Below are positions 1 to 64,000 of a DNA stretch of 64,000 nt, piece after piece. The translations under genes were made by a program, and so were the position numbers. This DNA comes from an uncultured Gemmatimonadales bacterium. Its GTDB lineage: Bacteria; Gemmatimonadota; Gemmatimonadetes; Gemmatimonadales; GWC2-71-9. Within the stretch, counting starts at the first letter, position 1. Every line of letters starts with the position of its first letter. Below the pieces are notes generated by a model that saw nothing but the letters and a program-made list of their open reading frames with translations, was not told the DNA's origin and made no database searches. Where the stretch lies: contig CAWCFX010000004.1 in assembly GCA_963795085.1 (NCBI GenBank), forward strand, positions 431,738 through 495,737, in the 5' to 3' direction.

Positions 1-1250
1 GGCACGTCATTGATGACCAGCCCGCCGACCTCGACCTGCTCGAAGGCGCGCTTGATGGTGCGGATATCATGGGTGAAGAGCCCCGCCTGGAGCCCATAGG
101 GGCCCCGGTTGACCTCGGCGACGGCTTCGTCGATCGCGGCGTAACGGCGGACGGTGGTGACCGGCGCGAAGATCTCCTCCGCGTTCACCCGCATCTCCGT
201 CCGGGTGTCGAGCAGGACGGCCGGGGCGACGACAGTTCCCCGGCGGCTTCCACCGACGGCGACCGAGGCGCCAGCCGTCACCGCCTCCGCGATCCACTCG
301 TCGACCCGGGTGGCGTTGGCCAGGTCGATCACCGGGCCCACGTCGGTTGCCGCGTCCAGCGGATCGCCGGTCCGGAGCGCCCGCACCGCCCGGGTGAAGC
401 GATCCACAAACTCATGGTACACCCGCTCGTGGACCAGGATGCGCTGGGTGGAGATGCAGGATTGCCCGGCATAGATGTACCCGCCGGCGACACAGCGGGC
501 CACCGCATGGTCCAGGTCGGCGTCCGGCTCGACGATGACGGCCGCGTTGCCCCCCAGTTCCAGCGCCACCCGCTTCATGGGCGCCCGTTGCCTGATCATC
601 CAGCCGACCCGGGCCGACCCGGTGAAGCTGATCATGCGGATTCGGGGGTCATCGAGCAGGGGTGCGGCGTCCTCGTTGCTGCAGGGCAGGATGGAGATGG
701 CGCCCTCGGGATAGCCGCTCCGGGCCACCATACCGGCCAGCCGCATCGTCGAGAGCGGGTCCTGCGGCGGCGGCTTCAGCACCATGGTGGCGCCGCAGGC
801 CATGGCCGGCGCCAGTTTGTGAGCCGCCAGGAGCAGGGGAAAGTTGAAGGGCGTGATTGCCGCGATGGGCGAAAGCGGAAACCGCCGGGTCAGTCCCCAG
901 CGGCCCTCGCCATGCGGCAGCAGGTCCATGGGAATCACCTCGCCGCCGATCCGCTTGGACTCTTCCATCCCCTGCTCGAAGACAAAGATGGTCCGGTCCA
1001 GCTCCGCCCGTGCCAGCGCCAGCGGTTTTCCCGCCTCGGCCGCCAGCAGCCGGGCCAGGTCCTCCTTCTCTTCGACCAGCGCGGCCCGGACCCGCCCCAG
1101 TGCCGCCGCCCGGGCATGGGACGGGACCGCCTGGGCCACCGGCGCCGCGGCAACGGCGGCGTCAATCGCGGCCACCACGGCTTCCCGGCCGGCGAGCGCG
1201 ACTCGGCCGACCACCGAACCGTCGTAGGGACTCCGGATTTCACTGTTCAT
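1..1250 (-). CDS. Aldehyde dehydrogenase family protein (3' end runs off the window)
   Basis: Manual translation from ATG at 1250: MNSEIRSPYDGSVVGRV... It has the ALDH motifs ITPFNFP, LKP, SFTGS, LELGGNAA, catalytic GQSCIS and EEIFAPV. The start overlaps the upstream stop (ATGA). Confidence 0.93.
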   Translation of the reverse strand, partial: MNSEIRSPYDGSVVGRVALAGREAVVAAIDAAVAAAPVAQAVPSHARAAALGRVRAALVEEKEDLARLLAAEAGKPLALARAELDRTIFVFEQGMEESKRIGGEVIPMDLLPHGEGRWGLTRRFPLSPIAAITPFNFPLLLAAHKLAPAMACGATMVLKPPPQDPLSTMRLAGMVARSGYPEGAISILPCSNEDAAPLLDDPRIRMISFTGSARVGWMIRQRAPMKRVALELGGNAAVIVEPDADLDHAVARCVAGGYIYAGQSCISTQRILVHERVYHEFVDRFTRAVRALRTGDPLDAATDVGPVIDLANATRVDEWIAEAVTAGASVAVGGSRRGTVVAPAVLLDTRTEMRVNAEEIFAPVTTVRRYAAIDEAVAEVNRGPYGLQAGLFTHDIRTIKRAFEQVEVGGLVINDV

Positions 1251-2308
1251 TGACTGGCTGCCTCGATGATGCTCTCCCGGTCGCCCCGTTCCCACCGGCG
1301 GAAGATATCCTCGTCGGGCAGGGATGCGATGCGGCCCAGGATCAAGAGGGCAGGGAGGGCGTGCCCCGGGGTCTTCCACCGGGCCATCTCGACCAGGGAA
1401 GGCAGAGCCGCCGCCCGGAGCTCGTGGAGGAGGCCGGAGTCGCGTGCCTCGGTGACCTGCATCAGTGCCATGCTGGACTTGTTGCGGTCGGTCCAGACCG
1501 GGGAACTGAGCAGGGCCACCAGCGGCTCCGTCGGGACGGGGATTCGGCCTTCCGGGTGTCTTCCCCGGAATCCCGCGACCAGGGCCAGCGCCCGGATCGC
1601 GTTGTTGCGCACGGCGGGAGCCGGGTCCCGGGCGGCGTACGCCAGGTCGGCGACGATGCTCGCCTTGTCCGGATAGTACGCCAGGACCTGCGCCGCGATC
1701 GCCCGATCACGGGCCTCGGAGGACTCGCGAAGCACCGCGCGCAGGGCGTCGGAGTGCCGGGCAGCAAGGACGATAAAGTCCTCCTGCTCCGTGCGCGCCG
1801 CCGGAAACCGCATCAGGGAGTGGCCCTCCGCATCGTCCTCGGCGAACTCGCCCGCCTGCATCGCCGCGGCGAGAGCAGCCTCGAAGCGGCGGTGGGCCTC
1901 CAACACGGCGTCCGGCAGCGCCGCGCTGCCCCCGGGCTCGGAACGAAAGGAGAGACTGGCTGCCCCGGCCTCGATGATGCCGATGTAGACGATACTCCGG
2001 CCTTCCTCGCAGCAGACGACATCCAGTGTGGCGCGGGTAACCCCGGGGATGGCCTCCAGCCGAACGAGGGCGTTCCGAAGCCCCGGCGTCACCGAGTCGC
2101 CGGCCTGGATGCCCACGGCGGCATCCACGGCGGCAGGGGAAATGGTGCGAATTCCGAAGTAATCCACGGCGCCGACCGTCGGCATCTGGGCCGCCAGTGG
2201 GGCGGGCTGGAGCAGCGAGACAGCGGCTCCGATTCCGCAAAGGATGCCACGGGTCCTGCAGGCGACCCGGGCGACATTCTCAGCCAGCGCCTTCAGGCCA
2301 GCATTCAA
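1247..2308 (-). CDS. Secreted HEAT-repeat-containing protein
   Basis: Signal-like segment AAVSLLQPAPLAAQ and HEAT-like motifs (RDRAIAAQVL, DPAPAVRNNAIRAL). The true start may be downstream. Confidence 0.6.
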   Translation of the reverse strand: MNAGLKALAENVARVACRTRGILCGIGAAVSLLQPAPLAAQMPTVGAVDYFGIRTISPAAVDAAVGIQAGDSVTPGLRNALVRLEAIPGVTRATLDVVCCEEGRSIVYIGIIEAGAASLSFRSEPGGSAALPDAVLEAHRRFEAALAAAMQAGEFAEDDAEGHSLMRFPAARTEQEDFIVLAARHSDALRAVLRESSEARDRAIAAQVLAYYPDKASIVADLAYAARDPAPAVRNNAIRALALVAGFRGRHPEGRIPVPTEPLVALLSSPVWTDRNKSSMALMQVTEARDSGLLHELRAAALPSLVEMARWKTPGHALPALLILGRIASLPDEDIFRRWERGDRESIIEAASQ

Positions 2309-2865
2309 GAGCAGCCCTCGACATAACCCACCTCCGGCATCCGGCCGGCCCGGTACCGGGTGACTCGGCTGCCATCCGTTTCGAAAATGATGCGGAGTCC
2401 GGAATCGGGCGGGGTGCTCTCCCCGACCACCAGGTAGTGGCCATCGGTGTACTTGTGCGGCTGGACCGTCAGGCCGGGATAGAGTTCGAGGATGCGCTGC
2501 TCCGGATCGCCGATGCGGGCGCCCTCGCGGGTCCCGATAGTGCTGTCCTCGATGTTGACTCTGGCGATCCGGTCATGGGCGGTGAGAAAGCTGACCGGGC
2601 TGCCGGCGGAGTCGCCCGCGAAATAGACGTAGCCGCACTCCTCGGAACTGCCGGTAAGCGGGGCGCCGAATGCCTTGCCGCCCGCCGCGGCTGCCTCGGC
2701 CAGGGTCATCCCGGCGTGAATGGGTCCATAGCCCTCCGGGGTCACGGACCACGCGACGGGAGCGGCCGGGGGGGCCTCGCCGGAGGGCGGGCGGGGCGCT
2801 TCCTTCGACTGGCAGGCGGAGAGGATCGTCAGTACGGCGAGAGCCAGCATCCTGGCGGGGTTCAT
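2305..2865 (-). CDS. Hypothetical lipoprotein
   Basis: Lipobox ILSAC after MNPARMLALAVLT, a Pro/Ala linker, and a C-terminal EGCS. Coupled to the next gene. Confidence 0.75.
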   Translation of the reverse strand: MNPARMLALAVLTILSACQSKEAPRPPSGEAPPAAPVAWSVTPEGYGPIHAGMTLAEAAAAGGKAFGAPLTGSSEECGYVYFAGDSAGSPVSFLTAHDRIARVNIEDSTIGTREGARIGDPEQRILELYPGLTVQPHKYTDGHYLVVGESTPPDSGLRIIFETDGSRVTRYRAGRMPEVGYVEGCS

Positions 2866-2963
2866 GTGCAGCCTTGAATTCACGAGGTCCGGACCCAACC
2901 GGGGTGGCTCGGTCCCGCTGAACTATATGCGTTCGCGGGCCCGGGGATCAACCAGCGCTCCCC

Positions 2964-3296
2964 TCACATCATGGTAAAGAGATTCCAGGCGCCGAGGGCG
3001 GAAGCCATGACCAGGAGAATGGTCGCGCTCAATGCCCAGGGACCGGGGGGGAACCGGCGGCGGGCCAGCCGTGCCAGCAGGATGGCCACGACGCACCCGG
3101 CCAGGGAGAGGAGCGCGATCAGCTGGGCCGACCGCCACGAATACGGAAACCCTGCGAAGAACAACCGCTGCAGTTCCACTGGGGGAAGCGCCTTGTCGAA
3201 CACCATGATCCAGTGTGCAAAGGCGTACACTGGAAAGGCAAAGGCGGCGACCGCGGCCAGCAGCATGATGCGGGACGCGCGGTCGCGTACCTCCAT
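2964..3296 (-). CDS. Small membrane protein (about 3 TM)
   Basis: 110 aa with three hydrophobic segments, co-oriented in a minus-strand run. Confidence 0.65.
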   Translation of the reverse strand: MEVRDRASRIMLLAAVAAFAFPVYAFAHWIMVFDKALPPVELQRLFFAGFPYSWRSAQLIALLSLAGCVVAILLARLARRRFPPGPWALSATILLVMASALGAWNLFTMM

Positions 3297-3301
3297 GGGT
3301 C

Positions 3302-3769
3302 CTACTGTCCCCGGGTGCCGCGGGCCCGAAGCTGGACCACCGAATCGGCAGCCGTCGTCGCGTAGTGCGCTACGACGTTACTGATCATCCGGTCGCCGCG
3401 AAGCCGGGACACCAGGGAGACGCTGACCGGTACGCCGGGGCGCAGCGCGCTCGTGTAGGGCCCCGCTTCGGCGACGATGCTGTCTCCCGCCACGTGGAGA
3501 ATGCGCATCGGGACCGGATCGGTCCGGTCGGGGAAGATGATCGACCAGCCGGTGGTATCCGCCGTAGCGATCAGCTGATAGGTCAGCAGCGTGGTGTCCT
3601 GACCGGCCGGGCCCAGCTGCATGGTCCAGGTGCCCGCCACGTCGGTCAGAGTAATGGGGGCGGGGGCAGCGGGTGCCATACTGGTCGAGTCCGCGGCCGG
3701 CTTGGCCTCCTCCTTGGAACAGGCGGCCACCAGGGCCACCACCATCAGCAACTGGATCGAACGTCTCAT
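3302..3769 (-). CDS. Hypothetical lipoprotein
   Basis: Lipobox VAAC (MRRSIQLLMVVALVAAC) and a GAGGAG RBS upstream. Confidence 0.8.
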   Translation of the reverse strand: MRRSIQLLMVVALVAACSKEEAKPAADSTSMAPAAPAPITLTDVAGTWTMQLGPAGQDTTLLTYQLIATADTTGWSIIFPDRTDPVPMRILHVAGDSIVAEAGPYTSALRPGVPVSVSLVSRLRGDRMISNVVAHYATTAADSVVQLRARGTRGQ

Positions 3770-3832
3770 CGGGAACTCCTCGGGGTTGGGGGGACTGGGA
3801 GGGATGATACCGGTCCCGCGGGTTTCCGCAAG

Positions 3833-4240
3833 TCAGGGGCGCAGCGAGTCGGAGACCGGTGGCTGCGGCACATACCCGGCCTCGAAACGGAACCTGAACG
3901 AGGACTGGTCCTCCAGCCGCCTCGGCACGATGGTAACCAGCCGGATAGTCTTCCCTGGCGGCACCACGGGGCCCGGCCGGTGAACCTTGCAGGTCCGGCT
4001 CGAGATGTTGGCGCATTCGAAGACTTCGTACGACAAGACCTGGATCTCCCGTGTCGAGTTGTTCCGGAGCATAACGCTCTGCTCACTCACCCCGTGGGTG
4101 GTCTCCACCCAGTACGTCAGGGCGGCTATCGCGGCCGCCCTGGCCTGGACCGCGCTGTCCGGCCGGGTATAGACCTGGGCCAACCCGGGCGATATGCAGA
4201 GTACAGGGGTGATACTGAGCGCGACGAGCGCGGTGCGCAT
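3833..4240 (-). CDS. Hypothetical secreted protein
   Basis: Signal peptide MRTALVALSITPVLCISPGLAQ, starting a few nt after the stop of the DUF2339-like gene. Confidence 0.6.
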   Translation of the reverse strand: MRTALVALSITPVLCISPGLAQVYTRPDSAVQARAAAIAALTYWVETTHGVSEQSVMLRNNSTREIQVLSYEVFECANISSRTCKVHRPGPVVPPGKTIRLVTIVPRRLEDQSSFRFRFEAGYVPQPPVSDSLRP

Positions 4241-4244
4241 GACG

Positions 4245-6161
4245 TCAGGCCTCCCGCGTCCTGGCTTGCCGGTGATACAGGTAGGCAATGCCGAGCGACA
4301 CGACGCCGAGAATGAGCACGGAGCCGACCCGGTACAGCGCGTCCAGCGTGGAGAGATCGAACACCACCACCTTCAGGACCGCCATGCCCGCCACCGCCAG
4401 GCCGGCGATCCGCACCGTTTTTCTATTCCGTCCGAATCCGAACAGCACCAGCCCCGCCGCGAACGCAATCCACCACGCGCTCACCCCCAGGCCGCTGGCC
4501 AGTGCGGCGGTGGGCTGGGGCAGCGTACTCTGCTGAAAGTATCGGTGCAGTTCCCCGGTAACGCCGAAGAGAAGCGCCAGTCCGGACGCCGCCCAGCAGA
4601 AAGCCGAGACGCCGGTGACCACGTCCGGTCCGGGTTCCGGTTCCCGGCGCCAGAGGCCGGCGCCGTATGCCGCCAGGGCTACCGTGGTGGCCCACAGGGC
4701 CAGGGCCCAGTCATCCCGGAACGCGGGCGAGGCGCCCGTGCGGGCCGGCAGATCCAGGTGGAGCAGGTGAACGACGGCGGTCACCAGGGCGAGCAGCCCG
4801 TACCAGCGTCCATCGGTCCGGCGCAAGGGATGATCGAGGGCGGCCCAGAGGACCGCCGCCGCCAGCGCCGCCCAGGTTGCCGCGAGCCCCTCCCACTGAA
4901 GGAGGATTCCGGCCAGGACCGCGGTGGTGCCGACCAGTGCGAACCGAACCCGGACCGCCTGGTAGCCCGCGAGCAGGTAGGGGATGGCCACCATCATCGC
5001 CACCAGTCCCCCGTTCCGGTCGAACGCCGCGGGCGCCACCTGGTAGGTTGCCCAGGCGAGGAGAACCGGCGTCAGGTAGAAATAGAAAGTCTCTCCCGAT
5101 GACTGATCGCCCGGCGTAGTACTCTCCGCGGAAGGCCAGATCCGAACGGAATGGAACCCTCGCCACCACACCGGCGCCGCCAGGACGATGGCGCCCGCCA
5201 GCGTCAACCCGGGGTTCTCCATGCTCTGGTTGGCGAGAGCCAGCAGGCTCCACCCGCCCGAGAAGGCCAGGATCCGGGTTTCCCACCACCCTTCCCGGAG
5301 CCCGACATAGAGACCGGCGCTCCCGCCGAACAAGGCATAGGCGAGCATCAGGTGGGGATCGGCGGACTCGGCGGCGCGGGGCAGGACCTGGCCGAAATAG
5401 CTGGCGGCCACCACCACCATGGTCATCCGCCACTGGCGGCGGGCGGAAACCCAGCCCATGGCGATTCCCATGAACCCGAGGTAGAGCAGCAGGGTATTGA
5501 CGTCGGCCGCCGATTGGCCGAGAAGAGCGGGGGCGAAAAACGCACCGAGTGCCGCCGTGGCGCCCAGGGCCTCGACATTGATCAGGTAAGCGATGGCGGC
5601 CAGGGAGAGGGACACCAGCGCGAGGCCCACGATCGCGGTGGCGGGCGGCAGGAACCCGTAGAGCCGGGCGGCGGCCCATACGGCCAGGTAAATGATTGCG
5701 GCGCCGCAGCCGATCAGCGCGGCGCCATAGGTGAAGAGTCCCTTCCGGTGGAGCCGGTGGCCGAGCGCGCCGACCCCGAGACCGGCCAGAGCGCCACCGG
5801 CGCAGCGGGTCGCCGGAGAGATCCAGTCGCGATCGAAGGAAAGTTTGAGCAGGTAGCCCGCGGCGAGAATCACGAAGACGACCCCGACCGCGAGCAGCCC
5901 CCGCTGGCCGAACCACTGCTCACCGTCAACCGGTGGGCGAGCGGCGGGAGTGGGCACCTGAGCGGCTAGCGCTCGGTAATCAGCCTGTCCCGGGGCCGCC
6001 GGGGGCGGAGTTGCCGCCGTCGGGGTCCCCGGTCCCCCTGATCTCCCTGTCCCCTGCGAAGGCTTGCTTCGCAGGGGACCCTGGGCCACCAGTTGGCGCA
6101 CCAGGCCTTCCAGGACGCTGAGACGCTGTTCCAGCTTCTCCAGCCGTTCGTCGCTGGTCAT
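4245..6161 (-). CDS. DUF2339-family polytopic membrane protein
   Basis: N-terminal coiled coil, EQWFGQRGLLAVG...GYLLK motif, many TM helices, and C-terminal LKVVVFDLSTLDALYRVGS typical of DUF2339. Confidence 0.85.
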   Translation of the reverse strand: MTSDERLEKLEQRLSVLEGLVRQLVAQGPLRSKPSQGTGRSGGPGTPTAATPPPAAPGQADYRALAAQVPTPAARPPVDGEQWFGQRGLLAVGVVFVILAAGYLLKLSFDRDWISPATRCAGGALAGLGVGALGHRLHRKGLFTYGAALIGCGAAIIYLAVWAAARLYGFLPPATAIVGLALVSLSLAAIAYLINVEALGATAALGAFFAPALLGQSAADVNTLLLYLGFMGIAMGWVSARRQWRMTMVVVAASYFGQVLPRAAESADPHLMLAYALFGGSAGLYVGLREGWWETRILAFSGGWSLLALANQSMENPGLTLAGAIVLAAPVWWRGFHSVRIWPSAESTTPGDQSSGETFYFYLTPVLLAWATYQVAPAAFDRNGGLVAMMVAIPYLLAGYQAVRVRFALVGTTAVLAGILLQWEGLAATWAALAAAVLWAALDHPLRRTDGRWYGLLALVTAVVHLLHLDLPARTGASPAFRDDWALALWATTVALAAYGAGLWRREPEPGPDVVTGVSAFCWAASGLALLFGVTGELHRYFQQSTLPQPTAALASGLGVSAWWIAFAAGLVLFGFGRNRKTVRIAGLAVAGMAVLKVVVFDLSTLDALYRVGSVLILGVVSLGIAYLYHRQARTREA

Positions 6162-6490
6162 GGGCTGCCCGGGTTAACCCCGCCGGTGAGCAGGGGTCGA
6201 AGATGAGGGCGTGCAGGGGAGTCGGTCCAATATCGTGGAAATGCATCCCCGGGGAAAGCGCCAGAGGCCGCGCCGTCCGGTTCGCACGACCGGCTTGACA
6301 CCATGTCCGGCGGTTCCTATGGTTGACGTCGGGCTGAAGACATTTCACGGAGACCTGAATCATGCTGCTGCCGGTGCACCGCTCGCTTCGTTCGACTTTG
6401 CCGGGAGAGAACCTGAGTGCCCAGGCCGGCAATTGCCTGAACGAGGAGCCCTGAACCGTCAGTCCGCTGGTGGCATTCGCGATCCCTGCG

Positions 6491-6522
6491 CCCCGTCGGA
6501 GTTGACTCCGGCGGGGTTTTCT
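6491..6522 (+). terminator. Intrinsic terminator-like hairpin in the 5' region of the HAD gene (possible attenuator)
   Basis: CCCCGTCGGAG-TTGA-CTCCGGCGGGG followed by TTTTCT, about 115 nt upstream of the ATG at 6636. Confidence 0.7.
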
Positions 6523-6635
6523 GTTGTACGGTTGACCTGCTCGAGACTGGGGGAGGGGTGAGCACCGGCGACCGGCGATAGGCGGTCAGCGATCGGCGTT
6601 CTACCACGAGGCATCTCTACACGAGGCATCTCCAT

Positions 6636-7439
6636 ATGAAGCAGTACCTGCTGGCGAGCGATTTTGACCAAACGTTGAGTTTCAACGACTCGGGGATCGT
6701 ACTAAGCGAGCTGCTGGGAATTACGGGATTCGAAGAAAAGACCCGGGGCCTCGCCGAGGTCCACCTGGTTCAGCAGGGCGCCGAACTGGCATACCTGCTC
6801 CTGCACGACCCTGAGTATCGCCGGGTACGGCGGGAGGACCTGCTGGCGGTTGGCAAGCGGATCCGGCTCAAGCTGAACCTGCGCCTGCTGTCCCGCCTGC
6901 TGGAACGGGTGGACGGATACCGGTTCGCATTCTACGTCATCTCGGCCGCGCCCGAAGAGGTCATTCAGTCCGCACTGGAGGGGATTATTCCTCCCGACCG
7001 GATTCACGGGACCCGCTTTCGATACAGCCCCGCCACCGGGGAGATCGAATCGATTGCCAGGGTCGCTGCGGGGTACGGGAAGGTGGCGGTGGTGGACGAA
7101 TTGCGAACGCAGCTGGGCGTGGGCCCCGACCGCCTGATCTACGTGGGAGACGGCAGTTCCGACGTGCACGTCATGCTCCACGTCAACCGTCTGGGAGGGC
7201 TCACCGTGGCGGTGTCCGAGAACGACTACCTCGCGCCCATCGCCCGCCGGACTATCCTGAGCGACGATGCGCTGAGCGTGATGGTCCCCATCCTGGAGGA
7301 GGTCGTCGGCCTCGATGCGCGGGGCATTCGCGACCTGTACGAATCCCACGGCTTCGTGTTGCAGGAATGGAACAAAGTACGGCGGGATTCGCTCACCATC
7401 CGGGAGACCGGGGCGCTGCCCCGGATGATTGCGGGATGA
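6636..7439 (+). CDS. HAD-superfamily hydrolase (phosphoserine-phosphatase-like)
   Basis: Motif I SDFDQTL, motif II ISAA, motif III K (GYGK), motif [10 protein letters not shown]. Confidence 0.88.
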
Positions 7440-7672
7440 CCGACGCGGTCGGCTGGGCGGCCAGCGCCGCGTTCCTCTCGTCCTACTTCTTCCGCAGCCC
7501 GGCGGCGCTGCGCCGGGTGCAGGCCGGGGCCGCGCTGCTCTGGGCGACCTACGGCATCCTGCTCGGCGCCAAGCCGATCATCGTGACCAACCTGCTGGTG
7601 GCCGGGGTGGCGCTGTGGTCGTCGTTCCGGAAGGGCGGTGGGGAAGAAGGGCCGGCGGGCGAGGCCGCCTGA
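7436..7672 (+). CDS. Small membrane protein, YgjV/PQ-loop-like
   Basis: ATGA overlap with the HAD stop; [10 protein letters not shown]...LRRVQ...[18 protein letters not shown], 3 TM. Confidence 0.7.
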
Positions 7673-7696
7673 GACCAGTACCGCGCGGTTTGCCGC

Positions 7697-9628
7697 TCAC
7701 ATCAGCGCATCGCGCACCTCGGCCGCACTGGCGATCGCGATATCCACGTCCTTGGAGAGGGCCCGGGCCTGCTGGGTCGCGTGGGTGAGGTCGCCGAGGG
7801 CGCTGCCGGAATCCGAGGAGCGGAGCCGAAGCAGGTCGAACCGGACGTTCTGCATCGCCAGGAGGCAGCTGTCCATGTGCTTCGCCACCTGGCTCCGGCG
7901 GTCCTGCAGCTCCACGATCTTGCGCTTCTTGCTTTCCAGGAGCGACAGGCGCCGGGTTTTCTCCTCGTCTTCCGGTTCCCGCTCGATCGCGGAGATCCGC
8001 TCGTCAATGCCCACCAGCTCCCGGGTATCCAGGTTGGTGTCCATGGCGTGAAGGGTGCGGGCCAGGTCGGCGGCGCGGTTGTAGAGTCCGTCCACCGTGT
8101 GGATCACGTCGTCCGGCAGCATCGCCCGCTCGGCCGGCGAGAGCCGCTCGACCAGCTTGAGGATCGCCGCGCGGTCGGTGTAGGCCTGCTGGATCGCGGG
8201 GTACTGCATGCCGAACTCGCCGGCCCGGGGCGCCGACAGCGTGCGCTGCTGCGCCTTGCTCCCCCGCCCCAGCGCCCGGTCCATGGAGTCGTGGGCTACC
8301 GGGCGGTTGAACACATCCCGCCAGCTGTACCCTAGCTGCCAGAGCTTGGCGTAGTCCTTGAGGAGCCCGATTCCCATGCCGCCGGCCACGAAGAGGAACC
8401 AGGGCGCATCGAGGCCGGTGGCGATATTGATCATGAAGCAGCCGCCGGAGGTCGCGGCCCAGGTGGCGAACCGGTGGCGTACCTTCTGGACAATCTCCGG
8501 CTCCCCGGTGTCGGGGATCTGGTTTTCTTCTTCGTCCTTTTTCTTGCGGGGCTGCCGGCCGCGGTCGCGCCGAGCCGGGTAGCCGGGCCGGCCCCATTCT
8601 TCGTCCATCCGGTCGCGGGCCCGCTCCAGCGGGGCGTGCGACCGGGCTGGGGGGCGGGGGGAGGTCGGCCGGCGGGCGCCGGTGCCGGGCCGCTCGCTGC
8701 CGGTGGACCGGCGCGGCGGTAGGGCCGTGCCGGGGCGCCGGGTCTGGCTGGTGGGCCGGTAGCCGGTGACGGTACGGTTCTCCAGCGAACGCCGCAGGGC
8801 ATCCGCCGTGGGCCAGCGATTCTCCGGGTCTTTCTCGAGGCAGCGGGCGATGGCCAGGGCGAGGTCTTCCGGAATGTCGTCCCGCTTGGCCGAGACCATC
8901 GGCGCCGGCTCGGTGATCTGCTTCATCAGGATGCCGGCCACCGTGGGGGCCGTGAAGGGCAGCTCGCCGGTCGCCATCTGGTAGGCGACCACCCCGAGGC
9001 TGTAGATATCGGAGCGCCCGTCGATCTCTTTCTCTCCGGCGGCCTGTTCCGGGCTCATGAACGAGGGGGTGCCGATGGCGACGCCGGCGCTGGTCAGGGT
9101 GCCGCCGCCCACCGATGACAGCGCCTTGGCGATCCCGAAATCGGTCACCATTACCCGGCCACGGGTGCCTTCGAGCAGGATGTTGTCCGGCTTGATGTCC
9201 CTGTGGATGATGGCCAGGCCATGCGCGGCGGAGAGGGCATCGGCCGTCTCCTTCATGATGCGGCGCACTTCCTCCGGCGGCAGGTTGCCCCGCCGCTGGA
9301 TCCGGCTGGAAAGCGACTCGCCATCCACGTAGCCCATGATGAAATAGACGAGGGAGCTGCCTTCGCCGACCGTGTAGATGGGCACCACATGAGGATGGGA
9401 GAGCCGGGCTGCGGTCTGGGCCTCCCGGCTGAAACGCTCCCGGATGTCGGCCTGGTAGGCCAGCTCGGGGGGGAGGACCTTGATGGCGACCCGGCGTTTG
9501 AGCTTCTCGTCCCGGGCCCGGTAGACTACGCCCATACCCCCACGCCCGATCTCTCCCTCAATGGTATAGGCGGAACCAAGCGCCTCATTGAGACGGACGG
9601 GAAGCGGTTTTTGAGTGGGGTCGGTCAT
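7697..9628 (-). CDS. Hanks-type Ser/Thr protein kinase with 2-TM hairpin and C-terminal coiled coil
   Basis: GRGGMGVVY, VAIK, HRDIKPDN, DFG and GTPSFMSPE motifs, a hydrophobic pair FATWAATS...WFLFVAGGMG, and a helical C-terminus. Confidence 0.93.
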   Translation of the reverse strand: MTDPTQKPLPVRLNEALGSAYTIEGEIGRGGMGVVYRARDEKLKRRVAIKVLPPELAYQADIRERFSREAQTAARLSHPHVVPIYTVGEGSSLVYFIMGYVDGESLSSRIQRRGNLPPEEVRRIMKETADALSAAHGLAIIHRDIKPDNILLEGTRGRVMVTDFGIAKALSSVGGGTLTSAGVAIGTPSFMSPEQAAGEKEIDGRSDIYSLGVVAYQMATGELPFTAPTVAGILMKQITEPAPMVSAKRDDIPEDLALAIARCLEKDPENRWPTADALRRSLENRTVTGYRPTSQTRRPGTALPPRRSTGSERPGTGARRPTSPRPPARSHAPLERARDRMDEEWGRPGYPARRDRGRQPRKKKDEEENQIPDTGEPEIVQKVRHRFATWAATSGGCFMINIATGLDAPWFLFVAGGMGIGLLKDYAKLWQLGYSWRDVFNRPVAHDSMDRALGRGSKAQQRTLSAPRAGEFGMQYPAIQQAYTDRAAILKLVERLSPAERAMLPDDVIHTVDGLYNRAADLARTLHAMDTNLDTRELVGIDERISAIEREPEDEEKTRRLSLLESKKRKIVELQDRRSQVAKHMDSCLLAMQNVRFDLLRLRSSDSGSALGDLTHATQQARALSKDVDIAIASAAEVRDALM

Positions 9629-9687
9629 TCGGGTATCCGCATCACAAGCATAGATTTAGCATGAAGATGGCTCACTGGCAACTGGAA

Positions 9688-9817
9688 AAGGGGGCCAGGG
9701 GGTCAGAGGGCTAGGGGGCAAGGTGGCAAGGAGGACAGGAGGAGCCAGTTCAACTCATCGGCGGGCCTCGCTTCCCTTGCCCTCTTGCCCCCCTTGCTTC
9801 TGACCCCCTTCTTCCCC
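9688..9817. repeat. Long imperfect inverted repeat built from GGGGCAAG-like units
   Basis: AGGGGGTCAGAGGGCTAGGGGGCAAGGTGGCAAGG pairs with CCTTGCCCTCTTGCCCCCCTTGCTTCTGACCCCCT. Confidence 0.7.
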
Positions 9818-9954
9818 GCCTCTTTGGCAGCCCCCGCTACAGCGGGCCCTGCGTCACATCCTGTTCCGGAGGCCCGGGCCACTTTGTTTCGTAACCAATA
9901 AGCCCTTGCCGGCGTTATCTATAGAGTGTTCCGAGTCTCCGGTGGCAGTCGACG

Positions 9955-9970
9955 TGGCACATGAGGTGCA
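9955..9970 (+). promoter_or_regulatory. Putative sigma54 (-24/-12) promoter for lon
   Basis: TGGCAC-ATGAG-GTGCA gives exact GG-N10-GC spacing, about 65 nt upstream of the lon ATG. Confidence 0.55.
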
Positions 9971-10034
9971 AAGGAGTAGCGCCTTAGAGATCCTGACTGC
10001 CAGAATCATCTATTTGAGGAAGTGATACCACGCA

Positions 10035-12584
10035 ATGAGCGAACGAATGACCCTTCCGGTGCTCCCGCTGCGCGAGGTGGTGCTGTTTCCCGGCGTCACC
10101 GCGCCGATCGGCGCCGGCCGGCCCGCGACGCTCCGCGCGATCGAGGCCGCCCTGGCGAGCCCGGACAAGCTGATATTCGCTGTTTCCCAGCGGCAAAACG
10201 TGGAGGTCGTGAATCCCGAGGTGCTCTATACCATCGGGACCGTGGCGCGGATTGGCCAGATGCAGCGCGGCCTGGCCGGCATGCAGCTCCTGATCCACGG
10301 CGAGAAGCGCGGCATCGCCATGCACTACAGCGACAAGGACGGCTACCTCCAGACCATCGTGCGGGAAGCCGAAGAGATGCCGCCGCTCAACCTGGAAGAT
10401 CCTGCCTTCGTGGCCCTCTATCGCGAGGCCCGCAGCCGGGCCGGCGAGCTGGGCCAGAAATCCGGTCTCCCCGAAGAGGTGGTGCAGCAGGTCCTGGCCG
10501 GGGTCAACGAGCCCGGCAAGTTCGCCGACCTGATCGCCGGGTACATCGACATCACCCCCGCCCAGCGGCAGATGCTGCTGGAGACCCTCTCGGTCGAAGA
10601 GCGGCTCCGCCGGGTGCTGGTGCATGTGCAGCGGCAGATCAGCGTGCTGGACGCCCAGGAAGACATCAAGTCGCAGGTCCAGGAAGAGCTGGGCGAGCGG
10701 CAGCGGGAGATGTTCCTCCGGGAGCAGCTCAAGACCATCCGGCGGGAACTGGGCGAGGACGACGATCGCGACGACCTCGAGGAGCTCCGGACCAAGCTGA
10801 ACGACCTGGAACTGCCGGAAGCGGCCCGGAAGGAAGTGGACCGCGAGATGGGCCGGCTCTCCCGGATCGGCCGCGAGTCCATGGAGTCGCAGGTCATCCG
10901 CACCTTCCTCGAGAACATCGCGGAACTGCCCTGGAGCACCCGGAGCGATGAGCACCTGTCGATCCCCGAGGCCTCCCGCATCCTGGATGAGGATCACTAC
11001 GCTCTCGGTGACGTGAAAGACCGGGTGCTGGAGTTCCTCTCGGTGCGCCAGCTGCGGATGCAGCAGCAGAAGGACGAAGACGAGAAGGCGGCCGCCGAGG
11101 AGGCGAAGGCGGAGCAGAAGGAGGCTGAAATTGCCGCCGGCGAATCGACCGACACGCCGATCGCCACGGCCACGGTGCCGGCGCCCAACAAGCCGATCCC
11201 CGGTAATGAAGATGACAAGGCGGCCCGGGGCCCTATCCTGCTCTTCGTCGGTCCCCCCGGTGTCGGCAAGACTTCGGTGGCCAAGTCCATCGCCCGCGCC
11301 ATGGGCCGGAAGTACGTCCGCATCTCGCTGGGCGGTGCCCGCGACGAGGCCGATATCCGCGGCCACCGGCGTACCTACGTCGGCGCCATGCCCGGGCGGA
11401 TCATCGCCGGCATGAAGCAGGCCGGCACCAAGAATCCCGTCTTCCTGCTGGACGAGGTGGACAAGCTGGGCGTCTCCTTCCAGGGCGATCCGGCCAGCGC
11501 GCTGCTCGAGGTACTGGACCCGGCCCAGAACGACTCGTTCACCGACCACTACCTCGGCGTCCCGTTCGACCTGAGTGAAGTGCTCTTCATCTGCACCGCG
11601 AATTTCATCCAGAACATTCCGGGTCCGCTGCTGGACCGGATGGAAAACGTGGAGTTCGCCGGCTATACCGAACGGGAGAAGCTGCACATCGCCCGGAACT
11701 ACCTGGTCCCCCGCCAGTTCGCCGAGAACGGGGTCACCGCCGAGAACCTGGTGTTGACCGATGGGGCGATCAGCGAAGTGATCACGCGGTACACCCGCGA
11801 GGCTGGCGTCCGCCAGCTGGAGCGGGAACTGGGCAAGCTGGCCCGGAAGGTCGCCCGCAAGATCGCCGCGAAGGAGCTGGAACGCATCGAGGTTGACCGG
11901 GAGCAGGTGGACGATCTCCTGGGCCGGCCCCGGGTCCATCCCGAGGTCGCCTCCCGCGAGGACCAGGTGGGCGTCTCCACCGGGATGTACTACACCCCCA
12001 CGGGCGGCGACATCATGTTCGTCGAGGCCAGCACCATGCGCGGCAAGGGTGAACTGGTGCTGACTGGCCAGCTGGGCGAAGTCATGAAGGAATCCGCCCG
12101 GGCGGCGTGGACCTACGCGCGCTCCCACGCGGCTGGCCTGCACATCAAGGACGAGATGTTCGACCGGGACGTGCATATCCACGTGCCCGCCGGCGCGATC
12201 CCCAAGGAGGGCCCGTCCGCCGGCGTCGCGATGGCCTCGGCCCTGGTATCCGCGTTGTCGGGCCGGCCGGTGCGCCATGATATCGCCATGACCGGCGAGA
12301 TCACATTGCGCGGACGGGTGCTGCCCATCGGGGGAGTGAAGGAGAAAGTCCTGGGAGCGGTACGCGCCGGGATCCACCGGGTGCTGATCCCGAAGGACAA
12401 CGAGGCCGACCTGGAAGACCTCCCCCAGGAGGTCCTCGACAAGCTCGAGGTGCACCTGGTGCAGGAACTGGGCGAGGTGCTGGCCGTGACGCTCCGGGGC
12501 GCCTCGTTCAAGGAGGGCAAACTGCTCTTCGGCGACGAAAACCCGCGGGACGTGGCTCCCCTGTCCGTTGGGTTTCATCACTAG
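10035..12584 (+). CDS. lon: ATP-dependent protease La (Lon)
   Basis: LON N-domain LPVLPLREVVLFPG, Walker A GPPGVGKT, Walker B LLDEVDK, catalytic Ser in PKEGPSAG and Lys in IGGVKEK. Confidence 0.97.
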   Translation: MSERMTLPVLPLREVVLFPGVTAPIGAGRPATLRAIEAALASPDKLIFAVSQRQNVEVVNPEVLYTIGTVARIGQMQRGLAGMQLLIHGEKRGIAMHYSDKDGYLQTIVREAEEMPPLNLEDPAFVALYREARSRAGELGQKSGLPEEVVQQVLAGVNEPGKFADLIAGYIDITPAQRQMLLETLSVEERLRRVLVHVQRQISVLDAQEDIKSQVQEELGERQREMFLREQLKTIRRELGEDDDRDDLEELRTKLNDLELPEAARKEVDREMGRLSRIGRESMESQVIRTFLENIAELPWSTRSDEHLSIPEASRILDEDHYALGDVKDRVLEFLSVRQLRMQQQKDEDEKAAAEEAKAEQKEAEIAAGESTDTPIATATVPAPNKPIPGNEDDKAARGPILLFVGPPGVGKTSVAKSIARAMGRKYVRISLGGARDEADIRGHRRTYVGAMPGRIIAGMKQAGTKNPVFLLDEVDKLGVSFQGDPASALLEVLDPAQNDSFTDHYLGVPFDLSEVLFICTANFIQNIPGPLLDRMENVEFAGYTEREKLHIARNYLVPRQFAENGVTAENLVLTDGAISEVITRYTREAGVRQLERELGKLARKVARKIAAKELERIEVDREQVDDLLGRPRVHPEVASREDQVGVSTGMYYTPTGGDIMFVEASTMRGKGELVLTGQLGEVMKESARAAWTYARSHAAGLHIKDEMFDRDVHIHVPAGAIPKEGPSAGVAMASALVSALSGRPVRHDIAMTGEITLRGRVLPIGGVKEKVLGAVRAGIHRVLIPKDNEADLEDLPQEVLDKLEVHLVQELGEVLAVTLRGASFKEGKLLFGDENPRDVAPLSVGFHH

Positions 12585-12730
12585 AACAGGACGGTAAGGC
12601 CGGGCGGTAGAACAGGGCGGTAGAACAGGGCGGTAGAACAGGGCGGTAGAACAGGGCGGTAAGAAGAGGGCGGTAAAGCCGCCCTTTTCTTACCGCCCCT
12701 TCTCTACCAGCCCTGTTTTCTTACCGCTCC
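12582..12730. repeat. 13-bp tandem repeat (GGGCGGTAGAACA x4 perfect, 12602-12653) with degenerate flanking and inverted copies
   Basis: Read directly from sequence. Inverted TTACCGCCC-type copies lie at 12678-12730. Confidence 0.9.
12661..12691 (+). terminator. Probable intrinsic terminator of lon
   Basis: AAGAAGAGGGCGGT-AAA-GCCGCCCTTTTCTT hairpin with a T tract. Confidence 0.65.
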
Positions 12731-13040
12731 CTTGCTGCCGCTTCTTCAATGTCATCTCCATGAACCCGCTCCAGGCCGTGCCATCCCGGGACCATTCGCC
12801 GATCTCGTGCCGTTCGCCGTTGGGACGGTGGGTCACGATGTAGCGGACATGACCGCCCCGGGGGTGGGGAAAGCTCCAGGGTCGTGTTCCGGATCCGGTC
12901 GCCCAGGTCCCAGGCGCGGAGGTTCGGGGCGCAGGGGTGCTCATCGTAATGAATGCGGGAAGCCATCGGCGGGAAACGTAAGCAGTGGCTGGGAAGACGA
13001 AAAGCGGGGCCGAAGGCCCGGCCAGCGCGATGTCCCGCAC
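12690..13040 (-). pseudogene. Possible frameshifted remnant of a DUF1579-like beta-barrel protein
   Basis: Protein-like C-terminus GGHVRYIVT...HEIGEWSRDGTAWSGFMEMTLKK in one frame and RIHYDE..LRAWD in another. There is no convincing start. The family assignment is from memory only. Confidence 0.3.
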
Positions 13041-13087
13041 TGGCCGACCTCCGGTCCCGCTTCCGTCGGACGAACTCCCTGTTCCGG

Positions 13088-14539
13088 CTAGTTCAGCCGG
13101 TTGCCCGCTGCGTCATGCGTCTGCTGCCAGCCGCGCGGGATGCCCGACACCCGGCCCATGGGAACGATCGACGCCGGCAGGGGCAGCGTGTTGATCTTGG
13201 CCACGCCGGTCAGGACCTTGGTGTTGCTCAGGTCGTAGTACACCGCGAAATCATTGGGTCCCAGGATGATCTGCGACGAGCAGCCCATCCGTACGTCGGT
13301 CATGCCGGTGGTGACCTGGTGGGCCCGGAGCGAGGTGCCCGGCAGCGTATTGTAACCGCAGTCGATAAAGTCGCCCACGTTGGTCATCTGGGCGCCCATC
13401 TTGGTGAGGAAGTCGTTCTGCGCCGGGAACCCGCCGCCGTAGAAGCCGGAGTGTTCGCCGATGAAGATGATCCGGCCACCCTGGGAGGCGAACTGCTTCA
13501 TGGCGTTGATCTCGGGGACCGAGTAGAACACCGTCGGCAGCCAGAGCACCAGCACCTTGACGGTGCCCGCGATGGTAGAGAGGTCTCCGCTGTTGTCAAT
13601 CGTCATGCTGAGCCCCTCGCTCGCCACCTGGTTCGCGAACGTCGAGAAGCCGCCGCCACAGAAGGCGGCGCCACAGATGGACCCGTGGCCGCCATCCACC
13701 AGGACCTCGGTGCCGCTGGCCCGGGGGCCGGTGGCGGTATAGGTCAGCAGGTTGTGGAGCATGGTGACGTTGCTGGGATTGGTCATCGAGTTGTCATCCA
13801 GCATGTTGATATCGTTGTACACGATGACGTCTTCGCCCGCGGAGGGAATCGGGCTGATGGTCATGGACGAGCAATCCTGGTTCGCCGGGTCGGCGGTGAC
13901 CCGGGCGCAGACCTGGAAGGTCGCGGGACTGGGGACGCTACCGGGGGCGGTGTAGAACCCGGTGCCATCGATAGTGCCGTAGGTCGCATCGCCGCCGTCG
14001 GTGCCGTTGACCGACCAGGTGTAGGGGCCGGCCGCGCCGGAGACCACCCCGAACTGCTGCGTCCCGCCCGGCAACCGCTCGACCACATCGGGCTGGACGT
14101 CGATCGGATCGGGCGGCGGCGGGGTGGAGCTCCCGGTGATCCAGATGGTGACCCGGTGCTCCCGGCCGCCGCGCACCGCGACGGTCATGCTGTTGCTCGT
14201 CAGCAGTGTGACGGTAAAGGCGAGGGGCCCGCCTGCGCCAAGCAGGTCGTTATCGGCGACGACCTGGGTCCCGTTCAGCCAGACCCGGGCGTAAGTGGCC
14301 GCGTTGCCGTCGTCTTCGATGTTGAAGGTGTAGTCGCCGGGAGTGGCGGGGAAGGTGACCGTGTTGTTTTCGACTGCGCGGCGGACGAACACGGCGGGCC
14401 CGTACACGCAATCGGTACAGGGTGAGGGCGGGGCGAGCAATAATTCCCCACCCTGGGTCTCCGGTCCGGTGGGCACGGACTCGCTGCATGCCGCCAGCAT
14501 GACGGCGGCAGCCAGCATAAATCTGCTCAGACGCTTCAT
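13088..14539 (-). CDS. Surface lipoprotein with Ig-like domain(s) and a C-terminal alpha/beta domain
   Basis: GGAGG RBS, lipobox MLAAC, Ig-like TWSVNG...GTIDGTGFYTAP, and C-terminal AMKQFASQGGRIIFIGEH. Confidence 0.8.
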   Translation of the reverse strand: MKRLSRFMLAAAVMLAACSESVPTGPETQGGELLLAPPSPCTDCVYGPAVFVRRAVENNTVTFPATPGDYTFNIEDDGNAATYARVWLNGTQVVADNDLLGAGGPLAFTVTLLTSNSMTVAVRGGREHRVTIWITGSSTPPPPDPIDVQPDVVERLPGGTQQFGVVSGAAGPYTWSVNGTDGGDATYGTIDGTGFYTAPGSVPSPATFQVCARVTADPANQDCSSMTISPIPSAGEDVIVYNDINMLDDNSMTNPSNVTMLHNLLTYTATGPRASGTEVLVDGGHGSICGAAFCGGGFSTFANQVASEGLSMTIDNSGDLSTIAGTVKVLVLWLPTVFYSVPEINAMKQFASQGGRIIFIGEHSGFYGGGFPAQNDFLTKMGAQMTNVGDFIDCGYNTLPGTSLRAHQVTTGMTDVRMGCSSQIILGPNDFAVYYDLSNTKVLTGVAKINTLPLPASIVPMGRVSGIPRGWQQTHDAAGNRLN

Positions 14540-15067
14540 ACCCAACCTCCATGAAGGAAACCTGTCCGCCCCGGAGCCGCCTTCCAGGGGTAGAAGGCGG
14601 CAGCAGCGGACAACGATCAATCCGGAAGGCACCTCCACCCGGGAGGGCACGACCGGAAGGACAGTCTGACTTGTAGGATGATGAGACCGTTGATCCTATG
14701 GCACTGATGGGGCGGGTGCAAGAAACGGACTGTGCCGATGGTCTGGGTATCCGCGCAGAAATCTGACAGCCGGTGCGGGGAGTGCCGAGCGTACCCCGCC
14801 GCTCTCAGAAACGAGAGAGGCGCAAGGGCTTAGGCCAATCCACGCACGGCAGTCTGAACCCACCGGTCCGATACAATAAGTTGACGACATCACCCATGTC
14901 ACCGGCCCCCAGTCTGTTGTTTTGACTCCCCACCCCGTGAGGTACCCGCGCGGCAAGCGTTATCAGGATTTGCCTGCAACCTTCATTCTTCTCCCCGGCC
15001 GGCGGCAAAAACTGCCGGAGAGCCACGTTGGACAGGGGATATGATGAAGATTTCCTCATCCGGGCAG

Positions 15068-18000
15068 TCATCCGCCCGCCGGGCGAATGACCACCTTGTG
15101 GCGGGCTCCGTCATCCACCAATCGAATGGCAGGTCCGTCAATCGCGCGGCCATCCACCGTGATGGTTTTGGCGTTCGCCGTCAGGAGCCCAGGGTCCTGG
15201 ACCAGGATCTCCCAGCGGCTCCCTCCGAACTGGTATTCAAGGCTGAACTCGGGCCACGAAGCCGGGACGCAGGGGCGCATCTCCAGCAGGTTCCCGCGCA
15301 AGGTGAATCCGAGGATCGCCTCCAACCCCACCCGGTACATCCAACTGGCGGAGCCGGTGTACCAGGTCCATCCTCCGCGCCCTACGTGGCCCCGCGCGGT
15401 GTACACGTCGGCCGCGACGACATAGGGCTCCACCTTGTACCGCTCCACGGCCTCCCGGGAATCACCGTGAGTCAGCGGGTTGAGGAGCTGGAAAAGATCG
15501 AATGCCTGCCCGGTGTCTCCCTGGGTTGCCCGGGCCAACACCGCCCAGAGCGCGGCGTGGGTGTATTGCGCCCCGTTCTCCCGCACGCCCGGCAGGTATC
15601 CCTTGATGTATCCGGGGTCCTTGGTGGTCTTGTCGAACGGAGGCGTGAGCAACCGGACCAGCCGGGCCTCCCGGTCCACCAGGTGCGCTTCAAGCGACTG
15701 CATGGCCTGGACCTGGCGTTCAGGCTTGCCGGCCCCGGAGATGACGCTCCAGCTCTGGGCGATCGAGTCGATGTTGCACTCGTTGCTCAGGTGGGAGCCA
15801 AGCGGGGACCCATCGTCGAAGTAAGCCCGCCGATACCACGCCCCGTCCCACGCTTCGGCCTCGACCGCCGCCGTGTAGGCGTCCGCCTGGGCCCGCAGCC
15901 CGGCGGCCGTCGCGGCCTCGCCGCGAGCCTCTGCCCGCCCGGCGAAGTCGCGCAACACGGTGACCAGGAACCAGGCGAGCCACACGCTCTCGCCCTTTCC
16001 TTCGATCCCGACCCGGTTCATTCCGTCATTCCAGTCGCCGATGCCGATCAGCGGCAGCCCGTGCACCCCGGCGGTGGCGCCCCGGCGGATCGCGCGGAGA
16101 CAGTGCTCGAACAGGGTACCCGTTTCGCCGGATGCCGAGGGGAGGTCGTAGACTTCGTGTTCGTGGGGTTCCAGTTCCCGCATCGCGAGGAAGGAGATGG
16201 ATTCGTCGAGGATCGCATCGTCTCCCGTCACCCGGATATACTGGTCCACCACATAGGGGAGCCAGAGCAAATCATCCGAGAACCGGGTGCGGACGCCACG
16301 GCCGCTTTCCGGGTGCCACCAGTGCTGCACGTCCCCTTCCACGAACTGGCGGCTGGCGGCACGCAGGATGTGTTCCCTCGCGACCCCCGGCTCCGCGTAC
16401 ACGAACGCGAGCACGTCCTGCAACTGGTCCCGGAACCCGTAGGCTCCGCTGCTCTGGTAGAGCGCGGAACGGCCCCACATCCGGCAGGCCAGGGCCTGGT
16501 AGAGCAGCCAGTGATTGATCATGGCGTCAAAGGATGGCTCCGGGGTCCGCACCGTGATGACGGAAAGCCGGCGTACCCAGCCCAGGGCGGTGGACCGGGC
16601 GGCCTCCGCGGCCGTCTCCCGGTAGTGCCGTACCATGCGGACAGCCTCGTCCCGACCGGCGGCGGCCCCGAGTAGTACAGTGACCTCCCGGGTCTCGCCG
16701 GGCTGGAGGTGGACCACGCACTGCAGGGCGGCGCAGGGGTCTATGCCGGCGCCGGTGGTGCCGGAAAGCCCGCCCGCCCCGCGCAGCCCGGCTGGGTCGG
16801 CGGCCGAGCCGTTGCGCCCGAGGAACTCCCGCCGGTCACCGGTGAAGCCGGTGACCGACTGAGTCAGGGCGCAGAACGCGACCATGTCCTGAAACTGGGG
16901 ATTGAAATAGTTCCGGGCCAGCATCGCATCCAGCGCGGGATCGAATTCGGTCTGTACCTGGTGCCGGGTATGTTCGCGCTGGCTCCCCAGCGTCCACTCC
17001 ACGTAGGCGGTGAGCGCCAGCGTCCGGGGCCGGGTGTCCCGGTTGGTCAGGCTGAGCACCGACAGCTTGACCATGGCATCATCGGCCACGGTCAGCGTCA
17101 GCCGGGTGGCGATGCCCCGGTGTTCCTGCTCGAAGGTGGTGACACCCTGTCCGTGCCGCACGACGGCGGGGATGCCATGGGGAATCGGTGCCGGGGTGGG
17201 GCACCAGAGCTCGTCCGACTCGACGTCGCGCAGGTAGATGACCTCACCCGGCGGATCCGACACCGGGTCGTTGCTCCACGGTGAGAGGCGGTAGAAATAG
17301 CTGTTACGGGCCCAGCTGCATCCGCCGCCCCGCTCGGACACCAGGAAACCGCCATGCTGGTTGGCGATGACATTGATCCAGGGTGCCGGCGGCACATGGT
17401 CGCCGTGCACGCGGATCTCGTATTGTCCGTCCGGCAGTTGCCCGCCGAACCCATTGGGGAAGGCGAGCGCGGGGTCCCCGGGCGGACGGATGGCCCCTGG
17501 TGCATTGGTGCGCCGGGGCGCAGTGCCGGCGGGTGGCGGTCCGCCCGGGCCGGCGTCGGCCTCCGACCAGTTGCGCCACAGGGCGCGCGCCACCGCCGTG
17601 GCGGTGGCCAGCCCGGGAACCCGGGGCAGCGGGTGGTCGTCCGACTCGAGCCCGGTCTCCTCCTCATCCAACTGGCCCTCGAGGATCCGGCCCAGCGGTC
17701 TGCCATCGCAATGCAGGTGAATACGGGCCGTGGCTCGGAGCATCAGCAGTTCTTCCGGTCCCAGCGTCTCCGTCTTCCTGACGAACACGCCGCCGGGCCG
17801 GTCGGCCATGGCCAGGTCGCCGGCCCCCACGAGCGCCCCGGTGATCCGGTCGCCCAGTTCCTGGTGATAACCCGACTCCTCGGAGTTAAGCACCACCAGG
17901 TCCACCGTCATGCCGCGCCGGCGCCAGTACCGGTGCGCCATGATCGCCTGCCGGAGCGTGGGCAGCCCGTCGGCGGCGGAGATCATGGCCAGCATGATCG

Positions 18001-21000
18001 GCCAGTCGCCGGAAATACCGCACGACCAGAGCAGCGGTTGGGATCCCCGGTTCTGAAGCAGCTCGGCCTGGGGCGCCCGCAGCCGCCGGTGCCCGTGGAA
18101 GAGATAGCCGGCGACATCCTGAAACACGCCCGCTTCGGCTGGGGTGATGCCGAGTTCCCGCAGTTCGACCTGGGCCGCAGTCCACGCCAGGTTCAGGGCC
18201 CGCTGGGCGGCATGGGGGCCGTGATACCGGCCGGCCAGCTCGAACACCTGTTCCCGGGTGGTGGCCACCAGGGTGGTAAACGCGACCGAGGCCGACTGCC
18301 CCGGCGCGAGCCGCACCCTGGTACGAATCGCGAAGATTGGGTCGAGCACCGCGCCGGTGTGTCCCGGCAGCCCGCCGTCCCGCTCCATAGCCAGCGGGTC
18401 CTGGGTGGTCCGCCCCCTGCCGATGAAGTCGACTCGGCTGGTTTCGCAGGTGACCGGGGCGATCCGTTCCGGGCCGGTATCGACGACGTGGGCGCACCAG
18501 ACGACTGGTTCGGTCGCGGACCGGGGCCGCCGGGAGGCGGTGATCGCGGTACACCACTCGTGCCATTCCGTCTCGATGAACAGGTTGCTGAAGGCGGGGT
18601 GGGAGCGATCGGTGTCGGGCGGCGCCAGCACGATCTCGCTGTAGCTGGTCAGCTCGATGTCCCGCTCCTCATTGCTGTTGTTGGTCACGGTGACGCGCCG
18701 GACCTCCGCCGAGTCGGCCGGGACCACGGTGATCTCGGTCCGGGTGCTAACCGGACCGTCGGTGCGGTCAAAGACCACCCGGTCGGTGGAAAGGAACGCG
18801 TGGTAGCTGTCGGCCGGCGTCCGGAGCGGCTGGTGGGCCGCGGACCACGCGCGACCGGTCCCGAGGTCTTTCAGGTAGCAGAACTGGCCGGTATCGTCCC
18901 GGGTGCCGTCTGCCCGCCAGCGGGTAACCGCCAGGTTCTCGTACCGGCTGTACCCGGCTCCGGCGTGGGTCACCATGATAGTGTAGGGCTGGTTGCCAAG
19001 GAGGGCGGCCCGGGGCGCATCGGTATCGGGTGTGTCGATTACCCGCACCGCGGCCCGCTCCAGCTCGGGGTCGGGCAGCGATTCGTCCGCCCGCGCGGTC
19101 TGTACCGGCTGGAGCACCAGCCGCCGGGGAATCCGCTCGTGGAGGAGCAGTTCGGCGGAGCGGACCAGCGGATCGGTGTGAAAACGCCGCTGCCAGACCT
19201 CCGCGGTCAGCGCGTTGGTCAGGGCGACCAGCGTCATCCCTTCGTGGTGCGCCATGTACAGGCGCACCACCGCCCAGCGCTGTCCGGGATCGGGCCGGGT
19301 GTAGTCGAGGGCATCGCGGAAGCCATAGGGACCCAGTGCGCCCTTGCGTTCCAGGGTCTTGAGATTGGCCAGCGCCCGCGAGGCGTCAATCATGACCGCG
19401 AGACCGGACGCGTAGGGGGCGACCACCAGGTCCCGGCCCAGCCCGCGCTTGAGCGCCAGGTCGGGGACGCCGAAGGCGCGGTACTGGTACGTCAGGTGGC
19501 GGTCGCGGATGTTGTACGCGCTTTCACTCACACCCCAGGGCACGTCCCGCTCGGCGCCGTAGGCGATATGCCGTTCCAGCGCCGCCCGGTAGGTCTGGTC
19601 CAGGACCGTGAAGGGAAACGACTGCATCACCAGCTGGGGCATGAGATATTCGAACATGCTCCCGCTCCAGCTGACCAGGGCGGTCTGGCCGCCGGCTCGG
19701 GTGAGGGTGCGGCCCAGCCGGAACCAGTGGTCCACGGGGACATCGTTCTTGGCGATCGCGACGAAACTGGCGAGCCGCGCCTCGGAGGCCAGCAGGTCGT
19801 AATAGGAAGGATCCAGCGCGTGGCTGGCCTGCTGGTAGCCGATCGCGAAGAGCTTGCGTTTGTCGTCGAAGAGAAACCGGAAATCCATCTCTTCCACCAT
19901 TCGGCTGGCTCGGCCGGCCAGCGCCTGCAGCCGGCGAACCACGGCGGTGCCGCCGCTTCCTTCCTCCTCGATAGTCCGCCAACTGTCGAAGACGACCGTG
20001 GCTTCGCTTTCCCGGCGGGGGACCAGCCGGGTGGGCAGCTCGCCGATCCGGCTGCGGTGCTGGGCGACGAGGCCGCGGCACCAGTCGATCCAGCCTTTGG
20101 CGGCCGCGTCTTCGTTGCCCGCCGGGCCGGTGCCGGCCAACTCGTCCCGCGCGGCGTCCAGGGCATCGGCCAGCCGGTCAAGGATGGGCACCGGCGGGTC
20201 CGCCGGCGAGGCCGCCTCGAGGATCCCGCGGGCCTGGAGGACGTGGACCTGTGCGGCGGGACTGGATTGCCGCTCGGTGCCGACCGCATCTCCCCCGGGA
20301 TGTTCCAGGAGTTCCCGCGCGAGATCGAGGCCGGTCTGGAGCGCGCGCCAGACGCGCATGTCGAACACCGGGTCGTCGGCCACCGCGAGACACGCCTGCC
20401 GGATTGCCAGCAGGTGGCCGGCCAGGTTGCCGCTGTCCACGGTGGAGATGTAGCCTGGCTCCAGCACCCGGAGGTCAGCGAGATCATACCAGTTGTAGAA
20501 ATGTCCGCGGAACCGGTGCATCCGCTCCATGGACGCGAACGCCAGCTCCAGGCGCTCGAGCATGGATTCCATGGTGATGAGCCGGAGGTCGTAGGCGCTG
20601 ATGACGGAGAGCAACTGCAGCCCCATGTTGGTGGGCGAGGTGCGCAGGGTGACGACCGGCGCCGGGTGTTCCTGGAAATTGTCGGGCACCAGCCAGTTCG
20701 ACTCCGCGGTCACGAACCGGTCGAAATAGTGCCAGTGCAGCAGCGCGTACCGAAGCGCCTGAGTCTGTTCCCGGCGATCCAGTCTCCGTTCCCAGCGGTA
20801 GACCGGGGTGTTGAGTCCCCGGGCGACCAGCGGTGACGCCAGCCAGAGCGCCGCAAGGGGGAGCAGGGATGCCAGCAGGACCGGAAGAGTGTCGGCCCGC
20901 CACCGGTGCGTTTCCGCCTCGATGGCCAGGCCCGCAAGGGCCAGGGCGACCGCGATGGATGGGACCATCGTGAGCCAGGCCCGGCGGCCCGGCGCGGCGC

Positions 21001-23833
21001 GCTCGATCTGCGAGGCGGTCCGCCATTCCAGGAGGTAACGGCGGGAGACGGCCAGCCGCCAGAGCGTGCGCAGGATGGCATCGGCCGAGACCCAGGCCTG
21101 GTGGGGGAGGAACACCACTCTCACCGCCAGCTGCTGGATACTGGTGATGGCGTCGTGGCCGACGGCGGAATAGTAGGCCCGCCAGGACTTGTCCATCGGC
21201 GGCCGCATCGCGGCGAGCAGGAGGGCCACCAGCCAGGGAGCCGCGATCGCCGCGAGGCCCAGCAGGGTCCACCGGGCCGGCGAACCGGGAAAGAGCAGCC
21301 AGCCGGCGAACAGAAACGCCAGTTGCCCGATCTCCACCGTACTGCGGCGCATGTTATCGAAAATCTTCCAGCGGGAGAGCAGCGAGAGCCGGTTGGGTTC
21401 CTGGCCGTCAGGGCCGGGGACCCCGAATCCCAGCCAGGGCAGCAACTGCCAGTCGCCCCGGATCCAGCGGTGCTTGCGCCGGGTGTAGGTCGGGTAGGTG
21501 CGCGGGTAGTCGTCGTAGACCGTGATGTCGGTGGCGAGCCCGGCCCGGGCGTAGTTGCCCTCGATCAGGTCGTGCGACAGGAGGGTGTTCTCGGGAAAGC
21601 GCCCGTGGGTGGCCCGCTCAAAGGCGTCCACGTCGTAGATGCCCTTTCCGGTGAAACTTCCCTCGCCGTAGAGATCCTGGTACACGTCCGACACCGCGGT
21701 GGTATAGGGATCCACGCCGGGGTGACCGGAGTGGATCGCGGCGAACCGGGACCGGTGGGCGCTGGGCAGGGAGACGCCCACCCGGGGCTGCAGGATGCCA
21801 TAGCCCTGGACGACCCGGCCCCGGACCGGATCGTACACCGCCCGGTTGAGCGGATGGGCCAGCGCGCCGATCAGCAGCGGGGCGGCGTCCGGGGGGAGCA
21901 CGGTGTCGGCATCCAGGGTGATGACGTAGCGCACTCCCTGGAGCGGCTGCACCTTCCCCACGATGACCGAGAAGGCACCGTCCCCGGCACCCCGCAGAAA
22001 CCGGTTGAACTCGGCCAGCTTTCCGCGCTTTCGTTCCCAGCCCATCCAGACCCCCTCCTGGGGATTCCAGCGGCGGGGGCGGTGGAAGAGGTAAAACGCG
22101 GTGTCGTCGCTGTGGCCGTAGCGCTCGTTGAGCGAACGGATGCCGGCGATGGCGGCGGCGATGATCTCCTCGTCGCCGCTCACGTGCTCCGAGGGCGCGT
22201 CGGTAAAATCGCTGAGCAGCGCGAAGTGCAGGTGCGATTCCCGGTTGGCCAGGAACTGCGCTTCCAGGGTCTCCAGCGATTCATGCACCGCGTCCACGCT
22301 GTCAAACAGCGTGGGAATGACGACGGCGGTGCGGAACTCCTGCGGCACCCCGTGTTCGCCCAGGTCCAGCTTGGGGAGCGTGCGGGGCGGCAGCAGGGCG
22401 GTTACCAGCTGGTTAACGACGTTGACGGCGATATCGAACGCGGGCAGGAACCCAAAGGCCAGCACCAGGGGCCATGCCAGGATGGCGACCGGCTCCGCCA
22501 GCCAGAGCAACAGGGCCAGCGCGGCCAGGGTGCCGTTGAGGATCCCCCCGACGAACACGACGTTGGGATGGCGCACGACCCAGCGGTGCGCCGATTCCCG
22601 GAGCGTCGGGCGATACCCCGCCGCGCGCTCCAGCTCGGGCAGCCCGTCGTCGACCAGGTAAAACCCGACGTGCTCGCGGCGCCGGTCCTCCTCATGGCCG
22701 GGATCCACGCTCCGGGCCAGGTCGACGGCCAGCCGCGCGATGGTCTCCTCAGGGACCTGGCACCGCTTGGCGATCCGTTCCACCGAGTGGCGATACTGGT
22801 CCCGGGTCGCGAAGGTCATCCTGGGGTAGAAGCCCGAAGGGTCGGTGCGGAGGGCCGACTCCATCACGCTCTGCCGCTCTACGAAGACCCGCCAGTCCAT
22901 GCGCGCCACCGCCCGAAGGCTGGTGATGCTGTTGGCCATGGTGATCTGGGTCAGGGCCAGCCGCTGGGTGGCCCGCGCCGTGGCATCGTCGGCGTTCAGC
23001 CCCTCTTCCTCGATCCACTGCTCCAGCCGCGCCAGCGACGCCACCGGGATCTGGGCCAGCCGGAGCTGCTGCAGCAGGCGGGAGACAAAGGCGACCGTCA
23101 GGGCCGGCGGGCCGGAGACAAAACGCTCGAGGACCTCATTCAGGGCACGGGATCCCGACTCGCTGGCCTCCTGGATCCGGTGCACCCACCGATCGGCCCC
23201 TTCGACCTCGTCCAGGCGTTGCACGGTGCGCAGTGCCATCCGCCGGACATTTTCGATCATGCCCAGGCGCAGCATGGCGGGCATCGCCCACAGTTCGCCG
23301 ATGGTCAGGGGCGACATTTCCTGGAACGCGGTCACAAAAGCGTCCACGTTCTCCAGGTCGATCCGCCCCTCAGTGTGAGAGATCAGGCTGATCGCGACCT
23401 GGTACACCCGGGGATACCCGGCCATGGGGCCGGACATCAGTTCCGGCAGTTCCCGGTAGTAGCCGCGGGGCAGGCTCTCCCTGACCTCGCGGATGTGTTC
23501 GACGATGACGTGATAGTTGTCGAGCAGCCATTCGCCGGCCGGCCCGATGTTGATGTCCTGCTCCACGGCGGCGGCCAGCCTGGTATGGGCGGCCTCGAGA
23601 ATCCGGCTCGTCTCGGCCAGGCGCGCCAGCGGCGAGGCGCCCCGCCGCCGCCGGCCATAGACCACCACCCGCTGGCTCCGGGCCACCCGACGGGCCCGTT
23701 CCGCCAGGTGCTCGATTCCAAGCAGCTCGCCCCGGATCGGGCCGGCCAGGGTCGCTTCCCGGCGCGGCGATCCCTTGCCCAGCAGGCGGGCCAGCAGCCG
23801 TGACGGCTTCAATGCTCGAATTCCCTGGGCCAC
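15068..23833 (-). CDS. ndvB: Cyclic beta-1,2-glucan synthase (GT84 + GH94-type phosphorylase domains)
   Basis: About 2,900 aa. Motifs EWLLDNY, WMGWERKRGKL, LDADT, SHDLIEG, RWIRGDWQ, YYDLLASEARL, SWSGSMFEYLMP, QSSGAYGFRDQLQD, GDWNDGMN and GWTWYTGSA. Start uncertain (GTG 23833 or TTG 23812). Confidence 0.95.
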   Translation of the reverse strand: MAQGIRALKPSRLLARLLGKGSPRREATLAGPIRGELLGIEHLAERARRVARSQRVVVYGRRRRGASPLARLAETSRILEAAHTRLAAAVEQDINIGPAGEWLLDNYHVIVEHIREVRESLPRGYYRELPELMSGPMAGYPRVYQVAISLISHTEGRIDLENVDAFVTAFQEMSPLTIGELWAMPAMLRLGMIENVRRMALRTVQRLDEVEGADRWVHRIQEASESGSRALNEVLERFVSGPPALTVAFVSRLLQQLRLAQIPVASLARLEQWIEEEGLNADDATARATQRLALTQITMANSITSLRAVARMDWRVFVERQSVMESALRTDPSGFYPRMTFATRDQYRHSVERIAKRCQVPEETIARLAVDLARSVDPGHEEDRRREHVGFYLVDDGLPELERAAGYRPTLRESAHRWVVRHPNVVFVGGILNGTLAALALLLWLAEPVAILAWPLVLAFGFLPAFDIAVNVVNQLVTALLPPRTLPKLDLGEHGVPQEFRTAVVIPTLFDSVDAVHESLETLEAQFLANRESHLHFALLSDFTDAPSEHVSGDEEIIAAAIAGIRSLNERYGHSDDTAFYLFHRPRRWNPQEGVWMGWERKRGKLAEFNRFLRGAGDGAFSVIVGKVQPLQGVRYVITLDADTVLPPDAAPLLIGALAHPLNRAVYDPVRGRVVQGYGILQPRVGVSLPSAHRSRFAAIHSGHPGVDPYTTAVSDVYQDLYGEGSFTGKGIYDVDAFERATHGRFPENTLLSHDLIEGNYARAGLATDITVYDDYPRTYPTYTRRKHRWIRGDWQLLPWLGFGVPGPDGQEPNRLSLLSRWKIFDNMRRSTVEIGQLAFLFAGWLLFPGSPARWTLLGLAAIAAPWLVALLLAAMRPPMDKSWRAYYSAVGHDAITSIQQLAVRVVFLPHQAWVSADAILRTLWRLAVSRRYLLEWRTASQIERAAPGRRAWLTMVPSIAVALALAGLAIEAETHRWRADTLPVLLASLLPLAALWLASPLVARGLNTPVYRWERRLDRREQTQALRYALLHWHYFDRFVTAESNWLVPDNFQEHPAPVVTLRTSPTNMGLQLLSVISAYDLRLITMESMLERLELAFASMERMHRFRGHFYNWYDLADLRVLEPGYISTVDSGNLAGHLLAIRQACLAVADDPVFDMRVWRALQTGLDLARELLEHPGGDAVGTERQSSPAAQVHVLQARGILEAASPADPPVPILDRLADALDAARDELAGTGPAGNEDAAAKGWIDWCRGLVAQHRSRIGELPTRLVPRRESEATVVFDSWRTIEEEGSGGTAVVRRLQALAGRASRMVEEMDFRFLFDDKRKLFAIGYQQASHALDPSYYDLLASEARLASFVAIAKNDVPVDHWFRLGRTLTRAGGQTALVSWSGSMFEYLMPQLVMQSFPFTVLDQTYRAALERHIAYGAERDVPWGVSESAYNIRDRHLTYQYRAFGVPDLALKRGLGRDLVVAPYASGLAVMIDASRALANLKTLERKGALGPYGFRDALDYTRPDPGQRWAVVRLYMAHHEGMTLVALTNALTAEVWQRRFHTDPLVRSAELLLHERIPRRLVLQPVQTARADESLPDPELERAAVRVIDTPDTDAPRAALLGNQPYTIMVTHAGAGYSRYENLAVTRWRADGTRDDTGQFCYLKDLGTGRAWSAAHQPLRTPADSYHAFLSTDRVVFDRTDGPVSTRTEITVVPADSAEVRRVTVTNNSNEERDIELTSYSEIVLAPPDTDRSHPAFSNLFIETEWHEWCTAITASRRPRSATEPVVWCAHVVDTGPERIAPVTCETSRVDFIGRGRTTQDPLAMERDGGLPGHTGAVLDPIFAIRTRVRLAPGQSASVAFTTLVATTREQVFELAGRYHGPHAAQRALNLAWTAAQVELRELGITPAEAGVFQDVAGYLFHGHRRLRAPQAELLQNRGSQPLLWSCGISGDWPIMLAMISAADGLPTLRQAIMAHRYWRRRGMTVDLVVLNSEESGYHQELGDRITGALVGAGDLAMADRPGGVFVRKTETLGPEELLMLRATARIHLHCDGRPLGRILEGQLDEEETGLESDDHPLPRVPGLATATAVARALWRNWSEADAGPGGPPPAGTAPRRTNAPGAIRPPGDPALAFPNGFGGQLPDGQYEIRVHGDHVPPAPWINVIANQHGGFLVSERGGGCSWARNSYFYRLSPWSNDPVSDPPGEVIYLRDVESDELWCPTPAPIPHGIPAVVRHGQGVTTFEQEHRGIATRLTLTVADDAMVKLSVLSLTNRDTRPRTLALTAYVEWTLGSQREHTRHQVQTEFDPALDAMLARNYFNPQFQDMVAFCALTQSVTGFTGDRREFLGRNGSAADPAGLRGAGGLSGTTGAGIDPCAALQCVVHLQPGETREVTVLLGAAAGRDEAVRMVRHYRETAAEAARSTALGWVRRLSVITVRTPEPSFDAMINHWLLYQALACRMWGRSALYQSSGAYGFRDQLQDVLAFVYAEPGVAREHILRAASRQFVEGDVQHWWHPESGRGVRTRFSDDLLWLPYVVDQYIRVTGDDAILDESISFLAMRELEPHEHEVYDLPSASGETGTLFEHCLRAIRRGATAGVHGLPLIGIGDWNDGMNRVGIEGKGESVWLAWFLVTVLRDFAGRAEARGEAATAAGLRAQADAYTAAVEAEAWDGAWYRRAYFDDGSPLGSHLSNECNIDSIAQSWSVISGAGKPERQVQAMQSLEAHLVDREARLVRLLTPPFDKTTKDPGYIKGYLPGVRENGAQYTHAALWAVLARATQGDTGQAFDLFQLLNPLTHGDSREAVERYKVEPYVVAADVYTARGHVGRGGWTWYTGSASWMYRVGLEAILGFTLRGNLLEMRPCVPASWPEFSLEYQFGGSRWEILVQDPGLLTANAKTITVDGRAIDGPAIRLVDDGARHKVVIRPAGG

Positions 23834-23930
23834 GCTCGTCCCTTCTGCGCTGTCGGTGCGCCTTCCCTGAGTCGCAATCTAGACTCCCCGCCATGATATT
23901 ATTGAATCAGCCTCAACTTCACCGGAGCCC

Positions 23931-25016
23931 ATGCGCCGCTCGCCGCTTCTCCTCCTGCTTGGACTCTCGGCGGTACCCGCGTCCGCCGTTGCCCAGCGGG
24001 AACCAGCCAGGAACGTGGTGTATGTCACGCTGGATGGCCTGCGATGGCAGGAAGTCTTCGATGGCGCATCCCCCGCATTCATGGGCCGCGACGCGGGCGG
24101 CGGCCGGGTGCCCGATTCGGCCGGGCTGGCCGCCCGGTTCTGGAGGCCCGCGGCGAGGGACCGGCGCCGTGCCCTCATGCCGTTTCTCTGGAGCACCGTG
24201 CTGGAACAGGGCCAGATTATCGGGGACCCTGCCCTGGGCGCGAGTGCCTACGTCACCAACGGCCTCTGGTTTTCCTATCCCGGGTACAGCGAGATGCTGG
24301 CGGGCCGCGCCGACCCGCGGATCGACAGCAACGACCCGGTTCCGAATCCCAATGTGACCGTGCTGGAATGGCTCCACCGGCAACCGGGATTCCCGGGCCG
24401 GGTCGCCGCGTTCGGGAGCTGGGAGATCCTCCCGTATATCGTGAATTCCGCCCGGAGCGGAATCTACGCCAACGGGGACGGTCCTCCGGTGGCGAATCCG
24501 GCCACCGCGCGAGACAGTGCCCTCAATGAACTCAGCGCCCAGTTGCCACCCCTGTGGGGCAGCACCCGGCTCGACGGGCCCACCATGCTGGGGGCGCTGG
24601 AATACATTCGCCGGGAGAAACCGCGGGTGTTATACGTCATGCTGGGTGAAACCGACGAGTGGGCGCACGACCAGCGGTACGATCTGTATCTCGACGCCGC
24701 CTGGCGTGGAGACCAGTTCATCCGGCAGCTGTGGGAAACGATGCAGGCCATGCCGGAATATGCCGGCACAACCGCGCTGGTCATCTCTACCGACCACGGC
24801 CGGGGGAGCGCCCCGCCAACCTGGGGCAATCACGGGAAGGACTACCCCGAGGCGGGGCGGATCTGGATCGCGGCTCTCGGCGCCGGGATCCCGGCAAGGG
24901 GAAACCGGGCGAACATCGAGGTCACCCAGAGCCAGGTGGCGGCCACTCTGGCCCGGCTGCTGGGCCTGGACTTCCGGGCCGCGGCGCCCCAGGCCGAGCC
25001 TCCGCTGGCGTTCTAG
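23931..25016 (+). CDS. Secreted alkaline-phosphatase-superfamily protein
   Basis: Signal peptide, VTLDGLRWQE, nucleophile SYPGY, and metal-binding GETDEWAH and TDHGRG. Confidence 0.85.
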   Translation: MRRSPLLLLLGLSAVPASAVAQREPARNVVYVTLDGLRWQEVFDGASPAFMGRDAGGGRVPDSAGLAARFWRPAARDRRRALMPFLWSTVLEQGQIIGDPALGASAYVTNGLWFSYPGYSEMLAGRADPRIDSNDPVPNPNVTVLEWLHRQPGFPGRVAAFGSWEILPYIVNSARSGIYANGDGPPVANPATARDSALNELSAQLPPLWGSTRLDGPTMLGALEYIRREKPRVLYVMLGETDEWAHDQRYDLYLDAAWRGDQFIRQLWETMQAMPEYAGTTALVISTDHGRGSAPPTWGNHGKDYPEAGRIWIAALGAGIPARGNRANIEVTQSQVAATLARLLGLDFRAAAPQAEPPLAF

Positions 25017-25087
25017 CCGCCCTATCCGGCGCCGGTCTCCGGTCGTATCTTGTCCCGGCGCGTTCCCTCCCCGTGCCCCGAGGCTCC

Positions 25088-26932
25088 ATGAAGGCCGCAT
25101 CGCTGGTTTTCGCCCTTGGCCTGTCTTTCCTGGCCGGGCCTTCAGGCGGCAATCGCATCACCCTTCCCGACATCGTGGCCAACGACAACCGGGTTCCCGC
25201 GGGGTGGCTGCATGGCGATACCCTGGAGCTCGCCCTGGACGTGCGGATGGGATCGTGGCGGCCCGAGTCGGATACGGGGCCTGCCGTCGAGGTCGCCGCC
25301 TTTGCCGAGCGGGGCCAGGCTCCGACTATCCCGGCGCCCCTGATCCGGGTGCCCGCGGGCACCCTGATTATTGCGCGGCTGCACAATCTCCTCCCCGATT
25401 CCAGCCTCGCCATTCACGGTCTTTTCACCCGGCCCGCCGGCCAGCCCGACAGCCTCGTTCTGGCCCCGCGCGATTCCGCCATCCTCCAGTTCCGCGCCGG
25501 CGAGGTCGGCACCTACCTGTACAAGGCGGTGCCAGGCGCCCACAGCTACGAGCTCGACGAGGAACGGGAACAGATGGCCGGGGCCTTTATTGTGGATCCG
25601 CCCGGTGGTTCTCCACCCGACCGGGTCTTCGTCATGAATATCTGGGGCCGGCAAATGGACTCGGCCACCTACGGCAACGCGCTCACTATCAATGGCAGAT
25701 CCTGGCCCTGGACTGAGCGCATCCGCGCCCAGGTGGGCGACACGCTCCGATGGCGGGTGATTAATGCGTCGGGGCGCAACCACCCGATGCACCTGCACGG
25801 ATTCTACTTCCGGATGGATTCCCACGGCGACTTTGCCAGGGATACGCTATACCCGGCCGAAGACCGGCCCCTGCTGGTGACCCAGGGACTCCTTCCCTTC
25901 CGCACCATGACGATGGTCTGGAGCCCGGACCGTCCCGGTAACTGGCTCTTTCACTGCCATATCGGGTTTCACGTGCTGCCTGAGGCACGGGTCAACCCTC
26001 CCGGTCATGACCACGAGGACTACCGGGCCCACGATCCCCTTCGCCACATGTCAGGGTTGATCCTGGGTATCGAAGTCCAGCCGCGGGCCGATGACCCCCC
26101 GGAGTCCCGGGACAACCCCGAACGGCTGCGGCTGTTCATCCAGGAAGGCCGGCCGCGGGGCCGGGCTCTGCGGGCGCTGGGCTTCGTGCTGCAGGAAGGT
26201 CACCGCCCGCCCGCTCCCGACTCGGTGGTGTTGCCGGGCACTCCCCTCATTCTGACCCGAGGCCGCCCGACCGACGTTGTCGTGGTCAACCGGCTCCGGG
26301 AGGCGTCGGTGATCCACTGGCACGGTGTCGAGCTGGAGAGCTACTCCGACGGGGTGGCCGGGTGGAGCGGGATGGGCGATCGCATCGCGCCCTCGGTGGA
26401 GCCGGGCGATTCCTTCGTGGCCCGTCTCACCCTGCCGCGCGCAGGCACTTTCATCTATCACACCCATCTCAACGACATCGAACAGCTCACCTCCGGCCTC
26501 TACGGCGGGATCGTCGTCCTGGAACCCGGCCGGCGCTGGGACCCGGACACCGACCACCTCTACGTGGCGGGGTGGGACAGTCCTGCGGAGGATTCAGCCG
26601 GTCCCCGCATCCTGCTCAACGGCGATTCCCTGCCGGCAGCCCGAACCCTTCGGGCGGGGGTAACCCACCGGTTCCGGTTCATCAACATCGGGCCAGCCGC
26701 CCGGTTTAACATCCGGATCTACCGCGATACGACCCTCGCCGAGTGGCGGGTGGTAGCCAAGGATGGCGCCGACTTCCCGCCTCGCCGGCGGCGACTGACG
26801 CCGGCTCGTTTCCGGTTCGACGTGGGCGAAACATTCGATGCCGAGGTGGTGTTCCGGCCCGGCACCTACCGGCTCGTTGCGGCGCTGGGCCCGGCACACC
26901 CATTTTACGAGCAGCGACTGGTGGTGCGGTAA
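25088..26932 (+). CDS. Multicopper oxidase domain protein (four cupredoxin-like domains), paralog 1
   Basis: Signal peptide MKAASLVFALGL and copper motifs HPMHLHG, HCHIGFH, HWHG and YHTH. Confidence 0.9.
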   Translation: MKAASLVFALGLSFLAGPSGGNRITLPDIVANDNRVPAGWLHGDTLELALDVRMGSWRPESDTGPAVEVAAFAERGQAPTIPAPLIRVPAGTLIIARLHNLLPDSSLAIHGLFTRPAGQPDSLVLAPRDSAILQFRAGEVGTYLYKAVPGAHSYELDEEREQMAGAFIVDPPGGSPPDRVFVMNIWGRQMDSATYGNALTINGRSWPWTERIRAQVGDTLRWRVINASGRNHPMHLHGFYFRMDSHGDFARDTLYPAEDRPLLVTQGLLPFRTMTMVWSPDRPGNWLFHCHIGFHVLPEARVNPPGHDHEDYRAHDPLRHMSGLILGIEVQPRADDPPESRDNPERLRLFIQEGRPRGRALRALGFVLQEGHRPPAPDSVVLPGTPLILTRGRPTDVVVVNRLREASVIHWHGVELESYSDGVAGWSGMGDRIAPSVEPGDSFVARLTLPRAGTFIYHTHLNDIEQLTSGLYGGIVVLEPGRRWDPDTDHLYVAGWDSPAEDSAGPRILLNGDSLPAARTLRAGVTHRFRFINIGPAARFNIRIYRDTTLAEWRVVAKDGADFPPRRRRLTPARFRFDVGETFDAEVVFRPGTYRLVAALGPAHPFYEQRLVVR

Positions 26933-27032
26933 TCGACGCATGCTCCATCGATTGTGGGCAGCGGACGGCCAGGGTCTTGTGTCTTTGTGTTGGTTCGTCC
27001 AGGTATCCGGGAAGCCGAATGGGAGCTGCTTG

Positions 27033-27269
27033 ATGGCCTACCGAAACTTTACCGACCGGCAGGGAAGGAAATGGGAAATCCGCGAGCGGAGCCGCTCCGA
27101 GTGGGAGCTGCATCCCGCCGGCGACAACCGGGAGCGGATGCGCACGGTGCGCTCACCCGGGTATGAGAAGGACCCCTTTGAGCTGAGCGTCGAAGAACTG
27201 GTGCGGTTGCTGGACGAGCCGGATATCCTGGGCCGGAGCAGGCCACCCAAGTCTCCTTTCGCGGACTAG
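27033..27269 (+). CDS. Small hypothetical protein (78 aa)
   Basis: GGAG upstream; MAYRNFTDRQGRKWEIRE...LSVEELVRLL; the stop abuts the gltS start. Confidence 0.65.
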   Translation: MAYRNFTDRQGRKWEIRERSRSEWELHPAGDNRERMRTVRSPGYEKDPFELSVEELVRLLDEPDILGRSRPPKSPFAD

Positions 27270-28496
27270 ATGACCTTCACATTCGACATGATCCAGACCA
27301 CCGCCCTGGCCGCGGTGGTCCTCTTCGCCGGCTACGAGATTCGCCGCCGGGTCGCCGTACTCGACCGCTTCAATATCCCCGCCCCTGTCGTCGGCGGGTT
27401 TCTGTTTGCGGCGCTGGCACTGGCGCTCCGACAGGCGGGTCTCGTCACCCTCGAGTTCGACACCACCCTGCAGTCGCCCTTCATGATCGCTTTCTTTACC
27501 GCGATCGGTTTGGGCGCCAGTCTGGGCCTGCTCAAGATCGGGGGCCCCCAGGTGCTCACCTTCTGGCTGCTGGCCTCGGTGGTGGCCGTCATTCAGAACG
27601 CGGTCGGGGTCGGTCTCGCCACCGCGATGGACGTGCATCCCTTCCTCGGCCTGGTGACCGGCTCCATCACCATGACCGGCGGGCACGGCACCGGCGCCGC
27701 GTTCGGCAAGCTGCTGGAAGAACAGTACCAGTTCCCCGGCGCGGTCACCCTGGCCATGGCCGCCGCCACCTTCGGGCTGGTCGCAGGCGGGCTGATCGGC
27801 AGCCCCATCGGGACCCGGCTGATCGGGCGCGGCGGTCTCAAGCCGGCGCCGACCCCGGTCGTCGGGGCGCCGCGGGGGTTCGAGGCGGCGGCCGTGAACG
27901 AGGAGATCTCGCCCGAGGCGCCGGGCGAGGCGCCCACTGCCTACCTCCTGATGAAGATTCTCACCATCATCCTGGTCTGCATGTGGCTGGGCGGGCTCCT
28001 CTCCCAGTGGCTGGGGCAGTTCGTCACCCTTCCGGGCTACATCGGCGCTATGATTGTCGCGGCGGTGTTCCGGAACCTCGCGGACCTGTCGAAGACCGTG
28101 CGGATCGAGGCGCGGGTCGTGGACGACCTGGGCACCATCGCGCTGTCGCTCTTTCTCACCATGGCGCTTATGACGCTCCGGCTCTGGGAGCTGCTCGACC
28201 TGGCGCTGCCGATGTTCGTCATTCTTATCGTCCAAGTGGCGATGCTGGCCGCCTTTGCCTACTGGATCACGTTCCGGGTCATGGGGCGGGACTACGACGC
28301 GGCCGTCATGGCCGGCGGCCACTGCGGGTTCGGGTTGGGCGCCACGCCCAACGCGGTAGCCAACATGCGCTCCCTGGAGGAGCGCTTCGGCCCCGCGCCG
28401 CGGGCCTTTCTCGTCCTGCCCATGGTCGGCGCCTTTTTCATCGACTTTACCAATGCGCTCATCATCACGACCTGGATCAACCTGGTAAAACCCTGA
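27270..28496 (+). CDS. gltS: Sodium/glutamate symporter
   Basis: IPAPVVGG, FFTAIGLGAS, GSITMTGGHGTGAAF, AMAAATFGL, GFGLGATPNAVANM and PMVGAFFID. Confidence 0.95.
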   Translation: MTFTFDMIQTTALAAVVLFAGYEIRRRVAVLDRFNIPAPVVGGFLFAALALALRQAGLVTLEFDTTLQSPFMIAFFTAIGLGASLGLLKIGGPQVLTFWLLASVVAVIQNAVGVGLATAMDVHPFLGLVTGSITMTGGHGTGAAFGKLLEEQYQFPGAVTLAMAAATFGLVAGGLIGSPIGTRLIGRGGLKPAPTPVVGAPRGFEAAAVNEEISPEAPGEAPTAYLLMKILTIILVCMWLGGLLSQWLGQFVTLPGYIGAMIVAAVFRNLADLSKTVRIEARVVDDLGTIALSLFLTMALMTLRLWELLDLALPMFVILIVQVAMLAAFAYWITFRVMGRDYDAAVMAGGHCGFGLGATPNAVANMRSLEERFGPAPRAFLVLPMVGAFFIDFTNALIITTWINLVKP

Positions 28497-28536
28497 CCAT
28501 GGGGCGCAATTCCCGGTGTGTGTGGCGCGCAGTACC

Positions 28537-30393
28537 ATGATGGTCCCACAGCTTTTCCTGGCGGCGCTGGCGCTGGTCCTGCTGCCCGTGCTCCCTCCGG
28601 CGGGCCGGGACCCGCCGACCCGCGTCGTCCCCAATGACAACCAGGCCCCCGCCGGAATCCGGCGAGGCGATACCCTCGAGATCGCGCTCGAGGTCCGGAT
28701 GGGAACCTGGTATCCGGAAGCGGACAGCGGCCCCGGTATCGAGGTGGCCGCCCTGGCCGAAGCGGGGTCGGCGCCATCCATACCGGGGCCCCTGGTACGA
28801 GTTCCGGCCGGTACGGCAATCGTGGCGACCGTCACCAACCTGCTTCCTGATTCCACCATCGCTGTCCATGGCCTGGCGACCCATCCTGTCCCGCCCGGCG
28901 ACAGCCTGGTACTCCGGCCCGGGGAGTCGCGCACGGTTCGCTTCACTGCCGGCGCCCCGGGGACCTATCTCTATCGCGCGGTACTCGGCCACTACGTCCT
29001 CGACCGCCAGCGGAGCGACGAGCGGGACCAGCTGGCCGGCGCGTTCATCGTGGATCCCCCGGGCGGATCGCCGGCCGACCGGATACTGGTGATCAACATC
29101 TGGGGCGGTCGCCAGGACTCGGTCCGGTGGCACCCGGCCGACTACCGGAACGCCCTGGCGATCAACGGGCGGTCCTGGCCGTACACCGAACGATTGGAGG
29201 CGACGACTGGCGATACCGTCCGCTGGCGGGTGATCAATGCCAGCGGACGGACCCACCCCATGCACCTGCACGGGTTCTACTTCCGGGTGCACGCCCGGGG
29301 CGATGGGGGGGCGGACACGCTCTACACGGCCGAGCAGAAACGGGAGGCCGTGACCGAGGTCATGGGTCCGCTGTCCTCCATGGCAATGAGCTTCGTTCCT
29401 GACCGGCCGGGGAACTGGCTGTTCCACTGTCACGTGGGATTCCACGTCATCCCGGAATCCCGGCTGGACCACGCCCGGGGAGCGTCCCATGCGGGTCATT
29501 CGGCGGACGCCGGGGAGCACATGTCCGGCCTCATCAGCGGGCTCGTGGTTCGGCCGGGAGCCGGCTGGACGGAATCGGCCAGGCCTGACGGGCGCCGGAT
29601 GCGGCTCTTCGTGCAGGAGGGACGACGGCGGCACCGGGCGCCCCGGACCTTGTCCTACGTGCTGGAGGAGGGCGGCCGCCCGCCCGCCGCCGACTCGGTC
29701 GTCGTGCCCGGCTCTTCCCTGGTGCTCACCCGGGGCCAGGCGACGGATATCGTGGTCGTCAACCGGATGAGGGAGCCGACGGCCGTCCACTGGCACGGTA
29801 TCGAACTGGAGAGTTTTTCCGACGGCGTGGCCGGTTGGAGCGGCACCGACGGCACGCTGGCGCCCGTCATCGCGCCCGGTGACTCGTTCGTCGCCCGGCT
29901 GACGCTGCCCCGGGCCGGCACTTTCATTTATCACACCCACCACAATGACCTGGAGCAACTCACGTCCGGCCTCTACGGCGCGATCCTCGTTCTGGAGCCG
30001 GGAACGCCATTCGATGCCCGCCGCGACCATCCTTTCGTGGTGGGCTGGGATGGCAACTTTCTTCCCGCCAGGCAGGTCGTCAATGGCGACTCGCTGCCGG
30101 CTCCGCTTCACCTGGTGCCTGGGGTGTCGCACCGGTTCCGGCTGGTCAACATCGGCGCGGCCCAGCCTGCCGTGTTTGTGCTGAGCCGGGACGGAGAACT
30201 GGTCCAGTGGCGCCGGGTCGCCAAGGACGGGGCGGATCTGCCCGCTCACCAGGCGCGGATGGCACCGGCGCGGCAACTGGTGCAGGTGGGCGAGACCTAC
30301 GACATACTGTTTGATCCGATGCCGGGGGAATACCAGTTGCAGGTGAGTTTCCAGGGCCGGCCTTTCTACACGCGCCGGATCGTGGTCCCCTGA
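28537..30393 (+). CDS. Multicopper oxidase domain protein, paralog 2
   Basis: Colinear with 25088-26932; HPMHLHG, HCHVGFH, HWHG and YHTH. Confidence 0.9.
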   Translation: MMVPQLFLAALALVLLPVLPPAGRDPPTRVVPNDNQAPAGIRRGDTLEIALEVRMGTWYPEADSGPGIEVAALAEAGSAPSIPGPLVRVPAGTAIVATVTNLLPDSTIAVHGLATHPVPPGDSLVLRPGESRTVRFTAGAPGTYLYRAVLGHYVLDRQRSDERDQLAGAFIVDPPGGSPADRILVINIWGGRQDSVRWHPADYRNALAINGRSWPYTERLEATTGDTVRWRVINASGRTHPMHLHGFYFRVHARGDGGADTLYTAEQKREAVTEVMGPLSSMAMSFVPDRPGNWLFHCHVGFHVIPESRLDHARGASHAGHSADAGEHMSGLISGLVVRPGAGWTESARPDGRRMRLFVQEGRRRHRAPRTLSYVLEEGGRPPAADSVVVPGSSLVLTRGQATDIVVVNRMREPTAVHWHGIELESFSDGVAGWSGTDGTLAPVIAPGDSFVARLTLPRAGTFIYHTHHNDLEQLTSGLYGAILVLEPGTPFDARRDHPFVVGWDGNFLPARQVVNGDSLPAPLHLVPGVSHRFRLVNIGAAQPAVFVLSRDGELVQWRRVAKDGADLPAHQARMAPARQLVQVGETYDILFDPMPGEYQLQVSFQGRPFYTRRIVVP

Positions 30394-30511
30394 TCGCACA
30401 CTTGCCTCACCTCCCCCGAACGGGGATCTTTGAGGCCACCCTCTACATGGCCAAGCTGCTGACTAATACATACGTACCGGTCCAGGGCAGACCCCCGCTG
30501 CCGGGTCAATC

Positions 30512-33133
30512 TTGAGCCTGCCCGCCGGCCTCGTGACCGCCCTGGCCGACCGCTACCGCCTCGAGCGGGAGCTGGGGCAGGGCGGCATGGCCACCGTATA
30601 CCTCGCCGAGGACCTTCGGCACGACCGCAAGGTCGCGGTCAAGGTGCTGCGGCCGGACATTTCCGCCATCCTGGGCGGCGAGCGGTTCCTCGCCGAGATC
30701 AAGACCACGGCCAACCTGCAGCACCCGCACATCCTTCCGCTCCACGACTCGGGCGAGGCGGCGGGCATGGTGTACTACGTCATGCCCTATGTCCAGGGGG
30801 AAAGCCTGCGGGACCGTCTCGTCCGGGACCACCAGCTGCCGGTGGACGAGGCGGTCCGGATCGGCCGGGAGATCGCCGACGCGCTGCAGTACGCCCACGA
30901 GCACGGCATTGTCCACCGGGACATCAAGCCGGAGAACATCCTGCTCCACGGCGGCCACGCGATGGTGGCCGATTTCGGGATTGCGCTGGCCGCCAGCCGG
31001 AGCGACGGCGCGAGCCGGATGACCGAGACCGGCATGTCGCTGGGCACGCCCCACTACATGGCGCCCGAGCAGGCCATGGGTGAGCGCGAGATCACGCCGC
31101 GCTGCGACGTGTATGCCCTGGGCTGCGTGGTCTACGAGATGCTGGCCGGCGAGCCGCCTTTCACCGGGCCCACCGCGCAGGCGATCATCGCCCGGGTGAT
31201 GACCGAAGAGCCGCGGAGCCTGGCGATCCAGCGGCGGTCGGTGCCGGAGTACGTCGAGGCCGCGGTCAATCATGCGCTGGAGAAGCTGCCCGCCGACCGG
31301 TTTCCCACCGCCCGGGCCTTCGGCGAGGCGCTGGCCGGCCCGGTCACTGCCGCCGCAGGCTGGTCCCGCTCCTCCACCGCTGCCCGCCGGGTCGATCGGT
31401 CGTCTCCCTTGCGCCGGGGTCTTCCTTATCTATTAACCGCGCTGGGACTGCTGGCGGGTGTCCTGATCGGCAGTCGGCTGGGGGAGAAGGCGGCGCCGCC
31501 CCGACCGCTCCGGCTGGTGGTGCCCATCCCCGCCGAGACTCCGCCGGTGGCCATCCGGCTCTCGCCGGATGGAAGCACCCTCGCGTACATCAGCGGCCAG
31601 GGCGGGCGGCTGGCGATTTACGTCCGCCGGCTGGACGAGCTGGCGGCTCGCCGCCTCGAGGGAACCGAGGACGCGTTCACCCTCAGCTTCTCCCCCGACG
31701 GGGAATACATCGCCTTCATGGTGGGAACCACCGCCCGGCGAGTACCCGTGCGCGGCGGAGCGGCGGTGGGGATCCCGGTGCAGACCGCGGCGGGGACCGT
31801 CACCGCCGCCCTGGAGTACGCCGGTCCCGACCGGTTCGTCATGAGCACGCAGGACGGCCTGGTCAGGGTGGGGCCGAACGGCGAGCTGGAGCTGTTCGCC
31901 CGGCAGGATTCCGCGGCCGGCGAGTCCGCCCTCTCCCTCAACCAGGTCCTGCCCGATGGGTGGGTGCTGGGGCGGAGCTGGACTGAGCCGCCCTACGGAC
32001 CAATCCTCGCCTTCGATCCGGCCTCCGGAAAGCGGATCGTGATCGCCCCGGTCGTCGCGTCGTGGGCCGGATATGCCGACGGAGTCCTCGCCTGGACCCT
32101 GGCCGACGGGGCGCTCTATGCGGCGCCGTTCGATCTCGAGAACAAGCGGCTCGCCGGCCCTGCCCGCCCGGTCGGAGCCACGGTGCTCTCCGTACTCGGG
32201 TTCGTCCCACCGGTAACGATCGCGCCCGGCGGCCTGGCCTACGTTCCGACCCGCCCGCGATCCCTGGTGAAGATCTCCCGGGGTGGAGAGGTGACCCCCC
32301 TGCTCGAATCCGACCGGACCTACCACGACCCCCGGGTGTCCCCTGACGGGCGGCGAATCGCGCTGGACCTGACCGACCAGGAGCGCGATATCTGGCTCCT
32401 CGACATCGCCGATGCCACGCTGACCCGGTTCGGCTTCGATTCCGTGGCGCACGATGCCGAGTGGATGCCCGATGGACGGGGCCTCCTGTTCGCGGCCATC
32501 CGGGGCGGGAAGATCGGGGTCTTTCGGCGGCGGTTCGATTCGGGCGGCGCGGCGGACTCGGTCTTCGTCGGCCCCCAGCAGGTGACCATCCATACCTTGA
32601 CTGCCGACGGCCGCACCGGCATCGGCGTCTCGCTCGATGCCGGGAGTTTCGACATCGTGTCCATGGATCTCGCCGGGAACGACCCGACCCCTCGGCCCAT
32701 CCTCCAGTCCCGGTACTCCGAGGGCTGGCCCGCGCTCTCGCCGGACGGCCGGTGGCTGGCGTACCAGTCGGACGAGTCGGGACGGCAGGAGGTGTATATC
32801 CGGTCCTGGCCGGGCCTGGGGAACAAGGTCCAGGTGTCCCAGGGGGGCAGCGAGCCGGCCTGGTCGCCCGATGGGCGGGAACTGTTCTACCGGTCGGTGG
32901 GTGAGGGCCAGGAGTGGCTGGTCGCCGCCACGCTGGAGTGGGGCGACGTGCCGCGGGTCCGCTCCCGGGCCCGGCTCTTCGGCGTCGATAACATCGAGTT
33001 CGCCACCCCCCACCGGAATTACGACGTTTTTCCCGACGGCCGCTCCTTCGTGATGGTGCGCCAGGGGCAGCCGGACCAGCGGGCGGAGGTGGTGTACCTG
33101 CAAAATCTCCACCAGCTCGCCGGCACGCGATGA
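30512..33133 (+). CDS. Array kinase K1: Ser/Thr kinase-TM-PD40/TolB-like beta-propeller
   Basis: GQGGMATVY, HRDIKPEN, DFG, GTPHYMAPE, a TM segment and repeated SPDG motifs. TTG start. Confidence 0.93.
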   Translation: MSLPAGLVTALADRYRLERELGQGGMATVYLAEDLRHDRKVAVKVLRPDISAILGGERFLAEIKTTANLQHPHILPLHDSGEAAGMVYYVMPYVQGESLRDRLVRDHQLPVDEAVRIGREIADALQYAHEHGIVHRDIKPENILLHGGHAMVADFGIALAASRSDGASRMTETGMSLGTPHYMAPEQAMGEREITPRCDVYALGCVVYEMLAGEPPFTGPTAQAIIARVMTEEPRSLAIQRRSVPEYVEAAVNHALEKLPADRFPTARAFGEALAGPVTAAAGWSRSSTAARRVDRSSPLRRGLPYLLTALGLLAGVLIGSRLGEKAAPPRPLRLVVPIPAETPPVAIRLSPDGSTLAYISGQGGRLAIYVRRLDELAARRLEGTEDAFTLSFSPDGEYIAFMVGTTARRVPVRGGAAVGIPVQTAAGTVTAALEYAGPDRFVMSTQDGLVRVGPNGELELFARQDSAAGESALSLNQVLPDGWVLGRSWTEPPYGPILAFDPASGKRIVIAPVVASWAGYADGVLAWTLADGALYAAPFDLENKRLAGPARPVGATVLSVLGFVPPVTIAPGGLAYVPTRPRSLVKISRGGEVTPLLESDRTYHDPRVSPDGRRIALDLTDQERDIWLLDIADATLTRFGFDSVAHDAEWMPDGRGLLFAAIRGGKIGVFRRRFDSGGAADSVFVGPQQVTIHTLTADGRTGIGVSLDAGSFDIVSMDLAGNDPTPRPILQSRYSEGWPALSPDGRWLAYQSDESGRQEVYIRSWPGLGNKVQVSQGGSEPAWSPDGRELFYRSVGEGQEWLVAATLEWGDVPRVRSRARLFGVDNIEFATPHRNYDVFPDGRSFVMVRQGQPDQRAEVVYLQNLHQLAGTR

Positions 33134-33179
33134 CGTCCCGCCGCGGCACCGATAAGCTCCCCTCTCGACCGCGACTGGC

Positions 33180-33404
33180 ATGACGGTGGACGGGTCGCTC
33201 GCCGCCGCCTTGGCCGACCGCTACCGCATCGAGCGGGCCGCGACTCACGTCGCTGCTCGGCACGCCATCGCTTCGCGATTCCGCCTGTTCGAGAATCCTT
33301 CGGGCGGGAATTTCCGAAATAGATGGACTCACCAAGTGAAGTCGCTCCGCGACGTTGTGCCGAGCAGCGACGTAAATCGTGATTGCGGCGAGGTGGATGA
33401 ATGA
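33180..33404 (+). pseudogene. Kinase 5' stub A read through palindromic element copy 1 (74 aa ORF)
   Basis: MTVDGSLAAALADRYRIER followed by element-derived sequence. The stop overlaps the K2 start. Confidence 0.75.
33238..33382. mobile_element. Palindromic REPIN/MITE-like element, copy 1 (diverged)
   Basis: Arms CCGCGACTCACGTCGCTGCTCGGCAC and GTGCCGAGCAGCGACGTAAATCGTGA. Flanked by a perfect 27-bp direct repeat at 33211-33237 and 33432-33458. Mobility is inferred. Confidence 0.7.
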
Positions 33405-35719
33405 CCACCGCGGAGCGCCTTGCCCAGGCCCTGGCCGACCGCTACCGCATCGAGCGGGAGCTGGGCGCCGGCGGCATGGCTACCGTGTACCTGGCCCACG
33501 ACCTCCGCCACGACCGAAAGGTCGCCATCAAGGTCCTCCGGCCCGAGCTGGCCGCCGTGATCGGGGCGGAGCGGTTTCTCGCCGAGATCAGGGTGACGGC
33601 CAACCTGCAGCATCCCAACCTGCTGCCGCTCTTCGACTCGGGCGCGGCCGGGAGCTTTCTCTATTATGTAATGCCCTTTGTCGAGGGCGAAACGCTGCGC
33701 CACCGGCTGGAGCGGGAGCGGCAGCTCCCGGTGGAGGAAGTCGTTCGCATCGTGACGCTGCTGTCGGGGGCGCTGGACTATGCCCACGCGCACGGAGTCA
33801 TCCACCGTGACTTGAAACCGGAGAACATCCTGCTCCAGGCCGGCCAGCCGGTGATCGCCGATTTCGGCATCGCGCTGGCCGTGGCCCAGGCCGGCGGCGC
33901 TCGGGTCACCGAGACCGGTCTCTCCCTCGGCACCCCGCACTACATGAGCCCGGAACAGGCGGCGGGGGAACGGGAGATCACGGCGCACTCGGACCAGTAC
34001 TCATTGGCGGCGGTGACGTACGAGCTGCTGAGCGGCGAGCCCCCGCACACCGGGCCCACGGCGCAGGTTATCGTGGCCCGCCTGATGACGGAGCGACCGC
34101 GCCGTCTCCGGGCGACCCGCTCGGCGGTGCCGCCGAGCGTTGATGCCGCGGTCGCTCGGGCGCTGAACAAGACGCCGGCGGATCGCTTCCCGTCCTGCGG
34201 CGCCTTTGCCCAGGCCATGGTGGCCCGGGCAACCCGGCGCCGGGTGGCCGGGTTCCTGGCTGCCGCCGCGCTCGCCGGGCTGGCGCTGACCGCTGCAGCC
34301 CTGTTTCTCCGGGGCCGTGAGCCGGCGGCGAGCGGCGGCGCGACACAATCGCTCGCCGTCCTTCCGTTGACCAACCTGAGCGGCGACCCGGCGGACGATT
34401 ACTTCGGGATCGGCCTCGCGGAAGAGATGACCCGTGCCATCGCCCAGACTGGTGTCCGGGTGATCGGGCGGGTCAGTGCAGGGGCGCTGCAGGCCCGGGG
34501 TCTCGACGAGCGCGCAATCGCGGAGGAACTGGGGGTCACCTCCCTCCTCACCGGTACGGTCCAGCGCTCCTCCGGCCAGGTGCGGATCAGCGTCACCCTG
34601 GTGTCGGCCAGTGATGGCGCTGTCCGCTGGAGCGAGCGGTACGACCGGCCCGTGGCCAACGTGTTCGCCGTGCAGGACGAGATCGCCGGCACCGTGGCCT
34701 CAACCCTGCTCGGCTCACTGAACCGCCGGGCCACCCCGGCTCGCCAGGCGGAGACGACCGACCCCGAGGCCCACGCCCTTTTCCTCCAGGGGCAGGTGCT
34801 CTTCAACCGGCGGGGCGCGGCCAACCTGCGCCAGGCGATCGTCCTCTTCGAGCGCGCCGCGGCGCGCGATCCAGGCTATGCCCGGGCCCAGGCGTCGCTG
34901 GCGATGGCGCAAGCCGTCCTCCCGGCCTACGTGGTGGACAGCACCCCGGAGATTCTCGCCAGCGCGGTCGCGGCGGCCGAGCGGGCCATCGCCATGGACT
35001 CGACCATCCCCGAGTCGTATACCGCGCTGGGCTACGGGTATTCGCTGCTGGGACAATTGCGCCGGGCCGAGCTCAACTTCCGTCGTTCGCTGGCGCTCGA
35101 TTCAACCGTATCCACGACTTGGGGATGGTATTCGCTGCTCTCCAGCCGGCTGGGCGAGTTCCGGGAGGCCCAGGCCCAGGTGGCGCGGGGGCGCGAGCTG
35201 GAGCCGGCCTCCATGATCGCCCGGATCTGGGAAGCCCAGATCCTCCATGCCGAGGGCCGGTTTGCCGAGGCCGATTCGCTGGCCAGCGCCACCATGGCCA
35301 TGGACTCGACGTTCCTGCTGGCCTGGACCTGGCGGGCCAACGCCCTGATGGCCATGGGGCAGACGGCGCTCGCCGTGTCGCTGCTGGAGCGCCAGGTGGC
35401 GAAGCTGCCGCCCGTGGGTCGGCCCGAGCAGGCGCATGGCCAGCTCGCCTATGCCTACGCCATCGCCGGCAGAATCCCCGAGGCGCGCGCGATGCTCCGG
35501 ACGATCCGGGCGAGAAACGGCGGCGACCTTCCCGCCTTCGGTGCCGTGGCCGCGACGCTGGAAGAGCTGGGCGACCACGAGGAGGCCGTGGAGGTCCTGG
35601 GCCGGGCGATCAGCCGGAGCGACACCTGGACCGTCCAGTTCCCCCGGGTGGCGCAATATGCCCGGCTGCGGCGGGACCCGCGCGCGGCGGCCATGCTCGA
35701 CCGACTGGCGGTGCGGTAA
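33401..35719 (+). CDS. Array kinase K2: Ser/Thr kinase-TM-TolB-N-like domain-TPR
   Basis: Kinase motifs (HRDLKPEN), SLAVLPLTNLSGDPADDYFGIGLAEE, and TPR-like helices. Confidence 0.93.
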   Translation: MTTAERLAQALADRYRIERELGAGGMATVYLAHDLRHDRKVAIKVLRPELAAVIGAERFLAEIRVTANLQHPNLLPLFDSGAAGSFLYYVMPFVEGETLRHRLERERQLPVEEVVRIVTLLSGALDYAHAHGVIHRDLKPENILLQAGQPVIADFGIALAVAQAGGARVTETGLSLGTPHYMSPEQAAGEREITAHSDQYSLAAVTYELLSGEPPHTGPTAQVIVARLMTERPRRLRATRSAVPPSVDAAVARALNKTPADRFPSCGAFAQAMVARATRRRVAGFLAAAALAGLALTAAALFLRGREPAASGGATQSLAVLPLTNLSGDPADDYFGIGLAEEMTRAIAQTGVRVIGRVSAGALQARGLDERAIAEELGVTSLLTGTVQRSSGQVRISVTLVSASDGAVRWSERYDRPVANVFAVQDEIAGTVASTLLGSLNRRATPARQAETTDPEAHALFLQGQVLFNRRGAANLRQAIVLFERAAARDPGYARAQASLAMAQAVLPAYVVDSTPEILASAVAAAERAIAMDSTIPESYTALGYGYSLLGQLRRAELNFRRSLALDSTVSTTWGWYSLLSSRLGEFREAQAQVARGRELEPASMIARIWEAQILHAEGRFAEADSLASATMAMDSTFLLAWTWRANALMAMGQTALAVSLLERQVAKLPPVGRPEQAHGQLAYAYAIAGRIPEARAMLRTIRARNGGDLPAFGAVAATLEELGDHEEAVEVLGRAISRSDTWTVQFPRVAQYARLRRDPRAAAMLDRLAVR

Positions 35720-35720
35720 G

Positions 35721-38324
35721 ATGAGCGATCCGATGTCCCGCCTCGCGACCGGCCTGGCCGACCGTTACCGCGTCGAGCGGGAGTTGGGGCAGGGCGGCAT
35801 GGCCACCGTGTATCTCGCTGAAGATCTGAAGCACCGTCGCAACGTCGCGATCAAGGTGCTGCATCCCGATCTGGGCGCGGCACTCGGCGCGGAGCGCTTT
35901 CTCTCGGAGATCAGCACCACGGCTCGCCTGCAGCACCCGCACATCCTCCCACTGCTCGATAGCGGCGAGGCCGACGGCCTTCTCTACTATGTGATGCCGC
36001 TCGTCACCGGGGAGACCTTGCGCTCGCGGCTCGAGCGGGAACGGCAGCTGCCGGTCCAGGATGCAGTTCGCATCGCCCGCGAGGTGGCCGATGCCCTCGG
36101 CTGCGCTCACGCCCAGGGCGTCATCCATCGCGATATCAAGCCGGAGAACATCCTGCTCCAGGGGGGCCACGCGCTGGTCGCGGATTTCGGAATTGCCCTC
36201 GCCGTTCAGGAGGCGGGCGGGCAGCGACTGACGCAGACGGGACTCTCGCTCGGCACGCCGCAGTACATGTCACCCGAACAGGCGATGGGCGAGAAGCAGG
36301 TTGACCGGCGCAGTGATATCTACGCGCTCGGCGCTGTGACGTACGAGATGCTCATCGGGGAAGCGCCGTTCACCGGACCAACGGTGCAGTCTATTGTGGC
36401 CCGGATCATGACCGAAGAACCCCGTCACCTGGGAGTACAGAGAAAGGCAGTGCCTGGGCCGGTCGAGCATGCGGTGCTGCGCGCTCTCGAGAAGCTGCCC
36501 GCCGACCGGTGGGCGAGCGCGGAAGCCTTTGCCGCGGCACTCGAGGAGCAGCCTGGCCCGGCGCCGCGCGCGTCCGCTCCCCGGGCCATTGCGCCGGCAC
36601 CACGGGTCCGCCTGGTGATCGGGGTGGCCATCCTCGCGCTCGGTCTGCTTGCCGCCGCATGGTACGTAAGCCGGGCACCGGGCAACCCATCGGCTAAGCC
36701 CCGCATCGTGGTGTTACCGGCCGTGAATCTGGCCGGCGCGGAGCAGGCCTACCTCGCCGATGGTATCGCGGAGGAGATCAACAACCGGCTGGTGGGATTG
36801 ACCGGGGTCGAAGTCATTGGCCGCACCAGTGCCGAGCGATACCGGGGCACTCAGCTCACGCCGCGCCAGATCGGCGCCGAGCTCGACGCCAACTTCATCC
36901 TGGCGCTGCGCATCGGCATGGAGGGCCCGGCGGACGGCCAACGCATCAGGGTGAGTGCCGAGCTCCTCAATGCGGCAAACGAGACCCAGGTATGGGGGAA
37001 GACGTACCAGGCTCGGGCCACCGCGGACAACTTCGCGATGCAGGGTGAGATCGCCACCCAGGTGGCGGAGGAAATGGGTGTGACCCTGATCTCCGGAGAC
37101 AGCGCCCGAGTCGCGGAGCGTCCCACCGAGAACCAGGAAGCCTATGACGACTACCTCAGGGCCACTGGAATTCTCCGCGAGAAGAGCTCGATCACCCAGT
37201 TCTTCGATGCCGCCCGGTACCTGCAGCGCGCGGTGGACCGGGATCCCGGGTTCGCCCAGGCGTGGGCGGCCCTGGGATACGCGCACGCTGAGATCTACTG
37301 GTTCTGGGGCGACCACTCGGCGGCTCGCCAGGAGTTGGCCCGGGCTGCCGGCGAGCGTGCTCGCGCGCTGGCGCCGAATGCCGCCGAAACCCACTTCGCC
37401 CTCGGCGTGATCGCCTACCATGGACACCTCGATTTTCCCCGTGCCCTCGAGCATCTCAACGCCGCGATCGCCGCCAAGCCGGGCCAGGCCCGCTTCCTGG
37501 AGTTCGTCGCCTACGTCCAGCGGCGTTCAGGCGACCTGGAAGCGGCGCTGGCAAACGCCCGGCGGGCGCTCGCGCTTGATCCCCGGAACGTACGGATCCT
37601 GGGTGACGCCATGGGCCAGACGCTGGTGTACCTGGGACACTCAGCCGAAGCGCTGAGGTCTGCCGCCCGGGCGACCGATCTCGATCCCGAGGACTGGCAA
37701 CCGCACCATACCCTGATGCTGGCACACACGCAGATGGGAGATCTCGCCGGGGCAGAGGCCGCCGCCCGGGCCACCATGGTACGGCCGGGAGTGCAGGGCT
37801 TCCTGGTGGACCGGCCGAGGGACCTGGCCTGGGTCATAGGACGCCTTCCGCTGGAAGAGCAAGTCACCCTCGCGCACACCTATCCTCCTCTCAGTCCCGA
37901 GATATCTGACACGGCGATGTATTTCCTGGTACACGCGGAGATCCTGAGCAGCGCGGGACTCGACGGCCGAGTGAAATATGAACGTGCAGCCGAGCATATC
38001 GAGCGGCTCATTGCCAGCCAGCCGAATGAAGGTTGGTACTACGACCGCCTGGGCACGGCCTACCGGGGACTGGGGCGAGTGGATGAGGCCATTCGCGCGG
38101 GACGCCGGGCGGTCGAGCTGCTGGCACCGCTCGACCGATTTGAAGGACCCGAGGTCTCCCTCAACCTCGCCCAGAGTTACCTGGCTGCCGGGGACCAGGG
38201 GCAGGCCGCTGCACTGGCGCGGGCGTTCATCCGGTCTTTGCCGGGCAACCGGCTCCTTCTCAAGCACGATCCTCAATACGCCGCCTTACGCGATCTGCCC
38301 CAGGTGAGGGAGCTGCTGCGATGA
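35721..38324 (+). CDS. Array kinase K3: Ser/Thr kinase-TM-TolB-N-like domain-TPR
   Basis: ATG one nt after the K2 stop (MSDPMSRLATGLADRY), IVVLPAVNL...YLADGIAEEI, and TPRs. Confidence 0.93.
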   Translation: MSDPMSRLATGLADRYRVERELGQGGMATVYLAEDLKHRRNVAIKVLHPDLGAALGAERFLSEISTTARLQHPHILPLLDSGEADGLLYYVMPLVTGETLRSRLERERQLPVQDAVRIAREVADALGCAHAQGVIHRDIKPENILLQGGHALVADFGIALAVQEAGGQRLTQTGLSLGTPQYMSPEQAMGEKQVDRRSDIYALGAVTYEMLIGEAPFTGPTVQSIVARIMTEEPRHLGVQRKAVPGPVEHAVLRALEKLPADRWASAEAFAAALEEQPGPAPRASAPRAIAPAPRVRLVIGVAILALGLLAAAWYVSRAPGNPSAKPRIVVLPAVNLAGAEQAYLADGIAEEINNRLVGLTGVEVIGRTSAERYRGTQLTPRQIGAELDANFILALRIGMEGPADGQRIRVSAELLNAANETQVWGKTYQARATADNFAMQGEIATQVAEEMGVTLISGDSARVAERPTENQEAYDDYLRATGILREKSSITQFFDAARYLQRAVDRDPGFAQAWAALGYAHAEIYWFWGDHSAARQELARAAGERARALAPNAAETHFALGVIAYHGHLDFPRALEHLNAAIAAKPGQARFLEFVAYVQRRSGDLEAALANARRALALDPRNVRILGDAMGQTLVYLGHSAEALRSAARATDLDPEDWQPHHTLMLAHTQMGDLAGAEAAARATMVRPGVQGFLVDRPRDLAWVIGRLPLEEQVTLAHTYPPLSPEISDTAMYFLVHAEILSSAGLDGRVKYERAAEHIERLIASQPNEGWYYDRLGTAYRGLGRVDEAIRAGRRAVELLAPLDRFEGPEVSLNLAQSYLAAGDQGQAAALARAFIRSLPGNRLLLKHDPQYAALRDLPQVRELLR

Positions 38325-41035
38325 GCGGTGCTCTGGACCGACTGTCATCCGCCCTCGCCGAGCGCTACCGTATCGAGCAGGAACTCGGCGCCGGCGGCAT
38401 GGCCACCGTGTACCTGGCCCACGATGTCCGCCACGACCGCAAGGTCGCCATCAAGGTCCTCCGCCCCGAGCTGGCCGCGGTGATCGGCGCCGAGCGCTTC
38501 CTCCGAGAGATCAAGACGGTCGCCAACCTGCAGCATCCCCACATCCTCGGCCTGATCGACTCCGGCGAGGTAAACGGCACCGCCTATTACGTCATGCCCT
38601 TCGTCGAGGGCGAGTCGCTCCGCGACCGGCTGAGCCGGGAGAAACAGTTGCCGGTCCCCCTCGCCGTCCGCTGGGCCAGCGAGATCGCGGCGGCGCTCGA
38701 CTACGCTCACCGCCACGGCGTGATCCATCGGGACATCAAGCCGGAGAACATCCTGCTCCACGACGGCTCGGCGCTCGTCGCCGACTTCGGCATCGCGCTG
38801 GCGGTGACCTCCGTCGGCGGGAGCCGGATGACCGAGACCGGGATGTCCCTGGGCACCCCCCACTACATGAGCCCCGAGCAGGCGATGGGGGAGCGGGAGA
38901 TCGGCCCGGCCAGCGATGTCTATGCCCTTGGCGCGGTGACCTTCGAAATGCTGGCCGGCGAGCCACCTTTCACCGGTCCTACCGCCCAGGCCATCGTTGC
39001 CCGGGTGATGACCGCGGAGCCGCCCGACCTGGCATCATTGCGGAAGACAGTGCCGGAGCACGTCGCGGCAGCAGTTGATACCGCGCTACAGAAGCTTCCC
39101 GCCGACCGGTTTCCCACCGCGACCGCATTTGCCCAGGCGCTGGGAGCCCCGGGGCCCACGACCGGCCGGCGGGTGCGCGCGGTGGTCGGCCCGGTCCGCC
39201 GGTCGGTCCCGCTTTTCCTTGCCATCGGGCTCGCCGCGCTCGCGCTGGTGCTGGGCGGACTGGCGGCCGTGCTGGCCTTGGGCGCCAGGCGCGGAGACCC
39301 AGTCGGGGTCCGGGTGGCCGCCCGGCTTCCCGCCGGCCAGGAATTCCTCGCCGGTCGGGCCCTCGGCGTGGCAATTCCTCCCGACGGCTCCGGCGTCCTT
39401 TATCTGGGGCCCGGCGTCGGCCGGCGGCTGCAGTACTGGTTCCGCCAATGGGACCGGATCGGCGCCGAGCGGCTGACCCGCTCGGTCGATGAAGGGTGCT
39501 GCGCCAGCTACTCTCCCTCCGGCGACACGATCGCGTACCTCTCTGCCCCCCGCTCACTCAACCTGCTCCCGCTCAACGGCGGGCAGGCGACCACGCTGTC
39601 CGATTCCGGGTTGCTTTCGGTGACCGACTGGTGGGCCGGCCTCGACTGGTCGAAGGATGGCTGGCTCTACGCCGGCGGCTCCGAAGGCCTGCTCAGGATT
39701 GATCCCCGAACCGGGGCCCGCGAGATCGTGGCCCGGCACGACTCGGCCCGTGGCGACCTGGCCTTCCTCTGGCCCCAGGTACTGCCGGGGGGCAAGGGCG
39801 CGGTGGTGACGGTAGTCGGGCGACAGGCTCCGATCGATCCCGAGCGCGCCTCGATCGGGATCGTCGATTTCAGCACGGGACGGGTCCGGGTGATCCAGCA
39901 GGGCATCCGTGCGATTTACGCTTCCACGGGGCACCTGCTCGTAGTCAAGCCCAACGGCGTGCTCTGGGCGGTGCCCTTCGACCCGGGGTCCTTCGACGTG
40001 CGGGGGACCGAGCGCGAGTTGCGCGATACGCTCGCGGTCCGCACCGGGAGCGCCGGCCCGGGCACCGTCGATCTCGCGCTGGACCGCCACGGAACCCTGG
40101 TCTACGTGGCGGGCGGCATCGAGTCGTTCCGGGCGGTCATGGTCGATCGTTCCGGCGCCGTGCGCCCCCTGTCCGATGATGTCGCCGCCCTCCTGCTGGA
40201 CAGCCCCGCCCTTTCGTCCGACGGCCGCCGGCTGGCGATCGGGATGCGCGCCGAGGACCGCACGTCCCAGATCTGGGTCCATGCCATGGGCGATGGCGCC
40301 ATGGGCCGGTTGACCTTCGACGGTCTCCTGAACATTCGGCCGCGCTGGCGTCCGGGAACCGGCACCCTGAGCTACCTTGGCTTTGCCGGGATCGGCAAGA
40401 TCGACTTCCACGTGTTCGAGCGCGACGCCGGCGGACGGGGCGGCGTGCGCCGGATCTTCACGGGCGACCCGCGAAGCGTGGGGTCCCACGCCTGGTCGCC
40501 CGACGGACGGTGGCTGATTTTCCGGACCGACGACCAGGCCGCCGGCAACGGCGACATTCTCGCCATCCGTCCCGGGGTGGACACCGTGCCCCGCGCCCTG
40601 GTGGCCACCCCCGCCGAGGAAATGGGCCCGGCCGTATCTCCGGATGGCCGGTGGCTGGCGTATACCTCCAATGAAACCGGCCGCCGGGAGGTGTACGTCC
40701 GTCCCTTCCCCGCGACCGACGAGGCGCGCTTCCTGATCTCGCCCAGCGGCGGCATGACCCCGGTCTGGGCCCGGAACGGGCGAGAGCTGTTCTACCTGGA
40801 CGCGTCCGGCAACATGGTCGCCGTCCCGGTCGAAGGCGGCGACTCGTTTCGCTCCGGCTCGCCCGAGGTCCTGTTCCCGGCGACCCAATATTTCACGATG
40901 CCCTACCATCCGCAGTATGACGTGACGCCCGATGGCCAGCGCTTCGTGATGCTGAGCGCCCGGTCGGAAAACCTCGGGCTGGTCCTGGTGACCGGATTTC
41001 TTGCCGACCTGGAGCGACGGATGGAAACACAATGA
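38321..41035 (+). CDS. Array kinase K4: Ser/Thr kinase-TM-PD40/TolB-like beta-propeller
   Basis: Kinase motifs, TM, and SPDGRWLAYTSNETGRREVYVRPFP. Confidence 0.93.
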   Translation: MSGALDRLSSALAERYRIEQELGAGGMATVYLAHDVRHDRKVAIKVLRPELAAVIGAERFLREIKTVANLQHPHILGLIDSGEVNGTAYYVMPFVEGESLRDRLSREKQLPVPLAVRWASEIAAALDYAHRHGVIHRDIKPENILLHDGSALVADFGIALAVTSVGGSRMTETGMSLGTPHYMSPEQAMGEREIGPASDVYALGAVTFEMLAGEPPFTGPTAQAIVARVMTAEPPDLASLRKTVPEHVAAAVDTALQKLPADRFPTATAFAQALGAPGPTTGRRVRAVVGPVRRSVPLFLAIGLAALALVLGGLAAVLALGARRGDPVGVRVAARLPAGQEFLAGRALGVAIPPDGSGVLYLGPGVGRRLQYWFRQWDRIGAERLTRSVDEGCCASYSPSGDTIAYLSAPRSLNLLPLNGGQATTLSDSGLLSVTDWWAGLDWSKDGWLYAGGSEGLLRIDPRTGAREIVARHDSARGDLAFLWPQVLPGGKGAVVTVVGRQAPIDPERASIGIVDFSTGRVRVIQQGIRAIYASTGHLLVVKPNGVLWAVPFDPGSFDVRGTERELRDTLAVRTGSAGPGTVDLALDRHGTLVYVAGGIESFRAVMVDRSGAVRPLSDDVAALLLDSPALSSDGRRLAIGMRAEDRTSQIWVHAMGDGAMGRLTFDGLLNIRPRWRPGTGTLSYLGFAGIGKIDFHVFERDAGGRGGVRRIFTGDPRSVGSHAWSPDGRWLIFRTDDQAAGNGDILAIRPGVDTVPRALVATPAEEMGPAVSPDGRWLAYTSNETGRREVYVRPFPATDEARFLISPSGGMTPVWARNGRELFYLDASGNMVAVPVEGGDSFRSGSPEVLFPATQYFTMPYHPQYDVTPDGQRFVMLSARSENLGLVLVTGFLADLERRMETQ

Positions 41036-42231
41036 AAGGGGGCCTCGTGCGGGTCCCATACCTTCTCATGCTGCTGACCGGTTGCTCGGCGTCCCGGGAG
41101 GCGGCGGCTCCACCCGCGGAAGGCAGCGACTATCTCTACCTCTGGACCGCCGGCGCCGACTCGGCGGCCCCCGACTTCCTCGCCGTCTACGACGTGCGGC
41201 CTGACAGCGGGCGATACGGCGCGCTGGTGACGACCGTGCCGGTCGGGAGCGGAAACAACGGCCCGCATCACAGCGAGCACGAGCTGGCGGCCGACCGGCA
41301 GCTGTTCGTCAACGGGTATGGGAGCGGTAAGAGCTTCATCTTCGACCTCCGCGATGGCGCCACCCCGAAGCTGGTTGGCGAGTTCGGCGACCAGGCGGGG
41401 ATGAGCCACCCGCACAGCTTCCTCCGCCTGCCCGGCGGCAACGTGCTGGCCACATATCAGATGAGGCACGATTCCGCGGGCATGGGGCCGGGCGGCCTGG
41501 TCGAGATGACCCCGGCCGGCGCCGTGGTCCGTTCCAGCCCGGCGACGGGACCAGGCGTCCCGCCGGGCCTCCGTGTGTATTCCGGCGCCGTGGTGCCGGC
41601 CCTCGACCGGATCGTCACCTCGACGACCGACATGGACGAGAAGAACCCGTACCTGGCCGACCAGGTCCAGGTCTGGCGGCTTTCGACCCTGGAACTCCTG
41701 CACACGATCACGCTTCCGCCGGGCCCGCTCGGCGACGAGAGTCACTACACCGCGGAACCCCGGCTTCTTTCCGACGGCCGGACCGTCATGGTCTCCACCT
41801 TCAATTGCGGGCTGTACCTGCTCGAAGGCCTTGACGGTGACGAGCCCGCCGGCCGCCTGGTGGCGACCTTCCCCCGGAAGCCGGACAGTTATTGCGCCAT
41901 CCCGGTGGTGGCGGGGCGGTTCTGGCTGACGACCGTGCCTGCGGTTCCCGGCGTGGTGAGCCTCGACATCTCGGACCCGGCCAACCCGCGGGAAGCCGGG
42001 CGGCTGGCGCTGGGCGCGGAGGACATTCCCCACTGGATCGCGCTGGAGCCCAACGGCCGGCGGGTGGTGATGACCGGGTATGGCGCGATGAAGAACCGGG
42101 TGCTGATGGCGACGTTCGATTCCGCGACCGGCAGGCTGGCGCTGGACCAGCGATTCCGCCCGGTGGATGCCTCGACTGCCGGCTTCTCCGTCGACGGCAT
42201 CCCCCACGGCGCGGTGTTCAGCCGGCCATGA
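41032..42231 (+). CDS. Lipoprotein, selenium-binding protein (SBP56)-like beta-propeller
   Basis: Lipobox LTGC; PDFLAVYDVRPDSGRYG...GPHH resembles the SBP56 N-terminus; HPHS, PHW and PHG His motifs. Confidence 0.7.
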   Translation: MKGGLVRVPYLLMLLTGCSASREAAAPPAEGSDYLYLWTAGADSAAPDFLAVYDVRPDSGRYGALVTTVPVGSGNNGPHHSEHELAADRQLFVNGYGSGKSFIFDLRDGATPKLVGEFGDQAGMSHPHSFLRLPGGNVLATYQMRHDSAGMGPGGLVEMTPAGAVVRSSPATGPGVPPGLRVYSGAVVPALDRIVTSTTDMDEKNPYLADQVQVWRLSTLELLHTITLPPGPLGDESHYTAEPRLLSDGRTVMVSTFNCGLYLLEGLDGDEPAGRLVATFPRKPDSYCAIPVVAGRFWLTTVPAVPGVVSLDISDPANPREAGRLALGAEDIPHWIALEPNGRRVVMTGYGAMKNRVLMATFDSATGRLALDQRFRPVDASTAGFSVDGIPHGAVFSRP

Positions 42232-42292
42232 CGGGCGGGCGCGGAATGGCCCCCTGTCAGTCCACCGCCCTGGCGGTGCCGAACGGCGAAAT

Positions 42293-42321
42293 TTGACAAT
42301 GTGACCATATATGGTCATAAT
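42293..42321 (+). promoter_or_regulatory. Sigma70 promoter with overlapping palindromic operator for the TA operon
   Basis: TTGACA (42293-42298), 17 bp, CATAAT (42316-42321). Perfect 16-bp palindrome TGACCATATATGGTCA at 42302-42317. Confidence 0.85.
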
Positions 42322-42327
42322 GAGGCC

Positions 42328-42597
42328 ATGAAAACCCGAGCGGAAAAGCAGGTCAAGGTCGCCGAGCTGAAGGCTCGGCTCAGCGCGTATCTCAAGGCCG
42401 TCCGCCGGGGGGAACCGGTCACCGTCTGCGACCGGGATACCCCGATCGCCCGGCTGGTGCCCTACCGGCCAGCGGGTGAACCGCTCGCCGTCCGGGAGCC
42501 GGTGCGTGCGCTGGACGCCGTCACCCTGCCCGCGCCGCTGAAGCGCCCGGTGGACAGCCTGGCGGTTCTGCTCGAGGGACGGCAGCCATCACGGTGA
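42328..42597 (+). CDS. Phd/YefM-family antitoxin
   Basis: VKVAELKARLSAYLKAVRRGEPVTVCDRDTPIARLVP; upstream of and overlapping a PIN-domain gene. Confidence 0.92.
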   Translation: MKTRAEKQVKVAELKARLSAYLKAVRRGEPVTVCDRDTPIARLVPYRPAGEPLAVREPVRALDAVTLPAPLKRPVDSLAVLLEGRQPSR

Positions 42598-43013
42598 TTG
42601 CCTATCTCGACGCCTCCGTGGTCCTCCGCCTGGTGCTGGGAGAGCCGAACCGGCTGGCCGAGTGGGCTGCGGTAACGGCCGCGGTGGCCAGCGCCCTGAC
42701 CGAGGTCGAATCGCTCCGGACGCTGGACCGGCTGGTCCGCCTCGGCGCGCTGCCCGAGGCGGAGCTGGTGCCCCGGCGCGAGGCGGTCTATCGGATGCTG
42801 GAAGCCGCCGAAGTCGTCGACGTTGGCCGGCCGGTGCTCCGCCGCGCCTCCGATCCCTTTCCGACTCCACTGGGAACCCTGGATGCCATTCACCTTGCGA
42901 CCGCCCTGGCCTGGCGGGACATTCGGAACCTGGAGGTGACCATGGCCACGCACGACCTGGCACTGGCGGCGGCATCGCGCGCCGTGGGCCTGCCGGTGGT
43001 GGGCGCGCCATGA
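42594..43013 (+). CDS. vapC: PIN-domain (VapC-family) toxin
   Basis: YLDASVV, TEVE, LGTLDAIHLATA and THD acidic active-site motifs; GTGA overlap with the antitoxin. Confidence 0.92.
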   Translation: MIAYLDASVVLRLVLGEPNRLAEWAAVTAAVASALTEVESLRTLDRLVRLGALPEAELVPRREAVYRMLEAAEVVDVGRPVLRRASDPFPTPLGTLDAIHLATALAWRDIRNLEVTMATHDLALAAASRAVGLPVVGAP

Positions 43014-43044
43014 CCATCCTGCGACGAATCTCGCCGGAGGCGCC

Positions 43045-45654
<2,610 letters not shown>

Positions 45655-45747
45655 CGGGCCTGGTGTGCCATCCACCGCGCGCCAACACCCTGACAAAGGA
45701 CACGGACCCAGGATGCGATCGATGGTCGATCGGCCTGGCCTGACGCA

Positions 45748-48428
<2,681 letters not shown>

Positions 48429-48432
<4 letters not shown>

Positions 48433-48649
48433 CCGGGGCCCGCGATCGACTCGCCGCTGCCCTCGCCGACCGCTACCGCATCGAGCGGGCCGCGACTTAC
48501 GTCGCTGCTCGGCCCGGCGTCGCTTCGCGACTGCAGCGAGAACATTCTGCTCCGGCCAGACTGCAATCACCCTGCCATGGACCCAGGCGCACCGAATCGC
48601 GCAGCGATGGTGTGCCGAGCAGCGACGGAAGTCGCGGAACGATCAGGCA

Positions 48650-48653
<4 letters not shown>
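48429..48653 (+). pseudogene. Kinase 5' stub B read through palindromic element copy 2 (74 aa ORF)
   Basis: MTGARDRLAAALADRYRIER followed by AATYVAAR...; ATGA overlaps at both ends. Confidence 0.75.
48490..48637. mobile_element. Palindromic REPIN/MITE-like element, copy 2
   Basis: Inverted arms match at 23/24 bp (48490-48513, 48614-48637), with internal mini-hairpins. Direct repeat matches at 30/31 bp (48459-48489 and 48680-48710). Confidence 0.75.
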
Positions 48654-51291
<2,638 letters not shown>

Positions 51292-51292
<1 letters not shown>

Positions 51293-51507
51293 TGGTTCCC
51301 CCGGCTCTCGCCACCACCCTGGCCGATCGCTACCGCCTCGAACAGGCCGCGACTTACGTCGCTGCTCGGCACGGCGTCGCTTCGCGACTGCAGCGAGAAC
51401 ATTCTGCTCCGGCAAGACTGCAATCAACCTGTCATGGACCCAGGCGCACCAACTCGCGCAGCGATGGTGTGCCGAGCCGCGACGGAAGTCGCGGGAATAG
51501 GCAATGA
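51292..51507 (+). pseudogene. Kinase 5' stub C read through palindromic element copy 3 (71 aa ORF)
   Basis: GTG start overlapping the K7 TAG; MVPPALATTLADRYRLEQ followed by AATYVAAR...; the stop overlaps the K8 ATG. Confidence 0.75.
51347..51494. mobile_element. Palindromic REPIN/MITE-like element, copy 3
   Basis: Near-identical to copy 2. Arms at 51347-51372 and 51469-51494. Direct repeat matches at 26/30 bp (51317-51346 and 51535-51564). Confidence 0.75.
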
Positions 51508-53336
51508 CGGAAGCCCCCGTCCGTCTCGCCGCCGCCCTGGCCGATCGCTATCGACTCGAGCGGGAGCTGGGCGCCGGCGGCATGGCCACGGTGTATCTTG
51601 CGCACGACATCAAGCACGACCGGAAGGTGGCCATCAAGGTGCTCCGGCCCGAGCTGGCCGCGGTGATCGGCGCCGAGCGATTCCTCCGCGAGATCAAGAC
51701 CATCGCCAACCTGCAGCATCCCCATATCCTCGGCCTGATCGATTCCGGCAAAGTGAACGGCACGGCGTACTACGTGATGCCATTCGTGGAAGGGGAATCC
51801 CTTCGCGACCGGCTGAATCGGGAAAAGCAGCTCCCCATCACTGACGCGGTCCGGCTGGCCACCGAGGTGGCCGGCGCGCTCGGCTACGCCCACCGGCATG
51901 GCGTGATCCACCGCGACATCAAGCCGGAAAACATCTTGCTGCATGATGGCTTGGCCCTTTTGGCGGATTTCGGCATCGCCCTGGCCGTGAGCAGCGCCGG
52001 AGGCCGGATGACCGAGACCGGGATGAGCCTCGGCACGCCCCACTACATGTCGCCGGAGCAGGCGATGGGTGAACGGGAGATCGGCCCCACGAGCGACGTG
52101 TATGCGCTCGGTGTGGTTACGTACGAGATGCTCACGGGGGAACCACCCTTTTCCGGTCCGACGGCGCAAGCCATCTTTGCAAAGGTGATGACCGAGAAGC
52201 CGGCGCCGATCATGCTGCGGCGTGATACCGTTCCGGAAACCATCGCACGCGCGGTCGTCACGGCGCTGCAGAAGATTCCCGCCGATCGGTTTCGCAACAC
52301 GGCGGAGTTCATCGCGGCGCTGACGGCTACTTCCGCGTCGCCGGGTGGACCCGGCGCCCATACGCGAACCGTCTCGCTGGTAACCGGCAGCTTCGTGATC
52401 ACGGAAGCGCACTGCAGACTGCTTTCCCGCGCGTCGTTCGATCCCCGGCTCATCGGGTCCGAGCTTCAGTATTTCGATAATGGCGTCGCCTCTCCCGTTC
52501 TGCTGTGTTTCATCCCGGCCTTTGGCCGCGGGTCAGACCAGAACATGGAGATGCTCTCGCGGATTGGCTATCGGGCGGTCGTTCCCACCTTGCGCGGGTT
52601 CGAGCTGGACACGCCGTGGCGCCCCACGCTCACCATCGACGATCACATCGTGCTGATCCGCGAGTTTCTCCGTGAGCTTGCGACCCAGCTCGAGCCGGCG
52701 CTGATTATCGTCGCCGGTTTCTCCACCGCCGCGGATATTGCGCTGCGGTTTGCCGCGGCCCCCGATCCTGCCGCGACCCTTCGGGTAGACGGGTGCCTGA
52801 CCCTGGGGGGAAACCTGGCGCCGAGTACGTGCTTCTTTACCAGCGTGCTGGCTTCAATGAAAAATGACGACGACGATACCTTGCTGGCCGCCCTTCGGCA
52901 GGTCAGTGACACGGCCACGTCGCTCGACGAATGGGTGAACATCTGCCAGTACGCCCTCAGGATCGCGTCGACCTTTCGGAACCAGTTGGGCGTGGTGCGG
53001 ACCTTTGCGAGTGGGCTTTGGGCGCCTTTCGCCACCGAGGAGCTCACCCCCTTCGCGAACTGGTACCGGGCGGCGATGGCCAACGGTTGCCGGCTGAGTT
53101 GCGTGTTCGAGGACACGCCCATGTACCGTGGGCTCGTGCGGGAGTTGCAACTGCGAAACCTGGACGAGGGACTCCTGGGAGAACGGTATGAAGAAGGTTC
53201 GATAATTAATGAGGCCGGGACTTCCCACTTCGATCTCGTCGAGCCGGGGCGTGTGGCCCGACACGTTGATGCGCTCGTCACCCGCCTGCGCGGCAACAGC
53301 GGGGCCCGCCCCAGCTCGGCCGGCTCCCCGCGATAG
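51504..53336 (+). CDS. Array kinase K8: Ser/Thr kinase fused to an alpha/beta-hydrolase-like domain (no TM)
   Basis: Kinase motifs, then LLCFIPAFG, YRAVVPTLRGF, elbow-like AGFSTAA and a late His (TSHFD). Confidence 0.88.
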   Translation: MTEAPVRLAAALADRYRLERELGAGGMATVYLAHDIKHDRKVAIKVLRPELAAVIGAERFLREIKTIANLQHPHILGLIDSGKVNGTAYYVMPFVEGESLRDRLNREKQLPITDAVRLATEVAGALGYAHRHGVIHRDIKPENILLHDGLALLADFGIALAVSSAGGRMTETGMSLGTPHYMSPEQAMGEREIGPTSDVYALGVVTYEMLTGEPPFSGPTAQAIFAKVMTEKPAPIMLRRDTVPETIARAVVTALQKIPADRFRNTAEFIAALTATSASPGGPGAHTRTVSLVTGSFVITEAHCRLLSRASFDPRLIGSELQYFDNGVASPVLLCFIPAFGRGSDQNMEMLSRIGYRAVVPTLRGFELDTPWRPTLTIDDHIVLIREFLRELATQLEPALIIVAGFSTAADIALRFAAAPDPAATLRVDGCLTLGGNLAPSTCFFTSVLASMKNDDDDTLLAALRQVSDTATSLDEWVNICQYALRIASTFRNQLGVVRTFASGLWAPFATEELTPFANWYRAAMANGCRLSCVFEDTPMYRGLVRELQLRNLDEGLLGERYEEGSIINEAGTSHFDLVEPGRVARHVDALVTRLRGNSGARPSSAGSPR

Positions 53337-53392
53337 CGGCCAATGACTCACACCGAGAATCGTCACCGTCCCACGGACGCGAAGGAAAAGCC

Positions 53393-56113
53393 ATGACTGG
53401 GCCTATAGCGCGTCTCACGACAGCCCTGGCCGACCGCTATCGACTCGAGCGGGAGCTGGGCGCCGGCGGCATGGCCACGGTCTACCTCGCCCACGATCTT
53501 AAGCACGACCGGAAGGTGGCCATCAAGGTCCTCCGGCCGGAGCTGGCCGCCGTCATCGGGGCGGACCGCTTTCTTTCCGAAATCAAGACCACGGCCAATC
53601 TGCAGCATCCTCATATCCTGCCGCTGCATGATTCGGGAGCGGCCGATTCTTTCCTTTATTACGTGATGCCGTTCATCGAGGGCGAGTCCCTCCGCGACCG
53701 GCTCACCCGGGAGAAGCAACTCCCGGTGAACGACGCGGTCCGGATCGCCACCGAGGTGGCGGGAGCCCTGGATTACGCCCATCGTCACCACGTCATCCAC
53801 CGGGACATCAAACCCGAGAACATCCTGCTCCACGACGGCCGGGCCCTGGTCGCCGATTTCGGCATCGCGCTGGCCGCCAGCAAGGCCGGCGGCAGCCGGA
53901 TGACCGAGACCGGCGTGAGTCTCGGCACTCCACAGTACATGTCGCCGGAGCAGGCGATGGGCGAGCGGGTGATCGGTCCGCCAAGCGATGTATACGCGCT
54001 GGGAGCGGTCACCTATGAAATGCTCACCGGTGAACCGCCCTTCAGCGGTCCGTCGGCGCAGGCCATTCTCGCCAAGATCATGACGGCGGAACCGGCCGAG
54101 ATTACTTCGCTGCGGAGGACCGTACCGATCCACGTAGCCGATGCGGTGCATACGGCGCTCCAGAAACTGCCGGCCGATCGGTTCTCCAGCGCCTCCGCCT
54201 TCGCCGATGCGCTGGGAAACTCCACCCCGGGGCGCACTCGGGTCAACGGAATGCGGGTGGCAGAACGGTCAGGCCGCCGAGGCATTCGACCTCCGATCGT
54301 CGCCGCCATCGCCGCGGCAGGTCTGTTCGCCGGAATCGCCGCTGCGGGGTTCTTCCAGGGCGACGACGGATCGCGCCTGCCCGCCATGCGCTTGATGATG
54401 CAGTTCCCCGCCGGGCAGGAGTTCCGGGCCGGACGAACTCCCGTGATTACCGCGGCGCCGGACGGCTCAGGCGTCCTGTATAACGGGCCGGGGGTGACGA
54501 CACGGACCCAGTTCTGGTTTCGACCATGGAACCGGATCACCGGTGAGCGGCTCTCCCGCTCGCTCGATGAAGCATGCTGTGCCACCTATTCGCCGTCGGG
54601 GGACACGATTGCCTACCTGTCGGCTCCCCGCCAGCTCAATATCCTCCCGCTGACTGGTGGTCTCCCGGGCACCCTTCCTGACAGCGGCCTCCTCTCAGTG
54701 ACCGACTGGTTCGGCGGCCTGGATTGGGCGGACGATGGCTGGCTGTATGCGGCAGGAATTGAGGGGTTGATCCGGATCGAGCCGCGCACCCGGAAGGTGG
54801 AGTTGCTGGCCCCGCACGATTCCGCCCGGGGTGACGTGGCGTTCCTCTGGCCCGAGGTTCTTCCCGGCGGGAAGGGAGTCATCGTTACTGTGCCTGACCG
54901 CGCGTCCACCACCGACCCCGAGCGCGCTTCGATCGGCATTGCCAACCTTTCATCCGGGCGGGTCGACATCATCCTCCAGGGTGTCCGGGCCATCTACTCG
55001 CCCACCGGGCATCTCATTGTGGTCAAGCCCAATGGTGTGCTGTGGGCGGTGCCGTTCGACGTAGCTTCGCTCCAGGTGAAGGGAACCGCGCGGGAATTGG
55101 CCGACACGCTGTCGGTCCGGTCAGGAAGTGCGGCCCCCGGGGTGGCAGATCTCGCGCTCGACCGGAACGGAACGCTGACCTATGTCGCGGGAGGCATCGC
55201 CTCCTATCGGGTGGTGTGGGTGGATCGATCGGGCGACTGGCAGCCCTTCGGTGACAGCCTTCATTTCCCTGCGATAGTTGGGATCGCCCTGTCCGCTGAC
55301 GGGAAACGTCTGGCCGTCGGACTCGCGACTGAGGGTCGCAATGTGGATCTTTGGGTCCAGCCGGTCGCCGGGGGGCCCCGGGTGCGCCGGACATTCGATG
55401 GCGTTTATATCCGTCCTCGCTGGCGGCCGCGCAGCAGCAGCATCTCGTTTGTCGGCCGCCACGATTCAACCGTTGGCGTGGGGTTCCACCTCTTCGAAGC
55501 GGATGTTCGGTGGGAAGGCGAGATCCGCCGGCTGGCCGATGTCGAGTCCCGTCACATCGGCGGTCACTCCTGGTCTCCTGACGGGCAGTGGTTGATCTAC
55601 CGCACGGATGACCAGGAACCCGGCAATGGGGATATCATGGCGATACGCCCCGGCCTGGACAGGGCACCTCGTCCATTGGTTGCTACGCCGGCGGAAGAAC
55701 TTGCACCAGCCGTTTCTCCTGATGGTCGCTGGCTGGCATATACGTCAAACGAATCCGGCAGGCGGGAAGTCTATGTGCGACCTTTTCCCGCCACCAGCGA
55801 AGCACGATACCAAGTCTCAACAGCGGGAGGGGTTACTCCGGTCTGGAGTCCCACCGGGAGGGAGCTGTTTTTCCTTGACGCATCCCAGAACATGGTAGCC
55901 ATGCCGGTCGCGCCCGGCCCCGGGTTCCGGACCGGCTCACCCCAAGTGCTCTTCTCCGCTACGGGATACTTCAGCCAGGTCTACCAGCAGATGTTTGATG
56001 TTTCCTCCGACGGGCAGCAGTTTGTCATGATCCGGGCCGAAGCTCGTGAGCAAGGCGTTGTGGTAGTGACGGGTTTTCTCGATGACCTCAAGCACCGAAT
56101 GGCGGACCGATGA
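53393..56113 (+). CDS. Array kinase K9: Ser/Thr kinase-TM-PD40/TolB-like beta-propeller (sensor paralogous to K4)
   Basis: Kinase motifs; shares CCAxYSPSGDTIAYLSAPR and DSGLLSVTDW with K4. Confidence 0.93.
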   Translation: MTGPIARLTTALADRYRLERELGAGGMATVYLAHDLKHDRKVAIKVLRPELAAVIGADRFLSEIKTTANLQHPHILPLHDSGAADSFLYYVMPFIEGESLRDRLTREKQLPVNDAVRIATEVAGALDYAHRHHVIHRDIKPENILLHDGRALVADFGIALAASKAGGSRMTETGVSLGTPQYMSPEQAMGERVIGPPSDVYALGAVTYEMLTGEPPFSGPSAQAILAKIMTAEPAEITSLRRTVPIHVADAVHTALQKLPADRFSSASAFADALGNSTPGRTRVNGMRVAERSGRRGIRPPIVAAIAAAGLFAGIAAAGFFQGDDGSRLPAMRLMMQFPAGQEFRAGRTPVITAAPDGSGVLYNGPGVTTRTQFWFRPWNRITGERLSRSLDEACCATYSPSGDTIAYLSAPRQLNILPLTGGLPGTLPDSGLLSVTDWFGGLDWADDGWLYAAGIEGLIRIEPRTRKVELLAPHDSARGDVAFLWPEVLPGGKGVIVTVPDRASTTDPERASIGIANLSSGRVDIILQGVRAIYSPTGHLIVVKPNGVLWAVPFDVASLQVKGTARELADTLSVRSGSAAPGVADLALDRNGTLTYVAGGIASYRVVWVDRSGDWQPFGDSLHFPAIVGIALSADGKRLAVGLATEGRNVDLWVQPVAGGPRVRRTFDGVYIRPRWRPRSSSISFVGRHDSTVGVGFHLFEADVRWEGEIRRLADVESRHIGGHSWSPDGQWLIYRTDDQEPGNGDIMAIRPGLDRAPRPLVATPAEELAPAVSPDGRWLAYTSNESGRREVYVRPFPATSEARYQVSTAGGVTPVWSPTGRELFFLDASQNMVAMPVAPGPGFRTGSPQVLFSATGYFSQVYQQMFDVSSDGQQFVMIRAEAREQGVVVVTGFLDDLKHRMADR

Positions 56114-58764
56114 GCGTGGTTCCTTCCCGTCTGGCCGAGGCTCTTAGCCGTAGCTACCGGATCGAGCGGGAGCTCGGCGCTGGCGGCATGGCCACGGTAT
56201 ACCTGGCGCAGGACCTGAAGCACGACCGGAAGGTGGCCATCAAGGTACTCCGGCCCGAGCTGGCTGCCGTCATCGGGGCGGATCGGTTTCTCTCCGAGAT
56301 CAAGACCACGGCCAACCTGCAGCACCCGCATATCCTGCCGCTGCACGATTCGGGAGCGGCCGATTCTTTCCTGTATTACGTCATGCCGTTCATCGAGGGC
56401 GAGTCCCTCCGCGACCGGCTTACCCGGGAGAAACAGCTCCCGGTGAACGACGCGGTCCGGATCGCCACCGAGGTGGCGGGAGCCCTGGATTACGCCCATC
56501 GTCACAACGTCATCCACCGCGACATCAAGCCCGAGAACATCCTGCTCCACGACGGCCGGGCCCTGGTGGCAGACTTCGGGATCGCCCTGGCCGCGAGCAA
56601 GGCCGGCGGCACCCGGATGACCGAGACCGGGATGTCGCTGGGGACGCCGCACTACATGAGTCCCGAGCAAGCGATGGGCGAGCGGGAGATTACCGCGCGC
56701 TCCGACGTCTACGCCCTCGGCGCCGTCACCTACGAGCTGCTGCTGGGGGAGCCGCCCTTCACGGGACCCACCGCCCAGGCCATCGTCGCCAAGGTGATGA
56801 CCGCCGAGCCGGTGACCATCACCGGCCAGCGAAGAACGGTCCCCCCGCATGTAGAGGCGGCGGTGTTCACCGCACTGGAGAAGCTTCCGGCGGACCGGTT
56901 TGCCAGCGCGGCCGAGTTTGCCCAGGCGCTGGCCGGTGGGGTGAGCACGACCACTCGCACCGGCTCTCGCGGTGCCCCCAGGTCAAAGGCGAGCGCCGGT
57001 CCCTGGCGCGCGATCAGCGCGGCACTCGGTGCGGTGCTCCTGGCTCTCCTCGGCATCGTCGGCTGGAACATGACCCACCGCTCCTCCGCCGGGGGACCCA
57101 GCGTCTACGATGCGGCGCTCCCGGTCGACGCTCCCATGACCTTCGCCTTCACCGCAGCGGCGAATACGTATGGGACTCCGCTTCGGAATCTTTCGGTCGC
57201 GAGGAACGGGGATTTCGCGGTGTACGTCGCCCCGCGAGGCGACTCCACCGTGCTGTGGTACCGCAGCCTCCGGGATGCCACCGTCCGGCCCATCCCCGGA
57301 ACCGTCGGGGCCACGGCACCACGGATCTCTCCCGACGGGAACCGGGTTGCCTACTTCGTCGGCGGAATGGTGATGGTGTCCCCCGTCGCCGGTGGAGAGG
57401 CCAGGCGGCTCTTCACCGGGCAGGCGGGGTCGGCCCTCAACTGGCTGTCCGGGGATACCCTGCTCGCCCTGCACCAGGACGGGACCCGCATCGTCTGGCT
57501 CGATCCCGAGGCTGGCCCGATCAAGGAGGGGTCGATGCAGACCCGCTGCCCCTTCGGCCGATGGATCGCCGAACGAAGGGCATTGTTGTGCGACTGGAAT
57601 ATCGTTTCCTACTATGTCGATCCCGAGACCGGTATGCGGAGCAACGACCTGCGGATCCGGGGGGCGGGCGGTCGGGCGGGTGCGCTCCTTCACGGCAGCA
57701 GTGCACGGGTTATTGACGGGCGCTACCTGGTCTACCTCGCGGCAGACGGAGACCTTCGCGCCGCACCGTACGATATTGAAACCGACCTGGTGGGGCGCTC
57801 GGTCTCGCTGGTGCGGGGGATCCGGCGCGAGGGGGTAGGCGAGGGCCAATTCGAGGTCACCAGCGAAGGCGCCCTGGTCTATGCGCCAGGCAAGGACGCG
57901 ACGGTGGGTCGCCTCGTTCGCCTCCGGGCCGGCGGCGTTCCGGAACCCCTGCCGGTGCCGGAGGCAACCTATCAGCGCTATGATCTCAGCCCGGACGGGC
58001 GCTGGCTTGCCGCCGCGGTCCTAGCGGCCGCGGGGCAGGAGCTCCGAGTCTACGATCTTCGGGATGGCCAGCAGCAGATTTGGCTCCGCGCCGACCTGAT
58101 CCGGCATCCGCTCTGGGGACCGGCGGGGGGTGACCTCGTCGTGAGCGTGCGGGACTCCAACCGGTGGTCGCTGCTTGCCGGATCGCTGACCCTGGGCCGA
58201 CTGAAGGACACCCTGTTCACCACCGATTCAGCCAACGCCCTCGACGCGGTCGATTTCCACTCCGCCGACGATATCATCCTCCAGCACTGGGAACGGTCGG
58301 CCGTCTTTCGCCTGAACCCCCAGGCCCCGAACGGCGGACCCCGCCCCATCTTCAACGAAGACGCCCGGTTTGCTTCGGTGTCTCCCGATGGGAAGCACCT
58401 GGCATATCAGACAACGGAGGGCAACCGGATCATGATCACGTCGTATCCGGTAGCGGGACGACGGTGGCAGGCGGCAACGGAAGGGGCTGAGCCATTCTGG
58501 CTTTCGTCGAACACGGTCATTTATCGCTCCGGCATCTCGTGGTATCAGGTGCGAATCGACCCGGTGACTGGTGAGCCCAGCGGGCCCGGCACGCTCTGGG
58601 CCCGGGATCCCCGGTTCTCCGATACCTCCGGCTGGTCCAACCGGCCGTCGCATGACGGCGGGATCATCTACGTCCAGGCGCCGGCGGAAACCAGCGCGGG
58701 CTACCTTCGGGTGATTCCCGACTGGGTGACCCAGATGAAGGCCGCCGTGGACGCGGCGAACTGA
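56110..58764 (+). CDS. Array kinase K10: Ser/Thr kinase-TM-PD40/TolB-like beta-propeller
   Basis: Kinase motifs, TM and SPDG repeats; ATGA overlap with K9. Confidence 0.93.
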   Translation: MSVVPSRLAEALSRSYRIERELGAGGMATVYLAQDLKHDRKVAIKVLRPELAAVIGADRFLSEIKTTANLQHPHILPLHDSGAADSFLYYVMPFIEGESLRDRLTREKQLPVNDAVRIATEVAGALDYAHRHNVIHRDIKPENILLHDGRALVADFGIALAASKAGGTRMTETGMSLGTPHYMSPEQAMGEREITARSDVYALGAVTYELLLGEPPFTGPTAQAIVAKVMTAEPVTITGQRRTVPPHVEAAVFTALEKLPADRFASAAEFAQALAGGVSTTTRTGSRGAPRSKASAGPWRAISAALGAVLLALLGIVGWNMTHRSSAGGPSVYDAALPVDAPMTFAFTAAANTYGTPLRNLSVARNGDFAVYVAPRGDSTVLWYRSLRDATVRPIPGTVGATAPRISPDGNRVAYFVGGMVMVSPVAGGEARRLFTGQAGSALNWLSGDTLLALHQDGTRIVWLDPEAGPIKEGSMQTRCPFGRWIAERRALLCDWNIVSYYVDPETGMRSNDLRIRGAGGRAGALLHGSSARVIDGRYLVYLAADGDLRAAPYDIETDLVGRSVSLVRGIRREGVGEGQFEVTSEGALVYAPGKDATVGRLVRLRAGGVPEPLPVPEATYQRYDLSPDGRWLAAAVLAAAGQELRVYDLRDGQQQIWLRADLIRHPLWGPAGGDLVVSVRDSNRWSLLAGSLTLGRLKDTLFTTDSANALDAVDFHSADDIILQHWERSAVFRLNPQAPNGGPRPIFNEDARFASVSPDGKHLAYQTTEGNRIMITSYPVAGRRWQAATEGAEPFWLSSNTVIYRSGISWYQVRIDPVTGEPSGPGTLWARDPRFSDTSGWSNRPSHDGGIIYVQAPAETSAGYLRVIPDWVTQMKAAVDAAN

Positions 58765-58769
58765 GCGCC

Positions 58770-59504
58770 TTACTCCAGCACCAGGCCGATATCAAACACG
58801 CCCCGATACCCGGCCCCGTCGCGCTGGACATCCAGCACCAGCTCCGCCCCCCGCTCCCGGCGGAAGATGCCGTCACCCGGGTTCCGGGTCCGCGGCTGGC
58901 GGTTGCCGGCGTAGGGCGTGGCGGCAAGGACCTGGTCGGATGCCGTGTCGTCGAAGTAGAGCTGGGAAGTGAAATCGTAGCCCCGCTGCCCGGCCGGGTC
59001 GGTCCGGAGCTTGAAGTGAATGTGCACCGTGCGACCCTGGTACCAACCCGGGTAAATCGTCCGGAAGGCGGCCCGCCCGTCGGCCCCGGTCCGCTGGTGT
59101 CCCCGAAGGAACTGTTGCCCAGTGGTGTCGAAGAACCCGTTAATATCCTTCACACCCGAGTACACCCCCGCGGCATCACACTGCCAGACGTCCACCAGGA
59201 CGCCGGGCAGAGGTGCGCAGGTCGTTCCACTGATCCGGGACACCTGGAAGGCCAGCGCCAGCGGGACACCCTCCGGGATCCTTCCACTGGCCGGGTCGGC
59301 CCGGATGTCCGACCGGTCGAGCATGGTGTCCACGAAGTAGGGCCCCTCGGTCTGCGCCGGCCGGACGACGCATGCCGGCAGCTTCCCGCCCGGAGGCCGG
59401 ACCAGCGCACCCCCGGGGATCGCGGCACAGGCCAGCGCGCCGAGGGAGGCGAGGACTTCACGGCGGCTCAGGACCTGGCCAATGGGGCGGTCGTCGTCGA
59501 GCAT
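58770..59504 (-). CDS. Intradiol ring-cleavage dioxygenase-like protein with Tat signal
   Basis: SRREVL twin-arginine motif; EGPYF, VWQCDAAGVYS, TIYPGWYQGRTVHIH and TSQLYF. Confidence 0.9.
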   Translation of the reverse strand: MLDDDRPIGQVLSRREVLASLGALACAAIPGGALVRPPGGKLPACVVRPAQTEGPYFVDTMLDRSDIRADPASGRIPEGVPLALAFQVSRISGTTCAPLPGVLVDVWQCDAAGVYSGVKDINGFFDTTGQQFLRGHQRTGADGRAAFRTIYPGWYQGRTVHIHFKLRTDPAGQRGYDFTSQLYFDDTASDQVLAATPYAGNRQPRTRNPGDGIFRRERGAELVLDVQRDGAGYRGVFDIGLVLE

Positions 59505-59623
59505 GAGTTCTCCGGCCAGAGTAAGGGGAGGACTGCTACTCCCAAGGTAAGGTTCGCCGTCGCTCTGCGCATCTCGCACCTCTAAGGAGACCGGATGTCC
59601 CCCGATCTTTTGCCGGACCAGCC

Positions 59624-62233
59624 ATGACCACGGCGCTTGCCCAGGCGCTGGGCGACCGCTACCGGCTGGAGCGGAAGGTGGGCGAGGGCGGCATGGCCAC
59701 GGTCTATCTCGCCCAGGACCTCAGGCACGACCGCCGGGTCGCCATCAAGGTGCTGCGTCCCGAGCTGGCCGCCGTCATCGGCGCGCAGCGGTTCCTCTCC
59801 GAAATCAAGACGACCGCGAACCTGCAGCACCCCCACATCCTGGCGCTGCACGATTCCGGAGAAGCCAGCGGCACGGTGTTCTATGTCATGCCGTACGTCC
59901 AGGGCGAATCGCTGCGCGACCGGCTGTCGCGGGAGCACCAGCTGCCCGTGGATGAGGCCGTCCGCATCGCGCGGGAAGTCGCCGACGCGCTGGACTACGC
60001 CCACCGGCATGGGGTGATCCACCGCGACATCAAACCCGAAAACGTCCTGCTCCACGATGGCCGGGTGCAGGTGGCGGATTTCGGAATTGCGCTGGCGGTG
60101 AGCCGCTCCGACGGCGGCTCCCGGATGACCGAGACCGGCATGAGCCTCGGTACGCCGCACTACATGGCGCCGGAGCAGGCCATGGGCGAGCGCGACATAA
60201 CGCCCAAGGCCGATATCTATGCGCTCGGCTGCATGACCTACGAGATGCTGTGCGGCGAGCCGCCGTTCACCGGCCCCACGGCCCAGGCCATCATCGCCCG
60301 GATGATGACCGAAGAACCGCGCCCGCTCACCATACAGCGCAAGTCGATTCCGCCCCACGTGGAAGCCGCGGTCCGCACGGCACTGGAGAAGCTGCCGGCC
60401 GACCGGATGTCATCGGCCGCCGAGTTCGGCGCGGCGTTGGTGAATCCGGGGTATGTCACCCGGTCCGGCACCGGGGCCCGCAATGCCGTGACGATCCATG
60501 GCCGCGCCCGCGCCGGCCGGCCCTCCGTGATCGCGGTCGTTGCAGCCGTACTGCTGGGCGTGGGGGGGCTGATCGCCGGGCGCTGGCTGGGGCAGCCTCA
60601 TCCCGGCCCGCTTCCCGAAGTCCGGTTCACCCTGGCACTTCCCGACACGGCGCGCTACGTGGACACCTTCGGCCGCTCCGTGGCGGTCTCTCCGGACGGT
60701 CGTCTCCTGGTGTACACCGGCGGAACCGAGGGCCTGCACCGGCTCTTTGCCCGCCGGCTGGACGAGCAGGTGCCGGCCGCGCTCGCCGGGACCGAGGGCG
60801 GATACATGCCGTTCTTCTCTCCTGATGGCGAGTGGGTCGGCTTCGTCGCCAACCAGCGGCTGATGAAGGTTCGCCTCTCGGGCGGCGTCCCGGTGGTGGT
60901 GGCGCAGCTGCTGGGCAACGTCGTCGCGGGAGCGACCTGGGGCATCCACGACGATATTGTCCTGGAGGATGTCTCGGGGCTGGTCCGGGTCAAGGCGGCC
61001 GGCGGCCGGCTCGACATGCTGGTTCCCATCGATTCGCAGAACCTGCTCATCGAATGGCCCAGCTTCCTGCCCGATGGCGAGGCCATCCTGTGTGCCGTCA
61101 GCGGAACCGATACCAGGACGCGAATCGGCGTGATCACCGTGGCCGACGGCAAGGTCTCGGTCTTCGAGGATATCACGGGGAGCGATCCCCGCTTTGTCGC
61201 TCCGGGAACGGTGATGTGGTTGTCGCCCGAGGGCGTGATGCTGGCGGCGGCGTTCGACCCGAAACGCCGCACCTTCAGCGGCCCGCCATCGCCGGTCATG
61301 GAGAACGTGGTCGAAGACTTCCGGGGCGCCAAGGTCGCCCTGGGACCCGGGATCGCCGTGCGGGTCGAGGGCACGTCGCAGCGGGCCCAGATGCTCCGCT
61401 TCGGGCGGGACGGCACCGGGCGCCGCAACGAGATGCGGGGCGCACAGAACTACACGACGCCGCGCTTCTCGCCCGATGGCCGCCGGGTCGCGTTCGTGAG
61501 CAACTTCCTCGGGGGCGAGCTCTGGGTGGCCGACCGGTCCCGGGGCACCCTGCAGCGCCTGGCGCTCGCCGGGCAGGCGATCGGGCCTGAATGGTCGCGC
61601 GATGGACGGCGCCTCGTGTTCGGATATATGACGCGCGCGAGCTCCAGCTGGGATATTCACGCGATGTCCGCCGATGGATCGGGCTCGGCGGAACCGCTCA
61701 TCCAGACGCCGGAGACCGAGTTCCCGGCTGGCTGGGGCGCGGACGGGAGCCTCGCGTTCTGGCGATCCACCCTGAACCGCGGGGACATTCTCTACCGCGA
61801 CAGCGGGGGAACGGAGCATCCCTTTGCCAACTCGCCCGCGGATGAACGATCCCCGGTGCTCTCGCCCGACGGCCGCTGGCTGGCCTATGTCTCGGATGAG
61901 TCGGGCCGGCGCGAGGTGTACGTCCGCCCGTTCCCGGCCGGTCCGGGGCGGTGGCAGGTTTCCAGCGAGGGCGGCATCGAGCCACGCTGGTCCAGGGGCG
62001 GGCGGGAAATCATCTATCGCGACCGCGGCTGGCTCCTCGCGGTCTCGCTGACCCCTGGTCCGGACCTGGTGGTCGGGCGGGTCGACTCGCTCTTTCGCGG
62101 CGCCTTCGCGATCAGCGGAGTCCGGGCCCAGTATGACGTGAGCGGCGATGGCGCGGAGTTCCTGATGGTGGGGGTGCCGCCGGAATCGCGTACCCTCAGC
62201 GTCACGCTCAATCCGGGGGGCCTGCCGCGATGA
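59624..62233 (+). CDS. Array kinase K11: Ser/Thr kinase-TM-PD40/TolB-like beta-propeller
   Basis: Kinase motifs, TM and SPDGRWLAYVSDESGRREVYVRPFP. Confidence 0.93.
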   Translation: MTTALAQALGDRYRLERKVGEGGMATVYLAQDLRHDRRVAIKVLRPELAAVIGAQRFLSEIKTTANLQHPHILALHDSGEASGTVFYVMPYVQGESLRDRLSREHQLPVDEAVRIAREVADALDYAHRHGVIHRDIKPENVLLHDGRVQVADFGIALAVSRSDGGSRMTETGMSLGTPHYMAPEQAMGERDITPKADIYALGCMTYEMLCGEPPFTGPTAQAIIARMMTEEPRPLTIQRKSIPPHVEAAVRTALEKLPADRMSSAAEFGAALVNPGYVTRSGTGARNAVTIHGRARAGRPSVIAVVAAVLLGVGGLIAGRWLGQPHPGPLPEVRFTLALPDTARYVDTFGRSVAVSPDGRLLVYTGGTEGLHRLFARRLDEQVPAALAGTEGGYMPFFSPDGEWVGFVANQRLMKVRLSGGVPVVVAQLLGNVVAGATWGIHDDIVLEDVSGLVRVKAAGGRLDMLVPIDSQNLLIEWPSFLPDGEAILCAVSGTDTRTRIGVITVADGKVSVFEDITGSDPRFVAPGTVMWLSPEGVMLAAAFDPKRRTFSGPPSPVMENVVEDFRGAKVALGPGIAVRVEGTSQRAQMLRFGRDGTGRRNEMRGAQNYTTPRFSPDGRRVAFVSNFLGGELWVADRSRGTLQRLALAGQAIGPEWSRDGRRLVFGYMTRASSSWDIHAMSADGSGSAEPLIQTPETEFPAGWGADGSLAFWRSTLNRGDILYRDSGGTEHPFANSPADERSPVLSPDGRWLAYVSDESGRREVYVRPFPAGPGRWQVSSEGGIEPRWSRGGREIIYRDRGWLLAVSLTPGPDLVVGRVDSLFRGAFAISGVRAQYDVSGDGAEFLMVGVPPESRTLSVTLNPGGLPR

Positions 62234-62270
62234 CCCGGCGCATCGTGCCCCCGGGCCTCGGAACCGGGCG

Positions 62271-64000
62271 ATGACGGCGCCCATGGAGGGGCTCGCCGCC
62301 GCGCTCGCCGACCGCTACCGGCTGGAGCGGGAGGTGGGCAAGGGCGGCATGGCCACGGTCTATCTCGCCCAGGACCTCAAGCATCACCGCCGGGTCGCCA
62401 TCAAGGTGCTCCATCCTCAGCTGGCCGCGTCGGTCGGGGGCGACCGGTTTCTCGCCGAGATCCGCACCACGGCAAACCTGCAGCACCCGCATATCCTCCC
62501 CCTGTTCGACAGCGGGCGCGTCACCCTGGCAGCGCCTCCCCACGGGGCGGAGGGCGAAATACTGTACTACGTCATGCCCTTCATCGAGGGCGAATCGCTC
62601 CGGGACCGGCTCACCCGGGAGAAACAGCTCCCCCTCGAGGACTCCCTGCAGATCATGCGGGAGGTTGCCGATGCGCTCGACTACGCCCACCGGGCCGGGG
62701 TAGTGCATCGCGACATCAAGCCGGAGAACATCATGCTGAGCGGCGGGCATGCCATCGTCGCCGATTTCGGCATCGCCCGCGCCGTCGGCGACGAGCACTC
62801 GACCCGGCTGACCCAGACCGGCGCGGTGGTCGGCACCCCCGCCTACCTGAGCCCCGAGCAGGTCACCGGCGAGCCGCTCGACGGCCGGAGCGACCTCTAC
62901 AGCCTCGGCTGCGTGCTCTATGAATGCCTGACCGGCGAGATTCCCTTTGCCGGCCCGGCGATGTCCACCATGGCGCAGCGGGTGGTGGCACCACCCCCAT
63001 CGGTCAGGGCCAGGCGGACCGAGACGCCGTCCCAGGTCGACCAGCTGGTGGCGCGGGCAATGGCCACCCAGGCGACCGATCGCTTTTCCACCGGCCGCGA
63101 GATGGTCGCCGCACTCGTCGCCCCCCGGCGGGAAAGCCGGCGCGATGGCCGCCAGGCCATGGTCGTCCTGCCTTTCGCCAACCAGAGCCCCGACCCGGAG
63201 AACGAGTACTTCAGCGACGGCCTGACCGAAGAGATCATCAGCGCGCTCTCCGGCATCAAGTCGCTCTCCGTGATTTCCCGGACATCGGCGATGCAGCTGA
63301 AAGGGACCACCAGGGATGTCCGGACCATCGGGCGTGACCTGGGCGTGCAGTACGTGCTCGAAGGCAGCGTCCGCAAGGCGGGGAACTCGCTCCGGATCAC
63401 GACCCGGCTGATCGACGCCGCGAGCGATGCGCAACTCTGGGGGGACAAGTACGGCGGGACCATGGACGACGTGTTCGAAGTCCAGGAGCGGGTGGCCCGG
63501 GAGATCGTCAAGGCGCTCGGCATATCGCTGACCAGCGACGAAGACCAGCGCCTGGCCCGCCGGGCGATCGAGCATCCCCAGGCGTTCGAGTGGTATCTCC
63601 AGGCCCGCGTCGAGTTCCGCCGCTACGGCTCGTCCATCGACCACGGCATGGCGCTGCTCGACCGGGCCATTGCCATCGAGGGCCAGACTCCACCGCTCCG
63701 CGCGCTGGCCGCCTGGGCCCAGGTGTCCCTGGTCCGTTCCGGGCACGCCGCAGGCCGCGGCGGGCTGGATGAAGCCGAAGCGGTCGCCCGTGCCCTGATC
63801 GAGGAAGCTCCCGAGGCTCCCTATGGCCATGCCCTGCTGGGGTTCATTGCCTATGAGCGAAGCCGGGCAGCGGATGCGGTGCGGCACCTCCTGGCGGCGC
63901 TCGAGCGCGAGCCCAACGACGCCGACAACATGTTCTACCTGGTCGTGTCTTACATCGCCGCGGGGCAGGAGTTCCGGGCCGTAGATGCGGCGGCACGCCT
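62271..64000 (+). CDS. Array kinase K12 (partial): Ser/Thr kinase-TolB-N-like domain-TPR, no TM seen
   Basis: Manual translation: MTAPMEGLAAALADRYRLEREVGKGGMATVY, HRDIKPEN, VVLPFANQSPDPENEYFSDGLTEEII. It is open to the window end, so it is absent from the ORF track. Confidence 0.92.
   Translation, partial: MTAPMEGLAAALADRYRLEREVGKGGMATVYLAQDLKHHRRVAIKVLHPQLAASVGGDRFLAEIRTTANLQHPHILPLFDSGRVTLAAPPHGAEGEILYYVMPFIEGESLRDRLTREKQLPLEDSLQIMREVADALDYAHRAGVVHRDIKPENIMLSGGHAIVADFGIARAVGDEHSTRLTQTGAVVGTPAYLSPEQVTGEPLDGRSDLYSLGCVLYECLTGEIPFAGPAMSTMAQRVVAPPPSVRARRTETPSQVDQLVARAMATQATDRFSTGREMVAALVAPRRESRRDGRQAMVVLPFANQSPDPENEYFSDGLTEEIISALSGIKSLSVISRTSAMQLKGTTRDVRTIGRDLGVQYVLEGSVRKAGNSLRITTRLIDAASDAQLWGDKYGGTMDDVFEVQERVAREIVKALGISLTSDEDQRLARRAIEHPQAFEWYLQARVEFRRYGSSIDHGMALLDRAIAIEGQTPPLRALAAWAQVSLVRSGHAAGRGGLDEAEAVARALIEEAPEAPYGHALLGFIAYERSRAADAVRHLLAALEREPNDADNMFYLVVSYIAAGQEFRAVDAAAR

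Follow-up and report, generated by a model that had tools for sequence, protein, structure and literature searches.

The described system closest in organisation to the receptors reported here is PknD of Mycobacterium tuberculosis, for which the cited account gives a cytoplasmic Hanks kinase, a single transmembrane (TM) segment and a six-bladed extracytoplasmic propeller thought to bind a ligand (PMC2877116). As far as that account goes, the receptors of the present array share this plan, with an N-terminal Hanks kinase, a single predicted TM and an extracytoplasmic beta-propeller; unlike the one six-bladed propeller described for PknD, however, their sensors span about 560 aa, match two-propeller proteins and carry PD40 and Tricorn_N. 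The propeller repeats of PknD are NHL repeats, whereas Pfam searches (E <= 0.01 or 0.001) matched no NHL family in the array genes and found PD40 instead. These genes, which stand in a 13-gene array, are not members of the PknD orthologous group, and it is only their organisation that is PknD-like.

Expansions of receptor kinases have likewise been described. In Myxobacteria and Planctomycetota, genomes hold many kinases that span the membrane and carry periplasmic TPR or WD40 repeat sensors, and the cited account, which refers to Perez et al. 2008, ascribes adjacent duplicates and species-specific clades to 'duplication and/or recombination' (PMC11032199). Given that tandem expansion is, on this account, known from both groups, the array counts as a large case of a type of gene-family expansion already described. 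It differs from the expansions described there in its host, a member of the Gemmatimonadota with a small genome (3.9 Mb, 53 kinases), in placing 13 genes in one array, in its PD40/Tricorn-like sensors, and in that reassortment of kinase and sensor is shown directly by orthologue comparison. Plant receptor-like kinase clusters are tandem arrays with a conserved kinase, variable ectodomains and species-specific content (birth-and-death evolution), in which unequal crossing-over or gene conversion takes place. The present array resembles them in arrangement, conserved kinase, variable ectodomains and species-specific content, but is of independent origin, uses another sensor fold and has its kinase at the N-terminus rather than the C-terminus.

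The locus, in the metagenome-assembled genome (MAG; 93% complete, 6 contigs) of a soil-type Gemmatimonadales bacterium, is a 36.7-kb run of 13 paralogous genes for Hanks-type Ser/Thr kinases arranged head to tail, and 9 of the host's 11 propeller-type kinases sit inside it. We consider it likely that this receptor-kinase array arose by duplication and was then remodelled, with recombination between kinase and sensor halves. In the window, i.e. the whole stretch of 64,000 nucleotides that was analysed, ORF listing, translation and Pfam yield 12 kinase genes from position 30512 to 64000, all on the plus strand and each with an N-terminal Pkinase domain, which bears out the original prediction of at least 12 co-oriented kinases in an array running off the window end. 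K12 crosses that end and is followed by a thirteenth gene, K13; in the extended sequence examined, the array ends after K13, 3.2 kb beyond the window. A single gene of another kind (SBP56-like) and a Phd/PIN pair interrupt the run of kinases. The common phosphorylation output originally suggested for the repertoire is conjectural, and a search within the array found no FHA or PP2C genes. The features are as follows.

30512..33133, plus strand: K1, kinase with TM-like segment (aa 303) and PD40 tandem propeller; 873 aa, TTG start; Pkinase 171 bits, PD40 96 bits
33170..33400, plus strand: repeated leader preceding K2, in which a duplicate of the kinase 5' coding end is followed by a long hairpin
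33401..35719, plus strand: K2, kinase with TM-like segment, FlgO-like match (sub-threshold) and TPR; 772 aa; Pkinase 150 bits, several TPR families, FlgO 19.9 bits
35721..38324, plus strand: K3, kinase with TM-like segment and TPR; 867 aa; Pfam; starts 1 nt past the K2 end
38321..41035, plus strand: K4, kinase with TM-like segment and PD40 tandem propeller; 904 aa; Pfam, sensor model; 4-nt overlap with K3
41032..42231, plus strand: SBP56-like (selenium-binding-protein family) putative lipoprotein; Pfam SBP56 36.9 bits, cut-off 34; 4-nt overlap with K4
42328..42597, plus strand: Phd/YefM-like antitoxin ORF; 89 aa; Pfam PF02604 28.8 bits, slightly below the cut-off of 29.8
42594..43013, plus strand: PIN-domain (VapC-like) toxin ORF; 139 aa; PIN 42.6 bits, cut-off 23.6; 4-nt overlap with the antitoxin ORF
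43045..45654, plus strand: K5, kinase with TM-like segment and PD40, second deep sensor subfamily; 869 aa; Pfam, kinase tree, sensor tree
45748..48432, plus strand: K6, chimeric kinase with TM-like segment and PD40; 894 aa; identity comparisons of kinase and sensor
48433..48649, plus strand: the same repeated leader, here preceding K7; matches the K8 leader at 92% identity over 188 nt
48650..51292, plus strand: K7, kinase with TM-like segment and PD40; 880 aa; Pfam
51293..51503, plus strand: the same repeated leader upstream of K8; repeat comparison
51504..53336, plus strand: K8, predicted soluble kinase with alpha/beta-hydrolase domain, no TM-like segment; 610 aa; homologues, model, Foldseek
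53393..56113, plus strand: K9, kinase with TM-like segment and PD40; 906 aa; sensor 63% identical to K4
56110..58764, plus strand: K10, kinase with TM-like segment and PD40; 884 aa; Pfam; 4-nt overlap with K9
59624..62233, plus strand: K11, kinase with TM-like segment and PD40; 869 aa; Pfam
62271..64532 (in the window to 64000), plus strand: K12, kinase with FlgO-like match (sub-threshold) and TPR, no TM-like segment; 753 aa; Pfam
64529-67201 in extended window coordinates (L001:529-3201), plus strand: K13, kinase with TM-like segment and PD40; 890 aa; beyond the window, 4-nt overlap with K12

The kinase halves are uniform. All 13 match Pkinase (PF00069) at 150-184 bits (cut-off 31.7), and every gene, K13 included, retains an intact Gly-loop, VAIK Lys, alpha-C Glu, HRD, DFG and [SA]PEQ, in line with the earlier claim of intact K, HRD and DFG motifs for the kinases of the window. 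The abrupt divergence said to follow the kinase is equally evident: in 30-aa windows, K6 and K7 are 90-100% identical over aa 31-270 (73% in the first window), and identity drops to 30-50% beyond. A TM-like segment lies at aa 285-303 in 11 of the 13 proteins (19-aa window, Kyte-Doolittle mean 1.7-2.6); the same windows revealed none in K8 (1.15) or K12 (1.04). We infer that 11 genes, nine with propeller and two with TPR sensors, encode bitopic receptor kinases in which a cytoplasmic N-terminal kinase is joined by about 35-40 aa of linker to a single TM helix and an extracytoplasmic sensor, and that K8 and K12 are soluble. By analogy with PknD-type receptor kinases, signalling would most likely start with ligand binding to the ectodomain and a change in oligomerisation, followed by trans-autophosphorylation of the conserved Thr-rich activation loop and phosphorylation of cytoplasmic targets.

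Across K1-K13, the sensors comprise a PD40/Tricorn-like tandem beta-propeller behind a TM-like segment (nine genes), TPR (three) and an alpha/beta-hydrolase domain (one). Within the window, the predicted number of eight TM and PD40 genes is correct (K1, K4, K5, K6, K7, K9, K10 and K11). Three further genes had been assigned TolB-N plus TPR; the TPR part holds for K2, K3 and K12, with K2 TPR matches to PDB chains, but in place of TolB-N there is only FlgO at 19.9 and 21.9 bits, under the cut-off of 22.6. Taken as a whole, the proposal of a diversified repertoire of receptor-type kinases, conserved in the kinase and differing in the sensor, is supported.

The K4 sensor model (pLDDT 87) is all-beta, and Foldseek relates it at probability 1.0 to propeller proteins, including two-propeller proteins; one of its propellers aligns to TolB over about 320-365 columns (TM-score normalised to TolB 0.45-0.50). 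Over about 550 aa the nine propeller sensors are homologous and collinear, and a beta-propeller fold is predicted for K4 from the model and for the other eight from their collinear alignment with it. Precomputed Pfam annotation lists PF26549 (Tricorn_N by database name) and PF26550 on these sensors. Similar to the N-terminal propellers of TolB and Tricorn, they contain PD40 repeats, but they lack a protease domain, and a TM helix links them to a kinase. Pfam matched no TolB_N in the propeller-type genes, whose neighbours are kinases rather than a Tol-Pal context; they are not TolB family members, and the propeller alone resembles TolB. The K5 sensor represents a second deep subfamily in the sensor tree. 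The sensors are conserved orthologous lineages, neither hypervariable nor unusually fast-evolving: those of K6, K7 and K8 each have many orthologues at 51-88% identity, and that of K7 finds at least 502 clusters at E<=1e-100.

K8 is the alpha/beta-hydrolase-like member that had been foreseen. Its C-terminal part has 120 homologues (38-88% identity in an alignment of 35), and the model of this domain (pLDDT 91) matches alpha/beta hydrolases at Foldseek probability 1.0, with at least 500 PDB matches at E<=0.001, the best being esterases, dehalogenases and lipases (TM-score 0.48-0.59); the model thus predicts an alpha/beta hydrolase fold. In the family alignment, G126 of the elbow is invariant and F127 and S128 occupy at least 90% of rows; where the family consensus has GFSSG, K8 reads GFSTA. 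H296 is invariant, as are D258 and D275, which the alignment marks as candidates for the acid of a putative Ser-His-acid triad with a G-x-S-x-G elbow.

The array was produced by old tandem duplications within the very large Gemmatimonadota/Acidobacteriota kinase-propeller receptor family. In a tree of the genome's 53 kinases, 11 of the array's 13 group in a single clade (SH-aLRT 94), and the K5 kinase falls outside it. Since the propeller sensors are collinear over their length, these genes are whole-gene duplicates and not unrelated cassettes. Kinase dN is 0.03-0.43, and dS is 0.67-1.45 for every pair except K6-K7 (0.44). The array is therefore old, with synonymous sites saturated for nearly all pairs, and owing to this saturation no evidence of diversifying selection was obtained. 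The same saturation would be expected of a static, ancient operon of paralogues, in which stronger purifying selection keeps the kinase constant without recombination or turnover. Such an operon would also accommodate the operon-like 4-nt start/stop overlaps (K3/K4, K4/SBP56, K9/K10 and K12/K13), a kinase dN far below sensor dN, and a kinase identity that does not drop off between more distant members of the array (Mantel p 0.25 and 0.11). We nevertheless regard it as improbable, given that it is contradicted by K6, by the tree comparisons, by mosaic kinase DNA and by differing arrays in relatives.

The kinase of K6 is 94% identical to that of K7, the sensor only 34%. Against the nearest K6 sensor orthologue, the sensor (87%) is more similar than the kinase (74%), the opposite of what constraint alone predicts, and the switch falls at about aa 270-300. 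K6 is thus a chimera of a K7-like kinase and a sensor of other descent. Among 10 K7-sensor orthologues examined, six carry a K6/K7-type kinase and four another kinase type. Separate trees of kinase and sensor, as the original prediction had advised, disagree: AU tests reject monophyly of hydrolase-type (p 0.0017) and propeller-type kinases (p 1e-5) on the kinase tree, and the kinase clade K6+K7+G002C155 on the sensor tree (p 0.0006); the clade K4+K9+G002C44_770 was not rejected on the kinase tree (p 0.09). The groups were named after the first tree was seen, yet are defined by an independent trait, and the trees come from 'quick' searches. Along the kinase DNA, the closest partner switches between 90-nt windows, giving a mosaic of tracts shared with neighbours. 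K9 and K10 are 89-97% identical in nucleotides over codons 31-180 only, and a silent-site run test supports this pair (global p = 0.007); for K11-K12 (p 0.04), other pairs show runs in the same place, which may reflect low diversity. The two halves owe their different histories to homologous recombination or gene conversion within the 5' portion of the genes, which encodes the conserved kinase.

Sequence sharing of this kind could also be produced by assembly, if the array or the K6 chimera were repeated kinase sequence collapsed or mis-joined in a metagenome bin. The source is indeed a MAG in 6 contigs, and neighbouring genes are as much as 92-99% identical over 90-nt windows of kinase DNA. 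However, no two array genes share an exact stretch longer than 69 nt, and each gene is distinct, full length and in frame. Many independent assemblies contain K6, K7 and K8 orthologues that are full length and built in the same way, and two other genomes of the genus hold arrays as well. Taken together, this makes an artefact hardly credible.

Recombination is accompanied by turnover, and the array is still being remodelled through gene gain and loss. The same-genus genomes G004 and G002 carry arrays of 4-7 kinase genes per contig (a contig-limited count), and only 5 of their 29 sensors reach 50% identity to any member of K1-K13, the part of this genome's 53 kinases with which they were compared. 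On G004:C5, four other kinase genes stand between the K12 and K13 orthologues, and the neighbours of K6 orthologues differ in the metagenome contigs L056-L058, L060 and L062; the sequences of these relatives come from short-read MAGs, in contigs of 8-22 kb where mis-joins within repeated kinase DNA could have occurred. Content and order thus differ within the genus and around K6 orthologues, and hence do not describe a static operon. At the family level, G012 (56 kinases) and G017 (66 kinases) show runs of at most three and two genes, read by eye. Given that halves have been swapped by recombination and genes gained and lost, related species hold different sensor sets.

A further and rather doubtful step would be to regard the array as a recombination-driven receptor repertoire that is maintained by selection, not chance, with the conserved kinase-coding 5' segment as homology handle. 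Unequal crossing-over or gene conversion through this handle would place sensors into new kinase and promoter contexts, and the same exchanges would add or delete whole receptors. If true, each Gemmatimonadales species would build its own set of periplasmic propeller sensors, for example for peptides or envelope fragments of its neighbours, and the array would correspond, in a bacterium, to the receptor-kinase clusters of plants.

Cassette-wise assembly, as originally suggested, could instead involve a site-specific recombinase that captures or shuffles sensor-kinase cassettes in the manner of an integron or shufflon. The combination of a constant part with variable parts would suit such a system, as would the toxin-antitoxin pair within the array and the roughly 190-nt repeat, bearing a long hairpin, that stands ahead of 3 of the 13 genes (K2, K7 and K8). 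However, among the ORFs scanned by Pfam, which extend 30 kb upstream and about 20 kb downstream and thus also past 64 kb, there is no integrase, transposase or invertase (the scan covered all but several small or unassigned ORFs), and the window contains no tRNA; assembly by a dedicated machine is therefore unsupported. Every gene has its own start and intact motifs, and the hairpin repeat was not found in the relatives' loci that were searched. With no recombinase family in the scanned ORFs and the repeat before three genes only, the array does not qualify as integron- or shufflon-like, and we consider a cassette system most improbable; duplication with homologous recombination is the reading we prefer. 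Among 40 related loci, the SBP56 gene lies inside the kinase array in one, from this genus only, and a promoter-like site at 42293-42321 precedes the Phd/YefM-like ORF. The leader upstream of K7 has a predicted folding energy (MFE) of -110 kcal/mol (z = -3.2).

The kinase array is real, and it is large for so small a genome (3.89 Mb, 67% G+C, 6 contigs, 93% complete), taking up about 1% of the DNA. The window corresponds to C4:431738-495737. ORF listing, translation and Pfam searches place 12 Pkinase-first genes on the + strand at 30512-64000, in agreement with the original prediction of at least 12 tandem kinase genes, and their Pkinase matches score 150-184 bits (cut-off 31.7). The array was also expected to run past the window end, and does: K12 stops at 64532 and is followed by K13. 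Given that the next kinase on the contig lies >160 kb beyond K13, the array comprises 13 genes (K1-K13, in order) over 36.7 kb. Two features, an SBP56-like gene and a Phd-like/PIN pair, break it up.

Features at the end of and within the array (coordinates, strand, description)
64529-67201 (extended coordinates; L001:529-3201), + strand: K13, 4-nt overlap with K12
41032-42231, + strand: SBP56-like (selenium-binding-protein family) putative lipoprotein gene, 36.9 bits, overlapping K4 by 4 nt
42328-43013, + strand: Phd/YefM-like ORF (28.8 bits, cut-off 29.8) and PIN-domain ORF (42.6 bits), 4-nt overlap

The domain counts given for the window were right: eight genes carry a TM segment and PD40 repeats (K1, K4, K5, K6, K7, K9, K10, and K11), three carry TPRs (K2, K3, and K12) and one an alpha/beta-hydrolase-like domain (K8), while K13, outside the window, is a ninth PD40-type member. 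Likewise, the catalytic motifs are intact, with Gly-rich loop, VAIK lysine, alpha-C glutamate, HRD, DFG, and an APE-like motif in 13/13 genes. A hydrophobic, TM-like segment is found at aa 285-303 in 11 of the 13, K8 and K12 being without one. The TolB-N domain ascribed to the TPR group did not hold up, as Pfam gives a sub-threshold FlgO match only; with phmmer, the K2 sensor retrieved only TPR proteins from the PDB and no TolB-N-like chain. Start and stop codons overlap by 4 nt at K3/K4, K4/SBP56, K9/K10, and K12/K13, and larger gaps of 211-859 nt lie upstream of K2, K5, K7, K8, and K11. The Phd/PIN pair is placed between the SBP56-like gene and K5, with a near-consensus promoter-like site at 42293-42321, and a second SBP56-like copy, 41% identical, is located at C1:1350208-1351380. 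Searching the gaps 42232-43044 and 58765-59623 with K1-K13 (tblastn) revealed no kinase remnants. The latter gap, 859 nt long and separating K10 from K11, contains no assigned gene and is crossed only by long ORFs of doubtful coding quality.

The longest exact match between any two array genes is 69 nt, all reading frames are intact, and orthologues of like architecture occur in independent assemblies, which makes an assembly artefact unlikely on the sequence evidence.

The kinase and sensor halves of these genes have different histories. Separate trees of the two halves, as proposed in the original prediction, are incongruent: with quick tree searches, and with AU-test groups that were defined by architecture yet named once the first tree was seen, the kinase tree, whose 48 rows are drawn from the array, from relatives, and from homologues of the hydrolase type, rejects a single clade both for the 12 hydrolase-type kinases (delta lnL 92, AU p 0.0017) and for the 25 propeller-type kinases (delta lnL 192, AU p 1e-5), and the sensor tree (28 rows) rejects the kinase clade K6+K7+G002C155_5647, the last from the same-genus genome G002 (AU p 0.0006). 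In the converse test, K4+K9+G002C44_770 as a clade on the kinase tree was not rejected (AU p 0.09). The discordance is most concrete in K6: its kinase matches that of the adjacent K7 at 94% identity, while the two sensors share 34%; compared with P0122, the nearest sensor orthologue, the sensor of K6 is 87% and its kinase 74% identical. The abrupt divergence past the kinase that had been noticed is evident here, since K6 and K7 are 90-100% identical in 30-aa windows over aa 31-270 (73% in the first window) and 30-50% beyond, whereas K6 and P0122 show 63-87% up to about aa 300 and 87-93% thereafter. Across 11 K6 orthologues, sensor and kinase identity are uncoupled, the farthest sensor (51%) having the closest kinase (87%).

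Orthologues of the K7 sensor (10 examined of at least 502) carry a K6/K7-type kinase, 82-90% identical, in 6/10 cases, which is why K7 appears the likelier donor of the K6 kinase. The other four (P0241, P0245, P0324, and P0339) carry a K3-type kinase (78-84% identical to K3), so that reassortment of kinase and sensor crosses sensor classes across the wider family. In the genome under study, the K3-type kinase sits on a TPR sensor, and in those four orthologues on a K7-type sensor.

The kinase-coding DNA itself is a mosaic. K9 and K10 are 89-97% identical over codons 31-180, after which their best partners change to K8 for K9 and to K7/K6 for K10. From codon 31 on, K6 and K7 agree at 90-99% of positions in most 90-nt windows, but identity drops to 76% at codons 121-150, a stretch in which K7 is nearest to K8, and to 83% at codons 151-180. 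Among 259 polymorphic third positions, a run test detected a K9-K10 run of 27 sites (global p 0.007) and a K11-K12 run of 22 sites (p 0.04); the latter may reflect low diversity, because other pairs also have runs in that region. Kinases that lie further apart in the array are not significantly less alike (Mantel p 0.25 and 0.11), and exchange is local in some blocks rather than a general gradient. The pattern of a constant kinase with a variable sensor is explained by duplication of whole genes, by their gain and loss, and by recombination within the conserved part that encodes the kinase.

The array, a set of receptor-type kinases in tandem, is old yet actively remodelled. Kinase identity is 66-94% inside a clade of 11 array members and 54-63% for K5 and K12, and the propeller sensors are 26-37% identical, with the exception of K4-K9 (63%). 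Kinase dN ranges from 0.03 to 0.43, and dS from 0.67 to 1.45 for all pairs except K6-K7 (0.44). With third-position G+C at 80-90%, we take pS values of 0.44-0.64 to be at or near saturation, which makes the duplications old. The sensor dS values (0.94-1.93) are saturated as well, rendering sensor dN/dS uninformative. Hypervariability is not seen in the array sensors: ~25 clusters match the K6 sensor at 51-87% identity before a step down to ≤44%; for the K7 sensor there are at least 502 clusters at E ≤ 1e-100, those listed being 53-68% identical; and of 120 homologues of the K8 C-terminal domain, the 35 aligned ones are 38-88% identical to K8.

To compare related genomes, we used the SBP56-like gene as a marker. 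This gene lies inside kinase arrays in the same-genus genomes G004 and G002, and outside any array in the same-order genome G019. Among 40 named loci, many of them short, one has an array (G004 itself), eight have a single kinase match, and 31 have no such match. SBP56-like orthologues elsewhere in Gemmatimonadales are mostly outside kinase arrays.

Kinase ORFs on same-genus contigs (all counts bounded by contig ends)
G004:C37, 17.5 kb: 7 kinase ORFs
G004:C5, 19.1 kb: 7 kinase ORFs
G004:C72, 21.9 kb: 5 kinase ORFs
G002:C44, 16.8 kb: 4 co-oriented kinase ORFs and 1 on the opposite strand
G002:C155, 8.6 kb: 4 kinase ORFs

Compared with K1-K13 only, which are 13 of the genome's 53 kinases, 5/29 sensors of G004 and G002 reach ≥50% identity to any array sensor, matching K10 (71% and 51%), K9/K4 (61%), K12 (64%), and K13 (56%); the remainder are at 25-38%. 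On G004:C5, four other kinase genes stand between the K12 and K13 orthologues, and on G002:C44 the K10 orthologue is directly upstream of the SBP56 gene, a place held by K4 in our genome. A static operon of identical content and order, the alternative raised in the original prediction, is thus not what the relatives contain, as content and order differ within the genus. K6 orthologues on metagenome contigs (L056-L058, L060, and L062) have different neighbours or no kinase neighbours. Kinase counts across 30 relatives (including the unpublished G018) range from 14 to at least 58, and two family-level genomes with 56 and 66 kinases have same-strand runs of ≤3 and ≤2, respectively, judged by eye and bounded by contig ends.

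Structure prediction, suggested earlier for the sensors, was run for K4 and K8 and yielded a propeller and an alpha/beta hydrolase, respectively. AlphaFold, given 25 aligned sequences, models the K4 sensor (pLDDT 87, pTM 0.86) as all-beta plus a C-terminal helix. Over the whole length of the model, Foldseek matches are two-propeller proteins, e.g. Aip1, LRP6, and megalin, and over ~320-365 columns the match is TolB (TM normalised to TolB 0.45-0.50). Judging from ~44 strands in the model, each propeller would have about six blades. All nine propeller sensors are collinear in alignment over ~550 residues, and precomputed Pfam labels on their homologues include PF26549 and PF26550, the former being Tricorn_N according to the protein atlas, where the nearest clusters are mostly from Acidobacteriota and Gemmatimonadota. 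The kinase-propeller architecture is very common: a propeller-sensor profile retrieved 85,904 cluster representatives at E ≤ 1e-30 from 1.84 billion proteins, and many of the best 150 matches are 860-910 aa long with the match at ~350-890. The C-terminal domain of K8, modelled at pLDDT 91, is by its predicted fold an alpha/beta hydrolase (Foldseek probability 1.0). When the domain is aligned with 35 of the 120 homologues, G126 of the elbow and H296 are invariant and F127 and S128 are kept in ≥90% of rows, the elbow consensus being GFSSG and K8 itself reading GFSTA; an active catalytic triad is possible.

Gemmatimonadota are abundant soil bacteria, and we know of almost no experimental signalling biology in this phylum. 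The genome under study encodes 53 kinase domains, 7 FHA matches on ~4 ORFs, and 3 PP2C phosphatases, with no FHA or PP2C gene within the array; FHA proteins are encoded at C1:529043-530179 and C6:30638-34173. A full propeller sensor is present on 11 kinases genome-wide, and the array accounts for 9. When all 53 kinase domains are put in one tree, 11/13 array kinases form one clade (SH-aLRT 94) and ten of these a starred clade (97); the K5 kinase pairs with a kinase 270 kb away, and the position of K12 is not settled. Both the signalling mechanism of the array kinases and any output common to them are presumptive.

PD40 repeats are listed with the domains that prokaryotic kinases most frequently have attached to them, and PknD is given as the structural paradigm of a propeller-sensor kinase (PMC2877116). 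For Myxobacteria and Planctomycetota, lineage-specific kinase expansions have been reported that include adjacent duplicates and TPR/WD40 sensors in the periplasm, and they are ascribed to 'duplication and/or recombination' (PMC11032199). Our literature search found no paper on kinase arrays in Gemmatimonadota, and a bacterial kinase atlas preprint contains no occurrence of Gemmatimon-, PD40, TolB or propeller. The phenomenon is all the same of a known kind, and the finding solid though unsurprising to the specialist. Where the literature searched suggests module exchange only generally (PMC11032199), K6, as a chimera, together with the mosaic of kinase DNA gives a concrete view of how input and output modules are exchanged in bacterial receptor kinases. 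The array also offers a compact natural 'same kinase, different sensor' set for asking what is sensed by periplasmic PD40/Tricorn-like propellers.

The leaders preceding K2, K7, and K8 (33170-33400, 48433-48649, and 51293-51503) share a ~190-nt repeat, the K7 and K8 copies being 92% identical over 188 nt, above the identity of their coding DNA. The repeat opens with a ~40-nt copy of the kinase 5' coding end, followed by a hairpin with arms of ~41 nt (MFE -110 kcal/mol, z -3.2). N-terminal kinase stubs of 12-19 aa, detected by tblastn before K2 and K8, turned out to be part of this leader. Rfam has no family for the repeat and none that is credible in the array region (one match, E 0.17), and no copy of the hairpin turned up in the loci retrieved from relatives; one partial copy of the repeat is present at C4:773560-773605. 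Possible readings of the repeat are an attenuator, the scar of an unequal crossing-over event, and a small repeat element. Cassette-wise assembly had been considered as well; Pfam scans of the ORFs tested, which did not include all small ones, recovered no integrase or transposase in 30 kb upstream and ~20 kb downstream, and the window contains no tRNA. The genes flanking the array are ordinary: multicopper oxidases, a glutamate symporter, Lon, and a cyclic-glucan-synthase-like giant gene upstream, and a BNR protein, a beta-lactamase-family protein, and a GGDEF regulator downstream.

Upstream features (coordinates, strand, description)
7697-9628, - strand: further, unrelated Ser/Thr kinase, 643 aa, Pkinase 179 bits, 21 kb upstream of the array
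15071-23833, - strand: 2921-aa gene with GT2, glucoamylase-like, and GH94 domains (domain matches)
24659-26932 and 28516-30393, + strand: two paralogous multicopper oxidase genes with a sodium/glutamate symporter gene between them, just upstream of the array

The 2921-aa gene has what we take to be the architecture of a cyclic beta-1,2-glucan synthase. A kinase with the same profile score as the 643-aa protein is also encoded upstream of the G002 array, which hints at conserved array flanks with a shorter interval in that genome.

Follow-up and report, generated by a model that had tools for sequence, protein, structure and literature searches.

Integrative elements may restore the gene that they enter by means of a carried gene end, for instance the tRNA 3' ends at attP, and concerted evolution and unequal crossing-over occur in tandem arrays of paralogues. 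REPIN/RAYT systems were reportedly the subject of work by Nunvar et al. in 2010 (PMC2817692). As set out by Bertels and Rainey (2011; PMC3116915) and Corneloup et al. (2021; PMC8266576), REP doublets are mobilized by REP-associated tyrosine transposases, and the latter account regards REPINs as extragenic passengers whose mode of dissemination is unsettled. Rickettsia palindromic elements (RPEs) are presented in a review of MITEs (PMC10969869) as insertions in frame in protein-coding genes. In the arrangement described here, a REPIN is embedded in a leader frame that is predicted to be translated, with the relic of a gene start before it and the live copy after it; at least 11 kinases have it at one and the same nucleotide.

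The window, meaning the whole 64-kb stretch of DNA that was analyzed, belongs to a genome of 3.89 Mb (G000; C1, C3 and C4 are contigs of it). The host is a soil bacterium. Three units in the window (U1, U2 and U3) share one order, namely a relic kinase start, a hairpin, a spacer, a new ATG, a second ADRYRxER core and the intact kinase:

33180..33237, plus strand: U1 relic kinase start; ATG plus 19 codons plus the first base (G) of the following codon; ends GAGCGGG
33238..33381, no strand: U1 REPIN hairpin; arms about 33241-33287 and 33333-33379; right terminus degenerate
33382-33400: U1 spacer; new ATG at 33401
33180..33404, plus strand: U1 bridge ORF; 74 codons; TGA stop overlaps the K2 ATG (ATGA)
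33401..35719, plus strand: kinase K2; Pkinase and TPR C-terminal half; own start, second core
48429..48489, plus strand: U2 relic kinase start; ATG overlaps the K6 TGA stop (ATGA)
48490..48637, no strand: U2 REPIN hairpin; 148 nt; termini CCGCGAC...GTCGCGG; 95.3% identity to the U3 hairpin
48638-48649: U2 spacer; new ATG at 48650
48429..48653, plus strand: U2 bridge ORF; 74 codons; ATGA end on the K7 start codon
48650..51292, plus strand: kinase K7; Pkinase and PD40 beta-propeller
51292..51346, plus strand: U3 relic kinase start; GTG shares one base with the K7 TAG stop; core degenerate (..LEQ)
51347..51494, no strand: U3 REPIN hairpin; 148 nt
51495-51503: U3 spacer; new ATG at 51504
51292..51507, plus strand: U3 bridge ORF; 71 codons; ATGA end on the K8 start codon
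51504..53336, plus strand: kinase K8; Pkinase and a short C-terminal half with no Pfam match

The kinase frames break after ...GAGCGGG at 33238 and 48490 and after GAACAGG at 51347, the third copy. The anatomy that the preliminary description gave for these three positions is borne out, and its repeat periods of 221 (U1), 221 (U2) and 218 bp (U3) are reproduced; the direct-repeat identities that it reported (27/27, 30/31 and 26/30) agree with 1, 1 and 4 mismatches between the left and right 28-nt cores of the respective units. The hairpins measure 144-148 bp, with inverted arms of 41-48 nt that are 74-85% complementary and lie 45-66 nt apart, and are followed by spacers of 9-19 nt. In the RNA fold of U2 the two arms are paired, the 301-nt U2 region reaching -143.1 kcal/mol (z = -2.66). 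A unit spans 200-223 bp, and its sole content is the bridge ORF.

The arrangement had been said to occupy one exact nucleotide, and it recurs there ahead of non-orthologous kinases, whose C-terminal halves are of the TPR, PD40 or no-match type. The junction occurs in three of 401 family genomes (G000, G013 and G479) and in six further metagenome proteins, giving 11 instances in all with one break and differing upstream N-termini. DNA is at hand for five units (U1-U3, G013 and G479); the metagenome instances are proteins, and instances from protein databases are biased to long open frames. The recurrence of the hairpin at three kinase starts of one genome is not chance. Single-core "empty" sites, which the preliminary description had suggested looking for, are present in the closest relatives of the bearing kinases; one of them is the C-terminal orthologue of K8 in G479. 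The same-genus genome G424 (94% complete) gave no match to the junction. Most of the left cores have kept a perfect kinase-core sequence; decay is seen in G479 (AQAGRY), U3 (LEQ) and P0010 (IEL). A founder or intermediate, e.g., a REPIN ahead of a kinase without a relic, was not found.

Bridge ORFs of 64-80 codons start at or next to the stop of the previous gene and read across the hairpin. Hairpin and spacer together measure 163, 160, 157 and 139 nt, all equal to 1 modulo 3, and consequently the bridge stop falls on the ATGA in four of the five units with DNA, though the units are related by descent and these counts are thus not independent. In U1 and G479 just one of three frames stays open through the hairpin, namely that of the relic; the bridge frame is lost in G013 and probably also in P0003 and P0013. 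Since bridge stop and kinase start overlap as ATGA, the downstream kinase may remain translationally coupled across the hairpin.

A programmed translational device would assign the hairpin a different role: ribosomes might hop from core to core in the manner of T4 gene 60, or the hairpin might serve as an attenuator or RNA processing site by which each kinase is tuned separately within the operon. Such a device would account for cores that are identical or nearly so across the gap, for a strong hairpin that begins exactly at the divergence point and for the frame conserved in four of five units, yet we consider it highly improbable. The T4 gene 60 bypass features matched take-off and landing codons, a stop directly after take-off and a gap of about 50 nt. 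At the junction, where take-off would have to occur, there is no such stop, and the 200-223 nt to be skipped exceed every translational bypass known to us several times over; a bypass of the T4 gene 60 type was rejected on these two points. In addition, a normal ATG with ATGA overlap offers a simpler route to the kinase, and the units have neither an Rfam match nor a terminator-like or promoter-like site.

The hairpin of the kinase units is a REPIN, i.e., a pair of inverted REP sequences, a known class of bacterial repeat, and its REP doublet folds as a hairpin. Across 37 Gemmatimonad-labelled loci of other genomes the arm motif was matched 51 times, and single REPs, doublets and tandem REP runs are all present in this family. 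Of 95 REP loci, 11 have a Y1_Tnp gene next to inverted REPs or enclosed by them (Pfam PF01797 on the L003 gene, E 3e-24); at L038, L073 and L096 the enclosing REPs are of the unit's own family. The earlier guess of a HUH/RAYT link was therefore right, as the arms belong to a REP family that borders Y1 transposase genes in relatives. In G000 itself, by contrast, the intact RAYT (C3:370410-370915) is bordered by another REP type. The cognate enzyme had been said to be absent from the window, which agrees with our results: neither the units nor the 64-kb window contain an IS200-like (Y1) transposase gene as a candidate recombinase, and the three of the genome lie elsewhere (C3:370563, C1:1120130 and C4:546683).

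A blastn search with the hairpin across all 3.89 Mb, as the preliminary description had proposed, returned only the kinase doublets U1-U3 and, besides these, one solo arm outside the window (C4:773560). The repetitive, mainly extragenic character of REPINs is thus not seen in G000, where the doublets lie inside ORFs; elsewhere the REP family is intergenic. A kinase flanks only two of the 51 matches in other genomes, two of the 12 belonging to the same REP sub-type, and none at seven metagenome loci. Four genomes (L052, L060, L077 and L086) have several copies each of the same sub-type, none in kinases, and in G013 and G479 the motif is seen solely in their own unit. The left flank reads C(G/A)GG in all five kinase units with DNA and is variable, mostly T-rich, at non-kinase copies. 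Kinases are not a target of this REP family as such.

These counts weigh on the possibility of a site-specific, non-autonomous cassette that homes to kinases. It would comprise the REPIN, the spacer, a start codon and about eight codons, with or without its own copy of the core, and a RAYT-type or other enzyme would insert it after GAGCGGG, the new 5' end keeping the target functional. We hold this to be unlikely. It draws on the single junction nucleotide in 11 instances with differing upstream N-termini, on the empty sites in close relatives and on the intact Y1 transposase gene of G000, and would fit the segment of about 184 nt common to U2 and U3, which is 95% identical from the REPIN left end onwards between flanks of 78-85%. 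K7 and K8 also have a common new N-terminus, the first 24 of 24 nt after the new ATG being identical and encoding the MTEAPVRL noticed earlier, in front of kinase domains that pair with those of K6 and K4, respectively. Yet copies of the same REP sub-type are mostly intergenic and have T-rich left flanks that are not kinase sequence, the REPs beside the RAYT of G000 are of a different type, and the unit is rare within the family. Moreover, among U1-type units the variation in spacer and new N-terminus is about as large as in the hairpin loop. Transposition of the IS200/IS605 type proceeds through a single strand and inserts 3' of a fixed short target without target duplication; it would yield no long duplication and would cleave on the right near the hairpin rather than about 70 nt off. 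Whether by RAYT cleavage at CGGG^ or by an element-borne homology arm, a gene-sparing, REPIN-derived cassette that brings a start codon and leader of its own, homes to the ADRYRIER motif of a large sensor-kinase family and swaps the kinase N-terminus and upstream coupling without inactivation seems doubtful to us.

The preliminary description had interpreted the repeat pairs as a target duplication and the new N-terminus as an element-borne replacement, and neither interpretation gained strength. The cores of one unit differ by 1, 1, 4 and 4 mismatches in 28 nt, and among the 82 other kinase cores, 7-22 equal or surpass the right core of the unit in closeness to its left core; the signal for a target-site duplication is not significant, and a transposon producing one is not supported. 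The new N-termini of K8 and K2 resemble the native N-termini of unit-less C-terminal orthologues, which suggests that the "replacement" end may not be element-borne.

As for the choice left open in the preliminary description between an element and reshuffling of the array, recombination fits better, the exchange boundary being situated at the core, while a kinase-targeting element finds no support in the REP family. Between about +40 and +800, windows of 60 nt show 73-100% identity (median 90%) between K6 and K7, which are unrelated upstream and in the C-terminal 1.8 kb; over the kinase domain, counted from about 40 nt past the ATG, K7 matches K6 at about 93%. Kinase domains in the array are demonstrably homogenized by gene conversion starting at the core. 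Such domain exchange between array members occurs without the hairpin too, as K6 exemplifies, and over its C-terminal half K2 shares 80% identity with the corresponding half of a G013 gene whose kinase domain is different. The end of the high-identity tract between U2 and U3, which starts exactly at the REPIN left end and stops 24 nt into the new N-terminus, coincides with the start of the K6-like tract in K7.

The unit-bearing kinases are not one lineage: five bearers require five changes on a kinase-domain tree of 76 rows, and a single clade of bearers is rejected (AU test, p = 1e-6). Nevertheless, gene conversion of kinase domains could fake such polyphyly, and one ancient unit-bearing kinase in an ancestor of the Gemmatimonadales genera concerned might have been copied by vertical descent and whole-gene duplication, all differences arising solely from divergence and later overwriting of kinase domains. 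The strong divergence of loops and spacers between U1-type and U2-type units and the decay of several left cores (G479, U3 and P0010) are consistent with this scenario, to which we assign a small probability, below that of the homing cassette. The bearers' C-terminal halves are unrelated, the upstream N-termini of U2 and U3 are natively joined to the stops of different upstream genes, most left cores remain perfect, and the lack of the junction in G424 would call for many losses. The U2 and U3 hairpins are 95.3% identical over 148 nt, compared with 82-88% for the kinase domains behind them, which hints that these two hairpin copies are much younger than the genes they precede.

We therefore favor a single founding junction that was re-contextualized by homologous recombination at the conserved core, an account to which we give an even chance; the unusual arrangement is probably recombination-driven. 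In each unit, a REPIN of a RAYT-associated family separates the relic 5' end from the intact gene, within an array of Ser/Thr kinase paralogues placed head to tail, and the junction ...GAGCGGG|CCGCGACT most likely arose once. Gene conversion or unequal crossing-over would then have moved it ahead of different kinases, with the highly conserved core encoding ADRYRIERELG as the short homology. A normal kinase is homologous to the relic exactly up to the core/REPIN boundary, so that all recombinants would show one breakpoint while keeping their locus-specific upstream N-termini, and the relic would be retained as a bridge ORF that reads through the hairpin for coupled translation of the downstream kinase. 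The bearing genomes have no active REPIN pool, G000 holding three units and a solo arm and G013 and G479 their unit only. On the other hand, the left homology of only about 28-37 nt is short for RecA-type exchange, and the sharp left boundary of U2/U3 identity is equally expected of a transposed element. The spacer and new start also seem to accompany the hairpin when its upstream context changes, as in the 24 identical nucleotides of K7 and K8 and in the ..VNS ends of P0001 and P0010, which resemble the G013 spacer; an element-borne 5' end would fit this equally well.

The locus documents a modular evolution of Gemmatimonadales sensor kinases, in which common kinase domains are combined with unrelated sensor halves. 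If recombination is the true cause, it offers a clear natural example of a 30-nt conserved coding motif that fixes breakpoints and of a heterologous insert hitch-hiking through a paralogue array, with the bridge ORF maintaining coupling across the strong hairpin. If homing to the motif were true instead, it would give miniature elements a new means of residing in coding DNA without harm.

Similar to REPIN/RAYT systems, the units contain inverted REPs in a hairpin of about 145 nt, their motif borders single Y1 transposase genes in relatives, and the family comprises single REPs, doublets and tandem runs. They differ in the very low copy number in G000, in the position of the doublets inside an ORF between duplicated gene starts instead of extragenic, in a same-genome RAYT that goes with another REP type, and in an identical junction repeated across paralogous genes. 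As with RPEs, in the terms of the MITE review, a palindromic element of about 150 bp lies in a translated frame and the host gene is not destroyed; RPEs, however, are described there as translated within the host protein and located in unrelated genes, whereas the kinase hairpin is read in a separate leader ORF, after which the kinase restarts, and all hosts are from one gene family. Target-restoring integrative elements likewise leave a duplicated piece of the target flanking the insert and the target intact, but the kinase segment has no integrase and is too small for one, and the duplicated end is the 5' rather than the 3' end and may be native instead of element-borne. The literature on REPIN/RAYT and palindromic elements, as far as consulted, yielded no description of a hairpin and relic start carried by paralogue exchange. 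The mosaic kinase domains, with boundaries at the edges of conserved blocks and re-used, homology-defined breakpoints, correspond to concerted evolution or unequal crossing-over in tandem paralogues, from which the locus is set apart by a heterologous hairpin and a relic start that ride along with the exchange.

The window (C4:431738-495737; G000, a Gemmatimonadales genome of 3.89 Mb in 6 contigs) carries at least 11 Ser/Thr kinase genes that follow each other head-to-tail and co-directionally from ~30.5 kb (30512) to its end (63998), commonly with ATGA stop/start overlaps. Their N-termini read M-x(6-10)-L-A-D-R-Y-R-[IL]-E-R-E-L-G-x-G-G-M-A-T-V-Y, of which the ADRYRxER part is called the core here. 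Three of these kinases are preceded by a hairpin unit:

33238: unit U1, before kinase K2; direct-repeat period 221 nt, spacer 19 nt
48490: unit U2, before kinase K7; direct-repeat period 221 nt, spacer 12 nt
51347: unit U3, before kinase K8; direct-repeat period 218 nt, spacer 9 nt

Each unit begins with a relic kinase start and left core up to ...GAGCGGG (GAACAGG in U3), which passes into CCGCGACTnnCGTCGCTGCTCGGC... and a hairpin with inverted arms of 41-48 nt at 74-85% complementarity. The spacer 3' of the right arm is followed by an ATG, 10-11 codons, a second (right) core and an intact Pkinase gene. The preliminary description of this layout was accurate, as a repeat search returned the periods and the inverted arms. 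For the 301-nt region of U2 a fold of -143.1 kcal/mol is predicted (z = -2.66). The kinase array is broken by a 399-aa ORF (41032-42231) that weakly matches the selenium-binding protein SBP56; two same-genus genomes keep it at 73-76% DNA identity, which makes it a useful synteny marker.

The palindrome of U1-U3 is a REPIN, i.e., two inverted short palindromic repeats (REPs), since its motif is a typical REP and Y1 transposase genes are found beside or between such REPs, the arrangement of REP and REP-associated transposase (RAYT) gene described for REPINs in excerpts of PMC3116915 and PMC8266576. Across all species-representative genomes, 88 stretches were found, with 51 matches in the 37 loci labelled as Gemmatimonad. 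In Gemmatimonad genomes the REP comprises a 5-bp stem (GCGAC-loop-GTCGC), TGCTCGGCAC and a second small stem, and lies between genes as single copies, inverted doublets or tandem runs. At 11 of 95 REP loci an IS200-like Y1 transposase gene stands beside REPs or between two inverted ones; the gene of locus L003 matches Pfam PF01797 with E 3e-24, and at L088 a RAYT gene adjoins REPs of the sub-type that matches U1-U3. In a phylum-wide sample of 401 genomes, 15 contain the 20-base arm motif, some matches being chance occurrences inside genes. Rfam returned no family at the units (its sole match, E 0.12, lies elsewhere and under its threshold), and a promoter/terminator scan found none there, the region totals (2 promoter-like, 6 terminator-like) being at shuffle level. 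An integron attC site was rejected from the anatomy, which is without attC core sites; an invertible promoter switch and a self-splicing intron were dropped on the same ground, with a loop of just 45-66 nt and no Rfam match.

Within G000, the blastn search with the hairpin proposed in the preliminary description returned only the three kinase units and one solo arm outside the window (C4:773560-773605), intergenic and downstream of a gene unrelated to kinases; near this arm neither a partner arm nor a transposase gene was found. Outside the window, the genome has one intact RAYT (C3:370410-370915), flanked by a REP type other than that of U1-U3, and two that are broken. The bearing genomes hold no other copies of the U1-U3 REP type beyond the solo arm, and no matching RAYT, which argues against ongoing transposition from a REPIN pool. 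Locus L114, which contains the intact 166-aa Y1 gene (C3:370410-371250), has three copies of a TGTCGC-nAAA-GCGACC palindrome preceding the gene. This motif has 15 matches in G000, of which seven cluster beside the RAYT gene on C3 (371038-379389) and an eighth on C3, at C3:363209, lies directly upstream of another kinase gene. As to the suggestion that the element targets the kinase family, the REP family is not directed at kinases: a kinase core forms the left flank of 2 of 51 REP matches in other Gemmatimonad genomes (2 of 12 for the matching sub-type), and a flank-neutral REP pattern gave a kinase-adjoining copy at 0 of 7 metagenome loci and no further DNA-level units. Left flanks of the non-kinase copies are variable and mainly T-rich.

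The kinase-junction unit is rare. Allowing up to 3 mismatches, its junction pattern occurs in 3 of 401 family genomes: three times in G000, once in G479 of the same genus and once, at a contig end, in G013 of another genus. The latter two units are built like those of G000; the G013 contig (C47, 7.8 kb) ends within the unit and may be mis-binned from a genus nearer G000. No match to the pattern was found in the same-genus genome G424 (94% complete). A search of two protein collections with the 74-residue upstream ORF yielded six further small proteins:

Metagenome proteins with the junction: P0001, P0002, P0003, P0010, P0011, P0013

Their N-termini all differ and their break is common, between ...ADRY[R]xE[RL] and AAT[HYP][VL]AAR..., giving eleven junction instances in all, five of them with DNA. 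A profile of nine bridge-ORF proteins (the relic ORF through the hairpin) found full-length matches in G000 and G013 only among 401 genomes of the order; three more genomes match its first 20 positions only, with ordinary kinase starts. In a single soil study, four DNA runs contain 6-16% of sampled words as ~150-nt contigs, one of which (X3, 51399-51549) confirms the right side of U3; joints skipping 218-221 nt did not occur in these sparse runs, in which the left junctions are without cover. Among public runs, none of RNA is listed as a match. In G479, a second, different REP-like hairpin (..GAATGAATTCGCTGCTCGGCAG..) lies directly upstream of the relic start (L130, G479:C222, ~11200-11245), and REP-type hairpins thus accumulate at this kinase junction. 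Elsewhere in the same genome (L141, G479:C450, ~14397) a kinase start (..ALADRYTIERELGRG) seems broken soon after the core without a REP, and may be a differently truncated kinase.

In a tree built from 76 kinase domains without the core columns, presence of the unit has to change five times to account for the five bearers, and an AU test rejects the bearers as one group (p = 1e-6). The tree is not an orthology tree, since array members share just their first ~800 nt in identity profiles. The nearest relatives of the bearers carry a single core right behind the start codon, and in several of them this start codon overlaps the stop codon that precedes it. Between array members the kinase domains (first ~800 nt) are 70-97% identical, and the C-terminal sensor halves are unrelated (TPR, PD40 beta-propeller, others). 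Kinases K6 and K7 share 73-100% identity (median 90%) in 60-nt windows from ~+40 to +800, and are unrelated before ~+40 and over the remaining 1.8 kb; the kinase domains are therefore homogenised, with a 5' boundary at the core. The array pattern indicates modular genes with one domain under concerted evolution.

The unique C-terminal halves were taken as markers in place of the kinase-domain tree. K8 has its orthologue in G479 at 60% identity; the site there is empty and the protein begins MTEALERL, similar to the MTEAPVRL of K8 that had been considered element-linked. K2 and a G013 gene share 80% identity in their C-terminal halves; the G013 gene has one core only, its N-terminus resembles that of K2 and its kinase domain is a different one. 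Sensor halves of the G000 bearers are themselves unrelated (TPR, PD40 and no match in Pfam). The unit thus precedes non-orthologous genes, and empty sites with a single core, which the preliminary description had proposed to look for, exist in both comparisons. The TPR half of K2 (34361-35716) is 72-80% identical to genes on two contigs of G013, another genus (L143, L148; G013:C7, G013:C236), and only ~35% identical to anything in four same-genus genomes, a distribution that points to horizontal transfer of the sensor module or to mis-binned contigs. In the synteny comparison, same-genus genomes have kinase domains of just 70-82% identity and rearranged arrays.

The hairpins of U2 and U3 are 95.3% identical over 148 nt (blastn), and flank alignment places the high identity between the first hairpin base and 24 nt past the new ATG. 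There are mismatches at 5 of 28 positions between their left cores and at 6 of 28 between their right cores, the kinase domains share 82-88% identity, and the DNA upstream is unrelated. A dedicated homing mechanism that places the unit, rather unlikely in our judgement, has in its favor this sharp left boundary and the joint travel of hairpin, spacer and start. On the right, the high identity ends where the K6-like tract of K7 starts, so that this boundary may reflect a later conversion event, not the element end. In U1-type units (U1, G013, G479) good conservation is limited to the REP arms, and loops, spacers and new N-termini have diverged similarly. Of 82 other kinase cores, 7-22 were at least as close to a given left core as the right core of the same unit. 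Target-site duplication is thus not significant (p ~0.07 in a rough Fisher estimate combining four ranks), and the locus-specific variants earlier noticed in the repeat pairs are not significant, given how strongly the core is conserved throughout the family.

All facts fit a founding junction followed by homologous exchange at the core, a reading with about an even chance of being correct; pure vertical descent of the junction is quite improbable. The founding event would have put a REPIN downstream of a kinase 5' relic and ahead of the following kinase gene. As a direct repeat of every array kinase core, the relic core would make homologous exchange possible, either copying hairpin and downstream start into another kinase or replacing the relic and its upstream neighbor. 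The junction would be recreated at each exchange, because homology ends there.

The relic starts of U2 and U3 each overlap with the stop of the kinase gene just upstream. Hairpin plus spacer measure 163, 160, 157 and 139 nt, all 1 mod 3, which puts the stop of the relic frame on the TGA within the ATGA of the kinase start; in the G013 unit (162 nt) the relic frame is lost. It is the sole frame of three without internal stops in U1 and the G479 unit, and all three are open in U2. Of the six metagenome proteins, four have last residues that NNA-TGA would allow, which would put their stop codons on ATGA, and two stop early, like G013. Such frames suggest selection for a bridge ORF that would carry ribosomes through the hairpin to the kinase start; translational bypass is hardly credible as an explanation of the arrangement.

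Our literature searches on REPINs, RAYT target sites and in-frame palindromic elements in protein-coding genes turned up no report of a REPIN that has duplicated gene starts on its two sides, or that recurs across the members of a paralogue family. The hairpin itself belongs to the known REPIN/RAYT class and in G000 falls outside its designation as 'repetitive, extragenic'. In function it comes closest to the Rickettsia palindromic element, which ORFs tolerate according to excerpts of PMC10969869; unlike that element, the hairpin described here is read in a separate leader and not in the host protein.
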